From: Methanothermobacter marburgensis str. Marburg | GTDB taxonomy: Archaea > Methanobacteriota > Methanobacteria > Methanobacteriales > Methanothermobacteraceae | Direction of reading: 5' to 3' | DNA: 32,000 nucleotides | NCBI RefSeq assembly: GCF_000145295.1 | Contig: NC_014408.1 | Location: 1,350,001-1,382,000 of the forward strand | Part shown: positions 1 through 32,000 of the stretch, in pieces | Layout of the letters: each line of letters starts with the position of its first letter | How positions within the stretch are numbered: the stretch's first letter is position 1 | Notes under the pieces: model-generated | What the model was told of the DNA's origin: nothing | Databases searched by the model: none | The model's input: the letters and a program-made list of their open reading frames with translations, nothing else | Program-made: the position numbers and the translations under genes

Positions 1-2074
1 CTTTCTGTATTGTTTCCGGTTTGTTTGCAAAATCAAGTATGAATGTATCGTTTTTGTTTTTCATGATCCGGTTGACCCTGTTAAGTGTCTGAACTGCTGC
101 GATACCATTAAGCGGCTTATCAACATACATGGTATGTAATAATGGCTGATCAAATCCAGTTTGGTACTTATTTGCAACAATCAATATTCTGTATGGATCC
201 TCCTCAAAAGCATTCTCTATTGATTTAGATGGAGGGATATCGTTCATTGACGTCTCAGTATACTCCTCACCATCATGCTTGACCGTGCCTGTAAAAGCAA
301 CAAGCGTTTTTATAGGGTAATTCATCTCCCTGATGTATTTATCAAATGTTTTCTTGTACTGCACTGCGTGTAGGCGGGATCTTGTTACAACCATTGCCCT
401 TGCTCTGCCACCAATCTTGTGGATAGTAGAGTTCATGAAATGATCCGCCATTATCTCCGTTTTTTTCCTTATTGAATGGGGGTGTTCCTCAACGAACTTA
501 CGTAATACTCTTTTAGCCTTCTTTTCTTCAAATTCTGGATCTTCTTCCACCGTCTTAATCAAATTGAAATATGTCTTATATGAAATGTAATTTCTGAGAA
601 CATCAAGAATGAAACCTTCTTTGATAGCTTGTTTCATTGAGTAAACATGAAATGGACGGTATTCCCCATACTCATTTCTTGTCCCAAACATTTCAAGTGT
701 TTTGTTTTTTGGTGTGGCTGTAAATGCAAAGAAGCTCACATTTTTAAGATCTCTAAAAGATTCTATTTCATGGAGTAGTTCCATTTGAACGTCATTACTT
801 ACATCGTCAATTAAAGCCGCTTCTTCAAGGCTTTTAACACTTAATACCTGCTTCATCTTCCTGGCAAGAGAACCCGACTGGCTTGAATGTGCCTCATCTA
901 TTATAACTGCATACTTTCTCTTTGGGAGATCTCTTACTTCCTCCATTACAAAGGGAAACTTCTGTAGAGTCGTCACTACAATGTTACTTCCCGTTTTGAG
1001 GGCCTCGGCAAGCTGATGGGAATCCCTATCAATTTTTTCAACTATCCCAATCCGCCTCTCAATTGCCTTTATCTGGTCTTGTAACTGGCGATCTATAACC
1101 CTCCTGTCTGAAACAACAATTACCATGTCATATATTCTCTTGTCAAATGAGTCAAACTTGTTTAGTAATCCATGTGCCAACCATGATATTGTCTTGGTTT
1201 TGCCACTTCCAGGACTGTGCTGTATAAGGTAATTTTGACCCGGCACTGATTCGTCAAGTAATCTGTCAACACATTCCAACTGGTGATACCTTGGAAATAT
1301 TACTGTCTCATTACCCGTCCTCACATTTTTTTCCACGAAGATGAAATTGTTAATAAGTCTTGAGAGCTTGTTGACCTGTAAGATGTCATTATAAAGGTAA
1401 CTCGTTTTGTAATCATTTTTCAGGGGCGGGTTTTCGAGACCCTTGTTAAAGGGCAGGAAGCGGGTATGCTCTCCTTCAAGTTTTGTTGTCATATATATTT
1501 TCTCATCACTCATGGCAAAGTGCACAAGGCATCGCTGGAATAATTTTTCATTTGGGTCCCTATCTTTCCTGTACTGATCCATCGCTTTTTCAACACCTTG
1601 AGTGAACGTATTTTTAAGTTCTATGGTGAGTATAGGTAGCCCGTTGATAAAAATTACAATGTCAAGGCGATCTTTTTTTCTCTCATGATATTGAAGTTCG
1701 TCAATAACTGAAAATATATTACTCTCAAATTTCATGAAAAGGTCGGGGTTACGGTTATTATTGGGCTTGGGGTAGAATAGTTTAAAATGGGCACCCGCCT
1801 CGTGAAATCCATTTCTGAGGAGATAGATAGTTCCTTTTCTTTCGAGTTCGGAAATGAGCCTATGGAAGAATTTCTTTGTTGCGTCTTCCCCATAAACTCT
1901 TTGCAATTGCTCCCACTGTTCCAATTGGGTCTCCATTATGAATTGTAGGGTAATTTCAGGGTCAATACAAGCTGTTTTATCATAGTTATGACTTTTTCTG
2001 CGCTGGTAGCCCGTGCTTAGAAGATAATTGATAATGTGCTCCTGAAATCTCTTTTCAGACGTATCAGTCGACAT
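1..2074 (-). CDS. hsdR: Type I restriction enzyme R subunit (HsdR), C-terminus cut by the window edge
   Basis: Absent from the supplied ORF track because it runs off the left edge. My minus-strand translation from the ATG at 2074-2072 reads MSTDTSEKRFQEHIINYLL... It has a PD-(D/E)xK-like motif RLDIVIFINGLPILTIELK, Walker A QHSPGSGKTKT (about 1196-1228) and a DEAH box VIIDEAHSS (about 887-913). All motifs checked are in one frame, and I saw no stop down to position 2. Confidence 0.9.
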   Translation of the reverse strand, partial: MSTDTSEKRFQEHIINYLLSTGYQRRKSHNYDKTACIDPEITLQFIMETQLEQWEQLQRVYGEDATKKFFHRLISELERKGTIYLLRNGFHEAGAHFKLFYPKPNNNRNPDLFMKFESNIFSVIDELQYHERKKDRLDIVIFINGLPILTIELKNTFTQGVEKAMDQYRKDRDPNEKLFQRCLVHFAMSDEKIYMTTKLEGEHTRFLPFNKGLENPPLKNDYKTSYLYNDILQVNKLSRLINNFIFVEKNVRTGNETVIFPRYHQLECVDRLLDESVPGQNYLIQHSPGSGKTKTISWLAHGLLNKFDSFDKRIYDMVIVVSDRRVIDRQLQDQIKAIERRIGIVEKIDRDSHQLAEALKTGSNIVVTTLQKFPFVMEEVRDLPKRKYAVIIDEAHSSQSGSLARKMKQVLSVKSLEEAALIDDVSNDVQMELLHEIESFRDLKNVSFFAFTATPKNKTLEMFGTRNEYGEYRPFHVYSMKQAIKEGFILDVLRNYISYKTYFNLIKTVEEDPEFEEKKAKRVLRKFVEEHPHSIRKKTEIMADHFMNSTIHKIGGRARAMVVTRSRLHAVQYKKTFDKYIREMNYPIKTLVAFTGTVKHDGEEYTETSMNDIPPSKSIENAFEEDPYRILIVANKYQTGFDQPLLHTMYVDKPLNGIAAVQTLNRVNRIMKNKNDTFILDFANKPETIQK

Positions 2075-2122
2075 TATGGATCCTCTCTTATGTACACAAT
2101 TATTTTTGTAATGTTTTAAAAT

Positions 2123-2983
2123 TTATCTCGGTTCATTTTTAATAAAATTACCAATTCTTGATAATTCATAGATAGCTGCTTTTAACACTTGTTCACAAAG
2201 CAAAGCTGTGTGTTTGTTTGGATAAAACTTATCCTCTAATTGTTTATATGGATGGATATAATTTCTAAAATCTCGTAAATAGTGACTAAATACTTTCACG
2301 TCCCTTTTTAAAAATCCTATTTCATAGGATACGTTAATTAAATCATTTAATTTCCATTTATCAAATTTCTTAACCTTACCATTTTTCTCCCGCGGCGATG
2401 AATTTGCTCTTCCATATTCTTCAGGATACTGAGAAGCTATCCCTAATAATATCCCCTCTAAAGTGCTGCCGATGAGAAAAATAGAAGCTAAATAAGCCTC
2501 ATTATTTAAACAGATACGGATCTCATTCATTCTTGAGTTAAGCATAGTCACAATATTTTCATCAAATCCCAATGAAAAAAAATCGGGGACATCAAATTCC
2601 CGCTGTAAAAAAAATTCTTCGCCGTTAGAACCAGTTTCCAGTGATTCATCTAATATAAACTTAGCTTTTTCGAATAATTTCCAATTTTTTTCATTGTCGC
2701 AATCATAGAGATATTCATAGTAGTCCAACAAATCTCTTAATAGTTTATGAACGGTAGCATCGGATTCTATATCCCAGAAACATCTTAATCTGTTTGCTTT
2801 TGAGTGACTAGGATAACCCAATTCGTCACATGCTTTTTCATAATCCTCATCAAAAATATCTTTACCTACACTAGTTCTAACAAAATCTCGAAAGGTTTTA
2901 TTTGAAAAGTCTAAAACATAGCCTGTCTTCATGTTAAATAACTTTTCAAATATTTGTCTTTGTAATTTATTTAAGGTCGACAT
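2123..2983 (-). CDS. HEPN-like protein embedded in the type I R-M operon (putative R-M-associated RNase / abortive-infection effector)
   Basis: 286-aa ORF. Its start overlaps the hsdS stop by 17 nt, and its stop lies 48 nt before the hsdR start. The C-terminal helical region carries LRDFRNYIHP (R237...H244 = Rx6H, nt 2252-2275). The N-terminus has GYVLDFSNKTFRDF and SKANRLRCFW, which I recall from Abi/HEPN-type defence proteins. No P-loop is present. Confidence 0.6.
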   Translation of the reverse strand: MSTLNKLQRQIFEKLFNMKTGYVLDFSNKTFRDFVRTSVGKDIFDEDYEKACDELGYPSHSKANRLRCFWDIESDATVHKLLRDLLDYYEYLYDCDNEKNWKLFEKAKFILDESLETGSNGEEFFLQREFDVPDFFSLGFDENIVTMLNSRMNEIRICLNNEAYLASIFLIGSTLEGILLGIASQYPEEYGRANSSPREKNGKVKKFDKWKLNDLINVSYEIGFLKRDVKVFSHYLRDFRNYIHPYKQLEDKFYPNKHTALLCEQVLKAAIYELSRIGNFIKNEPR

Positions 2984-4274
2984 TTTTACCGACTCTTTCT
3001 TTCACATCAACTTTTCCTGTGACAAGGTGATAAATGAGCGATTTCTTGTATTCCTTAAGAAGATCAACATTTTTTTGGATTTTTTTGGTTGTCAAATTAA
3101 TTTTTGAACTATTTTGATCCAAATAACTAACAATAATTTTCTGTTCCTTAAGAGGCGGAACTTGAATTCTTAAGTTTTTAATTACATGCTGGCTAATATT
3201 CGGCTGCCCTCCACCATCACTTAAAGATATGATATTATCTCTATTACTAAAAAACCAATAGAAAACAAACTTAATGTCTAATATATTACTGTTTGACAAT
3301 ACACAACAAGCTTGATTGACACAAGCATCTATGTTAAGTAAAGATATCTTTCCAATTGTAGCGCCATACATGGCAACTATTAAGGAATTCTTCTTATAGA
3401 TTTTTAGAGCACTATAGTCCCTCAAAGCTTTTTTTGTGATCCTTTTTGATGTTTCATTTAAAATAGAATCATTTAAATCCCCAGTAATGACCCAAGGGAT
3501 GGTGCCTCTATTATAATAACTTCCATCTTGAGATTTGGGCGTTGTTCCACTGCCAATAATCTCAAAACTTCGAGATATTTTTCTTAATTCCCAATTTTGA
3601 GGAATTTCACCAATCCACTTAACACCAGAATACTTCATTTTTACATTAGGATTCAGACCTTTCGTCACCGCCTGATTTATTAATGCGTTTCTTTTTTCTT
3701 GTAAAAGATCGATAAGTCGAGTATACTTCTCTATTGTTAGATCAATTTTAGATATCTTGCTATCTAGAAAGGACGCTATCTTCCTTTGTTCTTCTAAACT
3801 AGGGTATGGGATTCTAATAGTTGCCAATACATTATCTTTAACATGAGGAATACCCATCCCCGTGGTCAAATCCTTCAACAAAGGCTCAAAAGCCTTGCAT
3901 AGATACTTTGAGTACCCCAGATCCATCTCTGACACAATTAATTTAACCATTGTGGACGATAAATAACCGTCTTTGCCTTCTAAGAACTCTCCAGCATTTG
4001 AACCATCCCATAACAACAACAAATCCCCATCATTAACCCTAACAGCACCTCCATCAGAATCACAGTAAAAAACCTTAGATTCTCTTCCTCTCAGATAATC
4101 CATAGTAAGATACGGAAGAGAATCCCCAGATGGAGTCTCTCGAAGATCTTTAGGAACCTTTCCTTTTATATACTTAAAATGGATTTTAAACCTGTGCACA
4201 TTCCACCCACAAGGTATCTCACCAATCCACTCAACACCAGAATCCTTATATTCAGGGTAAGGTTTTAAATTCAT
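2967..4274 (-). CDS. hsdS: Type I R-M specificity subunit (HsdS), two target-recognition domains
   Basis: 435 aa with the internal duplication typical of HsdS. YKDSGVEWIGEIPCGWN matches YSGVKWIGEIPQNWE. There are two conserved coiled spacer regions (LEEQRKIASFLDSKISKIDL... and LKEQKIIVSYLDQNSSKINL...). Confidence 0.92.
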   Translation of the reverse strand: MNLKPYPEYKDSGVEWIGEIPCGWNVHRFKIHFKYIKGKVPKDLRETPSGDSLPYLTMDYLRGRESKVFYCDSDGGAVRVNDGDLLLLWDGSNAGEFLEGKDGYLSSTMVKLIVSEMDLGYSKYLCKAFEPLLKDLTTGMGIPHVKDNVLATIRIPYPSLEEQRKIASFLDSKISKIDLTIEKYTRLIDLLQEKRNALINQAVTKGLNPNVKMKYSGVKWIGEIPQNWELRKISRSFEIIGSGTTPKSQDGSYYNRGTIPWVITGDLNDSILNETSKRITKKALRDYSALKIYKKNSLIVAMYGATIGKISLLNIDACVNQACCVLSNSNILDIKFVFYWFFSNRDNIISLSDGGGQPNISQHVIKNLRIQVPPLKEQKIIVSYLDQNSSKINLTTKKIQKNVDLLKEYKKSLIYHLVTGKVDVKERVGKNVDLK

Positions 4275-4293
4275 GAAAAACTACTCCCAAACC

Positions 4294-6309
4294 CTAATCA
4301 TCCAGATCATCCTTTATAAGTTCCAAGATCTCACTAGTCAATTTCTGGATATCACTATTAATATCCTCTAGAGATCTTGGAGGTTTATACTTGTAAAAGT
4401 ACTGGTTGAAATTTATTTCATAACCTATCTTATCCTTTTTTCGATCCATCCAGGCATCCGGATAATATGGTAAGACTTCTCTTTTGAAATACTCATCGAT
4501 ATCCTCCTTTAGGGGTATCCTCTCAGTATCCCTTAACTTAGGATCAGGTTTTATATTACCCCTCGTATCAGTAACATAGTCAGCAGTTTCATCATGTTCA
4601 GAAAGGGCATGTATAATATTTCTTATAAAGGCGTTTGAAAGTTCAAAATTTTTCAGGGTCCTTTTAACTTCCTTTTCAAAATCCTTCCAGTTTTTATAGT
4701 GGCCATTAATTTTCTGGAGCGCCCTAATAATGTCTAACTGCAATTTTTTCCCTTTCTCCTCCTCAATCATTCTCTTCTCAATATTTTTATTCTTGCTCTC
4801 AGCCAATTTTCTGAATGCATTCATAGAGTATAGATTCTGCAGTCGCTCTTCAGTCACTTCAAAGTTCAGTTGCATGGGTCTTTCTACAGTGACCTTTACG
4901 TAACCAAAGTCATCGTTATCAAATATTTTAACCATATCGTTTTCACTGAAGTTTCTGTAGAAAGTAAGAATATCGTCTATATCCCTGTCACTTAATTGGT
5001 GTCTCTTCTTACCAAGACTTTTTCTCATCTTCACGTACTTGGAGGATGCATCTATTAGCTGTATCTTACCAATCCTATCAGGGGACTTCTGATTTGTCAG
5101 GATCCATATGTAAGTCCTTATGCTCGTGTTATAGAATAACTGATCTGGAAGACCTATAATGGTCTCCAGATAATCATTTTCAATTATCCATCGCCTGATG
5201 TTACTTTCTCCAGACCCAGCATCGCCTGTGAATAGGGGTGAGCCATTTGTAATGACGGCTATTCTGGATTTTTCATCATCCTTCATCTTTGATAACATGT
5301 GCTGTATGAAAAGAAGCTGCCCATCTTTTATTCCAGGGAGTCCTGCTCCAAATCTCCCATCAAATCCAAGTTCAGCTTCCTTTTCAACAACCTCTTTATC
5401 TTGCTCCCATTTACGACCGTAAGGAGGGTTTGATATCATAAAGTCAAATTTTTCATCCTTTAACTGATCATCAGAAAGAGTGCTTGATGGTCCCTTTATA
5501 TTTTCAGCGCGCTCGCCCTTAATAAGCATGTCCGCCTTGCATATTGCATATATCTCTTCATTAATTTCCTGACCATACAGTACCACATCAATCGTGTCGT
5601 TTATCTCCCTTACAAAATTCTTACAACTTGTTAACATGCCCCCTGTTCCACACGCAGGGTCGTATATCTTCTTAATGAGGTTCTTTTCCTTCAGATTCTC
5701 TCCATTCTCCAAAAAAAGAAGATGAGTCATGAGCTTAACAACATCACGTGGCGTGAAGTGTTGTCCCGCCTCTTCATTTGACTGTTCGGAGAACCTCCTG
5801 ATGAGTTCCTCAAAGATGATTCCCATATCATGGTTGGATATCTTATCCGGATGAAGGTCAACCTTGGACTCTGAAAATTTCTTTATGAGGAGGTATAAAA
5901 GGTTGGCCTTTGAAAGTTTCTCTATATGCGTTTTGATGTAGAAGTTTTCAAAGATGTCCTTAACATTTGGGCTGAAACAGTCCAAATAGTGCATAAGATT
6001 CTCCTCGATATGATCAGGGTCTTCAAGGAGGGATTTAAAGTCATATTTTGAGTAGTTATAAAATCCAAGCTTTCTTCCATCTTTATCGACGGCAGCTGCC
6101 TCTAAAATGGGATCAAGATTTTCTATCTTATCTTTATATTCGTTGTACTTTCTTAGGACATCATCTTTTGAGTGTTCTAGAACGCAGTCAAATCGTTTTA
6201 AAACTGTGAATGGGAGTATAACCTTTTGGTATTCGTTTCTTTTGTATGTGTCCCTCAGTAGATCAGCTATGTCCCATATAAAAGATACTATGTCCTGATG
6301 GTTTTCCAT
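4294..6309 (-). CDS. hsdM: Type I R-M N6-adenine DNA methyltransferase subunit (HsdM), long form
   Basis: 671 aa. It has an HsdM N-terminal helix (IVSFIWDIADLLRDTYKRNEYQKVILPFTVLKRFD), SAM motif I DPACGTGGML, catalytic motif IV FDFMISNPPYG and a C-terminal KIGYEINFNQYFY module. Confidence 0.95.
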   Translation of the reverse strand: MENHQDIVSFIWDIADLLRDTYKRNEYQKVILPFTVLKRFDCVLEHSKDDVLRKYNEYKDKIENLDPILEAAAVDKDGRKLGFYNYSKYDFKSLLEDPDHIEENLMHYLDCFSPNVKDIFENFYIKTHIEKLSKANLLYLLIKKFSESKVDLHPDKISNHDMGIIFEELIRRFSEQSNEEAGQHFTPRDVVKLMTHLLFLENGENLKEKNLIKKIYDPACGTGGMLTSCKNFVREINDTIDVVLYGQEINEEIYAICKADMLIKGERAENIKGPSSTLSDDQLKDEKFDFMISNPPYGRKWEQDKEVVEKEAELGFDGRFGAGLPGIKDGQLLFIQHMLSKMKDDEKSRIAVITNGSPLFTGDAGSGESNIRRWIIENDYLETIIGLPDQLFYNTSIRTYIWILTNQKSPDRIGKIQLIDASSKYVKMRKSLGKKRHQLSDRDIDDILTFYRNFSENDMVKIFDNDDFGYVKVTVERPMQLNFEVTEERLQNLYSMNAFRKLAESKNKNIEKRMIEEEKGKKLQLDIIRALQKINGHYKNWKDFEKEVKRTLKNFELSNAFIRNIIHALSEHDETADYVTDTRGNIKPDPKLRDTERIPLKEDIDEYFKREVLPYYPDAWMDRKKDKIGYEINFNQYFYKYKPPRSLEDINSDIQKLTSEILELIKDDLDD

Positions 6310-6478
6310 TAAAGCACCGCCACAATTTTTTCATGTGTTATTATTGATTTCAATGATATTACAAAGCATGAATTATCTCCTATCTAAAATGGAATCCAAG
6401 GTGTGTGTCAGTAAATCATCGACCTGAACAACATATAAACTGCAATCTACAGTCTGTAGTTATTAATCAGTTAGTTTA

Positions 6479-7027
6479 TTACTTTTTTAATTTTTCTAAT
6501 TGGCGTCTAGCGATTTTTGCAACTCGTTCCTCACTTTTTGCAATATGAAGCCACGTTTTTTTGCTGAAATTGCAGTATGGACAACGTATATCATACCAAT
6601 AAAATTTATCAACCTGCTCTAAGTCGGTTTCGCATTTTGGACATCTAGGACCTTCAATATTAACAAGCCTTTCATTTACTTGACTGCGATTTACTGGGTT
6701 GGGAGTCCTTATTCTCCATAGTAGTCCATCATATCTCAATTCAAAATTAACAACCCATCCCATTGCAGATCCAGCTGCATATGGATGAACCATATATCGC
6801 ATCCTCCTGCGGATGAAGACTGTGATAATCCATACTGTTATAAGTATTATTGAAAATTGGCAAATCATGTTTGAGTAAGAATAAACAAATTTTAGATTAA
6901 ATCTTATTAAATGTGAACAAAGAAAGGGGGCGACAAAACTAAAGATTGCTGCCACAAGAGGAGAACAATAGCTAGTAATTAAAATTTCTTTTATGTTCAT
7001 CTTTTTTTCTCCCAAGAGCCATGTCAA
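6479..7027 (-). CDS. Membrane-anchored Zn-ribbon protein, function unknown
   Basis: 182-aa ORF. Two hydrophobic helices (LVAAIFSFVAPFLCSHLI, FSIILITVWIITVFI) precede a soluble domain with CPKC-x16-CPYC. The start may instead be the ATG at 7000 (MNIKEIL), which is preceded by GGGAGA. It has island composition and the same strand as the R-M operon, 169 nt upstream of hsdM. Confidence 0.6.
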   Translation of the reverse strand: MTWLLGEKKMNIKEILITSYCSPLVAAIFSFVAPFLCSHLIRFNLKFVYSYSNMICQFSIILITVWIITVFIRRRMRYMVHPYAAGSAMGWVVNFELRYDGLLWRIRTPNPVNRSQVNERLVNIEGPRCPKCETDLEQVDKFYWYDIRCPYCNFSKKTWLHIAKSEERVAKIARRQLEKLKK

Positions 7028-7236
7028 CTTAACTATTCTCTTCGAATTCTATATCTACTAGTTTAGAATATAACATCTACTAACTTAAATATGTTTAAGT
7101 ATTGTGAAAGAGCTTACATATGTCATGTCATTTTTATAAGCGAAAAGTATCAGTATTAACATTCAGAGGCTATGAAGAAATGTGTAAAGTTTGTATTTAA
7201 TCGATTGGTGTTTCCATGCCAGAGGACCTATTTTAA

Positions 7237-7330
7237 AGTAAAAATCCCAATTTGGTCTGATTTCAAGAAATAATTGCAGAAACGACGTGATTGTACTTGT
7301 ATTTTCAATCCCAATTTGGTCTGATTTTAC
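7237..7330 (-). CRISPR. Orphan mini-CRISPR: 2 repeats (30 nt) and 1 spacer (34 nt), no cas genes in window
   Basis: Repeat 7301-7330 is attttcaatcccaatttggtctgattttac. Repeat 7237-7266 is agtaaaaatcccaatttggtctgatttcaa, with an identical 20-nt core atcccaatttggtctgattt and degenerate ends. The spacer is 7267-7300. On the minus strand the intact repeat ends in GATTGAAAAT, like the archaeal ATTGAAA-type 5'-handle. It resembles the 30-nt repeat I recall from Methanothermobacter arrays (from memory, unverified). An AT-rich leader-like stretch at 7331-7437 lies on the side of the intact repeat. Confidence 0.65.
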
Positions 7331-7587
7331 TTTAATACAATATGTAACTATAGTCTTATATATTTATTGAACTGACATGTTAAGTTAATGACCCGCATAA
7401 AAAACTTATAAAAGATTTTTTTCAGAGTAATAAATGAAAACTCAGGTTAACCGAGACGTTCTCACACCATCTACAGAAAGATTTTCCACCCAACCCCTCT
7501 TTCATTATAAACCTTCTTGAACGGTCTGTCTCCAGGTTTAAGATTGTTCTTGAAGAACTATTCCAGACAGGCCCCATCCACAGGGAA

Positions 7588-8619
7588 ATGCGCTCCAGGA
7601 GAGATTACCATGGTTCAAGGCTCTACACTGGCTCATCACTGAATCTATCACCCTACAGGATCTACATTAAAAGCTGGCATGACCATGAAACCATACTCAA
7701 CAGGATGATATCCCAGACAGCATATTACCTTATGTGCGCAGCTGAACTTGTGGGTGGAATGGTTGATGGTGAAAGGTCTGAATTATGCCAGACTCTCTTC
7801 AGATCAGCGGCTGGAATCATGGACAGGTACCATCTCTGGGCCTTTTTCACCATCGATATTCTTGAGGAATCAAAGATCCTTGAACGACTAATATCAGAGG
7901 GAAACAGGCTTTACAATGAAATTTACAGCATCTTCCGGATGATAAGGGACACTGTTATTTACCTCAACCTCATCCACCCTCTGCAGGGGGATGGAGTGGA
8001 GATGCCCCTTCAGGAATTTTACAGTATATATGAACTCTGGGCGATCTCAAGAATATGGGATAAATTCCGCCAGATGGGATTTCATATTAAATCTGTTGAA
8101 AAGGCGCTTTCACATCTTCCATCATCGAAAATATCCATCAGGATGGAAAGGGGCAATGAAAGTGCCACGATAATATGGGAAGTGAAGCTAAATGCAATTG
8201 AACACTCAACCTACTATGGTGACCTCCTGCAGGCTCTCGGAGGAGGTGGAAGTGTTATAAAACCCGATATAACCGTTCTCTATGAATCTGAAGGTCATAA
8301 GAGGGCTCTGGTGGGGGATGTTAAGTTTTCAGTTACAGATACCGGACTTCCCCGACTTGAATCCATCTATAAAGTTCTCAGTTATGTGGAGGATCTCAGA
8401 AAATCCCCCCTGTTCAGAGGATGGGATCTTGAGGGGCTCCTGGTATACCCTGGAATGGTGAGCCCAGTTAGCGTTCCCTCCTCACTCGTTGCATACCAAT
8501 TTATACTATCGATTATACTAATGGTGAGCCCAGTTAGCGTTCCCTCCTCACAGAGTGGCAGCCATATCCATGTTTTTCCGCTTAACACATCAAACAGGGA
8601 ATTTGGGGTATTTGGTTAA
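7588..8619 (+). CDS. PD-(D/E)xK nuclease-fold protein (McrC/DUF2357-like guess), probably 5'-truncated and carrying an in-frame 66-bp insertion
   Basis: 343-aa ORF. The nuclease-like core is VIKPDITVLYES...ALVGDVKFS (D...D-x-K). The same frame stays open without any ATG/GTG/TTG back to a TGA at 7435-7437, reading ...LLERSVSRFKIVLEELFQTGPIHRE before M1. MVSPVSVPSS is duplicated 22 codons apart. Confidence 0.55.
   Translation: MRSRRDYHGSRLYTGSSLNLSPYRIYIKSWHDHETILNRMISQTAYYLMCAAELVGGMVDGERSELCQTLFRSAAGIMDRYHLWAFFTIDILEESKILERLISEGNRLYNEIYSIFRMIRDTVIYLNLIHPLQGDGVEMPLQEFYSIYELWAISRIWDKFRQMGFHIKSVEKALSHLPSSKISIRMERGNESATIIWEVKLNAIEHSTYYGDLLQALGGGGSVIKPDITVLYESEGHKRALVGDVKFSVTDTGLPRLESIYKVLSYVEDLRKSPLFRGWDLEGLLVYPGMVSPVSVPSSLVAYQFILSIILMVSPVSVPSSQSGSHIHVFPLNTSNREFGVFG
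8454..8551. repeat. Perfect 32-bp direct repeat flanking a 34-bp AT-rich insert (period 66 bp) inside a CDS
   Basis: aatggtgagcccagttagcgttccctcctcac occurs at 8454-8485 and 8520-8551. The insert 8486-8519 is tcgttgcataccaatttatactatcgattatact. The structure can equally be read as a 30-bp duplication plus a 36-bp insert. Confidence 0.95.
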
Positions 8620-9384
8620 TTACATTAAACTCTGCTCCTTCCTGTTGAAGAGGAAGGCCGCTGCAAGGACGGCTATAACTGCAAAAACCGATATCACTGC
8701 AATGTTAACCTCAAGTGGAAGCACCGAATTTCTCAGTATTGTGAACCTGAGGGCGTCTACTGCATAGGTCAGTGGGTTTATATAGACCGCGCCCTGAAGC
8801 CAGGCAGGGAGTCCGGTTATTGGGAAGAGAGCCCCACTCAGGAGGAATATTGGGAGCACTATGAAGCTCATTATGAGGTTGAACCCCTCCATGCTGTCTG
8901 TGAAGGCCGCTATCATGAGGCCCAGGCCGCCGAGACCCATGGATATTATGAGGGCTATCACCATGCTAACAGCGAAGCAGATGGGGGACATTGTAACTCC
9001 CACTATGAATGATAGGACAAGGAGGATGACCGCCTGTATCATCGAGGCAGTGCTTATCCCCAGCGCCTTCCCGATCACTATTGAGGGCCTTGATATGGGT
9101 GCAACCAGTATCTCCTTCAGGAACCCATACTGGCGGTCTATTATCACAGAGACCCCTGAGAATATGCTGGTGAAGAGTATTGTCTGACCTATTATACCCG
9201 GATAGATGAAGGCCCTGTAGCCCCCGGCCACTGCGCCGAACCTCACAGCAGCCCCCAGACCTGTGCCGAATATTATGAGCCAGAGGAGGGGGGTTACCAC
9301 AGATGTGACTATCCTTGAACGGTAACGAAAGAAACGCTTCATCTCACGCAGCCATATTGTATATATGCCCTCAAGTTCCGCCAT
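8620..9384 (-). CDS. ABC-2 type exporter permease
   Basis: Polytopic membrane protein (ORF 8620..9399). I prefer the ATG at 9384 (MAELEGIYTIWLREMKRFFR), which is preceded by AGGTGAGG. It lies 23 nt downstream of the ATPase gene. Confidence 0.85.
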   Translation of the reverse strand: MAELEGIYTIWLREMKRFFRYRSRIVTSVVTPLLWLIIFGTGLGAAVRFGAVAGGYRAFIYPGIIGQTILFTSIFSGVSVIIDRQYGFLKEILVAPISRPSIVIGKALGISTASMIQAVILLVLSFIVGVTMSPICFAVSMVIALIISMGLGGLGLMIAAFTDSMEGFNLIMSFIVLPIFLLSGALFPITGLPAWLQGAVYINPLTYAVDALRFTILRNSVLPLEVNIAVISVFAVIAVLAAAFLFNRKEQSLM

Positions 9385-9422
9385 GATATCAAACCTCACC
9401 TACTACCCCCAATTTCACCATA

Positions 9423-10361
9423 TCATGCCTCAGTTATACCCCTACCTGTGTACCTTATGAACACGTCCTCAAGGGTGGGGTGTTCCAGTTCTACTGACCT
9501 CACGTAGAATCCAGTCCTCGCTGCAAGGTTAACGATCTCGGGTACCAGGTTTTCGCCCCTCTCAACCAGCACCTTGACCTCGTCATCCACCAGGTAGGCC
9601 TTCTTAACGTAGTCCTGTTTCACCAGGAGTTCATGGAATTCATCTGCCCTGTCAACCCTGACCGTTATGGTGTCCGCCCCAAGCTCCCTCTTGAGGTTTG
9701 AGGGGCTGTCAGCCTTTATTATCTCCCCACGGCTCATTATGGCCACCTCATCGCAGAGTTTATCTGCCTCCTCCATGTAGTGGGTGGTGAGGAGCACGGT
9801 AACGTCCTCCTCCCTGTTGAGCCTCTCTATGTACCTCCAGATGCTCTCCCTTGTCTGGGGGTCGAGTCCAAGGGTTGGCTCGTCAAGGAAGAGCACCCGG
9901 GGGTGGTGTATCAGGCCGCGGCCTATCTCGAGACGCCGCTTCATACCCCCAGAGTATGTCTTCACATACTCATCGGCCTTATCACCCAGGGCGATGAGTT
10001 CAAGGACCTCATCTATCCTCCTCTTCCTTATGTCCCTGGGGACCCCGTAGAGGGCGGCGTGCATTTCAAGGTGCTCCCTTCCTGTGAGTATGTCGTCGAG
10101 GGCCCTTGACTGGAAGACTATGCCTATGGACTCCCTCACCTTCCTGGCCTCCCTTACAATGTCGTAGCCGTTTACCATACCCCTCCCGGATGTGGGGTGT
10201 AGTATGGTGCAGAGCATGGATATCAGTGTGGTTTTACCTGCACCGTTAGGCCCAAGGACACCGTAAATGGAGTTTTCAGGGACCTCAAGATCCACGGAGT
10301 TAACCGCCAGGAAATCATCATATCTCTTGCTTATACCCTCTGTTTCAATTATGTTACCCAT
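9423..10361 (-). CDS. ABC transporter ATP-binding protein (DrrA/ABC-2 family)
   Basis: 312 aa with Walker A GPNGAGKTT, signature YSGGMKRRLE and Walker B VLFLDEPTLGLD. Confidence 0.93.
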   Translation of the reverse strand: MGNIIETEGISKRYDDFLAVNSVDLEVPENSIYGVLGPNGAGKTTLISMLCTILHPTSGRGMVNGYDIVREARKVRESIGIVFQSRALDDILTGREHLEMHAALYGVPRDIRKRRIDEVLELIALGDKADEYVKTYSGGMKRRLEIGRGLIHHPRVLFLDEPTLGLDPQTRESIWRYIERLNREEDVTVLLTTHYMEEADKLCDEVAIMSRGEIIKADSPSNLKRELGADTITVRVDRADEFHELLVKQDYVKKAYLVDDEVKVLVERGENLVPEIVNLAARTGFYVRSVELEHPTLEDVFIRYTGRGITEA

Positions 10362-10500
10362 AGGAACCCCTTCAGCTGATGCTCACATCCGGTCGTCACA
10401 AGTATTTTATGCCTCCAGTGATTAATATAGTATTAAGTGAAAATCCATTAGGGGGATCACATCAGGGTTTCCCACTATTCTTCCTGTGTGGGGTGGTTGA

Positions 10501-11910
10501 TTGAGGTTCAGGTCCATTGAAAAGTCACCTACCGGTATAAAGGGTCTTGATATGGTAACAGGGGGTGGTTTTCCCCAGGGGAGGAACACACTCATCTATG
10601 GTGGCCCAGGTACCGGAAAGACATTCATTGCAGTTGAGTTTCTCCTGAATGGGGCATCCTACTACGGGGAGCACGGTGTCCTTGTGAGCTTTGATGAACC
10701 GGCAGATAACATTGTTGAGAACTTCCAGACAGATGACAGGATCCTTGAAAAACTGATTAAAGATGGTAAAATATTTATTGAAGACGTTTCAGGGGCACCT
10801 GACCCCAGTATAGGATCCTACAGTCTGGATGCCCTTAAGATAAGGATCGAGGATGCTGTTAAAACCACCGGGGCCAGCAGGGTTGTCCTTGATAAGGTGG
10901 ACAGCCTCTTTGATGGTGTATCAGACAGGGGGCCCCTCCACATGGAACTGCGCCACCTCATATCCTGGCTGAATGGGATGGGGGTTACAAGCGTATTCAC
11001 CGCCGGCGACTCGGGGGGTAAACCAACACATGGACTTGAGGACTACATCTCCGACTGTGTCATACACCTCACCCACACCTTCGATGGGGAGGTTGGAACA
11101 AGACACATGCGAATAGTCAAGTACCGCGGCTCCAGCCACGGCCTCAACAGGTACCCCTTCCTCATCAATGAGAGAGGAATCTCAATCTTCCCGATAACCT
11201 CCCTCAAACTGGATTACAGTGTCAGCCGGGAACTCGTCTCCACAGGGATACCTGACCTGGATGATATGCTGGGTGGGGGTGTATACAGGGGTTCCAGTGT
11301 CCTCATATCAGGTACGACAGGGGCCGGTAAGACCACCGTTCTTTCAAAATTTGCCTATGAGGCCTGCCGCCGCGGTGAACGCTGCCTCTACTTTGCCAAT
11401 GAGGAGCCCGCAGATCAGATAATCCGGAACATGGAATCGGTGGGGATCCAGCTCAAAGATCATACTGATGATAAACTCATGATACACTCCGATAGGCCCA
11501 CATCACTGGGACTTGAATCCCACCTGACCGAGATGCAGGACCTTGTAATGGACTTCAAACCTGATACTGTACTTGTGGACCCTGTTACTGGCCTTGCAGC
11601 TGCAGGTGGACCCTCAAATAGGGTCAGCAATGCAAAGAACCTCTTCATAAGGTTCACCGATTTTCTGAAGTCACGGGGTGTGACCTCCCTCTTCACATAC
11701 CTTATAAGGTCACCGGTCACCGCAACCCAGACTGAACTTGAGATCTCATCACTGATTGATACTTGGATTGTCCTGGAGCATGTGAGGACCAACGGTGATT
11801 ACAAGAGGCTCCTCCGCATACTAAAGAGCAGGGGAATGGACCACTCAAGCAGCGTCGCAGAGCTGAAATTCACTGAAAGGGGGATTCTCATCAAGGGGGG
11901 ATCCTGGTGA
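10501..11910 (+). CDS. kaiC: KaiC-like double RecA-domain ATPase
   Basis: 469 aa with a TTG start. There are two P-loops, GGPGTGKT (N-terminal domain) and GTTGAGKT (C-terminal domain), each preceded by GIPGLD/GIKGLD-type motifs. Confidence 0.88.
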   Translation: MRFRSIEKSPTGIKGLDMVTGGGFPQGRNTLIYGGPGTGKTFIAVEFLLNGASYYGEHGVLVSFDEPADNIVENFQTDDRILEKLIKDGKIFIEDVSGAPDPSIGSYSLDALKIRIEDAVKTTGASRVVLDKVDSLFDGVSDRGPLHMELRHLISWLNGMGVTSVFTAGDSGGKPTHGLEDYISDCVIHLTHTFDGEVGTRHMRIVKYRGSSHGLNRYPFLINERGISIFPITSLKLDYSVSRELVSTGIPDLDDMLGGGVYRGSSVLISGTTGAGKTTVLSKFAYEACRRGERCLYFANEEPADQIIRNMESVGIQLKDHTDDKLMIHSDRPTSLGLESHLTEMQDLVMDFKPDTVLVDPVTGLAAAGGPSNRVSNAKNLFIRFTDFLKSRGVTSLFTYLIRSPVTATQTELEISSLIDTWIVLEHVRTNGDYKRLLRILKSRGMDHSSSVAELKFTERGILIKGGSW

Positions 11911-11926
11911 GAGTGGGGGATGAGTC

Positions 11927-12172
11927 ATGATCCATCTTCGCATATACATCGCCGGTGATAACCTTTCAGCTGCGGCCCTTGAAAACCTCAGGAATGTTAT
12001 GGGTGATGATGCGAAGCTAGAGGTTGTTGATGTCCGTGGAGACCCCGAGATTGCAAGGGAGAATGGAGTCATTGCCATTCCGACCCTGGAGAGGATAAGC
12101 CCGGGCCCCAGGCGGAGGGTTATAGGGGACCTCAATGACCCTGATGCCCTGCGCAGATTCATAGGTATCTGA
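11927..12172 (+). CDS. kaiB: KaiB-like thioredoxin-fold protein
   Basis: 81 aa. LRIYIAGDNLSAAALENLRNV...VVDVRGDPEIARENGVIAIPTL matches the KaiB pattern. It starts 16 nt after kaiC. Confidence 0.85.
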   Translation: MIHLRIYIAGDNLSAAALENLRNVMGDDAKLEVVDVRGDPEIARENGVIAIPTLERISPGPRRRVIGDLNDPDALRRFIGI

Positions 12173-12182
12173 GGTGCATGGT

Positions 12183-14171
12183 ATGGAGAATGCAATCAGG
12201 AGGATCAATGACCTCATTGATGAGAGGAGAGAGGAGGATACCCTATCACTCATCAGGGGTATGGAAGCAGGGGACCATATCTGCATCATATACGATGATG
12301 AGGCTGAGTGGAGGAGGATCATTGTTCCCTTCATCATCGAGGGCCTCAGGAGGGATGAGAGGTGCATATACATAGCCAGCCAGAGGACATGCGAAACCAT
12401 CAGGGAGGAGCTCGGCAGGAAGATCCCTGTTTCCATGTTTGAAGCCGGAGGGAGCCTCAGGATAATGAATGAAACTGAGGCTTACACAGAGGGGGGTTTC
12501 TTTGACCCTGAAAGGATGCTTGACCTCCTTGAATCCGAAACAGAAAATGCGGTTGCCGAGGGCTTCACTGGCCTCAGGGTTACCGGTGAAATGAGCTGGG
12601 TCCTCAGGGGCCTCCCCGGGAGCGAAAGGCTGATAGAGTATGAGGCCAGACTCAACAATTTCTTCCCGGGATCTGACTGCCTTGCCATCTGCCAGTACCA
12701 CAGGCAACTCTTCAGCCCCGATGTGATCAGGGGAGTCCTGCTCACCCACCCCATAGTTGTCTGGAACTCAGGTGTGTACAGAAACCCATACTATATAAGC
12801 CCGGAGCTTATCCTCAGCGGTGAAGAATGTGAGAGGGAGGTGGATAACTGGCTCGAGAATATAAAAAGGGAGAATGAACTTTTAAGGTCCCTTGAAAACA
12901 TCAAAAAGCTCTATGATGAGTTCATAAACCACAGTCCATGGATAGTGTTCCTCAAGGATTTCAGGTCAAGGTACGTGATTGCAAACAGCAGGTTTTCAGA
13001 GCTTGTGGGAACAGAGGATATCACCGGAAAGACCGACTTTGATCTGATGGACAGAGAGGCCGCTGAGGCCTGCCTTGAGTCCGACAGGATTGCCCTGAGG
13101 GACGGTGAATCCTACACTGAGGAGGAAGTTAAGGGCAGGGTCTACGGGGTATACAAATTTGGTTTTAAGCTGCCCGATGGTAGAAGGGGTGTCGGTGGCT
13201 TTGCAGTTGATATAACACAGAGAAAGGTGTATGAGCGGGACATTGAAACCTCGAGGAACAACTTCTTGGGTATCGTTGAGAACAGCCCGGAGCCCATGGT
13301 GATAGTGGATCTGGATGGCAAACTCCTCTACTCAAACCCTGCTGGCAGAAAGTTCTTTGGCTGGCCCCCCGATTACAGGGGTGGGCACATCGGAGTACCC
13401 CTCAGGAGGGAGATACCGGAGATCAGGGTCCTTTCTGCTGACGGCCAGGTGCGGGTGGCTGAGATGATGGTGACAGACACTGTCTGGGAGGGCAGAAAAT
13501 CCCTCCTTATCAGACTCCATGATATAACCAGGCTCCGTGAATATGAGATTTCCCTGAAGAGGTCCCTCAGGGAGAAGGAGGTGATGCTCAGGGAGATACA
13601 TCACAGGGTCAAAAACAACCTCCAGATAATATCCAGCCTCCTTAACCTCCAGAGATGCTCTATCCAGGATGAGAGGGCTGCCGACGTATTCACCGATAGT
13701 GTTAACCGTGTCAAGTCCATGGCCATGATACATGAGAAACTGTACCAGTCAGAGAGCCTTGCTGACCTACCATTCTCAGAGTACATAATTGACCTCGTAT
13801 CTGAGATAAGGTCAAATTATCCTGAAAAAAGGATATCGGTTAATTACGATATGGAGGACATTCACCTGGATATAAACAGGGCCATACCGGCAGGTTTAAT
13901 AGTCAACGAGGCCGTCACCAACTCCATGAAGCATGCGTTCAAATCAGGTGAAGGTGAACTCATCATACGCCTATTTTCGAGGGAGGGCATGGTCCATGTG
14001 GAGGTTGAGGATGACGGACCCGGTCTTCCAGCGGACTTTGATACAGATACCAGCGGCGGCCTTGGCATGGATCTTATGAGGAACCTTGCATCGCAGCTCG
14101 ATGGTGAACTCAGAATCAGGGGGGATGATGGCGTGCGGGTGAGCCTTGTTTTCCCGGCACAGAAAAACTGA
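12183..14171 (+). CDS. Sensor histidine kinase: MEDS domain + PAS domains + HisKA_2/HATPase_c
   Basis: The ORF runs 12174..14171. I prefer the ATG at 12183, 5 nt after GAGGTG. The N-terminus has the MEDS-like GDHICIIYDDEAEWRRIIVPFIIEGL. There are PAS-like segments in the middle. The H-box is EIHHRVKNNLQIISSLLNLQ, and ATP-lid motifs are NEAVTNSMKHAF and DDGPGLP...GGLGM. Confidence 0.9.
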   Translation: MENAIRRINDLIDERREEDTLSLIRGMEAGDHICIIYDDEAEWRRIIVPFIIEGLRRDERCIYIASQRTCETIREELGRKIPVSMFEAGGSLRIMNETEAYTEGGFFDPERMLDLLESETENAVAEGFTGLRVTGEMSWVLRGLPGSERLIEYEARLNNFFPGSDCLAICQYHRQLFSPDVIRGVLLTHPIVVWNSGVYRNPYYISPELILSGEECEREVDNWLENIKRENELLRSLENIKKLYDEFINHSPWIVFLKDFRSRYVIANSRFSELVGTEDITGKTDFDLMDREAAEACLESDRIALRDGESYTEEEVKGRVYGVYKFGFKLPDGRRGVGGFAVDITQRKVYERDIETSRNNFLGIVENSPEPMVIVDLDGKLLYSNPAGRKFFGWPPDYRGGHIGVPLRREIPEIRVLSADGQVRVAEMMVTDTVWEGRKSLLIRLHDITRLREYEISLKRSLREKEVMLREIHHRVKNNLQIISSLLNLQRCSIQDERAADVFTDSVNRVKSMAMIHEKLYQSESLADLPFSEYIIDLVSEIRSNYPEKRISVNYDMEDIHLDINRAIPAGLIVNEAVTNSMKHAFKSGEGELIIRLFSREGMVHVEVEDDGPGLPADFDTDTSGGLGMDLMRNLASQLDGELRIRGDDGVRVSLVFPAQKN

Positions 14172-14244
14172 ATGTTAAACTATTGCATTGTCCAAAAACC
14201 CAATTAAGTGACGATTTTCCCGGCACAGAAAAACTGAATGTTAA
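14149..14244. repeat. Perfect 30-bp direct repeat flanking a 36-bp AT-rich insert (period 66 bp), duplicating the histidine kinase stop region
   Basis: ttttcccggcacagaaaaactgaatgttaa occurs at 14149-14178 and 14215-14244. The flanking bases differ on both sides. The insert 14179-14214 is actattgcattgtccaaaaacccaattaagtgacga. Copy 1 contains the last 7 codons plus the TGA at 14169-14171. Confidence 0.97.
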
Positions 14245-14783
14245 GGAGAGGTAATGTCCTGAAGATCGACGTTGATGTTCACACCAGGACCATCATCTCC
14301 TGTGAATGTGACCTCATCCCATGACCATGAGGACGTTGACGTGTACACCAAAAAAACCATTAAATCGGACCTCCCGGTGATCCTCCAGCGGCTGTCAGTG
14401 TTGTGGCCGGGATCCCTGATGTCCCTCAATACTGTTTCTTGCCGGCGGACTTCTTCTGGCGAGTGGTTTCATGCCGACCAATTAAAGAGGGGCGGCATAT
14501 GGTTGTAAGTAAGTCTGTTTTCATCTATCTTTTACCTTCTCCATTAAGAACCTTCAGTGCTGCTTAGCCGGTACCACGTCTCTTATGGTTGTCACCATGC
14601 CCTATCATGTGCGTACCTTTCATGGAGGGTTGATCCGTGGACCAGGAACCCCTGACGTCCTGGAATGAAGAGCTGGTCCCGGAAAAATCCCCTTGAAACT
14701 CCACAGGGCACTTCACCGAACTATTCCCTGCTCTGGAAAATGATAAATAAGCCGGTTTACATATTAATTAGCCGGTGAGGTGC

Positions 14784-16130
14784 ATGATATTCGAGATAAT
14801 AAGGTCGGAGGGGCTATCCCATAATTCCTATTTTCTTGCATCTGGTGGCGAGGCTGCTGTTGTGGATCCAAGAAGGGATGTGGACGTGTACCTTGAACTT
14901 GCAGAAAAAAACAGCGTGAACATCAGGTACATCTTTGAAACCCACCGCAATGAGGACTACACCATTGGCTCTGTGGAACTGGCGCGGTACGTGGATGCTG
15001 AGATACTCCACGGGGCGCATCTGGATTTCGAGTATGGTACGGCTGTGGTTGAGGGTGACACCTTCAGACTGGGGAACCTTGAACTGGAGGTCCTTGAAAC
15101 ACCCGGGCACACCTATGAGAGCATATCGGTGGCTGTGCGTGATACCACCGTCTCAGATGAATGCCTGATGGTCTTCACCGGTGACGTGCTATTCGCTGGT
15201 GAAACAGGGCGTGTTGATTTCTTTGGACCCGAAAAAATCCCTGAAACCGCAGGGTTGCTCTATGATAGCATACATGAGAAGATAATCCCCCTGGGAGACC
15301 ATGTTGTGGTCTGCCCGGCCCATGGAGCAGGTTCGGTCTGCGGGGCGGACATAAGGGACATGGATACAACAACGGTTGGGTATGAGAGGCTCACAAACCC
15401 CTACCTGCAGATGGGAAGGGACGAGTTCACTGAACACAAGATTTCCGAGAGACTCTACACACCACCATACTTCCGGAGGATGGAGGAGAACAACCTGAGG
15501 GGTGCTCCTGTGGAGAACCCCAACCTTGAAGCCCTCCCTGTCCCTGAATTCAGGGAACTGCTGGCTGAAAGCGCCCAGGTGGTTGATGTCCGGAACCCCA
15601 CAAGCTTCTCATCTGGCCACATACCCGGAAGTCTGAACATCTGGCAGGACGGATTCGCAGCCTTTGCAGGTTACTTCCTCAACTACGACGACCCTGTACT
15701 TGTGGTTGATGATGGGAGGGGTGTTGAATCTGTGAGGAGGTCCCTTATAAGGCTCGGCTATGATAACATGGCAGGTTACCTTGCAGGGGGATTCCCCTCC
15801 TGGTACATGGCTGGACTCGAGTTTAATGCCATAAGGTCCATGAGCGTCCATGAACTCAGAGAACTTGAAGGTGACATCTTCCTCCTTGATGTGCGTAAGA
15901 TCACAGACAGGGAGAGGTTCCATATTGAGGGCTCAGAGCACATCTGGGTGGGGGATCTCCCTGATAACGTTGACATGATCCCCGAGAAGGACGTGGTTAT
16001 ATACTGTGATTCAGGTTACAAGTCAACGATAGCTGCCAGCATACTTGAGAGTCATGGTTTCAGCACCACAACTGTACTTGGGGGTATCGGCGCATGGCTG
16101 AGGGCAGGTTACCCTGTGGTGGAGGTGTGA
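14784..16130 (+). CDS. Metallo-beta-lactamase-fold protein fused to two rhodanese domains (sulfur-transfer / persulfide-metabolism type)
   Basis: The ORF runs 14775..16130. I prefer the ATG at 14784, after GGTGAGGTG. MBL motifs are ETHRNEDYTIG (a variant of THxHxDHxxG), TPGHT and CPAHG. Rhodanese 1 lacks the catalytic Cys (VVDDGRG). Rhodanese 2 has it (VIYCDSGYKS). Confidence 0.85.
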   Translation: MIFEIIRSEGLSHNSYFLASGGEAAVVDPRRDVDVYLELAEKNSVNIRYIFETHRNEDYTIGSVELARYVDAEILHGAHLDFEYGTAVVEGDTFRLGNLELEVLETPGHTYESISVAVRDTTVSDECLMVFTGDVLFAGETGRVDFFGPEKIPETAGLLYDSIHEKIIPLGDHVVVCPAHGAGSVCGADIRDMDTTTVGYERLTNPYLQMGRDEFTEHKISERLYTPPYFRRMEENNLRGAPVENPNLEALPVPEFRELLAESAQVVDVRNPTSFSSGHIPGSLNIWQDGFAAFAGYFLNYDDPVLVVDDGRGVESVRRSLIRLGYDNMAGYLAGGFPSWYMAGLEFNAIRSMSVHELRELEGDIFLLDVRKITDRERFHIEGSEHIWVGDLPDNVDMIPEKDVVIYCDSGYKSTIAASILESHGFSTTTVLGGIGAWLRAGYPVVEV

Positions 16131-16133
16131 GTA

Positions 16134-16610
16134 ATGACTATGGTCAAGATCCCCCTCATGAGCAGGGAGGAATACGATGAGTTCATAAGGGACAACTTCA
16201 TGAGCAGGATAGCCTTCAACGGTGACTATCCATACATAGCCCCCTTCCTCTATGTATTCGATGGGGAACACATCTACTTCCTCTCAACAAGGTACGGGAG
16301 GAAGATAGAGCTCCTCAAGAAAAACCCCTATGTCGCAGTGGAGATAGAACACTACGAGGATGATCTATCAGATTATCGCTTCGTTACACTGCAGGGGCAG
16401 ATAGTCGAGGAGAAGGACCCCTCAACAAGGAAGAGGGTTAAGAGGATGTTTGCTGACCTCATAGAGAAGCACGGCTTATCAAGGAACATCCTGAAGGCCT
16501 TTGGTCATTCGCCTGAGGATCCTCTGACATGCCTTGTGGAGATGGACCGTTCCTATGTATGGAAACTGGTGGATGTGGTTGATATTGTGGGCATAAAAAG
16601 CGGTGAGTAG
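16134..16610 (+). CDS. Pyridoxamine 5'-phosphate oxidase-like FMN-binding split-barrel protein
   Basis: 158 aa. MSREEYDEFIRDNFMSRIAFNGDYPYIAPFLYVFDGEHIYFLSTRYGRKIELLKKNPYVAVEIE fits the PNPOx-like family pattern. GGAGGTG lies 6 nt upstream of the start. Confidence 0.8.
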   Translation: MTMVKIPLMSREEYDEFIRDNFMSRIAFNGDYPYIAPFLYVFDGEHIYFLSTRYGRKIELLKKNPYVAVEIEHYEDDLSDYRFVTLQGQIVEEKDPSTRKRVKRMFADLIEKHGLSRNILKAFGHSPEDPLTCLVEMDRSYVWKLVDVVDIVGIKSGE

Positions 16611-16629
16611 AGGTAAATGAGTGTAAGTG

Positions 16630-16655
16630 GTTCCAGGTGTTTGGCCACCTGGAAC
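16630..16655. other. Perfect 10-bp stem / 6-nt loop hairpin in a convergent intergenic region
   Basis: gttccaggtg-tttggc-cacctggaac. It lies 20 nt after the PNPOx-like stop. No oligo-T tract follows, so a terminator role is uncertain. Confidence 0.4.
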
Positions 16656-16821
16656 AGGTTAGGGGGGTTAAATGTAGAAAAAGTTTAGGGTGTTGAAGGA
16701 GTTAAATGAAGGTTGGGGGGATGAACATCTACTCCTTCACCTACCCTGCTACTCATTCTTCTTCACATAGACTAAAGGTTTTTTGTGAATAATTTCACCC
16801 ATCTCATATTTTTTGTGACAT

Positions 16822-17670
16822 CTAAATTACCATGGCAGCCATCCCTGTTACGGTGCCGCTTCCAGCAGCAAATGCCAGGAACGTCACCGCCATCCCTGCC
16901 TTTATGAGTCCTGAAACACGTGAGGCAGTTTCCCTATCCTGGACTTTGAGTATCATGAAGGCTGCCCTCAGGAAGAAAAGCACTGCAACTGCAAGGACAG
17001 GGATATAAAGGATTGAAAATATCCCAATAATGTAAAGGCTTGGGCTTGTGAGGCTAGCGGATAACATGAAGGCAGCCGCAAGGATCCCTGAAACCCTCAT
17101 GCCATGTGTTATGGGGAGAGTGGTTGCACCCTCAACCTGGTCCCCCTCCACGTCCTCCATGTCCTTGACTATCTCCCTCGCCATGGTCATTAGGAAGGCA
17201 TAGATTCCAAGGTAAATGGAGGCAGAGAGCTCACCGACAACTATGCCACCAAATACGAAGCTCATCCCTGTTAGAAAGGATATGGTTATGTTGCCAACAA
17301 GGCACCTCTTCTTGAGGCTCCGGGCATAGTACACCATGAGCAGGGAACTTGAAGCCACCACAAGACCGGGCAGGGGGCCAAGGTAGAACCCCAGTGCTGA
17401 CGCTAAAACAAAAAGTAAGGCCGAATAGGTCCCTGCAGCCCTTCTTGTGATCCTCCCTGATGGTATGGGGCGTGATGGCCTGTTGATTCTATCAATTTCA
17501 TGGTCAAAGTAGTCATTTATCACATTACCTGCACCTGTGGCCGTGAAAACAATGATGCAGGCAATAAGAACATCAACATCAAACCTGCCGGCAATGAGGG
17601 CCATGAGTATAACGGTTATTACCGCCATGACAGCGTTTACTGGTCTCAGTATCTCAATGTAAGGGTTCAT
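16822..17670 (-). CDS. UbiA-family prenyltransferase, likely digeranylgeranylglyceryl phosphate (DGGGP) synthase
   Basis: The ORF runs 16822..17703. I prefer the ATG at 17670 (MNPYIEILRPVNAVMAV), 7 nt after GGAGGT. It has the Asp-rich motif NVINDYFDHEIDRINRPSRPIPSG and is polytopic. Confidence 0.85.
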   Translation of the reverse strand: MNPYIEILRPVNAVMAVITVILMALIAGRFDVDVLIACIIVFTATGAGNVINDYFDHEIDRINRPSRPIPSGRITRRAAGTYSALLFVLASALGFYLGPLPGLVVASSSLLMVYYARSLKKRCLVGNITISFLTGMSFVFGGIVVGELSASIYLGIYAFLMTMAREIVKDMEDVEGDQVEGATTLPITHGMRVSGILAAAFMLSASLTSPSLYIIGIFSILYIPVLAVAVLFFLRAAFMILKVQDRETASRVSGLIKAGMAVTFLAFAAGSGTVTGMAAMVI

Positions 17671-17777
17671 GCGAAAACCTCCATCAGCTCTACACCTACC
17701 CATAAAAGTCCAGCATACCTGAATTACTCGCAGCTTTTAAATATATCAATCATGATAAATCAAAAGCCACTTATACC

Positions 17778-18458
17778 TTGAGTTACTCCATAATTCCTAT
17801 GAGCGGCAGTGACATTCTTGGACTTCTGATGGTATATCTGTATGTTGCGGTTTTACTGATTGTATCCGAGAGGCTCCTTGGTGATAGACCAAACCTGAGC
17901 CGGAAGTTTGTACATATAATGGTTGGTAACATCCTATTTATATTACCCCTCTTTGATAGCCGGCTGGTTATAACATTCCTGGCGGCGGCACCATTCATAC
18001 CCCTCACATTCCTCATAAGCCCCTACTCACCACTGAAGATAAAGCACAGGGCTTCCTCCTATGGCCATGGCCTCGGCCTCGTCTACTACTCCGTATCCTG
18101 GACCGTGCTGGCCTACCTATTCTTCAACACCCCCTGGGTCACGGGTATAGGAATAGCCGCCATGTCCTATGGTGACGGCCTTGCAAGCCTTATAGGTGAG
18201 AGGTTCGGCAGGACAACATTCAGTGTACTGGGGGACAGGAAGAGCCTGGAGGGTTCCCTTGGGATGTTCCTCACCCTCATGGTGACGCTGCCCGTGGTCC
18301 TAATCTACTACTCACAGAACATTACCCCGGTTATCATACTGGGGGTCGCCCTGGTATCAACGGTACTGGAGGCCCTCACCCCCCGGGGCCTTGACAACCT
18401 GACAGCATGCTTCGGGGCAGTTGCAGCCTACATAATCCTCGGGGGAATGTCTGTTTGA
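17778..18458 (+). CDS. CTP-dependent polyprenol (dolichol/phytol) kinase / cytidylyltransferase family membrane protein
   Basis: 226 aa, polytopic. It carries SRKFVHIMVGN, YGDGLASLIGERFGR and LEGSLGMF motifs. The start is TTG, or the ATG at 17799. Confidence 0.7.
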   Translation: MSYSIIPMSGSDILGLLMVYLYVAVLLIVSERLLGDRPNLSRKFVHIMVGNILFILPLFDSRLVITFLAAAPFIPLTFLISPYSPLKIKHRASSYGHGLGLVYYSVSWTVLAYLFFNTPWVTGIGIAAMSYGDGLASLIGERFGRTTFSVLGDRKSLEGSLGMFLTLMVTLPVVLIYYSQNITPVIILGVALVSTVLEALTPRGLDNLTACFGAVAAYIILGGMSV

Positions 18459-19057
18459 GGTTCATAGTCATAGATGGCCTTGACGGGGCAGGGAAGGACA
18501 CCCACGCCGAACTCATAAGAAGGAGGTACCTTGAGCGTGGTGAGCGCGTAATATTCAGGTCCCACCCTGAGGAGGATAACCCCTACGGTAAAAGGGCCAG
18601 GAAGGCCCTCCTCATTGGGGGAAGGATTAACCACATCAGGGCCGCAGTTTTCTATGCGCTTGACGTCATAAGGTCCCTCTGGCTCTACCACTGGCGCTCC
18701 AACCCCGGCCCCGACACCCTCATATTCTCAAGGTACCTCATGGGTGTGGCCTACCTTCCGGGGCCGCTGGCATCAATAATGTACCGCCTGCTCTCAGGGG
18801 TCCTCCCCACCACCAAGTACATGTTCTTCCTCGACGTATCACCTGAGGAATCCCTGAGAAGGTTAATGGAGAGGGATGAACATGAGATGTTCGAGAACCT
18901 GGAGGACCTCACAAGGACAAGGCAAAAGGCCCTCAGGCTTGCCAGTGACTGGTACATAATAAACACAGAGGACTCCATAGCTGATGTGCAGCGAAGGATA
19001 GACGAGATACTTGACCTCCTGGATGGTGATGCTTCTGAAAATTATCTGCCTTGTTGA
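18455..19057 (+). CDS. Thymidylate kinase-family P-loop kinase
   Basis: The ORF runs 18407..19057. I prefer the TTG at 18455, which overlaps the upstream TGA (TTGA) and gives MRFIVIDGLDGAGKDTHAELI, the usual N-terminal P-loop placement. Confidence 0.7.
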   Translation: MRFIVIDGLDGAGKDTHAELIRRRYLERGERVIFRSHPEEDNPYGKRARKALLIGGRINHIRAAVFYALDVIRSLWLYHWRSNPGPDTLIFSRYLMGVAYLPGPLASIMYRLLSGVLPTTKYMFFLDVSPEESLRRLMERDEHEMFENLEDLTRTRQKALRLASDWYIINTEDSIADVQRRIDEILDLLDGDASENYLPC

Positions 19058-19808
19058 GGACACCCCAAAGGATCCCCTGATGGGTGAACATGGCCTCTCA
19101 CTGTACATCGAGTCTGACATCAGGATACTCTTTGATATGGGGCAGAGCAGACTCTTTGCAGAGAATGCCAGAAGACTGGGCGTTGACCTCAGGGATGTGG
19201 ATGTGGCAGTTATATCACACGGCCACTATGACCATGGGGGTGGACTAAGGTATTTCCTCGAAATCAATGACTCTGCAGATGTCCTCCTGGGGGAGGGGGC
19301 ATTTACACCACGCTATGCCGTTAATGGTGGCTGGAGGTTCATAGGCCTAGAGGAAATCCACGACGACAGGATAAAGTTCATCTCTAAAACTGAGAGTTTT
19401 CCAGGTTTCACGGTGATCCGGGACTTTAGAGATCTTTTCGAGAAACCCGCTGGTAACAGGGCTCTCTTTGAATGTTTAAATGGCGAACCTGTTCCTGACA
19501 GCTTTTCCGATGAACTGGCCATTGTCATTGAAGATGAGGGTCATCTTAACCTAATAACGGGTTGCTCCCACAACGGCATACTCAACATTGTCAGTAAGGC
19601 CTATGACATCTTTCATAAACCCGTGGATCTTCTTGTGGGTGGTTTCCACCTTGAGGGACCCTCAGAGGGGGTTGCATCCAGGCTTGGAGAATTTGTTAGA
19701 GGTCCAGTCTACACTGGTCACTGCACATCAGAGGAGGCACGGCTCAGTCTTGCTGAGGGTCCAGTTAATGTCAATCCACTCCAGACAGGGACGGAAATCA
19801 TCACATGA
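19023..19808 (+). CDS. MBL-fold metallo-hydrolase (MJ0301-like family)
   Basis: The ORF runs 19011..19808, with a likely start at 19023 or 19029 (MLLKIICLVEDTP). It has GEHGLSLYIE, the metal motif VISHGHYDHGGGL and CSHNG. Confidence 0.75.
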   Translation: MVMLLKIICLVEDTPKDPLMGEHGLSLYIESDIRILFDMGQSRLFAENARRLGVDLRDVDVAVISHGHYDHGGGLRYFLEINDSADVLLGEGAFTPRYAVNGGWRFIGLEEIHDDRIKFISKTESFPGFTVIRDFRDLFEKPAGNRALFECLNGEPVPDSFSDELAIVIEDEGHLNLITGCSHNGILNIVSKAYDIFHKPVDLLVGGFHLEGPSEGVASRLGEFVRGPVYTGHCTSEEARLSLAEGPVNVNPLQTGTEIIT

Positions 19809-19844
19809 GAGATCTTATTAAAGGAGACGTGCAGATATAATACC

Positions 19845-20705
19845 ATGAAGCGGGCCATCATCCTCATCATACTCTTAATACTCATTCAGGGCGCATATGC
19901 ACACCAGCCCCGCCTTGTGAGTGATGATGAGGTTACAGTCAAGAACCCAGAGGTGTCACAGGCATTCTATGGTGAACTTGAGGGGGAACCCGTCTACTTC
20001 AGGGTTGATTCAGGGAGCCCCTTTAGACTGTATGTTAATATTCTGGTTCCGCTCTCACCTGATGCAGAGGCCGTCTCTGTGGATATAATAAAGGATGGTA
20101 AGGTTATAGGGACACTTGATGGTAACCTGAGTTCCTGGAGCCCCTACTTCGAGGAGTTTGGTGGTGACAGTTACTTTAAGGGCCCTGAATTCAACAGGAC
20201 CGTTGGGGCGGGCACATACTACCTCAGGGTGAGTAATCAGAATAACAGGGGGAGTTACGTCCTTGCCATTGGGGAGGAGGAATCCTTCCCGCCGGATGAG
20301 GCCCTGAACGCCATTTTCCTTCTCCCCATCCTGAAGTCAGAGGTGTTCGGTGTTCCCGTACTCCTCAATCTCCTCCAGTTTCTGGGCATGGCCATGGGGA
20401 TGGGGTCATTCATTGTGCTTCTCCTCCTCTCATGGCGCGGTTACCTTTCAGAGAACGAACACAGGGACATCAGATGGATTCTATGGGCAGGAATTCTTTT
20501 AATCGTTACAGGGTGGATACCCACCCACCTCAGAAACCCGCTAAATATAATGGGAAACCTCATTAACCTTTCACTAATTTTAATCGTTATACTTACCTGG
20601 AGGTTTGATAGGGGGCTTCCAGAACACAGTAAGTTCAGGGAAAGTGTCCTCCTTGCCTCATGGATAATCCTGATTATTCTAAAGGCCTCAATCGTGAATT
20701 GGTGA
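19845..20705 (+). CDS. Secreted/membrane protein of unknown function (signal peptide, beta-rich ectodomain, C-terminal TM helices)
   Basis: 286 aa. The signal-like N-terminus is MKRAIILIILLILIQGAYA. There are several hydrophobic helices in the C-terminal third. Confidence 0.7.
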   Translation: MKRAIILIILLILIQGAYAHQPRLVSDDEVTVKNPEVSQAFYGELEGEPVYFRVDSGSPFRLYVNILVPLSPDAEAVSVDIIKDGKVIGTLDGNLSSWSPYFEEFGGDSYFKGPEFNRTVGAGTYYLRVSNQNNRGSYVLAIGEEESFPPDEALNAIFLLPILKSEVFGVPVLLNLLQFLGMAMGMGSFIVLLLLSWRGYLSENEHRDIRWILWAGILLIVTGWIPTHLRNPLNIMGNLINLSLILIVILTWRFDRGLPEHSKFRESVLLASWIILIILKASIVNW

Positions 20706-20814
20706 TTCCCACCAGAAAAGGGGCGAAACATTTAATAGTTTAATATGCAAATCTTAAAAAGTAAGTTGATCAATTTATAGCCTTGATTTTATGATTATCA
20801 CAAATCTCTGAAAG

Positions 20815-21921
20815 GTGTTTCAATTGGATAAGATAAAGATTGCAATAGTCGGTGTGGGAAACTGTGCCAGCTCCCTGATTCAGGGGATATACTATTACCG
20901 TAACAAGGATGCCCGTGATTCAATAGGACTCATGCACTGGGATATTGGGGGTTACAGGCCAGGGGACATTGAGGTTGTGGCGGCCTTCGATGTGGATAAA
21001 AGAAAGGTCGGGAAAGACGTGAGTGAGGCCATATTTGCACCCCCAAACTGCACGACTGTATTCTGTGATGATATACCCGAGATGGGTGTTGAGGTATCCA
21101 TGGGGCACGTCCTTGATGGTGTGGCGCCCCACATGAAGAATTACCCTGAAGATCAGACCTTCGTTGTGGCAGACGCCGAACCCGTTGATGTTGTGGAGGT
21201 CCTCAGGGAAAGCGGGGCTGAGATACTACTCAACTATCTACCCGTGGGATCAGAGGAGGCTGCAAGGTTCTATGCTGACTGCGCCCTCGAGGCCGGGGTC
21301 GCCTACATAAACAACATGCCTGTCTTCATAGCCAGTGACCCTAAATGGGCCGCCAGATTTGAGGACAGAGGGATACCAATTGTTGGTGATGATATAAAGG
21401 CCCAGCTTGGAGCCACCATAACCCACAGAACCCTCGCAAATCTCTTCAAAAAGAGGGGTGTCAGGCTTGATCGGACCTACCAGATAAACACCGGTGGGAA
21501 CACGGACTTCCTCAACATGCTCAACCGTGACAGGCTTGACTCAAAGAAGGAATCCAAGACTGAAGCAGTTCAGTCAATACTGGGTGAGGAACGGCTGGAT
21601 GAGGAGAACATCCACATAGGCCCCAGCGACTACATACCCTGGCAGAAGGACAATAAGATCTGCTTCCTCAGGATGGAGGGCAGGCTCTTCGGGGATGTAC
21701 CCATGAACCTTGAGCTGAGGCTGAGTGTTGAGGACTCACCCAACTCTGCTGGATGCGTCATCGACGCCATAAGGTGCTGCAAACTCGCCATTGACCGTGG
21801 CGTGGGCGGAACACTTACATCAATATCAGCCTATACCATGAAACATCCGCCGGTGCAGTACACAGATGATGTTGCCGCCGGTATGGTGGATGAGTTCATT
21901 GAGGGTAAAAGAGAGAGATAA
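20815..21921 (+). CDS. myo-Inositol-1-phosphate synthase (archaeal type)
   Basis: 368 aa with the NAD-binding N-terminus [20 protein letters not shown], plus [10 protein letters not shown] and SPNSAG motifs. The start is GTG at 20815 or TTG at 20824. Confidence 0.9.
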
Positions 21922-22015
21922 CCCAATAATCTCAATTTCTGGATGGATCCAGAAAAAATCCTCAATCAAACTATTTTTATAAAAGGTTTATAAAAAGGAG
22001 TTATCTGGCTGAGGA

Positions 22016-22201
22016 TCAGTCCTCCTCAACCTCTATGCACTCATTTGGGCATACGTCCATGCATACCTCACATTCATTGCACTCCTCAGGGTGCTGGACC
22101 TTGAGTTTACCGTCAACTATTATGAGTACCTCCATCGGGCATACATCGACACATTCTCCGCATGCATCACATTCATCATAATCTATGATTATCTTTGCCA
22201 T
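22016..22201 (-). CDS. 2x[4Fe-4S] ferredoxin
   Basis: 61 aa with two CxxCxxCxxxCP clusters (CDACGECVDVCP, CNECEVCMDVCP). Confidence 0.9.
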   Translation of the reverse strand: MAKIIIDYDECDACGECVDVCPMEVLIIVDGKLKVQHPEECNECEVCMDVCPNECIEVEED

Positions 22202-22375
22202 TTTGATTCTCCCTTAATATTTGTTGTAAATTTAATGGTTAGGATTAGTATCTCATTCCTTATAACCATTTCAGCCATTGGGATAAATTTATAGAGAATT
22301 AATACATCTGCGGTGTATTTAAGGAAGTTCCTACTATGTATATAAAGGATTAAATGATCTCATGAGAGGGTCACG

Positions 22376-24082
22376 ATGAAAGGGATAAAGGTCGTTGAAA
22401 CAGCATTCAGGGATGCGCACCAGTCACTTCTTGCAACTCGTCTCCGGACAAGGGACATGATACCCATCGCAGAGGAGATGGACAGGGCTGGTTTCTTCTC
22501 ACTGGAGGCGTGGGGAGGCGCAACCTTCGATACCTGCATACGTTACCTGAACGAGGATCCATGGGAGAGGCTGCAGAGACTCAAGGAGCACATAAGAAGG
22601 ACTCCGATACAGATGCTCCTTCGCGGTCAGAACCTGGTGGGTTACAAGCACTACCCCGATGACATCGTAAGGAAGTTCATTGAGAAGTCATATGAAAACG
22701 GCGTTGATGTGTTCAGGATATTCGACGCCCTTAATGACCTCAGGAACATGGAGTACGCCATAAAGGTTGCCAGGGAACAGGGCGCCCATGTCCAGGGGGT
22801 TATCTGCTACACCATAAGTCCCTACCATACACTTGAAAGTTACGTGGACTTTGCAAGGGAACTGGAGGCCCTTGAATGTGACTCGGTTGCCATTAAGGAT
22901 ATGGCTGGTTTAATTTCACCCCACGATGCCTACGAACTTGTAAGCACCCTTAAAGAGGAAACAGACCTCATGGTAAATCTTCACTGCCACTGCACAAGCG
23001 GTATGACACCCATGAGTTACTATGCGGCCTGTGAGGCGGGGGTTGATATCCTTGACACCGCAATATCCCCCCTATCATGGGGTGCATCACAGCCTCCAAC
23101 CGAGAGCCTCGTTGCTGCCCTCAGGGACACCCCCTATGATACCGGACTCGACCTCAAGATCCTGAAGAACATCAAGAAGTACTTCGAGGAGATCAGAAAG
23201 AAGTACAGCAGCATACTGGACCCCATCGCCGAGCAGATCGACACAGACGTCCTTATCTACCAGATACCCGGGGGTATGCTATCAAACCTTGTTGCACAGC
23301 TCAAGGAACAGAACGCCCTTGACAGGTACGAGGAGGTACTTGAGGAGATGCCCCGTGTCAGGAAGGACATGGGTTACCCGCCACTTGTAACCCCGACGAG
23401 CCAGATAGTGGGTATACAGGCTGTTATGAATGTCTTAAGCGGCGAAAGGTACAGTATGGTCACCAATGAGGTGAAGGACTACTTCAGGGGACTCTATGGT
23501 AGGCCGCCCGCACCTGTAAATGAGGAGGTCGCAAGGAAGGTAATCGGCGATGAGGAGCCCATCGACTGCAGACCCGCAGACATCCTCAAGCCCCAGTACG
23601 AGGAATGCTGGAAGAGGGGTGAGGAGATGGGCATAATAGAGAAGGAGGAGGATATACTGACCCTCGCACTTTACCCTGCCATAGCACCCAAATTCCTGAG
23701 GGGAGAGGTGGAGGAGGAACCGCTAGAGCCCCCGGTGGAGGAAAGGGCACCCGCCGGTGATGTGCCAACGGTCTTCCATGTTGAGGTGGACGGTGACGAA
23801 TTCAACGTCAAGGTCGTGCCCACAGGATACATGACCATCGAGGAGGCTGAACCAGAACCCGTGGACGTTGAGGGTGCCGTCAGGTCAACTATGCAGGGGA
23901 TGGTTGTGAAGCTGAAGGTCAGTGAGGGTGACGCTGTGAATGCAGGGGATGTTGTGGCTGTTGTTGAGGCCATGAAGATGGAGAACGACATCCAGACACC
24001 CCATGGTGGCGTTGTTGAGAGGATATACACAGGTGAGGGCGAAAGGGTTGAGACAGGTGACATCCTCATGGTCATAAAATAA
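22376..24082 (+). CDS. pycB: Pyruvate carboxylase subunit B (carboxyltransferase + biotinyl carrier domain)
   Basis: 568 aa. It has a TIM-barrel carboxyltransferase N-terminus (VETAFRDAHQSL) and a C-terminal biotin attachment site VEAMKMEN. Confidence 0.93.
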   Translation: MKGIKVVETAFRDAHQSLLATRLRTRDMIPIAEEMDRAGFFSLEAWGGATFDTCIRYLNEDPWERLQRLKEHIRRTPIQMLLRGQNLVGYKHYPDDIVRKFIEKSYENGVDVFRIFDALNDLRNMEYAIKVAREQGAHVQGVICYTISPYHTLESYVDFARELEALECDSVAIKDMAGLISPHDAYELVSTLKEETDLMVNLHCHCTSGMTPMSYYAACEAGVDILDTAISPLSWGASQPPTESLVAALRDTPYDTGLDLKILKNIKKYFEEIRKKYSSILDPIAEQIDTDVLIYQIPGGMLSNLVAQLKEQNALDRYEEVLEEMPRVRKDMGYPPLVTPTSQIVGIQAVMNVLSGERYSMVTNEVKDYFRGLYGRPPAPVNEEVARKVIGDEEPIDCRPADILKPQYEECWKRGEEMGIIEKEEDILTLALYPAIAPKFLRGEVEEEPLEPPVEERAPAGDVPTVFHVEVDGDEFNVKVVPTGYMTIEEAEPEPVDVEGAVRSTMQGMVVKLKVSEGDAVNAGDVVAVVEAMKMENDIQTPHGGVVERIYTGEGERVETGDILMVIK

Positions 24083-24293
24083 AATTTTTATATTTTTACA
24101 CCATGGCCATAGCAGACACCTGCGGGTTCTGCTTCAATATGGGGCCAAATACCTACTTTTATGTCCAGGAGATTCCTCTGCATCCCTTAACTGGCATGTG
24201 GAATTGCACTCATCTATTTTCTCAGGACCCTTCTTCTATTTTTTATCCTGACCTCAGTATCAGCTGATTCAGGTAAATCCATGAAACAGCTGA

Positions 24294-24959
24294 TCAGTGA
24301 AGATCCCAGACCCGCTCAATCCATGATGACATGATGATGCAGCCAGCGGCCGTAAGTAAACCCTCAAGGAGGCCCCATGTTGCTGAATAGATCCCCATAC
24401 TCACCACTGACCTCATGATGGGGAATACACCTGCAGCCCCAAGCTGGATGCCTGTGAGGATACCTGCCAGCACATATGATGCAAAACCTGCAATGAATCC
24501 TGAAAGAACCCTCCTTCCCCCCGAACCCCCAATTGCCCTGCTGTAGATGTAGAATCCCAGGAAACACCCAGGAACCCCCATACCGATCATGTTTGCGCCA
24601 AGTGATGTTACTCCACCAAAGCCAAAGAAGATGGACTGTACAAGCATGACAGCAGACATGAGGATAAATGCCAGGAAGGGGTTTTTAAGGATTACTGAAA
24701 GCAGAGCGGCCCCGTTAAGGGTAAGCGGTACGCCGTAGGGTACAGGTATGCAGAAAGCCTGGATTAAGAAGATTAAAGGTGGTGCAGTTAACATGATCAG
24801 GAGATAACCTGTAAGGTTCACATCATGTGCTCCCTCATCCCTCTTCATGGACAGAAGACCCCTTATCACCCATGCGATGCTCAGGACGAGTACCGCAGTT
24901 GCAGTTACATTGTAGAAGACCAACTGCCAGGCAGGGATAAAACCATCAGGTATGTTCAT
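24294..24959 (-). CDS. CbiM/NikM-like ECF S-component paralogue, orphan (no cbiN/Q/O nearby)
   Basis: 221 aa, polytopic. The N-terminus is MNIPDGF, versus the canonical MHIPDG/MHIMEG. A stop lies immediately upstream in frame, so the start cannot be extended. Confidence 0.75.
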   Translation of the reverse strand: MNIPDGFIPAWQLVFYNVTATAVLVLSIAWVIRGLLSMKRDEGAHDVNLTGYLLIMLTAPPLIFLIQAFCIPVPYGVPLTLNGAALLSVILKNPFLAFILMSAVMLVQSIFFGFGGVTSLGANMIGMGVPGCFLGFYIYSRAIGGSGGRRVLSGFIAGFASYVLAGILTGIQLGAAGVFPIMRSVVSMGIYSATWGLLEGLLTAAGCIIMSSWIERVWDLH

Positions 24960-24964
24960 TCACC

Positions 24965-24980
24965 ATCACCTCAAGGTGAT
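24965..24980 (-). promoter_or_regulatory. 16-nt palindrome ATCACCT-TG-AGGTGAT containing the cbiM-like SD sequence
   Basis: The minus-strand mRNA sense reads atcaccttGAGGTGATggtgaATG. An AT-rich TATA-like tract (attatatta) lies immediately upstream at 24981-24989. Confidence 0.3.
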
Positions 24981-25131
24981 AATATAATATGAATACATAA
25001 AAAAGTATTCCTGGTTCTCTCATCTAGAGTCTGGGGTTAAGAAAAAACAGATGCCCCCCCGACCTTCCCTCAGTTAAAGAGCCTATGTCAAGAAAAAACT
25101 ATAATAAGCCTCCAGTGTGAGGTACAGCCCT

Positions 25132-25803
25132 CTATTCAAGGTATTCTGTGGGATCATCAACACCTGCAAGTTTGAAGGCCCTCCTCCTCCTCATACAGGA
25201 CTCGCAGACACCACAGTGAACCTCACCTCCACTGTAACATGAGTAGGTCAACTCAAAGGGCAGACCCACAGCAGAACCAACCTCAACGATCTCCCTCTTG
25301 GTCATACCTATGAGTGGCGCCCTCACCTCAACACCCCGCAGCGTGCCTATACCCAGAAGCCTGTTGAACGCATCAAGAAACTCTGCAGAGTTGTCGGGAA
25401 AGGTCTCGGCCTCCTCAAGGTCCCACCCCACTATAACTGCATCCGCATCCAGGGCCTCTGCAAAGGAAACGCCAATAGCTGTGAAGACTATGTTCCTCCC
25501 GGGTACCCAGACCCTCCTTGCCGTCTCAAGGCACTCCTCCCTGTCATCAAGATCTGCTGGTGAGGGTATCTCACCCCCCGCTGTGAGGGCGGAACCCCCA
25601 AGTCTTCCAAGCCAGGGGAGTTCAATTGTTGTATGCTCAATGCCAAGGTGCTTCGCAAGTTTTCTGGCGTGTTCAATCTCCATGGCGGCACTTCTCTGGC
25701 CGTAATCGAATGTTAAAGCGTGGATCTCATATTCAGATGCTAGCAGTGCTGTTGCAACTGCAGAGTCCATGCCAGCTGATAGTATGCTGATCGCACTACT
25801 CAT
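25132..25803 (-). CDS. queC: 7-cyano-7-deazaguanine synthase (QueC), PP-loop ATPase
   Basis: 223 aa. It has a PP-loop variant LSAGMDSAV and the C-terminal Zn motif CYSGGEVHCGVCESCMRRRRAF. Confidence 0.85.
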   Translation of the reverse strand: MSSAISILSAGMDSAVATALLASEYEIHALTFDYGQRSAAMEIEHARKLAKHLGIEHTTIELPWLGRLGGSALTAGGEIPSPADLDDREECLETARRVWVPGRNIVFTAIGVSFAEALDADAVIVGWDLEEAETFPDNSAEFLDAFNRLLGIGTLRGVEVRAPLIGMTKREIVEVGSAVGLPFELTYSCYSGGEVHCGVCESCMRRRRAFKLAGVDDPTEYLE

Positions 25804-25872
25804 CAGAAGCCTCCCTATGTTCTACCCGTATTCCTATTGACATTCTCATCTCAGGTTTCCCCCATCTCATAA

Positions 25873-27084
25873 TTATTCTTTATCCTTATCCTTCATGAAA
25901 TCTCTGAACTGTTTCTCGGCCATTTCCATGACATCCCTGAGGGGTACCCCTGTTTCAAGTGATATCCTCCTTGCATCCTCGTATTCTATCCTTGCATTCA
26001 CAACCCTTGATCCAAGGAGGCCCACCTTGAACCTGGCCCTTCTTCTCCCCTTTATATCAACCTCGGCCTCCATGATTCTCCTCTCAAGGACGCCCCTGTG
26101 AACCTGGGGGAATATCCTCACACCAAGGGTTCCTGTCTCAGAGAACAGGTGCTTGAGTATCATTTCATGGTCATTCTCCCTGCATATTACCCTTATTAGC
26201 TGTCCTGGACGGTTTTTCTTCATTATAACCGGTGTGAGTGTAACGTCAAGGGCACCTGCATCCATGAGGCTCTCGAAGAGGTTGCCCAGGACCTCACCGC
26301 TGAGGTGATCCACATTGGTCTCAAGTAACGTTACTGTGTCATGGTGCACAGCCTCTGAGCCCCTCACCACCCTCAGAACATTAGGGAAGTCTGGATCCAT
26401 GTCCCCTGCACCGTAACCTGTGGCCTGGATCTCCATTGGAGGGTAGAACCTCCTGTATTCCCTCACCATGTTAACAAGGAGCGCGGCGCCTGTGGGTGTT
26501 GCAAGCTCCAGCTCAACCGGGCCTCCGGTCACAGGAAACCCCCTGAGTATCTCAACAGTGGCCGGTGCAGGGAGAGGTATCTTTCCATGGGCACCGCTCA
26601 CTGTCCCTCCCCCAAGCGCCACAGGTAATGTGTAGACGGTATCCCTGTGAAGGTTGAGGTCAAAATAGGCAAATACCGTCCCCAGGACATCTGCAACTGC
26701 ATCTGCAGCTCCAACCTCATGGAAGTGGACCTCATCCAGTTTCAAACCATGCACCGTGGCCTCTGCCTGTGCCATGGTATGGAAGACTGCCCTTGCCATT
26801 GATAGCATCTCCCCATCAATTGAGGGGTTATCTATCCTCTCAAGGCGTTTTAAAAATTCCATGTAGCCTATGCTTAGGGATTCGTCTGTCCTCACATCCA
26901 CATGGGTTGCCCGGAGGCCTGACCTCTTAACCTCTGACACCTCCACGCTGGCCCCGCCAAAGTGGGATGCTGCCTCCTCCATGACCTCCGCTGTACGCTC
27001 AGGGTGGGCCCCCAGGTCTATGAGGGCCCCCACCATCATGTTACCTGATACCCCTGCAAGCTGGGGGTCTATGACCGTTACCAT
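25873..27084 (-). CDS. larC: LarC-family nickel insertion protein (DUF111)
   Basis: 403 aa. The N-terminus VIDPQLAGVSGNMMVGALIDLGA and the HFHEVGAADAVADV motif are typical of LarC. Confidence 0.85.
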   Translation of the reverse strand: MVTVIDPQLAGVSGNMMVGALIDLGAHPERTAEVMEEAASHFGGASVEVSEVKRSGLRATHVDVRTDESLSIGYMEFLKRLERIDNPSIDGEMLSMARAVFHTMAQAEATVHGLKLDEVHFHEVGAADAVADVLGTVFAYFDLNLHRDTVYTLPVALGGGTVSGAHGKIPLPAPATVEILRGFPVTGGPVELELATPTGAALLVNMVREYRRFYPPMEIQATGYGAGDMDPDFPNVLRVVRGSEAVHHDTVTLLETNVDHLSGEVLGNLFESLMDAGALDVTLTPVIMKKNRPGQLIRVICRENDHEMILKHLFSETGTLGVRIFPQVHRGVLERRIMEAEVDIKGRRRARFKVGLLGSRVVNARIEYEDARRISLETGVPLRDVMEMAEKQFRDFMKDKDKE

Positions 27085-27100
27085 TCAAGCACCGTTCGGA

Positions 27101-27433
27101 TCACTCTGGTGGTGAATTGACTATTATTCTCCTTATGGGTATCTCTATTATGGTGTACTTCTCATCACCAAGTTCCCTGCTGAACCTCGCCACTATGGGG
27201 TCAACGAGCTCCTCGTCAACCACCGAGCATACCAGGACCGCGTCCCTTGCATAGTCATGTATGAGTGAGATTGCTGATTTGGGGTCCTCCTTGATTGAGA
27301 ATCCCTTCCACTCTGTTGGGGAGACACCCTTGTATTCAACTATGTAGAAACCTGTGACGCCCTCATCTGCCAGTATGTTCATGACGCGACCAAGGTTCTC
27401 AACCTCCACGAATACCCGTAGATGCACCTTCAT
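27101..27433 (-). CDS. Small alpha/beta protein, P-II/ACT-like fold guess, uncharacterised
   Basis: The true CDS is taken as the last 110 codons of the 277-aa ORF ([36 protein letters not shown]...). GGGTGAT and a TATA-like atatctatata lie directly upstream of the ATG at 27433. There is a 16-nt gap to larC. Confidence 0.7.
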
Positions 27434-27548
27434 TAATATCACCCTATATAGATATGTGGTGTGTAGATAATAAATCTGATGAGGAATAAAATGGTGCCGG
27501 TACCGGTGTCTGGATGATCCCGCTGAGAAAAGGTGCCTATATCTGAAG

Positions 27549-28391
27549 GTGAAACCCTTGAATGAAAAGTTAAATCTTAACGGTGCAGAAATTGTAATAG
27601 AATCTGATCTTGTGAGGGTGAGGGCAGAACCAGGCCTTGTAATTGCCTCCAGAACCATGAAAAAGTCCTCTGATGTTACCCTTGAGCTTTCAGGACCCCC
27701 TGAGGTTGCATGTGCCGGTAAAGTGCTCTCGGTATTCTCTGCTGGAGATTTCCCCCATGTAATTGTGGTTTGTGGGGAGCGGTGCGGTGACCGCATACCT
27801 GAAATCCTGCAGCTTGCTGTGAGTGAAGTAACATCAGCCCTGGGGTTACTCAGAGAAATCCTGGAGCCCCGGGTAACCGTGGTCTCCATGCCCGGTGATG
27901 ATGGATTCAGTGCGCCTGACCTGAGGAAGTCCATCAGGCTTTCATCTCAGAACATGCTCCTTGAGGGGCCTGGGGTTGAGGAACTCCTGGCGGGGCATGG
28001 TGTGACAGCTGATGCCATGATCGATGCTGGTATGGAGCTAGTGGTTGGGGTTGAGGTCACGGATGAACTGAGGGAGAGGCTGGGGTCAGAGATAAAACGT
28101 GCGCTGGGGGATCTGAACGTCCGCGTGCTCCTCGCCGCGGCACTGCATATTGAGGATGACATCAGAAGAAGGAGGATACTTGGAGTGGACCTGACAGATG
28201 ATCCCGCCTACCTCTACAGTGATGAGGTGATCGGGATGGCGGTTGCGAATCAGGTGGCCGGCACCAAGGCAATATTCAACTTCAAACGCTACGATGAGGA
28301 GAAACCCGGGGTGATAGGGGAACTCGGACCCATGGTGGATGATGCGGTGGCGGGGCTCATAGCAGGCTGCATGTCAAGGCTTTTTGAGTGA
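27549..28391 (+). CDS. PgpA-family phosphatase-like protein, candidate alpha-ribazole-5'-phosphate phosphatase (CobZ-like)
   Basis: 280 aa. The C-terminal half has PgpA-type motifs SDEVIGMAV and [14 protein letters not shown]. It sits immediately upstream of cobS. The start is GTG at 27549, or TTG at 27558 after GAAGGTG. Confidence 0.6.
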
Positions 28392-28403
28392 TGGTGGTTT
28401 TTA

Positions 28404-29147
28404 ATGGATTTTCTGAGGAAATTCGCTGGTCTCATATCATTTTCAACTGTCTTTCCTGTGGGTTCAGATGCCACCGTTGAGGAGGTGGCCTCCATCACAC
28501 TCCACTGGCCACTTGTTGGTGCCCTGATAGGGGCCGTTGTGGGTTCAGGAGGTCTTCTAGCGTCACTCATACTCCCCTATCCCGTGGTTGCCTGTGTCGC
28601 CTATGCCCTTGCCATATGGTTCACCGGCTTCCACCACCTTGATGGCCTCATAGACATGGGGGATGCCCTCATGTCCCATGGGAGTTTCGAGAGGAAGATA
28701 GAGATAATGAGGGATCCCCGTATCGGTACCGGTGGACTGGGACTTCTCATCATAGTCTCCTCACTGACAGTGGCATCAATATACTCCATTCCATCAGATA
28801 TCATATTCCAGGGCCTTTTAATTTCAGAGGTCTCTGCAAAGATATGCCTGACAGGCTGTGCACTGGTCTCAAGGCCCCTGGACAGTGGTACGGGAAGGCA
28901 CTTCATAGCTGCAGCCAGGAGCCCCCTGATCGCCCCTGTGTGGGTTATCTGGTCAGCCGCAGCCTACCTTTTACTGGGGATCCCTGGAGCTGCTGGTGTT
29001 GCCGTGGCTGCTGCCTCTGGAGTATTCATGGGATTCACTGCAAGGAGAAACTTCTACTGGAGCACAGGTGATGTTCTTGGTGCCTCAAATGAGATTGGGA
29101 GGATGATGGGTCTCCTGGGAATTGTTGCAGCCATCCAGTTAACATGA
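28404..29147 (+). CDS. cobS: Adenosylcobinamide-GDP ribazoletransferase (cobalamin synthase)
   Basis: 247 aa, polytopic, with the motif [14 protein letters not shown]. Confidence 0.88.
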
Positions 29148-29176
29148 TTATTATACTGATTTATGGAGGTCATATA

Positions 29177-29734
29177 ATGGATATCAGGGTTTTAAGGTTA
29201 GGTCACAGGAGGTCAAGGGATGCAAGGATCACAACACACGTGTGCCTCACCGCAAGGGCCTTTGGGGCATCTGAGGTTATACTGAGCGGTGAGGAGGACC
29301 CGAAACTCATGGAGGGCGTCGATGATGTTGTTAAGAGGTGGGGCGGACCCTTCAGGGTGGGTTACAGGAGAAACTGGCAGGGCGTCATTGAGTCCTGGAA
29401 GCAGATGGGTGGGGAGGTTGTGCACCTCACAATGTACGGGCTTCCTGCAAGGGACGTTATACCCGATTTAAGGGAAAGTCCAGCAGGTAAACTCGTGGTG
29501 GTTGGAGGTGCCAGGGTCCCCGGGAAGGTCTACAGGCTTGCAGATTACAATGTTGGGGTGACGAATCAGCCCCACTCGGAGGTTTCATCCCTCGCGGTCT
29601 TCCTCCACATGCTCCTTGATGGGGGCGAATTCGACCTCAAATTTGAGAACCCCATGATAGAGGTTGTGCCCCAGGCCCACGGAAAGAAGCTGATTGAGAG
29701 GGGAGGTGATATCAATGCTCAGGGTGATAGATAA
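29177..29734 (+). CDS. tRNA (cytidine56-2'-O)-methyltransferase aTrm56 (SPOUT)
   Basis: The ORF runs 29144..29734. I prefer the ATG at 29177 (MDIRVLRLGHRRSRDARITTHVCLTARAFGA), 7 nt after GGAGGT. Confidence 0.85.
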   Translation: MDIRVLRLGHRRSRDARITTHVCLTARAFGASEVILSGEEDPKLMEGVDDVVKRWGGPFRVGYRRNWQGVIESWKQMGGEVVHLTMYGLPARDVIPDLRESPAGKLVVVGGARVPGKVYRLADYNVGVTNQPHSEVSSLAVFLHMLLDGGEFDLKFENPMIEVVPQAHGKKLIERGGDINAQGDR

Positions 29735-30344
29735 CCTTGTTGTAAGGGAGATTCTAACAGGTATAAGGAGGAGGGGGATTGACCCCGCCGGTTTCAGGAA
29801 GGGGCTCTCTGATATAGGCCGTTACATGGCCTATGAATTCGCAGATACCCTCAGGTGGCGTAATGTTGATGTTGAAACGCCACTGGGGATTGCCTCAGGT
29901 GTTGAGATCACAGATAGAAGCAGAATCGTTGTGCTGAGCATCCTCAGGGCATCATTACCATTCACAGAGGGCGTTATGAGGGTCTTCCCTGAGGCAGAAC
30001 AGGGTATTGTAGGGGCCTGCAGGTCCGATGATCCCCCCTTCAATGTTTCAGTCGACTATCTGAGGGTTCCTGAACTGGATGGTAAGGTAATGGTAATAGC
30101 AGACCCCATGCTTGCAACCGGTAACACGATTATGGGGATACTTGAGGCTCTTGAGGCACACGGCACCCCTGAGAGGACCGTCCTCTTCAATGTTATATCC
30201 TCAAGGCCCGGCATTGAGAGGATCCTTGAAATGGATATGGAGGTCTACACCTGCAGTGTTGAGGATGAACTCAACGACAGGGGCTACATAGTCCCCGGGC
30301 TGGGGGATGCCGGGGACCTTGCATTCGGAAGACCATCAGAATAG
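29715..30344 (+). CDS. upp: Uracil phosphoribosyltransferase
   Basis: The ORF runs 29694..30344. I prefer the ATG at 29715, after GGAGGTGAT. It has the PRPP-binding motif VMVIADPMLATGNT and a C-terminal GYIVPGLGDAGD. Confidence 0.9.
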   Translation: MLRVIDNLVVREILTGIRRRGIDPAGFRKGLSDIGRYMAYEFADTLRWRNVDVETPLGIASGVEITDRSRIVVLSILRASLPFTEGVMRVFPEAEQGIVGACRSDDPPFNVSVDYLRVPELDGKVMVIADPMLATGNTIMGILEALEAHGTPERTVLFNVISSRPGIERILEMDMEVYTCSVEDELNDRGYIVPGLGDAGDLAFGRPSE

Positions 30345-30420
30345 ATAAAAATAGATGGCCATGGTGGTGCCAGTCACCTCCCACCACCTGAACAGCTAAC
30401 AATGAACCGATCAGGGACCA

Positions 30421-30580
30421 GCCACAATACCAGTACTCCAATGACAATACTGGGTGTGTGGGGACCTGCAAGGATCAGCTGCAAGGCCACAATACCAGTA
30501 CTCCAATGACAATACTGGGTGTGTGGGGACCTGCAAGGATCAGCTGCAAGGCCACAATACCAGTACTCCAATGACAATAC
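30421..30580. repeat. R-S-R-S-R array: 30-bp unit x3 separated by two identical 35-bp units (65-bp period)
   Basis: R is gccacaataccagtactccaatgacaatac at 30421-30450, 30486-30515 and 30551-30580. S is tgggtgtgtggggacctgcaaggatcagctgcaag at 30451-30485 and 30516-30550. All copies are perfect. The array sits in the convergent intergenic region between upp and fumarase beta. Confidence 0.97.
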
Positions 30581-30627
30581 CAGAATGAACCTATCACGGA
30601 CGAAGTAATGGCTGGATTAACTGATCA

Positions 30628-31134
30628 TCAATCGTGGACTGACCTTCCGCCGGCTGCCGCCACTATACCAGGTATCCCCTCAACCCTGAGCTCAAATATG
30701 GCCTCCATACCCTCCTCCTCGAATGCCGCGATTCTCCTTGATTTAATGCGGCTTGTGAGGAGTGCTGCAACAGGTGGTGTTACAATGAAAACCGCCCCAG
30801 CATCACCGAGTGCCCTGACGGTTTCATCCTTAAGTTTTCCCTTACCTATATGGACCAGCACCCCCCTTGATGCCAGGTAGGGCATGCTCTCCTCTATGTC
30901 CTCCTTGTTGCTGCTTGTGGGGGCTATCCCCGCCTGACTTACGGCCGTGTGCATTATCGCAGCACCCCTCACATCAAATGGCTCCTCACCCCTCTTAAGG
31001 GCATCCACAAGTTTAGGGAGCGCGGCATCCCTTCCAGTGTATATGATGCCATCTATGATAACACGGTCCCCGGGGCTGAGCCCCCCAAGTTCACCTCTGG
31101 TTGTGGGTGTAGATATCCTCATAATTACCACCAT
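30628..31134 (-). CDS. Class I fumarate hydratase / tartrate dehydratase beta subunit
   Basis: 168 aa. GIIYTGRDAALPKL, HIGKGK and AIFELRVEG fit the Fe-S hydrolyase beta-subunit pattern. Confidence 0.85.
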   Translation of the reverse strand: MVVIMRISTPTTRGELGGLSPGDRVIIDGIIYTGRDAALPKLVDALKRGEEPFDVRGAAIMHTAVSQAGIAPTSSNKEDIEESMPYLASRGVLVHIGKGKLKDETVRALGDAGAVFIVTPPVAALLTSRIKSRRIAAFEEEGMEAIFELRVEGIPGIVAAAGGRSVHD

Positions 31135-31180
31135 CCAGGATCCATTCTTTAACCAGCTGCAGATATCCTCATAATTACCA
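31111..31180. repeat. 20-bp perfect direct repeat (50-bp period) duplicating the fumarase-beta translation start region
   Basis: agatatcctcataattacca occurs at 31111-31130 and 31161-31180. Flanking similarity continues imperfectly (ccatccaggatcc versus tcaggaatcc). Confidence 0.9.
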
Positions 31181-31229
31181 TCAGGAATCCGCTTTAAGTT
31201 TCAGATCTTCAAGATCTGGTTTTAAATTC

Positions 31230-32000
31230 CTAAATAAGGGTTTTGAGATCATCAAGGAAGAGTTCAATGTGTTCCACCTTGATGTGGGGCATGACAACAA
31301 CCCTTATGGCTGGTGGGCATGCTGATACAGAGACAGCCCATCCCATCTCCTCAAGTCTGGAGGCAAGTTTCTCTGGACTCATGGATGGGTGATTGAATGC
31401 GACTATGTTGAGTTCCGGTTCAATTACCGGTTCATAGCCCAGATCCTTAAGGCCCTCATTCAACCTGGAGGTCACAGCCATCACCCTCAGAGCGAGTTCA
31501 CGGTAACCGCTGCGTCCCATGTGCCTGAGGACCGCCCATGTTGCAGCTGCAGAGGCCCCCGTCCTTGTGCCGACTATCGTTGACTGCTGCTTCTCTGTGA
31601 GGTAGGGGGTCTCTATGCTCATGGCATCGAGGTAGGTTTCGTCCCTGAAGAGTATGCAGCCACTTGGTATCGGGGCAAGGCCCATCTTATGGGGGTCTAT
31701 GGTGATGGATGAGACACCCGGTAGTTTAAAGTCAAATTCAGGGAGTTTGAAACCTGCATCCCTTAAGAAGGGTATTATGAATCCCCCGAATGCAGCGTCC
31801 ACATGGAGATGGACGCCCTCCTCAATGCAGATATCTGAGAGCTCCGCTATGGGGTCTATCCTCCCGAGTTCAGTGGTCCCTGCAACCCCAACGATGGCCA
31901 CGGTGTTATCTGATATCATCTCCCTGACAGACCCCACATCAACACGGTAGTCCCTGTCCAGCTCCGCCTCCCTGAGTTCAAGACCCATTATATCCGATGC
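31230..32000 (-). CDS. mfnA: L-tyrosine/L-aspartate decarboxylase MfnA (PLP-dependent), N-terminus beyond the window
   Basis: The PLP-lysine motif is [13 protein letters not shown]. The frame stays open from 31988 to 32000 (…ASDI before the listed Met), so the gene continues past the right edge. Confidence 0.85.

Follow-up and report, generated by a model that had tools for sequence, protein, structure and literature searches.

The gene order of a type I restriction-modification (R-M) operon in Methanothermobacter marburgensis str. Marburg raises the question of what is encoded between its specificity and restriction genes. A reading frame, here called X, occupies this place in the window, which is the whole stretch of 32,000 nucleotides that was analyzed (Table 1). 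The coupling of immunity to suicide, with restriction backed by suicide RNases, is a long-standing hypothesis. To our knowledge only PrrC has been worked out among the R-M-linked suicide RNases, and we know of essentially no studies of abortive-infection systems in methanogens. An earlier reading of the DNA, made without database searches (the sequence-only reading), proposed that X is a HEPN-type RNase kept latent by the R-M complex.

X is part of a type I operon and lacks the NTPase of PrrC. HsdM, HsdS, and HsdR are encoded contiguously on one strand and carry the characteristic type I domains in Pfam, with hsdR cut by the window edge (691 amino acids are visible, while full-length relatives have 963-964). 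The proposed placement of X between hsdS and hsdR is correct, as the coordinates, the overlap, and the gap all agree. The ATG of X lies inside hsdS, and the 3' end of hsdS overlaps the start of X by 17 nt. Since their reading frames overlap, X and hsdS are co-transcribed. It is plausible that X and hsdR are also on one transcript, and a search of the 48-nt spacer between them for a terminator-like site found none. Directly 5' of the hsdR ATG is AGAGAGGA, which was read by eye as a Shine-Dalgarno sequence. The spacer also includes the A/T-rich TTTTAAAA, which by the same kind of reading could be a candidate archaeal TATA box, making a separate drive for hsdR possible. A Walker A motif (GxxxxGK[ST]) is absent from the X sequence, and scans against Pfam and NCBIfam gave no match to an NTPase family, so X is indeed without a P-loop, as had been stated.

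Table 1. Features of the hsd-X region, with positions numbered from the first nucleotide of the window
Feature	Position	Strand	Evidence or remarks
hsdR, N-terminal 691 aa, runs past window start	1..2074	minus	HSDR_N, SWI2_SNF2, ResIII, T1R_D3-like (Pfam)
X-hsdR spacer, 48 nt	2075..2122	minus	Sequence; hsdR ATG at 2074
ORF X, 286 aa, ATG start	2123..2983	minus	ORF list and sequence
Probable domain layout of X: AbiJ-NTD-type N-terminal module and divergent HEPN (DUF4145-like) C-terminal domain	2123..2983	minus	
C-terminal HEPN-like domain, residues 120 to ~276	2156..2626	minus	AlphaFold2, Foldseek, DUF4145 matches
LRDFRNYIHP, putative HEPN catalytic motif, residues 236-245	2249..2278	minus	R237-x6-H244 enclosing R240, N241
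N-terminal module, residues 1 to ~116	2636..2983	minus	Family conservation, likeness to Abi_C protein N-terminus
hsdS, 435 aa, two target-recognition domains	2967..4274	minus	Pfam Methylase_S, E 1.9e-46, two stretches
hsdM, 671 aa	4294..6309	minus	Pfam HsdM_N and N6_Mtase
Low-GC island with hsd-X operon and two unassignable ORFs	1..8600		GC profile

The base composition of the region points to an origin outside this lineage. The GC content is 0.32-0.40 over positions 1-8000 and approximately 0.46-0.55 from 9000 to 32000, and because of this contrast the hsd-X operon appears to lie on a horizontally acquired island. Horizontal arrival of the whole operon agrees with the finding, described below, that the X family is mainly bacterial.

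The C-terminal domain of X resembles HEPN proteins in its predicted structure. The full-length AlphaFold2 model has a pLDDT of 87, and a model of residues 120-286 alone reaches a pLDDT of 94.8 and a pTM of 0.89. The C-terminal half had been described as helical, which is what the models show, and the domain is an all-alpha up-and-down helical bundle, as looked for in a HEPN fold, with a family-specific insert at about residues 186-226. When the domain-only model was compared to the PDB with Foldseek, 29 of the 30 top matches were HEPN proteins, with E values of 0.13-2.7. HepT, HI0074, TT1696, TM0613, ST0689, YutE, and Csm6 are the top HEPN matches, and MtlR and AbiV are found further down the list. 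The structure search suggested by the sequence-only reading thus gave top PDB matches that are almost all HEPN proteins, but with E values that are all above 0.1 (E 0.13-5, probability at most 0.91, target-normalized TM at most 0.61). The full-length two-domain model gave diffuse matches; the domain-only run was the informative one.

Profile comparisons point to DUF4145 (Pfam PF13643, HEPN clan) as the nearest known family. Sub-threshold matches to this model are present in 19 of 26 X-family members, with a best E value of 1e-4, and the scores listed for X relatives are 14-19 bits, compared to a gathering threshold of 23.1 bits. These matches converge on one region, approximately residues 154-247, and they do so also in relatives with unrelated N-termini. 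X itself has no match to DUF4145 at E<=1 in a Pfam scan, and none of the HEPN-clan models reaches its curated cut-off. Abi_C (PF14355), sought in X and 26 relatives, gave no match.

The putative catalytic residues are nearly invariant across the family. The motif LRDFRNYIHP is at the claimed site, with R237 to H244 corresponding to nucleotides 2275..2252. An alignment of 338 unique sequences that span several domain architectures has R240 and N241 in 333 of 333, R237 in 328 of 333, and H244 in 331 of 333, where 333 is the number of sequences with a residue at that position. R151 is conserved in 335 of the 338 sequences and E176 in all of them, and the four motif residues are all invariant in diverse set A2. 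The conservation that had been proposed as a check on this motif is therefore present. The segment R237-D-F-R-N-Y-I-H244 has the form Rx6H, which falls within the Rx4-6H signature of HEPN proteins. However, the invariant R240-N241 pair is only x3 from H244, closer than the canonical spacing, so it is uncertain which arginine is catalytic. The same type of C-terminal domain is also found behind TPR repeats and several unrecognized N-termini. There is moderate support for viewing the C-terminal ~160 amino acids of X as a divergent HEPN domain nearest to DUF4145; three independent lines agree, and no single test is significant. The HEPN signature claimed from the sequence holds up as a conserved R...H pair in a HEPN-like model, but curated thresholds are not reached and the fold E values are high.

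The N-terminal module is shared with other proteins that resemble abortive-infection effectors. Most of it is helical, an extended GYVLDF segment is conserved, and its family motifs are GYVLDFSxxTFxxF and SKANRLRxFW. In X these regions include GYVLDFSNKTFRDF and SKANRLRCFW, which recur in homologues and in Abi_C proteins. Over its residues 1-88, X shares 40% identity with the N-terminus of the plasmid protein WP_172691877, an "abortive infection family protein" with Abi_C (PF14355, 50 bits) at its C-terminus, whose gene adjoins those for an Eco57I-like methylase and a BsuBI/PstI endonuclease. A profile of the module matches four loci encoding Abi_C proteins with E values of 1e-23 to 1e-30. Beyond WP_172691877 there are three Abi_C proteins with the module, one of them on a Lichenicola plasmid, and on two metagenome contigs (L086 and L087) such a gene lies tail-to-tail with an X homologue. 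In protein P0265 the module is duplicated ahead of a TIR domain.

These findings suggest what kind of module this is. The sequence-only reading placed it in one of the AbiJ-NTD families, and this assignment was right in substance, because the module occurs on Abi_C proteins and on a TIR protein. However, it is none of the types that could be compared, since Pfam AbiJ_NTD3, AbiJ_NTD4, and AbiJ_NTD5 gave no match to X and 26 relatives. Evidence of moderate strength thus suggests that X begins with an exchangeable module of the AbiJ-NTD kind that serves regulation or sensing.

The X family is very large and mostly bacterial, with members in several archaeal lineages. In a word-indexed search, 4,991 protein clusters match X at E<=1e-3, and an exhaustive HMMER scan found matches in 2,501 representatives of 50% clusters, 190 of them at E<=1e-30. 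A relative is encoded in at least 575 species genomes. The thousands of homologues rule out that X is a chance reading frame. The group with 65-94% identity to X includes all of the named Methanothermobacter and Methanobacterium matches, and the remainder of it consists mostly of metagenome proteins. Below this group identity falls to 56% and then to approximately 48%, in proteins of many bacterial phyla. An identical copy of X with the same gene order is present on a metagenome contig from a biogas fermenter. The typical length in the family is about 275 amino acids. Neither X nor its relatives matched any model of Pfam, NCBIfam, or PADLOC at threshold, a PHROGs profile scan of X gave nothing usable, and PDB sequence and profile searches with X gave chance matches only (a ribosomal protein and RNA polymerase). 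A fold search of the BFVD viral library and a search of a phage genome collection found no X relative, giving no indication that phages encode one.

The X family is strongly associated with type I R-M operons. The genomic context was surveyed at 80 related loci, which are the best-scoring of at least 575 and not a random sample, with up to 10 kb of flanking sequence. ORFs were called in the flanks and searched with profiles seeded from HsdM, HsdS, and HsdR of the window. Type I hsd genes are adjacent to X on the same strand in 45 of the 80 loci. Seven loci have an MmeI-like methylase-endonuclease upstream and a DEAD helicase and a T5orf172/MUG113 protein downstream, and three have other R-M-like partners (an N6_N4 methylase with a UvrD helicase, a C5 methylase with a HerA-like ATPase, and a ResIII enzyme). 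The remaining loci, about 25, are solo, with no recurrent neighbor and a mixture of housekeeping and scattered defense genes, although at 7 of them the upstream sequence is too short for a methylase to be excluded.

Within the type I operons, the position of X is nearly constant relative to hsdS. Gene order could be established at 43 of these loci; hsdM-hsdS-X-hsdR is found in 25 and truncated forms of that order in 10, placing X directly after hsdS in 35 of the 43. The junction between hsdS and X falls within -55 to +10 nt in 27 of 33 cases, and 16 have an exact 4-nt overlap. Similarly, at six of the seven MmeI-type loci the start of X and the end of the MmeI-like gene overlap by 4 nt. The distance from X to hsdR varies more, being less than 100 nt in 8 of 32 loci and 0.6-3.9 kb in the other 24. 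Most of the long gaps hold heterogeneous cargo on the same strand, for example RhuM, an M78/IrrE-like peptidase, DUF6119, DUF3644 (another HEPN), and Schlafen AlbA_2. Among archaeal loci with both flanks readable, the relatives from Methanobacterium and Ca. Argoarchaeum keep the order hsdM-hsdS-X-hsdR, and a short Micrarchaeota contig shows hsdS-X only. The census of neighborhoods that had been called for thus shows X in type I operons at more than half of the loci, usually in the order seen in the window. The enrichment of the family between hsdS and hsdR is real and strong, and the constant partner of X is the specificity or methylase gene rather than hsdR. The context is partly inherited, as nearest neighbors within the family share a context in 53 of 80 cases, compared to 33 +/- 5 expected, but type I, MmeI, and solo contexts are still mixed within clades.

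It appears probable that X is a single-polypeptide, NTPase-less RNase of the abortive-infection type that is self-controlled and co-expressed with methylase genes. In the scheme that follows, we infer the RNase activity, dimerization, trigger, and phenotype. By analogy with characterized HEPN RNases, the HEPN domain would dimerize and form a metal-independent RNase site from R237, R240, N241, and H244, and E176 and R151 may assist this putative site. The N-terminal module would be a regulatory or sensing unit that is exchangeable among effectors. An interchangeable sensor-effector layout is suggested because the C-terminal domain and the N-terminal module each occur with other partners. Because X comes immediately after the specificity gene and is coupled to it, it should be made whenever the modification and specificity genes are expressed. 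Translationally coupled to hsdS, it would provide a second line of defense beside restriction. An infection signal would switch X on, and it would then cut cellular RNA (tRNA, rRNA, or mRNA) and arrest the cell. The off-state would be set by its own N-terminal module and its oligomeric state, and it is more likely to be intrinsic to X than to come from an association with the Hsd complex. We lean toward a self-controlled protein because of the solo copies, the R-M partners of unrelated types, a weak distance correlation with the Hsd subunits, the lack of Hsd fusions among 267 sampled proteins, and the reuse of the N-terminal module.

Some of the same evidence bears on the reading proposed originally, in which X is guarded as PrrC is. 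A complex of HsdM and HsdS, perhaps with HsdR, would bind X and keep it latent until a viral anti-restriction factor frees the RNase. X sits in the slot of prrC, whose product the EcoprrI enzyme masks (PMC3025547, PMC3710099). A tight and recurrent coupling to hsdS, as seen in the position of X and in its mostly translationally coupled junctions, is also what a physical partnership predicts, and the arrangement is retained in Methanobacteriales and Ca. Argoarchaeum. However, the approximately 25 of 80 relatives without adjacent R-M genes indicate that X must be tolerable alone, and other relatives come after a methylase gene of the MmeI-like, N6_N4, or C5 type, none of which is related to HsdS. 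The correlation of pairwise X distances with those of HsdM (rho 0.23) and HsdR (rho 0.20) is weak, compared to 0.93 between HsdM and HsdR, and no fusion of the X family to an Hsd subunit is found among 267 sampled proteins. The N-terminal module also belongs to effectors of the Abi_C and TIR kinds that are not encoded in type I operons, and PrrC uses an ABC NTPase, which X is without. A latency mechanism based on the R-M complex is somewhat disfavored for X, and guarding of the PrrC type is possible but unlikely.

Another reading assigns the contact with the R-M system to the N-terminal module. The module might dock on or monitor the methyltransferase-specificity assembly (HsdM2S or MmeI-type), or it might sense a common anti-restriction agent such as a DNA mimic, and the HEPN RNase would be released upon attack. 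This is a rather doubtful proposal. If the module does guard the R-M assembly, it would be the first such guard in archaea and a general, portable guard of R-M systems that differs from PrrC and PARIS.

Roles other than defense by RNA cleavage appear much less probable. X could be a selfish addiction toxin that stabilizes the R-M island by making its loss costly, rather than a defense triggered by infection. The gene is on a horizontally acquired low-GC island and shifts between contexts, HEPN toxins are common in toxin-antitoxin modules, and HepT structures are the best fold matches. However, there is no recurrent antitoxin-like partner beside X, where the downstream genes are heterogeneous cargo, and the solo copies have no conserved neighbor at all, making this explanation very unlikely. 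Least probable is that X has a HEPN domain without catalytic or nuclease function, similar to MtlR, and regulates the expression or activity of the R-M system by binding RNA or a ligand. Such families exist (PMC3710099), MtlR is among the weak fold matches, and the spacing from R240 to H244 is atypical. However, R237, R240, N241, H244, and E176 are nearly invariant in 338 sequences of several architectures, which suggests an active site, and the occurrence of the N-terminal module ahead of a TIR effector suggests that X is an effector as well.

The concept behind X is known, and it is unsurprising to a specialist. Linkage or fusion of HEPN domains, DUF4145 among them, to components of type I R-M systems has been reported, R-M neighborhoods hold at least 16 HEPN clades, "primarily in bacteria" (Makarova et al., Anantharaman et al.), and a published table lists DUF4145 fused to AbiJ-NTD1 (gi 113972064) and in operons with R-M genes (PMC3506569, PMC3632139, PMC3710099). 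The HEPN genes associated with R-M were explicitly proposed in 2012-2013 to be PrrC-like second-line suicide RNases (PMC3506569, PMC3632139, PMC3710099). The interchangeable sensor-effector layout has already been described for Abi-type HEPN proteins (Anantharaman et al., PMC3710099), and experiments on other proteins, such as TgvAB, have demonstrated cargo embedded in type I operons (PMC11411939). The arrangement had been called uncharacterized, and this is true experimentally, as no experimental work on the X family was found in the literature, but not of the concept.

A self-controlled RNase of this kind would nevertheless be useful to study. The family is very large, is yet to be named, and offers a good experimental handle. 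Being compact, absent from Pfam, NCBIfam, and PADLOC, and mostly coupled to a specificity or methylase gene, it is a practical test case that could show whether embedded effectors are guarded by the R-M system or act independently. Solo and embedded members occur in the same clades and can therefore serve as natural controls. X also adds a candidate abortive-infection module to the methanogens.

Comparison with known systems shows which features of X are shared and which are its own. In the published cases of DUF4145 HEPN domains with type I R-M systems (Makarova 2012, 2013; Anantharaman 2013), the HEPN is physically linked to R-M, as in X. However, X is encoded by a free-standing gene tied to hsdS and is not an HsdR fusion, and it is below the DUF4145 gathering threshold. 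The gene for PrrC of the E. coli prr locus (EcoprrI, type Ic) likewise lies in a type I operon, with the specificity gene on one side and the restriction gene on the other. The nuclease domain at the C-terminus of PrrC is of the HEPN type and has an essential R...H motif, the corresponding nuclease of X being predicted, and a second-line abortive role is proposed for both. In contrast to X, with its helical module of the AbiJ-NTD type, PrrC regulates its nuclease through an ABC-type NTPase at the N-terminus, and X differs in having relatives that are solo or accompany other R-M types. No sequence similarity between the two was detected, and with no NTPase X is ruled out as a PrrC homologue.

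RAZR (PD-T7-4) is the one DUF4145 HEPN protein known to have been dissected by experiment, in which R146 and H154 are essential for defense and which cleaves single-stranded RNA when incubated with the phage trigger Gp77 (PMC13017515). Like X, it is encoded by a single gene and has an N-terminal regulatory or sensing domain followed by a divergent DUF4145-type HEPN. RAZR carries out abortive infection by RNA cleavage, the mode that is proposed for X, and assembly on phage ring proteins activates it. It has a Cys4 zinc ribbon at its N-terminus, whereas X has the AbiJ-NTD-type module and no Cys4 pattern. Also unlike RAZR, the X family has only sub-threshold DUF4145 matches, in relatives of X, and matched no PADLOC model.

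The AbiJ-type proteins (Anantharaman et al. 2013) differ from X in their effector domain. The HEPN of X is nearer to DUF4145 than to Abi_C, and the lack of an Abi_C domain rules out that X is AbiJ proper; its module is also distinct from Pfam AbiJ_NTD3, 4, and 5. However, X has its N-terminal module in common with Abi_C carriers, at 40% identity over 88 residues. X and the AbiJ-type proteins share a two-domain sensor-effector logic, and both are often found beside R-M genes.

The N-terminal module of X, the ORF between hsdS and hsdR, also occurs on other effectors. In two related loci (L086 and L087) the gene for an X homologue with 54% identity and the gene for a 257-aa protein meet tail-to-tail, overlapping by 4 nt. 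The 257-aa protein carries the same module fused to Abi_C, and no R-M genes are found near the pair in either locus. Here one sensor module fronts two different HEPN effectors, side by side. P0265, a metagenomic protein of 419 aa, has two copies of the module in tandem followed by a TIR domain, which is ThsB-like according to PADLOC. The layout of P0265 shows that effector classes have the module in common.

Among the related loci (the 80 best-scoring of at least 575), the interval from X to hsdR serves as a slot for cargo that varies between loci. RhuM occupies it in seven loci and an M78/IrrE-like peptidase in four; DUF6119, DUF3644 (HEPN), DUF6932, Schlafen AlbA_2 together with an HTH, and a ResIII helicase also occur there. 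The first place after hsdS is always occupied by X in loci with this slot, and the cargo lies behind it.

The GC content of the island containing the hsd-X operon is 0.32-0.40, compared with approximately 0.46-0.55 further on. The island was probably acquired horizontally. Its two other ORFs have no match in Pfam or PADLOC. The smaller has hydrophobic N-terminal segments and a zinc-ribbon-like CPKC...CPYC pair; the larger contains KPDITV ... GDVKFS, read by eye as a PD-(D/E)xK-like pattern. A perfect 32-nt direct repeat (spacing 66 nt) lies inside the 3' end of the larger ORF and coincides with the island/core GC boundary; an ABC-2 permease gene follows directly. The KaiC-like ATPase and histidine kinase pair is ordinary core-genome content, unrelated to X.

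Positions of features in the window and in related loci
Feature	Position	Strand	Remark
Low-GC island	window 1-8600		left end beyond window
182-aa ORF	window 6479-7027	-	immediately upstream of hsdM
343-aa ORF	window 7588-8619	+	
Direct repeat	window 8454-8485, 8520-8551		
KaiC-like double ATPase, then MEDS-PAS-HisKA_2 histidine kinase	window 10501-14171	+	
X homologue/Abi_C pair	L086:7001-8616, L087:35-1659		
X-hsdR slot, examples	L020:1483-4594, L056:7486-8640, L005:10851-12458, L009:10774-11805		

A four-gene operon recurs in seven related loci (L038, L041, L050, L057, L059, L075 and L077), four of them from Acetobacteraceae. Its first gene encodes an MmeI-like methylase-endonuclease and its second is X, followed by genes for a DEAD/ResIII helicase of ~700 aa and, in five of the loci, a T5orf172/MUG113 protein of 400 aa. 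In six of the seven loci the start of X overlaps the end of the MmeI-like gene by 4 nt. According to PADLOC, the helicase of this operon is weakly similar to PbeA.

What the first reader, a model, noticed from the sequence alone, without database searches (positions are those of the whole stretch)
7237..30580. Synthesis: repeated CRISPR-sized scars (30-nt duplication plus ~35-nt insert) at non-CRISPR sites - candidate natural off-target spacer integrations
Seen: four structures in one 32-kb window share nearly the same geometry. They are the genuine CRISPR remnant (30+34, period 64), 8454-8551 (32+34 or 30+36, period 66), 14149-14244 (30+36, period 66) and 30421-30580 (30+35, period 65, unit doubled). 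In the three non-CRISPR cases the repeats are perfect, unrelated in sequence to each other, and end abruptly. Two of the three inserts are AT-rich, unlike their ~50% GC surroundings. Two sit at gene 3' ends and one in a convergent intergenic gap, so all are tolerated positions. A weak extra observation is that both AT-rich inserts and the CRISPR-remnant spacer contain TTGCA near one end. This may be chance. Established: integration by Cas1-Cas2 duplicates one repeat length of the target. Non-canonical integration generating neo-CRISPR units has been demonstrated experimentally in bacteria. Inference: the adaptation machinery of this lineage has repeatedly integrated spacers into the chromosome outside arrays, leaving heritable scars that alter gene ends. 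To my knowledge this has not been described for Methanobacteriales. If general, it would be a mutagenic cost and a possible birth route of CRISPR arrays.
Basis: partly seen in the sequence, partly recalled or inferred. Interest (0 to 1): 0.85.

Follow-up and report, generated by a model that had tools for sequence, protein, structure and literature searches.

The report
CRISPR-sized insertion scars outside CRISPR arrays
This stretch of the Methanothermobacter marburgensis chromosome carries three recent small insertions, each about 35 bases of foreign DNA flanked by a duplicated 30-base piece of the target. That shape is what the CRISPR spacer-insertion enzyme would leave if it hit the wrong place, but the enzyme's involvement is inferred, not shown.

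Summary
The window is M. marburgensis Marburg (CP069376.1). It holds three perfect repeat-insert-repeat structures: A is 32+34, B is 30+36, and C is 30+35 with the unit doubled. A degenerate two-repeat CRISPR remnant lies nearby.

A and B are proven insertions. Strains about 99% identical in the flanks carry one copy of the 30/32-mer and no insert. B and C are present in independent assemblies. The inserts match neither their flanks nor anything else in the window.

In true arrays with the Methanothermobacter-type repeat, the repeat is 30 nt and the commonest period is 66. The scars have periods of 65-66. The same geometry recurs at other sites in other Methanobacteriaceae DNA: L093, L097, and L114 next to cas1. 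It is absent from 1.25 Mb of unrelated genomes.

Off-target Cas1-Cas2 integration is the best explanation (confidence about 0.6). Four points weaken it:
- No insert has a protospacer match.
- No empty site was found for C.
- The targets resemble the repeat only weakly.
- The literature says Marburg lacks cas1-cas2. The CRISPR remnant marks where a related genome carries type I-B cas genes.

This is a new natural example of a known phenomenon, and moderately interesting.

The parts
7238..7267 (-). Degenerate CRISPR repeat, remnant copy 1
   Evidence: Core AATCAGACCAAATTGGGATT at 7243-7262 on the minus strand. 25 of 30 positions match the family variant GTTGAAATCAGACCAAATTGGGATTGAAAG seen in arrays.
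7268..7301 (-). 34-nt spacer of the CRISPR remnant
   Evidence: Lies between the two remnant repeats, period 64. No match elsewhere.
7302..7331 (-). Degenerate CRISPR repeat, remnant copy 2
   Evidence: Core at 7307-7326 on the minus strand. 27 of 30 positions match GTTAAAATCAGACCAAATTGGGATTGAAAG.
7432..8619 (+). Truncated, frameshifted gene of unknown function that hosts site A (open frame 7588-8619)
   Evidence: Homologues are 456-512 aa. The window copy lacks the first ~147 codons and has a 1-nt deletion near 7443. No Pfam family.
8454..8485 (+). Site A, first copy of the duplicated target (32 nt; 30 if 2 nt match by chance)
   Evidence: Perfect repeat. Present once in the empty site of L081.
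8486..8519 (+). Site A insert, 34 nt, 29% GC
   Evidence: Absent from L081 and from all protein homologues. No source found.
8520..8551 (+). Site A, second copy of the duplicated target
14149..14178 (+). Site B, first copy of the duplicated target (30 nt). It includes the last 7 codons and the stop codon of the histidine kinase gene 12183-14171.
   Evidence: Single copy in L102.
14179..14214 (+). Site B insert, 36 nt, 36% GC
   Evidence: Absent from L102, L097, L098 and L101. Present in independent assemblies L223-L225. No source found.
14215..14244 (+). Site B, second copy of the duplicated target
30421..30450 (+). Site C, repeat copy 1 (30 nt, starts with G and ends with C)
30451..30485 (+). 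Site C insert, copy 1 (35 nt, 60% GC)
   Evidence: No source found.
30486..30515 (+). Site C, repeat copy 2
30516..30550 (+). Site C insert, copy 2, identical to copy 1. Inferred to be a later duplication of one unit by unequal recombination between repeats.
   Evidence: The duplication mechanism is inference.
30551..30580 (+). Site C, repeat copy 3
   Evidence: The whole structure is identical in CP042937.1.
14299..14365 (+). Possible older, decayed scar: a 67-nt segment absent from L097 and L098, with an imperfect 19-nt repeat (14268-14286 and 14332-14350, 16 of 19) at period 64
   Evidence: Low confidence.

Best explanation
Sites A, B and C are products of full-site integration of spacer-sized DNA (34-36 bp) by a CRISPR adaptation integrase (Cas1-Cas2) at chromosomal sites outside a CRISPR array.

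The proposed mechanism is as follows. The enzyme joins the two 3' ends of a captured fragment to opposite strands of the target, 30 bp apart. That distance is the ruler it normally applies to the 30-bp repeat. Gap filling then duplicates the 30 bp between the two cuts, giving target-insert-target. At site C, one repeat-insert unit was later duplicated by unequal recombination between the new repeats, giving a three-repeat proto-array.

Survivors sit where they do little harm: a pseudogene (A), just across a stop codon (B), and a gap between convergent genes (C). The enzyme probably came from a CRISPR-cas locus that this lineage has since lost. The degenerate remnant at 7238-7331 marks such a locus.

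Shown: the structures, the direction of change for A and B (insertion, not deletion), the foreign nature of the inserts, and the match to array geometry. Inferred: that Cas1-Cas2 did it, when it happened, and how C was doubled.
For: 1. Insertion polarity.
- L081 is 98.7-99.2% identical in the flanks and has one 32-mer and no insert at A.
- L102 is 98.9% identical upstream and has one 30-mer and no insert at B.
- More distant relatives also lack both inserts.

2. Geometry.
- In 817 repeat-spacer units with the Methanothermobacter-type repeat, the repeat is 30 nt. The periods are 65 (143 units), 66 (287), 67 (192) and 68 (71).
- The scars have 30-nt duplications (32 at A) and periods of 66, 66 and 65.

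3. Recurrence at unrelated sites in the same clade.
- L093:6177 is 30+35 with one mismatch.
- L097:4101 has period 65, directly after a stop codon; the site is empty in the window and in L102.
- L114:2371 is 30+36, overlaps the stop codon of cas1, and lies about 700 nt from an array.
- In 1.25 Mb of unrelated genomes there is no isolated two-copy repeat of this kind. That gives P of about 4e-4 for 5 against 0.

4. Origin of the inserts. They are unrelated to their own targets and to anything in the window or related loci.

5. Target features.
- Six of 7 targets have G at a border, against a background of 0.41.
- Summed identity to the repeat is 74, against 61.6 +/- 5.9 expected (P = 0.025).
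- This fits Pyrococcus furiosus Cas1-Cas2, which in vitro integrates at non-CRISPR sites where G or C lie 30 bp apart (PMC6698737).

6. Former CRISPR-cas locus. The CRISPR remnant lies 1.1 kb from site A. In the syntenic locus L174 a lone perfect repeat is followed by cas6, cas7 and cas5.
Against: - Kaster et al. 2011 report that Marburg has one array of 36 repeats and lacks 17 of the 18 M. thermautotrophicus cas genes, and Cas1 and Cas2 are among those 18. Hassa et al. 2019 report one cas cluster of unstated content. My Cas1 search was uninformative.
- No insert matches a phage, plasmid, IMG/VR contig or any of 2,233 natural spacers. So none is shown to be a spacer.
- No empty site was found for C. 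Its closest available relatives have a different intergenic region.
- No target has a leader-like flank, and similarity to the repeat is weak.
- All events have period 65-66, while natural units spread over 63-70.
- Other duplication processes act in the same genomes: a plain 65-nt tandem duplication of native sequence in L102, a 53-nt insertion with locally templated filler in L094/L095, and an 18-nt imperfect repeat flanking site C.
- Three events in 32 kb implies a surprisingly high rate.
Confidence: 0.6

Rival explanations
1. The structures come from replication or repair errors without any Cas protein. A short duplication forms by slippage or template switching, and filler DNA is copied or synthesised at the junction.
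For: Such events do occur in these genomes.
- L094/L095 carry a 53-nt insertion made of a 36-nt duplication plus 17 nt of filler that copies 9 nt of local sequence.
- L102 has plain tandem duplications of 65 and 49 nt.
- The window has an imperfect 26-nt repeat at period 50.
- Site C is flanked by an older 18-nt imperfect repeat.
Against: - The inserts at A, B, C, L093, L097 and L114 show no similarity to their targets or to nearby sequence.
- Slippage does not explain why the duplication is 30 nt, the insert 34-36 nt, and the sum 65-66 at five or six unrelated sites.
- That same geometry is the CRISPR unit of the clade.
Confidence: 0.15
2. Another integrase made the scars, not the host Cas1-Cas2. 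It would cut with a stagger of about 30 bp and could be encoded by a virus, a plasmid or an unrecognised host gene. Or the scars are footprints of a tiny mobile element.
For: Marburg is reported to lack cas1 and cas2, yet its scars are perfect and younger than about 1% sequence divergence.
Against: - No known transposase or casposase makes a 30-bp target duplication; from general knowledge, casposons make 14-15 bp.
- The inserts are single-copy, unrelated to one another and far too short to be elements.
- The match to both the 30-nt repeat and the spacer length of the local CRISPR family would be a coincidence.
- One event lies beside cas1.
Confidence: 0.12
3. The structures are chance repeats or assembly artefacts of one genome record.
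For: None beyond the fact that the window comes from a single assembly.
Against: - Perfect 30-nt repeats within 100 nt have a negligible chance expectation.
- Site B is identical in three independent short-read assemblies.
- Site C is identical in CP042937.1, and Logan contigs break exactly at its repeat.
Confidence: 0.01

Closest known systems
Off-target (non-canonical) spacer integration by Cas1-Cas2, giving 'neo-CRISPR' units (Nivala, Shipman and Church 2018, E. coli type I-E)
   Same: Spacer-sized DNA is inserted outside an array, with a target duplication of one repeat length. This creates repeat-spacer-repeat units that could seed new arrays. One search confirms the summary of that paper and that circumstantial natural cases were reported in two other species.
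   Different: - That work used overexpressed Cas1-Cas2 in E. coli, with a shorter repeat and a 33-bp spacer (lengths from my memory).
- Its natural cases, which I recall as Yersinia pestis and Sulfolobus islandicus, were circumstantial.
- Here the events are natural, lie in Methanobacteriales with 30-bp duplications, and have empty-site alleles in sister strains.
- They sit in a genome reported to have lost cas1-cas2.
- No protospacer was identified.
In vitro off-target integration by Pyrococcus furiosus Cas1-Cas2 (Grainy et al. 2019, PMC6698737)
   Same: The repeat is 30 bp. As I recall its sequence, it belongs to a related family ending in ATTGAAAG. Integration occurs in pairs 30-31 bp apart on opposite strands at non-CRISPR sites, prefers G or C at the borders, and needs no leader. 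Six of the 7 targets here have G at a border.
   Different: That is a plasmid assay with purified proteins. Here I see only fixed genomic outcomes, with weak target similarity and no biochemical test.
Canonical CRISPR adaptation at the leader-proximal repeat
   Same: The repeat-length duplication and the spacer-length insert. The periods of 65-66 fall at the mode of natural arrays with the Methanothermobacter-type repeat.
   Different: The duplicated sequences are ordinary chromosomal DNA unrelated to the CRISPR repeat. There is no leader and no array. Site C carries the same insert twice.
Short tandem duplications from replication slippage
   Same: Direct repeats in tolerated non-coding positions. 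Genuine examples occur in related loci.
   Different: In a tandem duplication the whole unit exists once in the ancestral allele. At A and B, the 34-36 nt between the repeats is absent from the empty allele.

Membership tests
Cas1-Cas2 off-target integration product (neo-CRISPR unit) | The target-site duplication equals the CRISPR repeat length of the host's system | tested here: met
   The repeat family is 30 nt. The duplications are 30 nt at B, C and L114, 30 nt with one mismatch at L093, and 32 nt at A (30 plus 2 ambiguous bases). L097 shows only 25 perfect bases.
Cas1-Cas2 off-target integration product (neo-CRISPR unit) | The insert has the length of a spacer of that system | tested here: met
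   The inserts are 34, 36 and 35 nt. Natural spacers behind the Methanothermobacter-type repeat are mostly 35-38 nt, most often 36.
Cas1-Cas2 off-target integration product (neo-CRISPR unit) | The filled state is derived: relatives have an empty site with one copy of the target and no insert | tested here: met
   Met for A (L081; protein homologues) and for B (L102). Not obtained for C.
Cas1-Cas2 off-target integration product (neo-CRISPR unit) | The insert is not copied from the flanks | tested here: met
   No similarity between insert and target. No match longer than 14 nt in the window or related loci.
Cas1-Cas2 off-target integration product (neo-CRISPR unit) | The insert can be traced to a protospacer in a virus, a plasmid or the genome | tested here: not met
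   There is no significant match in phages, plasmids, IMG/VR 20-mer scans or 2,233 natural spacers. The complete host genome could not be searched.
Cas1-Cas2 off-target integration product (neo-CRISPR unit) | An adaptation module (cas1-cas2) is present in the lineage | tested here: inconclusive
   - Against: the literature reports Cas1 and Cas2 absent from Marburg.
- Unclear: another paper reports one cas cluster of unstated content.
- For: cas genes are present in the genus, and the window has a CRISPR remnant where L174 carries type I-B cas genes.
- My Cas1 search was uninformative.
Cas1-Cas2 off-target integration product (neo-CRISPR unit) | The target resembles the repeat or has G/C borders one repeat length apart | tested here: inconclusive
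   Summed identity to the repeat gives P = 0.025. G at a border is seen in 6 of 7 targets against 0.41 expected. Both borders are G or C in 4 of 7 against 0.22 expected. The sample is small.
Genuine CRISPR array | Several copies of a conserved family repeat with different spacers, a leader, and usually cas genes | tested here: not met
   Only 7238-7331 carries the family repeat, in two degenerate copies. A, B and C repeat ordinary chromosomal sequence, and C has identical 'spacers'. No Rfam CRISPR family is hit.
Tandem duplication by slippage | The whole repeated unit is present once in the ancestral allele | tested here: not met
   The insert is absent from the empty alleles at A and B. This could not be tested for C.
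Transposable element or MITE insertion | A multi-copy element with defined ends and a short target duplication | tested here: not met
   The inserts are single-copy and unrelated to one another. They are 34-36 nt long, and the duplication is 30 nt.

The most novel reading that the evidence does not exclude
The insertions were not made by the host's Cas1-Cas2. Marburg is reported to lack cas1-cas2, yet its scars are perfect and younger than about 1% sequence divergence. An unrecognised enzyme, or one supplied by a virus or plasmid, might therefore insert about 35-bp fragments with a 30-bp stagger in Methanobacteriaceae. That would be a new small-fragment integration system whose ruler matches, or is ancestral to, the CRISPR repeat length.
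Probability: 0.12. Interest if true: 0.9.

Novelty: new member of a known kind. Interest (0 to 1): 0.6.

Why it matters
If these are Cas1-Cas2 products, they are unusually clean natural evidence that the adaptation machinery hits the chromosome outside arrays.
- There are several independent events.
- Empty and filled alleles exist in sister strains.
- The events are in an archaeon.
- One scar has already grown to three repeats, which is the proposed first step in the birth of a new array.

The finding would make the mutational cost of CRISPR adaptation measurable from genome comparisons alone. It would also give defined natural target sequences for biochemical tests of how the 30-bp ruler works. 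And it would offer a marker of past Cas1-Cas2 activity in lineages that have since lost their cas genes.

Tried and rejected
- Genome scan wasted. The one genome-contig scan used the inositol-1-phosphate synthase. Those 80 loci served only as a 1.25-Mb background.
- Failed contig look-ups. Exact-protein look-ups failed for two start-codon choices and for P0002.
- Protospacer searches found nothing meaningful.
  - Concatenated inserts against phages and plasmids gave no match.
  - Single inserts against phages gave only E >= 1 hits in unrelated phages.
  - Of six IMG/VR 20-mer scans, one gave a hit. It covers exactly 20 nt with unrelated flanks, which is chance level.
  - The 2,233 natural spacers gave only chance hits.
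- Insert derived from its own target: rejected.
- Insert derived from nearby sequence: rejected.
- TTGCA or TTGC as a spacer-end signature: rejected. It is not enriched at either end of 2,061 natural spacers.
- Leader-like sequence beside the targets: none seen.
- Cas1 in Marburg: the type I-B Cas1 search listed no Marburg or M. thermautotrophicus protein among the top 120, so it settles nothing.
- Rfam and tRNA scans of the window: nothing found.
- Empty site for C: M. thermautotrophicus-like loci and closer relatives have a non-homologous intergenic region. The only other genome with the same fumarase protein is identical there.

Full report
**Source of the window.** The window is identical to CP069376.1, the resequenced chromosome of Methanothermobacter marburgensis Marburg, at about 1,350,007-1,382,006. 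The accession is named in PMC10579436.

- Site A is two identical 32-mers at 8454-8485 and 8520-8551 around 34 nt.
- Site B is two identical 30-mers at 14149-14178 and 14215-14244 around 36 nt.
- Site C is a 65-nt unit in 2.46 perfect copies at 30421-30580. That reads as three 30-mers separated by two identical 35-mers.
- The CRISPR remnant is two degenerate copies of a 30-nt repeat at 7238-7267 and 7302-7331 on the minus strand, with a 34-nt spacer.

**Gene context.**
- A lies near the 3' end of an open frame of unknown function.
- B begins 23 nt before the end of a MEDS-PAS histidine kinase gene. The first copy therefore carries the stop codon and the protein is unchanged.
- C lies between the convergent upp and fumarase beta genes.

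**The structures are not artefacts.**
- Three independent short-read assemblies carry site B exactly.
- A second complete genome, CP042937.1, is identical across site C.
- Five Logan contigs that encode the same Upp protein all stop at the last base of C's first 30-mer. That is where an assembly graph would branch.

**A and B are insertions, not deletions in the relatives.**
- The 343-aa product of the site A frame has homologues of 456-512 aa, and none has the 22 residues encoded by the extra 66 nt.
- At the DNA level, Logan contig L081 has 98.7-99.2% identical flanks. It has one copy of the 32-mer and then continues directly.
- For B, the MAG contig L102 is 98.9% identical through the kinase gene. 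It has one copy of the 30-mer followed by the same downstream sequence. The more distant L097, L098 and L101 also lack the insert.
- For C, I found no informative allele. M. thermautotrophicus-like strains and the closer L099-L101 have a different, shorter intergenic region.
- C's form still implies the same starting point. Two and a half copies can arise by unequal recombination only from an ancestor that already had repeat-insert-repeat.

**The inserts are foreign to their surroundings.**
- None resembles its own duplicated target on either strand.
- None has a match longer than 14 nt anywhere in the window or in about 0.3 Mb of related loci.

**The geometry is that of the local CRISPR system.** A metagenome scan with the repeat core returned 119 loci holding arrays of this family.
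- The repeat is 30 nt.
- For the Methanothermobacter-type repeat GTTAAAATCAGACCAAAATGGGATTGAAAT, the 817 units have periods of 65 (143), 66 (287), 67 (192) and 68 (71).
- The scars have 30-nt duplications and periods of 66, 66 and 65.
- Their GC contents fall inside the wide range of natural spacers, which has mean 0.44 and sd 0.12.

**The same kind of scar occurs elsewhere in the clade and not in unrelated DNA.** I scanned every fetched locus for direct repeats.
- L093:6177 is 30+35 with one mismatch, in an M. thermautotrophicus-like genome.
- L097:4101 has period 65 and starts directly after a stop codon. The window and L102 carry a single copy there, and L098 a decayed version.
- L114:2371 is a perfect 30+36 whose second copy overlaps the stop codon of cas1, about 700 nt from the array. 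The contig has 34% GC.
- L155:4814 is 25+42, about 250 nt downstream of another cas1.
- With one mismatch allowed, the 1.25 Mb of unrelated genomes contain repeats of this size only inside multi-copy coding or microsatellite repeats. None is an isolated pair.
- Five events in 0.33 Mb against none in 1.25 Mb gives P of about 4e-4. Within Methanothermobacter, five of six isolated pairs have period 65-66.

**Target features give weak support.**
- Taken together, seven targets are more like the CRISPR repeat than random 30-mers (74 identities against 61.6 +/- 5.9, P = 0.025).
- Six of seven have G at a border, against 0.41 expected.
- Pyrococcus furiosus Cas1-Cas2 has a related 30-bp repeat. In vitro it integrates at non-CRISPR sites where G or C lie 30 bp apart, and it needs no leader (PMC6698737).
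- I saw no leader-like flank at any target.

**What speaks against the interpretation.**
- No insert could be tied to a virus, a plasmid or a known spacer. The single IMG/VR hit is 20 nt with unrelated flanks and is at chance level.
- Kaster et al. 2011 state that Marburg has one array of 36 repeats and lacks 17 of the 18 cas genes of M. thermautotrophicus, and Cas1 (MTH1084) and Cas2 (MTH1083) are among those 18. Hassa et al. 2019 count two arrays and one cas cluster without saying what it holds. My search with a type I-B Cas1 did not settle the point.
- Other duplication processes act in these genomes. L102 has a plain tandem duplication of a native 65-nt segment. L094/L095 have a 53-nt insertion whose 17-nt filler copies local sequence. 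An older 18-nt imperfect repeat flanks site C. The 65-nt period of the L102 event is an unexplained coincidence.
- All scars have period 65-66, although natural units spread further.

**The missing cas genes have a plausible explanation inside the window.**
- The site A gene has lost its first ~440 nt. In their place is AT-rich DNA holding the CRISPR remnant, and the gene also has a 1-nt frameshift.
- L174 is syntenic with window 8622-15808 at about 70-75% identity. In L174 the same side of the ABC transporter genes carries a lone perfect CRISPR repeat, followed by cas6, a large unassigned gene, cas7 and cas5.
- So the window appears to contain the stump of a deleted CRISPR-cas locus.
- The scars are younger than about 1% divergence, and the deletion is also specific to this lineage (L081 keeps the intact gene). 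Integration before the loss is therefore possible but undated.

**Verdict.** The structures are real, recent, and inserted. Their dimensions are those of one CRISPR repeat plus one spacer of the local system. Off-target full-site integration by Cas1-Cas2, with a later unit duplication at C, is the best-supported mechanism (confidence about 0.6).

The rivals are repair or slippage with filler (0.15) and an unknown integrase with a 30-bp stagger (0.12). The remaining weight is left unassigned.

The phenomenon is known from E. coli experiments, and candidate natural cases were reported in two other species. I recall those species as Yersinia pestis and Sulfolobus islandicus. This finding is therefore a new member of a known kind. 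It is notable for its empty-site alleles, its recurrence, and its setting in a genome that seems to have lost the enzyme.

Noticed in passing
window 7028-7590: The gene hosting site A is a pseudogene here. Its first ~440 nt are replaced by AT-rich DNA containing the CRISPR remnant, and there is a 1-nt deletion near 7443. The intact 491-aa form exists in L081. The family has no Pfam domain and occurs in Methanothermobacter and Methanobacterium.
   Followed up: partly
L174 8911-13298: A locus syntenic with window 8622-15808 (about 70-75% identity) has a lone perfect CRISPR repeat. It is followed by cas6, an unassigned 561-aa gene, cas7 and cas5. This suggests the window's remnant marks a lost type I-B locus.
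   Followed up: partly
window 14268-14365: A 67-nt segment is present in the window and L102 but absent from L097 and L098. It has an imperfect 19-nt direct repeat at period 64. It interrupts a 117-aa open frame that is intact in L097 and L098. It may be an older decayed scar of the same kind.
   Followed up: partly
window 30401-30418 and 30584-30601: An imperfect 18-nt direct repeat (16 of 18) flanks the site C array. With the array collapsed to one 30-mer, the two copies would be 53 nt apart, so the locus had an earlier duplication or insertion.
   Followed up: no
window 16627-16746: In the gap between two convergent genes there is a hairpin followed by about 90 nt of non-coding sequence. 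It is almost invariant across all Methanothermobacter loci aligned. It has no Rfam match and could be a small RNA or a regulatory element.
   Followed up: no
window 31108-31183: An imperfect 26-nt direct repeat at period 50 duplicates the start region of the fumarase beta gene.
   Followed up: no
L094 and L095, 4279-4360: A 53-nt insertion relative to L088, L090 and L091. It is made of a 36-nt duplication plus 17 nt of filler that copies 9 nt of local sequence. It is an example of a different, template-switch type of event.
   Followed up: yes
L102 9492-9640 and 11881-11979: Plain tandem duplications of native sequence: 65 nt in 2 copies with one mismatch, and 49 nt in 2 copies at the contig end. 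The window has one copy of the 65-nt unit. The 65-nt period is an unexplained coincidence with the scar period.
   Followed up: partly
L089, L092 and L096, about 2726-3334: In these M. thermautotrophicus-like strains the histidine kinase and the beta-lactamase-rhodanese gene are replaced by one 195-202-aa product with weak MEDS and rhodanese hits. This looks like a deletion that fused the two genes.
   Followed up: no
L224 (SRR35947640): This strain is only 94.8% identical to the window over 5.4 kb. Yet its histidine kinase protein and its site B scar are identical to Marburg's, which suggests recombination carried the scar between strains.
   Followed up: partly
L006 570-710: A Methanobrevibacter contig has a 23-nt perfect repeat (about 33 nt with 4 mismatches) at period 69 in an AT-rich intergenic region. 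It may be a scar of the same kind in another genus.
   Followed up: no
window 2123-6309: A type I restriction-modification gene set (HsdM at 4294-6309, with likely specificity subunit genes upstream) adjoins the CRISPR remnant, so the region looks like a defence island.
   Followed up: no

Follow-up and report, generated by a model that had tools for sequence, protein, structure and literature searches.

The locus described here raises the question of how a protein-coding gene of Methanothermobacter marburgensis str. Marburg came to carry exactly 22 additional codons and what kind of event put them there. Throughout, the window denotes the complete stretch of 32,000 nucleotides that was analysed, and all positions refer to it. 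Within the gene, AATGGTGAGCCCAGTTAGCGTTCCCTCCTCAC occurs twice, at 8454-8485 and 8520-8551, the two copies being 100% identical and spaced with a period of 66 bp. They are separated by the unique 34 nt TCGTTGCATACCAATTTATACTATCGATTATACT, and the outer flanks differ at once on either side. The elements of this structure, termed site 1 in the following, and the gene that harbors it are:

8454 to 8485, no strand assigned: left target copy, 32 bp, an exact repeat that is single in the empty-site loci L001 and L086

8486 to 8519, no strand assigned: insert, 34 nt (34-36 depending on the choice of boundary), read as an ectopic spacer

8520 to 8551, no strand assigned: right target copy, 32 bp, an exact repeat

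7428 to 8619, plus strand: host gene remnant comprising the 3' two-thirds of the gene for a 491-aa protein of unknown function, delimited by homology to L001 and L083

For a perfect pair of 32-mers within 100 bp in 32 kb, an arithmetic estimate puts the chance expectation at about 1e-13. The earlier note on this DNA had described a perfect 32-bp direct repeat with copies 66 bp apart and immediately diverging flanks, an insert richer in A and T than the host gene and the addition of exactly 22 codons with duplication of the peptide MVSPVSVPSS. The first of these statements is borne out by the exact repeat itself and the second by the GC content, which amounts to 0.29 in the insert as compared with 0.45 in the host gene and 0.47 in the window. 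The third agrees with the translation of the open reading frame at 7588-8619, in which the 22 extra codons are free of stops and the peptide is doubled, as well as with the comparison of homologues.

In the genome from which the window stems, the host gene is incomplete. Its open frame extends from 7588 to 8619 and encodes 343 amino acids, while the 5' third is missing and homology to the related loci L001 and L083 sets in at 7428. The full-length gene encodes 491 amino acids in L001, where the insertion is absent, and 513 amino acids (491 + 22) in L083, where it is present and the gene is intact. The nearest relatives of the window proteins are found in Methanothermobacter, and the gene content of the window, which includes housekeeping genes along with KaiC, a MEDS/PAS histidine kinase and a type I restriction-modification system, is indicative of a methanogen. 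Neither a search of Pfam, PADLOC and PDB profiles nor a genome-contig scan with the host protein yielded a match for the latter, its AlphaFold model is of low confidence overall and returned no significant match in a Foldseek fold search, so that these searches lent no support to the term "nuclease-like" used for it in the earlier note. No Rfam family was detected in the window.

A search for an empty site at the orthologous locus, as recommended in the earlier note, was successful. At the DNA level, the 32-mer is present just once in L001 (SRR6318356, 99% identical), and the insert is lacking. The same is true for L086 (SRR21993108), in which the single copy bears a private G-to-C change. The insertion allele, on the other hand, is present in three independent assemblies, i.e., in the complete genome CP069376.1 (GCA_027555065.1), which is 100% identical to the window over 20,361 bases, and in the biogas-fermenter metagenome assemblies ERZ925063 (L083) and ERZ925061 (L090). 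Site 1 is thus a derived, strain-specific insertion. L083 and L086 have five SNPs in common at 8310-8443 and yet show opposite insertion states. As insertion-bearing and empty alleles reside on common flanking haplotypes, the insertion at site 1 either still segregates in a population that recombines or has secondarily disappeared from some alleles through recombination between its two repeat copies.

The dimensions of site 1 are those of a CRISPR unit of the same lineage. In L097 and L098, a canonical array is situated downstream of the cas operon and consists of a 30-nt repeat, GTTAAAATCAGACCAAAATGGGATTGAAAT, and 16 spacers of 34-40 nt (median 36-37), giving rise to unit periods of 64-70, mostly 65-67. 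The GC content of these spacers ranges from 0.12 to 0.54 with a mean of 0.37, and the value of 0.29 for the insert at site 1 falls inside this range. With 30-32 plus 34-36, adding up to 66, the duplication at site 1 agrees in length with the resident repeat and the insert agrees in length with a spacer. The correspondence with CRISPR repeat and spacer sizes, already suspected from the sequence of the window, is thereby anchored on the canonical array of L097 and L098. The staggered-cut distance may lie anywhere between 30 and 32 bp, as up to 2 nt of the duplication could belong to the insert. That a duplication of 32 bp and not of 30 bp is seen would require either that 2 nt at the end of the spacer agree by coincidence (about 1/16) or that the stagger is slightly longer.

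The enzymes needed for spacer acquisition are encoded in the lineage. A type I-B operon with the gene order cas6-cas8b-cas7-cas5-cas3-cas4-cas1-cas2 adjoins this locus in L082, L092 and L097, so that cas4-cas1-cas2 is present in these syntenic operons. In the insertion-bearing L083, cas6-cas8-cas7-cas5-cas3 of the I-B operon begin about 4 kb from site 1, with the fetched stretch stopping at cas3. L097 and L098 additionally carry a type III-A module. The DNA following cas2 in L092 and L093 was considered as a leader and rejected, since it represents the start of cas10.

The window itself contains a CRISPR vestige about 1.1 kb upstream of site 1:

7237 to 7330, minus strand: two-repeat CRISPR mini-array with repeat 1 at 7301-7330, a spacer of 34 nt at 7267-7300 and a degenerate repeat 2 at 7237-7266

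7331 to 7427, minus strand: AT-rich putative leader of the mini-array, assigned from position and repeat orientation only

Repeat 1 of the mini-array, GTAAAATCAGACCAAATTGGGATTGAAAAT, closely resembles the canonical repeat as a variant of it, and the period of the pair is 64. The putative leader adjoins the breakpoint at which homology to the host gene begins (7428). It is unlike the leader of L097, which indicates that the mini-array belongs to a different type of array or leader than that of L097. The spacer is identical at 29 of its 34 positions to codons 31-41 of cas6 from sister strains at this locus, corresponding to 10 of 11 amino acids, and the protospacer in cas6 is preceded by CCT, in agreement with the published PAM of M. 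thermautotrophicus, 5'-CCN. Apart from this spacer, nothing is left of the cas operon in the window. An interpretation of the mini-array as a cas6 pseudogene in situ was rejected, as the 34-nt spacer is the only part that matches cas6. The layout is collinear with an array and a leader followed by a deletion that spans the cas operon up to and including the 5' part of the host gene, and it suggests self-targeting with subsequent loss of these regions. As regards the origin of site 1, the earlier note had drawn attention to the vicinity of a CRISPR remnant. The pair of repeats with its period of 64 does exist, whereas its closeness to site 1 is of secondary importance, because L083 carries the insertion in a full-length gene and has other genes and the cas operon at the position of the remnant.

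Site 1 is not the only structure of this geometry, and two further examples are located in the window:

14149 to 14244: site 2, an exact 30-bp repeat at 14149-14178 and 14215-14244 around a unique insert of 36 nt at 14179-14214

30421 to 30580: site 3, of the form A-S-A-S-A with three copies of a 30-bp A and two identical 35-nt inserts S, between the convergent genes upp and fumarate hydratase beta

The resemblance of site 1 to the locus at 14149-14244, pointed out in the earlier note, is evident, as a perfect 30-nt repeat surrounds a 36-nt insert with a period of 66. The first copy at site 2 includes the stop codon of the MEDS/PAS histidine kinase gene such that the encoded protein is unchanged. 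A clean empty site is present in L002, a Methanothermobacter metagenome-assembled genome (MAG) from Kamchatka that is about 96% identical and was found by a scan with the histidine kinase. Site 3 is an older, array-like structure as compared with sites 1 and 2, and its unit was itself duplicated in tandem later. In the same region, the more distant L102 exhibits A-S-A with SNPs while L108 is devoid of the element. The flanks of the latter are too diverged to reveal an exact empty site, and none was found for site 3 in the window lineage. In the Methanothermobacter wolfeii lineage, the intergenic region between upp and the fumarate hydratase gene harbors no unit in L110, one unit in L111-L113 and two units in L109. 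In these units the repeats are imperfect and about 29-30 bp long, the inserts are different and measure 37-39 nt, and there is no common alignment with the window lineage. The region could conceivably be a hot-spot in which a new array is growing, a reading that is weakened by the imperfect repeats and the missing alignment.

Beyond the window, a fourth site (29 + 38) occurs in L100 and L102 in a region that is absent from the window, and the Methanobacteriaceae MAG L029 contains two units, 29 + 36 and 29 + 39, at a distance of 900 bp from each other. All exact direct repeats in the window that are 21 nt or longer and lie no more than 400 bp apart recur with a period of 64-66 bp. When 1.6 Mb of fetched loci were scanned for exact short-range repeats of 28-33 nt, gaps of 34-39 nt were seen in six distinct events, as opposed to only two clear cases with other gaps, namely 22 and 12 nt.

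We conclude with good confidence that site 1 arose by off-target spacer integration catalyzed by type I-B Cas1-Cas2, with a target duplication of repeat length. What has been observed directly is how the unit is built, that unoccupied sites exist, that no local sequence could have served as a template, which repeat and spacer lengths prevail in the lineage and that a cas operon lies beside an insertion-bearing allele. From these observations we infer Cas1-Cas2 as the enzyme and a captured prespacer as the source of the insert. A Cas1-Cas2 integrase loaded with a prespacer of about 34-36 bp would bypass both borders of the leader-proximal CRISPR repeat and would instead perform two strand-transfer attacks, about 30-32 bp apart and on opposite strands, within the 3'-terminal part of an ordinary gene. 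The two stretches of target left single-stranded would then be filled in, yielding target, spacer and target with the period of a CRISPR unit.

If the targets were chosen by Cas1-Cas2, some likeness to the CRISPR repeat could be expected. Taken alone, the repeat at site 1 coincides with the canonical repeat at 12 of 30 positions in the best orientation and register, which is not significant (P=0.29). The duplicated targets of all six sites taken together, on the other hand, resemble it more than random segments do with P=0.003 and those of the four Methanothermobacter sites with P=0.03, according to a Monte Carlo null that was given the same freedom of orientation and register as the data. The 3' block TGG.ATTG of the repeat lies in register at sites 3 and 4, but as this block was picked post hoc, its recurrence is no more than suggestive. 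No leader-like sequence was seen beside the ectopic sites. We also considered site 1 as a bona fide CRISPR array and rejected this assignment on account of the low repeat identity and the lack of a leader-like flank as well as the presence of just one unit, which moreover lies inside a gene. As the sequences duplicated on either side of the insert show no relationship to the CRISPR repeat, processing by Cas6 is not expected, and the unit is probably inert for immunity.

With regard to the source of the inserts, exact and half-length searches of IMG/VR, scans of metagenomes and BLAST against phages and plasmids revealed neither a protospacer nor an array copy for any of the ectopic units. The metagenome scans made use of patterns that exclude the ectopic allele itself, and the BLAST searches were run singly and pooled. 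This negative result carries little weight, since the same test finds a phage match for only 1 of the 16 canonical spacers of L097 (Methanobacterium virus PhiF1, 28/28).

Among the alternatives, an accident of replication or repair deserves to be weighed first. Slippage or microhomology-mediated template switching could have duplicated the target, and the junction would have been filled from elsewhere or without a template. Events of a related kind do take place in these genomes, as 65 bp are duplicated in tandem in L002 at the place that corresponds to window 21920-21984 and the unit at site 3 was, as stated above, amplified in tandem. At site 1, however, the ancestral sequence seen in the empty site contains nothing that corresponds to the 34-nt insert, so that the earlier exclusion of simple slippage holds. 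Nor is there a template nearby: the insert has no other copy in the window when up to 3 mismatches are allowed, and in 1.6 Mb of related loci, with up to 7 mismatches, it is found only as the same allele in L083, L084 and L090. The insert was thus not templated locally, and the possibility raised in the earlier note that it might be a copy of adjacent sequence is not supported. Together with the empty sites, this supports the view of a recent insertion in which a target duplication of 30-32 bp surrounds a foreign-looking insert of 34-36 bp. An accident would furthermore leave unexplained why duplications of 29-32 bp around inserts of 34-39 nt recur at independent loci and in independent genomes, and we consider it improbable.

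Foreign DNA flanked by a target-site duplication is also the hallmark of transposition. Site 1 might accordingly be the footprint of a mobile element, be it casposon-like, integrase-borne or a MITE, that duplicated about 30 bp of target or att sequence and subsequently lost nearly all of its interior. Casposases are homologues of Cas1, which lends some appeal to this idea. Target duplications of casposons, on the other hand, measure about 14-15 bp and those of IS elements mostly 2-14 bp. The inserts of the ectopic units, which are AT-rich like spacers and were not templated locally, are mutually unrelated, lack terminal inverted repeats and comprise no more than 34-39 nt, such that independent internal deletions would have had to leave remnants of spacer length each time. 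No gene for a transposase or casposase was seen in the window. The rejection of IS elements and MITEs in the earlier note is in line with these findings, and a footprint of this kind appears quite improbable to us.

A third explanation places the cause in the protein and assumes either an ancient internal repeat or an in-frame insertion that was selected for its peptide. It gains some plausibility from the fact that the insertion is in frame and free of stops and leaves an intact open reading frame of 513 amino acids in L083. The 22 residues are nevertheless missing from all six homologues of the host protein, whose identities range from 99% down to 37%. This refutes an ancient repeat, the alternative against which the earlier note had proposed to test its reading. 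Selection for the peptide is difficult to reconcile with the polymorphism among near-identical strains, with truncation of the gene in the window genome and with the position of the insertion, which in the low-confidence AlphaFold model directly follows the last predicted strand and lies in the C-terminal tail (residues 453-491 with pLDDT below 50). Site 2, moreover, is located outside coding sequence. The explanation is therefore very unlikely. An insertion that is in frame and falls into a tail predicted to be poorly ordered would probably be tolerated, and site 1 is most likely a neutral scar in a gene that in the window genome is a 5'-truncated remnant anyway. An assembly artefact, finally, can practically be dismissed: the Logan short-read contigs L085, L087 and L089 do end exactly at the repeat, probably because 32 bp of repeated sequence break assembly at short k, but one complete genome and two metagenome assemblies obtained independently show the same structure, and contigs also span the empty allele.

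We return to off-target integration by Cas1-Cas2 and compare it with systems in which spacer acquisition has been characterized. The closest precedent is the reported demonstration of off-target Cas1-Cas2 integration in vivo, with duplications of repeat length and formation of neo-CRISPR units (Nivala, Shipman & Church 2018, Nat Microbiol 3:310). These experiments reportedly made use of the type I-E system of Escherichia coli, over-expressed Cas1-Cas2 and supplied oligonucleotides, and the evidence for natural events, from two other species, has been described as circumstantial (Nivala et al., 2018). Site 1 has in common with these units, as there described, an insert of spacer length, a non-CRISPR target duplicated over the length of the resident repeat and a location outside any array. 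Unlike them, the events reported here are natural and belong to an archaeal type I-B context, several are accompanied by empty sites in sister strains and one is situated in frame within a gene. For Pyrococcus furiosus, off-target sites of Cas1-Cas2 have been mapped in vitro and are 30-31 bp apart on opposite strands, with positions in common with the repeat (PMC6698737). That system likewise is archaeal and has a 30-bp repeat, and it is comparable to the present case with its duplications of 29-32 bp and targets that are collectively repeat-like. It differs in that the products were formed on plasmids in vitro and were not fixed in a genome, and its preference for G/C at the borders is not obvious at the six sites studied here.

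In comparison with a canonical Methanothermobacter array, the period of 64-70 bp, the spacers of 34-40 nt and the AT-rich composition are alike. Site 1 deviates from such an array by lacking a leader, by consisting of one unit in a gene and by matching the repeat at the 12 of 30 positions mentioned above, and no crRNA is expected from it. In the ectopic acquisition reported for CRISPR1 and CRISPR3 of Streptococcus thermophilus, the target is still a genuine internal CRISPR repeat (PMC7999890, PMC5338259). Integration away from the leader-proximal repeat is a feature common to these cases and to ours, whereas the target here is unrelated chromosomal DNA. Elsewhere in the literature searched, the term "ectopic" acquisition likewise refers to integration at internal repeats of real arrays. 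Our literature search retrieved no report of natural off-array events later than that of Nivala et al. (2018). We accordingly classify site 1 as a new natural archaeal case of off-target spacer integration, a phenomenon that as such is already known.

The significance of the finding lies in the evidence that had been available before, which mainly consisted of over-expression in E. coli and in vitro work, with natural cases being scarce and described as circumstantial. Site 1, to which at least one further unit with a separate empty site can be added, provides a clean natural example from an archaeon that is polymorphic among bioreactor strains. Since repeat, spacer length and PAM of the lineage are known, natural off-target sites are now at hand on which recognition by Cas1-Cas2 can be tested. 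A perfect duplication of 29-32 bp around a unique insert of 34-40 bp furthermore constitutes a search signature that is usable genome-wide for assessing the frequency of such events, the seeding of new arrays and changes in proteins, as exemplified by the 22 residues added in frame at site 1.

Off-target integration has been proposed as a route by which new arrays originate, and it also represents a hidden mutational cost of the adaptation module. Only tentatively do we extend the argument to natural populations at large. It is conceivable, although we consider it rather doubtful, that off-target integration is frequent and ongoing in natural populations of Methanothermobacter and Methanobacteriaceae and leaves behind many scars that are polymorphic and located near the cas locus at sites resembling the repeat, that units accumulate between upp and the fumarate hydratase gene (from A-S-A to A-S-A-S-A in the window lineage, and with 0, 1 or 2 units and different inserts in M. 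wolfeii) and that the cas6-derived spacer was captured in the same manner and drove the loss of the cas operon. If true, the accumulation of units between upp and the fumarate hydratase gene would show CRISPR arrays in nature at the moment of their origin.

Within the window, a second unit, i.e., a short direct repeat enclosing a unique insert of spacer length, spans the stop codon of the gene for the MEDS/PAS histidine kinase. Units of like geometry were also found in the intergenic region where the upp and fumarate hydratase genes converge, and in other genomes.

Units and candidate units (lengths as repeat + insert; strand not applicable)
Window 14149-14244: second unit, a 30-bp duplication with a 36-nt unique insert; clean empty site in L002, a Kamchatka Methanothermobacter MAG
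Window 30421-30580: three copies of a 30-bp unit with two identical 35-nt inserts, between upp and fumarate hydratase genes
L100:628-724 and L102:407-503: unit 29 + 38, in two Methanothermobacter genomes
L029:1901-1994 and 2784-2880: units 29 + 36 and 29 + 39, in a Methanobacteriaceae MAG
L009:13206-13292: weaker candidate unit 24 + 39

The region holding the 29 + 38 unit of L100 and L102 is absent from the window, and the two units of the Methanobacteriaceae MAG lie only 900 bp apart. Near the histidine kinase unit, a 50-bp segment of the window (14437-14486; TCTTGCCGGCGG...CCAATTAAA) is missing from L002; comparison of the window with L002 revealed no duplication flanking this segment. An intergenic repeat of L002 (13263-13392) is not of the target-insert-target type but a plain 65-bp tandem duplication of a sequence present in single copy in the window (21920-21984).

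The inserts between upp and fumarate hydratase genes are GC-rich (0.60). The more distant Methanothermobacter L102 (Kamchatka MAG; 5797-5891) contains one unit fewer, with SNPs, and the KEPCO 2 strain (L108) is devoid of the element. No exact empty site was found. An older event gave rise to this element, and the unit was afterwards duplicated in tandem. In the Methanothermobacter wolfeii lineage, the same intergenic region features no unit in L110, one in L111-L113 and two in L109, each of about 67 bp, with imperfect repeats of about 29-30 bp and two differing inserts of 37-39 nt. This series looks like an array-like structure gained or lost stepwise at a hot-spot. A 26-nt repeat (92% identity, period 50) that overlaps the start of the neighboring fumarate hydratase beta gene (31108-31183) differs in geometry from the CRISPR-like units. 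In L097 and L098, which possess a canonical CRISPR array, a 29-nt motif (AACTKTGGTGCTTTAATTGTTTTAATGTC) occurs three times, at spacings of 65 and 81 bp, in the stretch that separates csm6 from the array's leader (L097:18178-18352, L098:16744-16918).

The host gene itself, i.e., the gene carrying the 66-bp insertion, lacks its 5' third (about 176 codons) in the window.

Features at the truncated end of the host gene
Window 7237-7330, minus strand: two-repeat mini-array whose single spacer matches cas6
Window 7331-7587, breakpoint 7428: region of the truncated start of the host gene

Homology to the full-length gene begins at 7428, and a frameshift precedes the ATG at 7588. In the window, the place of the EVE, McrB-like and cas genes of sister strains is occupied by the mini-array together with a type I R-M system. 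Among the strains, truncation and insertion are found in all four possible combinations. In the adjoining tract at 8615-9361, in the ABC-2 permease gene, about 25 positions (about 3%) set the window apart from all eight other strains, and the tract is probably recombinant; the host gene is nearly identical between the window and other strains.

The sole spacer of the mini-array matches cas6 codons 31-41 (YNYNHVVSAII) with 29/34 identity, and this cas6 belongs to the type I-B operon present at the same locus in sister strains (L082:11989, L083:15951, L092:2036). The protospacer is preceded by CCT, in agreement with the PAM published for Mth, 5'-CCN. The 5' coding region of cas6 also includes GTTAAAATCAGA (L082:11954, L083:15916, L092:2001), identical to the initial 12 nt of the canonical CRISPR repeat and situated 35 nt upstream of the protospacer; this could be due to chance (about 0.05 occurrences are expected per locus). 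The genome of the window combines a cas6-targeting spacer with the absence of the cas operon at this locus, which suggests that loss of the operon was driven by autoimmunity.

Follow-up and report, generated by a model that had tools for sequence, protein, structure and literature searches.

Off-target integration by over-expressed Cas1-Cas2, which makes 'neo-CRISPR' units, is reported for the type I-E system of E. coli (Nivala, Shipman and Church 2018, Nat Microbiol 3:310). In vitro, the Cas1-Cas2 of P. furiosus makes off-target integrations in pairs, one on each strand and 30-31 bp from each other, in non-CRISPR DNA that resembled the repeat, with GTT at positions 1-3, C at -3 and A17/A18 (PMC6698737). 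Off-target spacer acquisition has also been proposed as the origin of isolated or orphan CRISPR arrays (Shmakov et al. 2020, CRISPR J), which are found by repeat-based detection and usually have repeats like those of a cas-adjacent array. Duplications of repeat-spacer units occur within the 8-kb CRISPR array of M. thermautotrophicus Delta H (PMC1635066). For off-target integration, the evidence from natural genomes was previously only circumstantial, according to a preprint that cites this literature. Here, we describe a unit in the genome of Methanothermobacter marburgensis str. Marburg that is probably the relic of an off-target integration by Cas1-Cas2 that took place naturally in an archaeon, an event of a kind already known.

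The unit lies in a 32,000-nt stretch of the Marburg genome (hereafter the window; genome accession CP069376.1), at the end of a forward-strand gene (12183-14171) that lies downstream of kaiC and kaiB and encodes a 662-aa MEDS-PAS-HisKA_2-HATPase histidine kinase. An exact 30-nt direct repeat, TTTTCCCGGCACAGAAAAACTGAATGTTAA, is found on the same strand at 14149-14178 and 14215-14244, with a start-to-start spacing of 66, and the base on either side differs between the two copies, so that the 30-nt limits of the repeat are unambiguous. Chance would produce an exact 30-nt repeat within 150 bp, in DNA of 32 kb, with a negligible probability (on the order of 1e-12). The copies enclose 36 nt (14179-14214, ACTATTGCATTGTCCAAAAACCCAATTAAGTGACGA, 36% GC), presumed to be a spacer, which have no second occurrence in the window with up to 3 mismatches allowed and were not found in 2.13 Mb of related sequence. 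This agrees with an earlier note on this DNA, which had described a perfect 30-bp duplication around a 36-bp insert unique in the window; an origin of the insert from neighbouring sequence, which would have spoken against that note's reading, was not seen in either sequence set. Since the ORF (12174-14171) ends in ...VFPAQKN*, the first copy includes the last codons of the kinase and its TGA. The TGA had been correctly placed in the note, and its 'last 7 codons' are strictly two-thirds of a Val codon and six full codons, followed by the stop and 7 nt beyond. The second copy repeats the gene end but is non-coding, and the kinase is intact despite the insertion. The filled site is identical in the complete NCBI genome (L085) and in four independent Logan assemblies (SRR22315765, SRR22315767, SRR22315769 and SRR35947640).

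Two relatives of Marburg have a precise empty site at this position. In L001, a Kamchatka MAG with about 96% nucleotide identity, the 30-mer occurs once, the insert is absent and the gene end reads ...gttttcccggcacagaaaaactgaatgttaaggagaggtaatg..., which is literally the simple gene end that the earlier note had reconstructed by removing one copy and the insert. The orthologous kinase-end site of L216 (GCA_041928885.1) is single-copy as well, diverged in sequence and without the insert, so both orthologous 3' ends have the form expected of them. As the 36 nt are absent from these empty alleles and occur once in the filled one, the unit is not a simple tandem duplication. The insertion dates to the Marburg lineage, after its few-percent divergence from the sequenced relatives. 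Elsewhere in L001, at 13250-13380, there is an ordinary 65-bp full tandem duplication.

The dimensions of CRISPR arrays in the genus were taken from a canonical reference set of 119 metagenome loci or arrays, which hold 2,364 repeat copies and 2,257 spacers. In the canonical Methanothermobacter repeat, conservation spans 30 nt exactly, the same length as the duplication at 14149, and 87% of the spacers are 35-39 nt long, the commonest lengths being 36 nt (546 spacers), 37 nt (569) and 38 nt (498). The 36-nt insert falls within this distribution, and the 30-nt repeats and mid-30s spacers that had been assumed for the local CRISPR type are indeed those of the genus. The unit itself is not a bona fide CRISPR array: it has two copies of ordinary gene-end DNA, which do not significantly resemble the canonical repeat. 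In register, the 14149 target is identical to the repeat at 12/30 positions (p about 0.12, not significant), and the caution with which this resemblance had been treated, as no demonstration of sequence specificity, was justified. The in-register comparison of four scar targets with the repeat gave p = 0.12-0.54; only the target in metagenome contig L102, described below, is notable, with 16/30 identity at a +1 (1-nt) offset. An Rfam search of the window gave no family match.

We consider it likely that the 66 bp at 14149-14214 arose in a single off-target event, in which the integrase was that of a type I-B system (Cas1-Cas2, probably with Cas4). By the established chemistry of Cas1-Cas2, the two 3'-OH ends of a 36-bp prespacer would have attacked opposite chromosomal strands 30 bp apart, a spacing that would be dictated by the built-in ruler of the integrase and equal to its repeat length, and gap filling would then have copied the 30 bp to either side of the new spacer. 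The 30-bp target would have happened to span the kinase stop codon, so that the gene survived unchanged while the second copy became non-coding. The unit would now be an inert scar, as its repeats are presumably not Cas6 substrates and the strain apparently lacks cas genes.

As in the E. coli neo-CRISPR units, one repeat-length of a non-CRISPR target, and not a bona fide repeat, is duplicated around a spacer-length insert, giving two repeats and one spacer. Unlike those units, the Marburg event is natural and took place without over-expression, in an archaeal type I-B setting, where the ruler is 30 nt and the spacers are 35-39 nt long; it comes with polymorphic empty sites in wild relatives and with an integrase that was seemingly lost afterwards, and one Methanothermobacter unit was later duplicated. 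With P. furiosus, Methanothermobacter shares 30-nt repeats of a closely similar family (reverse-complement consensus of the genus GTTAAAATCAGACCAAAATGGGATTGAAAT, against a GTTA start and an A-rich mid-repeat motif). In contrast to the sites in P. furiosus, however, the Methanothermobacter scar targets have no significant in-register resemblance to the repeat, and the scars are fixed chromosomal products that have been filtered by selection, unlike the products of an assay. The same origin has been proposed for orphan arrays, which are likewise placed away from cas genes, but the repeats of the scars are ordinary gene sequence and would escape CRISPR finders.

Units of the same geometry recur in the window and beyond it. 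The second scar (8454-8551, forward strand) is a 32-nt exact direct repeat (8454-8485 and 8520-8551) with a 34-nt insert and a period of 66. A hypothetical ORF is thereby lengthened by 22 codons in frame; homologues of this ORF are without the 22 aa, and an empty site is present at the DNA level in five relatives (L211, L216, L217, L218 and L220). The third scar (30421-30580, forward strand) lies between the convergent genes upp and fumarase-C and consists of three copies of the 30-nt GCCACAATACCAGTACTCCAATGACAATAC with two identical 35-nt inserts, at a period of 65. Strain KEPCO-1 (L212) has the same three-repeat structure, the Kamchatka MAG (here L214) has repeat-insert-repeat only, with 2 point differences, and five Logan contigs stop precisely at the final base of the first repeat. 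No empty site for this unit was seen among the relatives searched, all of which have either the repeat-insert-repeat or the three-repeat form. The 30421 unit was duplicated after the original insertion; as within the Delta H array, a repeat-plus-spacer unit has been duplicated via recombination or slippage between repeats, although here the duplication affects an off-target unit and not a canonical array.

A fourth scar, with 29 nt duplicated around 38 nt, is common to KEPCO-1 and the Kamchatka MAG. The fifth (30 + 36) is located between cas1 and cas2 in L102, where the locus order is cas3-cas4-cas1-cas2-leader-array. These five scars are in Methanothermobacter-type DNA; another Methanobacteriaceae MAG, L028, has two further scars (29 + 36 and 29 + 39). 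All seven scars have periods of 65-68 bp, with apparent duplication lengths of 29 to 32 and not constantly 30, and their inserts, 34 to 39 nt long, are mutually unrelated and without terminal inverted repeats. When about 2.1 Mb were scanned for exact repeats that are 28-33 nt long, non-tandem and spaced by 50-90, only periods of 65-68 were found. The places in which insertions have been tolerated, at stop codons, in start regions, in frame or in intergenic DNA, show that only the function-sparing ones survive.

We also searched for the origin of the inserts. The comparison of the 36-mer with viruses and plasmids that the earlier note had suggested yielded no source, with chance-level matches only among INPHARED phages and PLSDB plasmids, and neither the inserts of the other scars nor the spacer of the mini-array described below had a match in these two collections. 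In IMG/VR, scanned with the repeat core and with 18-20-mers taken from the inserts at four scars, there were either no matches or matches whose flanks do not extend (L086, L233, L234 and L235). The 20-nt match in L234, which has no relative in the phage collection, was treated as chance. None of the 2,257 canonical spacers matches any insert, and the phages, plasmids, IMG/VR and these spacers together yielded neither a protospacer nor a PAM for any of the inserts.

A polymorphic insertion with a precise target duplication could also be left by a process that has nothing to do with CRISPR, for example the insertion of a small mobile element, or a 30-bp staggered cut made by a transposase or integrase. 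No cas1 or cas2 is on record for Marburg, and the genome contains IS630-related 'IS-like elements', both of which fit such an origin. The target duplication of IS630 is TA and that of casposons is about 14-15 bp, and we know of no element that yields a 30-bp duplication. Moreover, the seven unrelated inserts of 34-39 nt, each unique in 2.13 Mb and devoid of terminal inverted repeats, are unlike a mobile element family and are not those of a transposable element, and the length of the duplication, like the period, agrees with the lengths of CRISPR repeats and spacers; we regard this explanation as improbable. The '15 IS-like elements' of Kaster are tied to an IS630 transposase and were hence not equated with the repeat-insert-repeat units. 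An error of replication or repair, in which template switching or microhomology-mediated repair produces a short tandem duplication with filler DNA, has some precedent in these genomes, given ordinary tandem duplications such as the 65-bp one in L001 and the duplicated repeat-spacer unit at 30421. It is nevertheless very improbable, as the 36 nt are unduplicated, absent from the empty site and without a template in the window or the flanks, and as filler would not repeat a 29-30 + 35-39 geometry at seven sites.

The unit might instead be a functional neo-CRISPR or regulatory element, transcribed and maintained as a crRNA-like RNA or as the 3'-UTR of the kinase operon. Its position immediately after the stop codon of the kinase makes co-transcription probable; it is fixed in all Marburg-derived assemblies, and new arrays have been proposed to originate by off-target integration. 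However, it has two repeats only, which are unrelated to the repeat recognised by Cas6 and match no Rfam family, it is not conserved outside the Marburg lineage, because the relatives have the empty site, and the strain seems to be without cas genes, all of which makes a function highly doubtful. Short repeats can be mis-assembled, but the identical structure in the complete genome and in the assemblies of four SRA runs means that the unit is not an assembly artefact and, with a clean alternative allele present in other strains, the probability of an assembly or sequencing error is close to nil. The off-target spacer acquisition of which the earlier note had seen a fossil is supported by an insertion polymorphism with empty sites, by an exact geometry that matches the arrays of the genus in length, by a non-local insert and by recurrence with unrelated sequences, and the integrase genes are present in a sister strain.

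This sister strain, KEPCO-1 (CP042937.1), encodes cas6-cas8-cas7-cas5-cas3-cas4-cas1-cas2 together with csm genes, a full I-B/III-A locus. Marburg today appears to be without cas1 and cas2. In the supplement to Kaster 2011, it is reported to lack 17/18 cas genes of strain Delta H, with cas1, cas2 and cas4 included, and another paper gives one cas gene cluster for Marburg. No Marburg protein is among the members of two Methanothermobacter Cas1b clusters, and none is listed in a search for Cas1 homologues, in which strain labels are sparse. The presence of Cas1-Cas2, on which the earlier note had made its reading depend, thus holds for KEPCO-1, with its cas4-cas1-cas2, and seemingly fails for Marburg, which touches the lack of an adaptation module that the note would have held against itself. 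Since Marburg apparently has no cas1 or cas2, we infer the integrase from its product and not from its action, and the same applies to the source of the prespacer and to a loss of the cas genes after the events. Given cas4-cas1-cas2 in KEPCO-1 and the remnant of a mini-array in the window, the simplest reconciliation is a recent loss of the adaptation module from Marburg. This remnant (7238-7331) is a degenerate canonical CRISPR array of two copies of the 30-nt Methanothermobacter repeat (core AATCCCAATTTGGTCTGATTT) and a 34-nt spacer, and is identical in L216-L220.

Hence, a model methanogen provides several precisely resolved events, with empty alleles preserved in wild relatives. These suggest that the adaptation integrase leaves durable scars in ordinary genes, that its 30-bp ruler persists without clear sequence specificity and that the scars can outlast the cas genes. 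A census of such units could gauge the genomic cost of adaptation and expose extinct CRISPR systems.

The position of the scars may also bear on the former cas locus of Marburg. In KEPCO-1, about 10.8 kb separate the start of the cas locus from the counterpart of window position 18077; by coordinates and under collinearity, this start corresponds to about position 7300 of the window. Near this position (~7300), Marburg has a restriction-modification island of recent import, together with the two-repeat CRISPR remnant and a neighbouring gene that is truncated. It is conceivable, though we hold it to be rather doubtful, that the scars are the fossil record of a CRISPR-Cas locus since lost from Marburg, clustered around its former place. 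If so, off-target integration by Cas1-Cas2 would be strongly biased toward DNA near its own genes, and scars could serve to recognise extinct CRISPR-Cas loci and to estimate their age. The island (1-7427) is AT-rich, with 36% GC, and holds the hsdS (2967-4274) and hsdM (4294-6309) genes of a type I restriction-modification system; its end coincides with the point (7428) from which the full-length version of the neighbouring gene is homologous. Positions 1-7800 of the window differ from L216 by 3 mismatches only.

We examined the 3′ end of the MEDS-PAS-HisKA_2-HATPase kinase gene (ORF 12174..14171; called protein 12183-14171, 662 aa), which has kaiC and kaiB upstream, and found TTTTCCCGGCACAGAAAAACTGAATGTTAA in two copies (14149-14178 and 14215-14244), the first of which contains the final codons of the gene and its TGA. 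Since the bases beside each copy are unlike on both sides, the repeat is exactly 30 nt long, and the 36 nt separating the copies occur once in the window, with up to three mismatches allowed. A 30-bp duplication around a unique 36-bp insert at the kinase stop, as claimed in an earlier note, is thus confirmed in coordinates, exact length, uniqueness and the position of the stop in copy 1. By exact protein matches, the window corresponds to ~1,350,007-1,382,006 of CP069376.1, a record described in a published paper as the re-sequenced M. marburgensis Marburg genome. The note had also expected a single copy without insert in related strains, and this was seen in two of them. The Kamchatka Methanothermobacter MAG (L001), the sole close relative among the species-representative genomes, is ~96% identical to the window across 15 kb and reads ...gttttcccggcacagaaaaactgaatgttaaggagaggtaatg... 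at the orthologous site, with a single copy and the insert absent; GCA_041928885.1 (L216) also has a single copy, at a site that is more diverged but clearly orthologous. These empty sites indicate that the window holds a 66-bp insertion, in which a 30-bp target duplication accompanies 36 new bases.

The dimensions of this unit (30 + 36, duplicated nt + insert nt) are those of the CRISPR type of the genus. When metagenomes were scanned for the repeat core of the window's mini-array, 119 loci with 2,364 repeat copies were obtained, over which the canonical repeat is conserved for exactly 30 nt ([A/C]TTTCAATCCCA[T/A]TTTGGTCTGATTT[T/C/G]AAC). Canonical spacers (n = 2,257) of 35, 36, 37, 38 and 39 nt were found 188, 546, 569, 498 and 166 times, making up 87% of the total, in agreement with the 30-nt repeats and mid-30s spacers previously ascribed to the local type.

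Two further units lie within the window. At 8454-8551, a 32-nt exact repeat surrounds 34 nt (period 66); with a chance match at two junction bases, this would reduce to 30 + 36. This unit adds 22 in-frame codons to a hypothetical ORF (7588-8619), and these residues are missing from all homologues; at the DNA level, the empty site is present in the relatives' sequences L211 (~99% identical), L216, L217, L218 and L220. At 30421-30580, a 30-nt repeat occurs three times around two identical 35-nt inserts. This unit, which is older, is duplicated both in Marburg and in its sister strain KEPCO-1 (CP042937.1; 96-98% identity in the shared region, with the three-repeat unit common to both), and the Kamchatka MAG allele is repeat-insert-repeat and differs by two substitutions, the second repeat and the insert each having one. 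The duplication is of the same kind as the repeat-spacer duplications within the Delta H array (PMC1635066). Five Logan contigs stop precisely on the first repeat's final base, which confirms this boundary.

Units of this form were also found outside the window. One (29 + 38), directly downstream of queC, is common to KEPCO-1 (L212 6628-6723) and the Kamchatka MAG (L214 407-502); the corresponding stretch of Marburg (24263-25126) is a replacement segment with cbiM (24294-24959), so that no empty allele is available. Metagenome contig Ga0078972_1007090 (L102) carries a 30 + 36 unit (2371-2466) in a type I-B locus ordered cas3-cas4-cas1-cas2-leader-array, where the unit separates cas1 from cas2, and its insert includes GATTTTAAC, the final 9 nt of the canonical repeat. 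In the Methanobacteriaceae archaeon Yes71-23 MAG (L028), units of 29 + 36 (1901-1994) and 29 + 39 (2784-2880) lie <1 kb apart in a polysaccharide locus, with an epimerase gene on one side and a polysaccharide flippase gene on the other. The duplicated sequences and inserts of all units are mutually unrelated. No insert recurs within the 2.13 Mb of related sequence, and the exact, non-tandem repeats found there (28-33 nt, spaced 50-90 apart) all have periods of 65-68.

These units are most probably products of off-target integration by Cas1-Cas2. In this reaction, two staggered transesterifications would occur one repeat-length apart, and gap repair would then duplicate the DNA between the attack sites, flanking the new spacer; the observed form is the one that this chemistry predicts, which supports the reading. 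In vitro, Cas1-Cas2 of P. furiosus, whose 30-nt repeat is closely similar to that of Methanothermobacter, gives paired off-target integrations 30-31 bp apart (PMC6698737), and off-target integration spawned new repeat-spacer units in E. coli, according to citing papers. An assembly artefact is excluded by the agreement of independent assemblies, the 14149 structure being present also in the Logan assemblies of four SRA runs, and insertion of a mobile element by the lack of relatedness among the inserts. Tandem duplication with filler DNA is unlikely, since no local template is present and the geometry stays constant from unit to unit. It is also unlikely that such a unit serves as a functional new CRISPR, with two repeats only, both non-canonical, no conservation in relatives and an apparent absence of cas genes. 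As for the positions of the integration products, the units at 14149 and in L102 span stop codons (that of cas1 lying within the duplicated L102 target), those of L028 span or adjoin a start codon (one duplicates a ribosome-binding site and ATG), that at 8454 is in frame, and those at 30421 and queC are intergenic. This gene-sparing placement of all units suggests that the events were filtered by selection.

Some observations fit integration less readily. No source of any unit's insert was found in phages, plasmids, IMG/VR or canonical spacers, and insert GC (29-60%) falls within the canonical spacer range and so is uninformative on origin. The earlier caution that sequence specificity was not demonstrated is borne out, as the in-register similarity of targets to the repeat is not significant (p = 0.12-0.54); the best match, 16/30 to the canonical repeat, is seen at the L102 site only and at a one-base offset. 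Whether the genome encodes Cas1-Cas2, a check proposed in the same note, receives a divided answer. The integrase appears to be missing from Marburg itself: according to Kaster et al., Delta H cas1, cas2 and cas4 are without Marburg counterpart and 17/18 cas genes are missing, and no Marburg protein is found in the two Methanothermobacter Cas1b clusters (members: Delta H, KEPCO-1, K4 and DP). A CRISPRone-based paper, however, gives one cas cluster in Marburg.

A possible reconciliation comes from the KEPCO-1 locus, which from CP042937.1:1,138,183 comprises a full cas6-cas8-cas7-cas5-cas3-cas4-cas1-cas2 set plus csm. KEPCO-1 position 1,127,418 is equivalent to window 18077, with falling window coordinates leading toward the cas locus, so that the intervening 10,765 bp would place it at ~7300 under collinearity. 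A degenerate canonical mini-array (7238-7331; two repeats, 34-nt spacer) lies at this position in Marburg, ~100 bp away from a breakpoint (7428) that truncates the adjacent gene. To the left of this breakpoint, similarity to the full-length version of that gene (L211) ends and the sequence becomes an AT-rich type I restriction-modification (R-M) island. This gene (7588-8619) is 5′-truncated in Marburg, with 343 aa versus 456-512 aa (~490) in homologues; it has no Pfam match and belongs to a conserved, uncharacterised family (P0001-P0006, from Methanothermobacter and Methanobacterium). Judging from coordinates, its homologue may adjoin the cas locus in KEPCO-1, and in strain K4 one 722-kb contig bears both the homologue and cas1. 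Window 1-7800 (R-M island, mini-array and first ~370 bp of the truncated gene) shows 3 base differences from L216 in 7.8 kb, whereas the native L216 DNA beside the island is 1.5-3% diverged or more and the kinase region 11%. This implies that the island arrived recently, after the 8454 and 14149 events, and the sequence comparison points to its recent horizontal exchange. The mini-array, the breakpoint and the younger island at the mapped spot make it plausible, on coordinates rather than aligned sequence, that the Marburg cas locus was lost by replacement after the scars had formed, the scars clustering near the former locus. The L028 units, with no cas genes within their 21-kb locus, indicate that proximity to cas genes (within ~20 kb) is not required for such scars.

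Off-target integration is already known experimentally and has been suggested as an origin of orphan arrays in nature. What is new here is a group of natural examples from archaeal type I-B, with empty alleles preserved; one unit is in frame, one separates cas1 from cas2 and one was later duplicated, and the host has seemingly lost its integrase.

Other length differences between the window and L001 were also seen. The 50 bp at 14437-14486 are present in Marburg and, diverged, in L216, and so were probably deleted in L001; 34 bp between ABC transporter genes (9386-9419) are extra in Marburg, and 72 bp upstream of kaiC (~10490) are extra in L001. None of these three indels has the repeat-insert-repeat form. 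An imperfect 26-nt direct repeat at 31108-31183 (2 mismatches, spacing 50), spanning the start codon region of a fumarase-C-like gene (30628..31134, minus strand), is unlike the CRISPR-like units in geometry. L001 13250-13380 is a full 65-bp tandem duplication with one mismatch, present as one copy in the window (21920-21986); its unit starts CCCAATAATC(C/T)CAATTTCTGAATGG and includes AATCCCAATTT, which the CRISPR repeat core also contains, and its period of 65 may be a coincidence.
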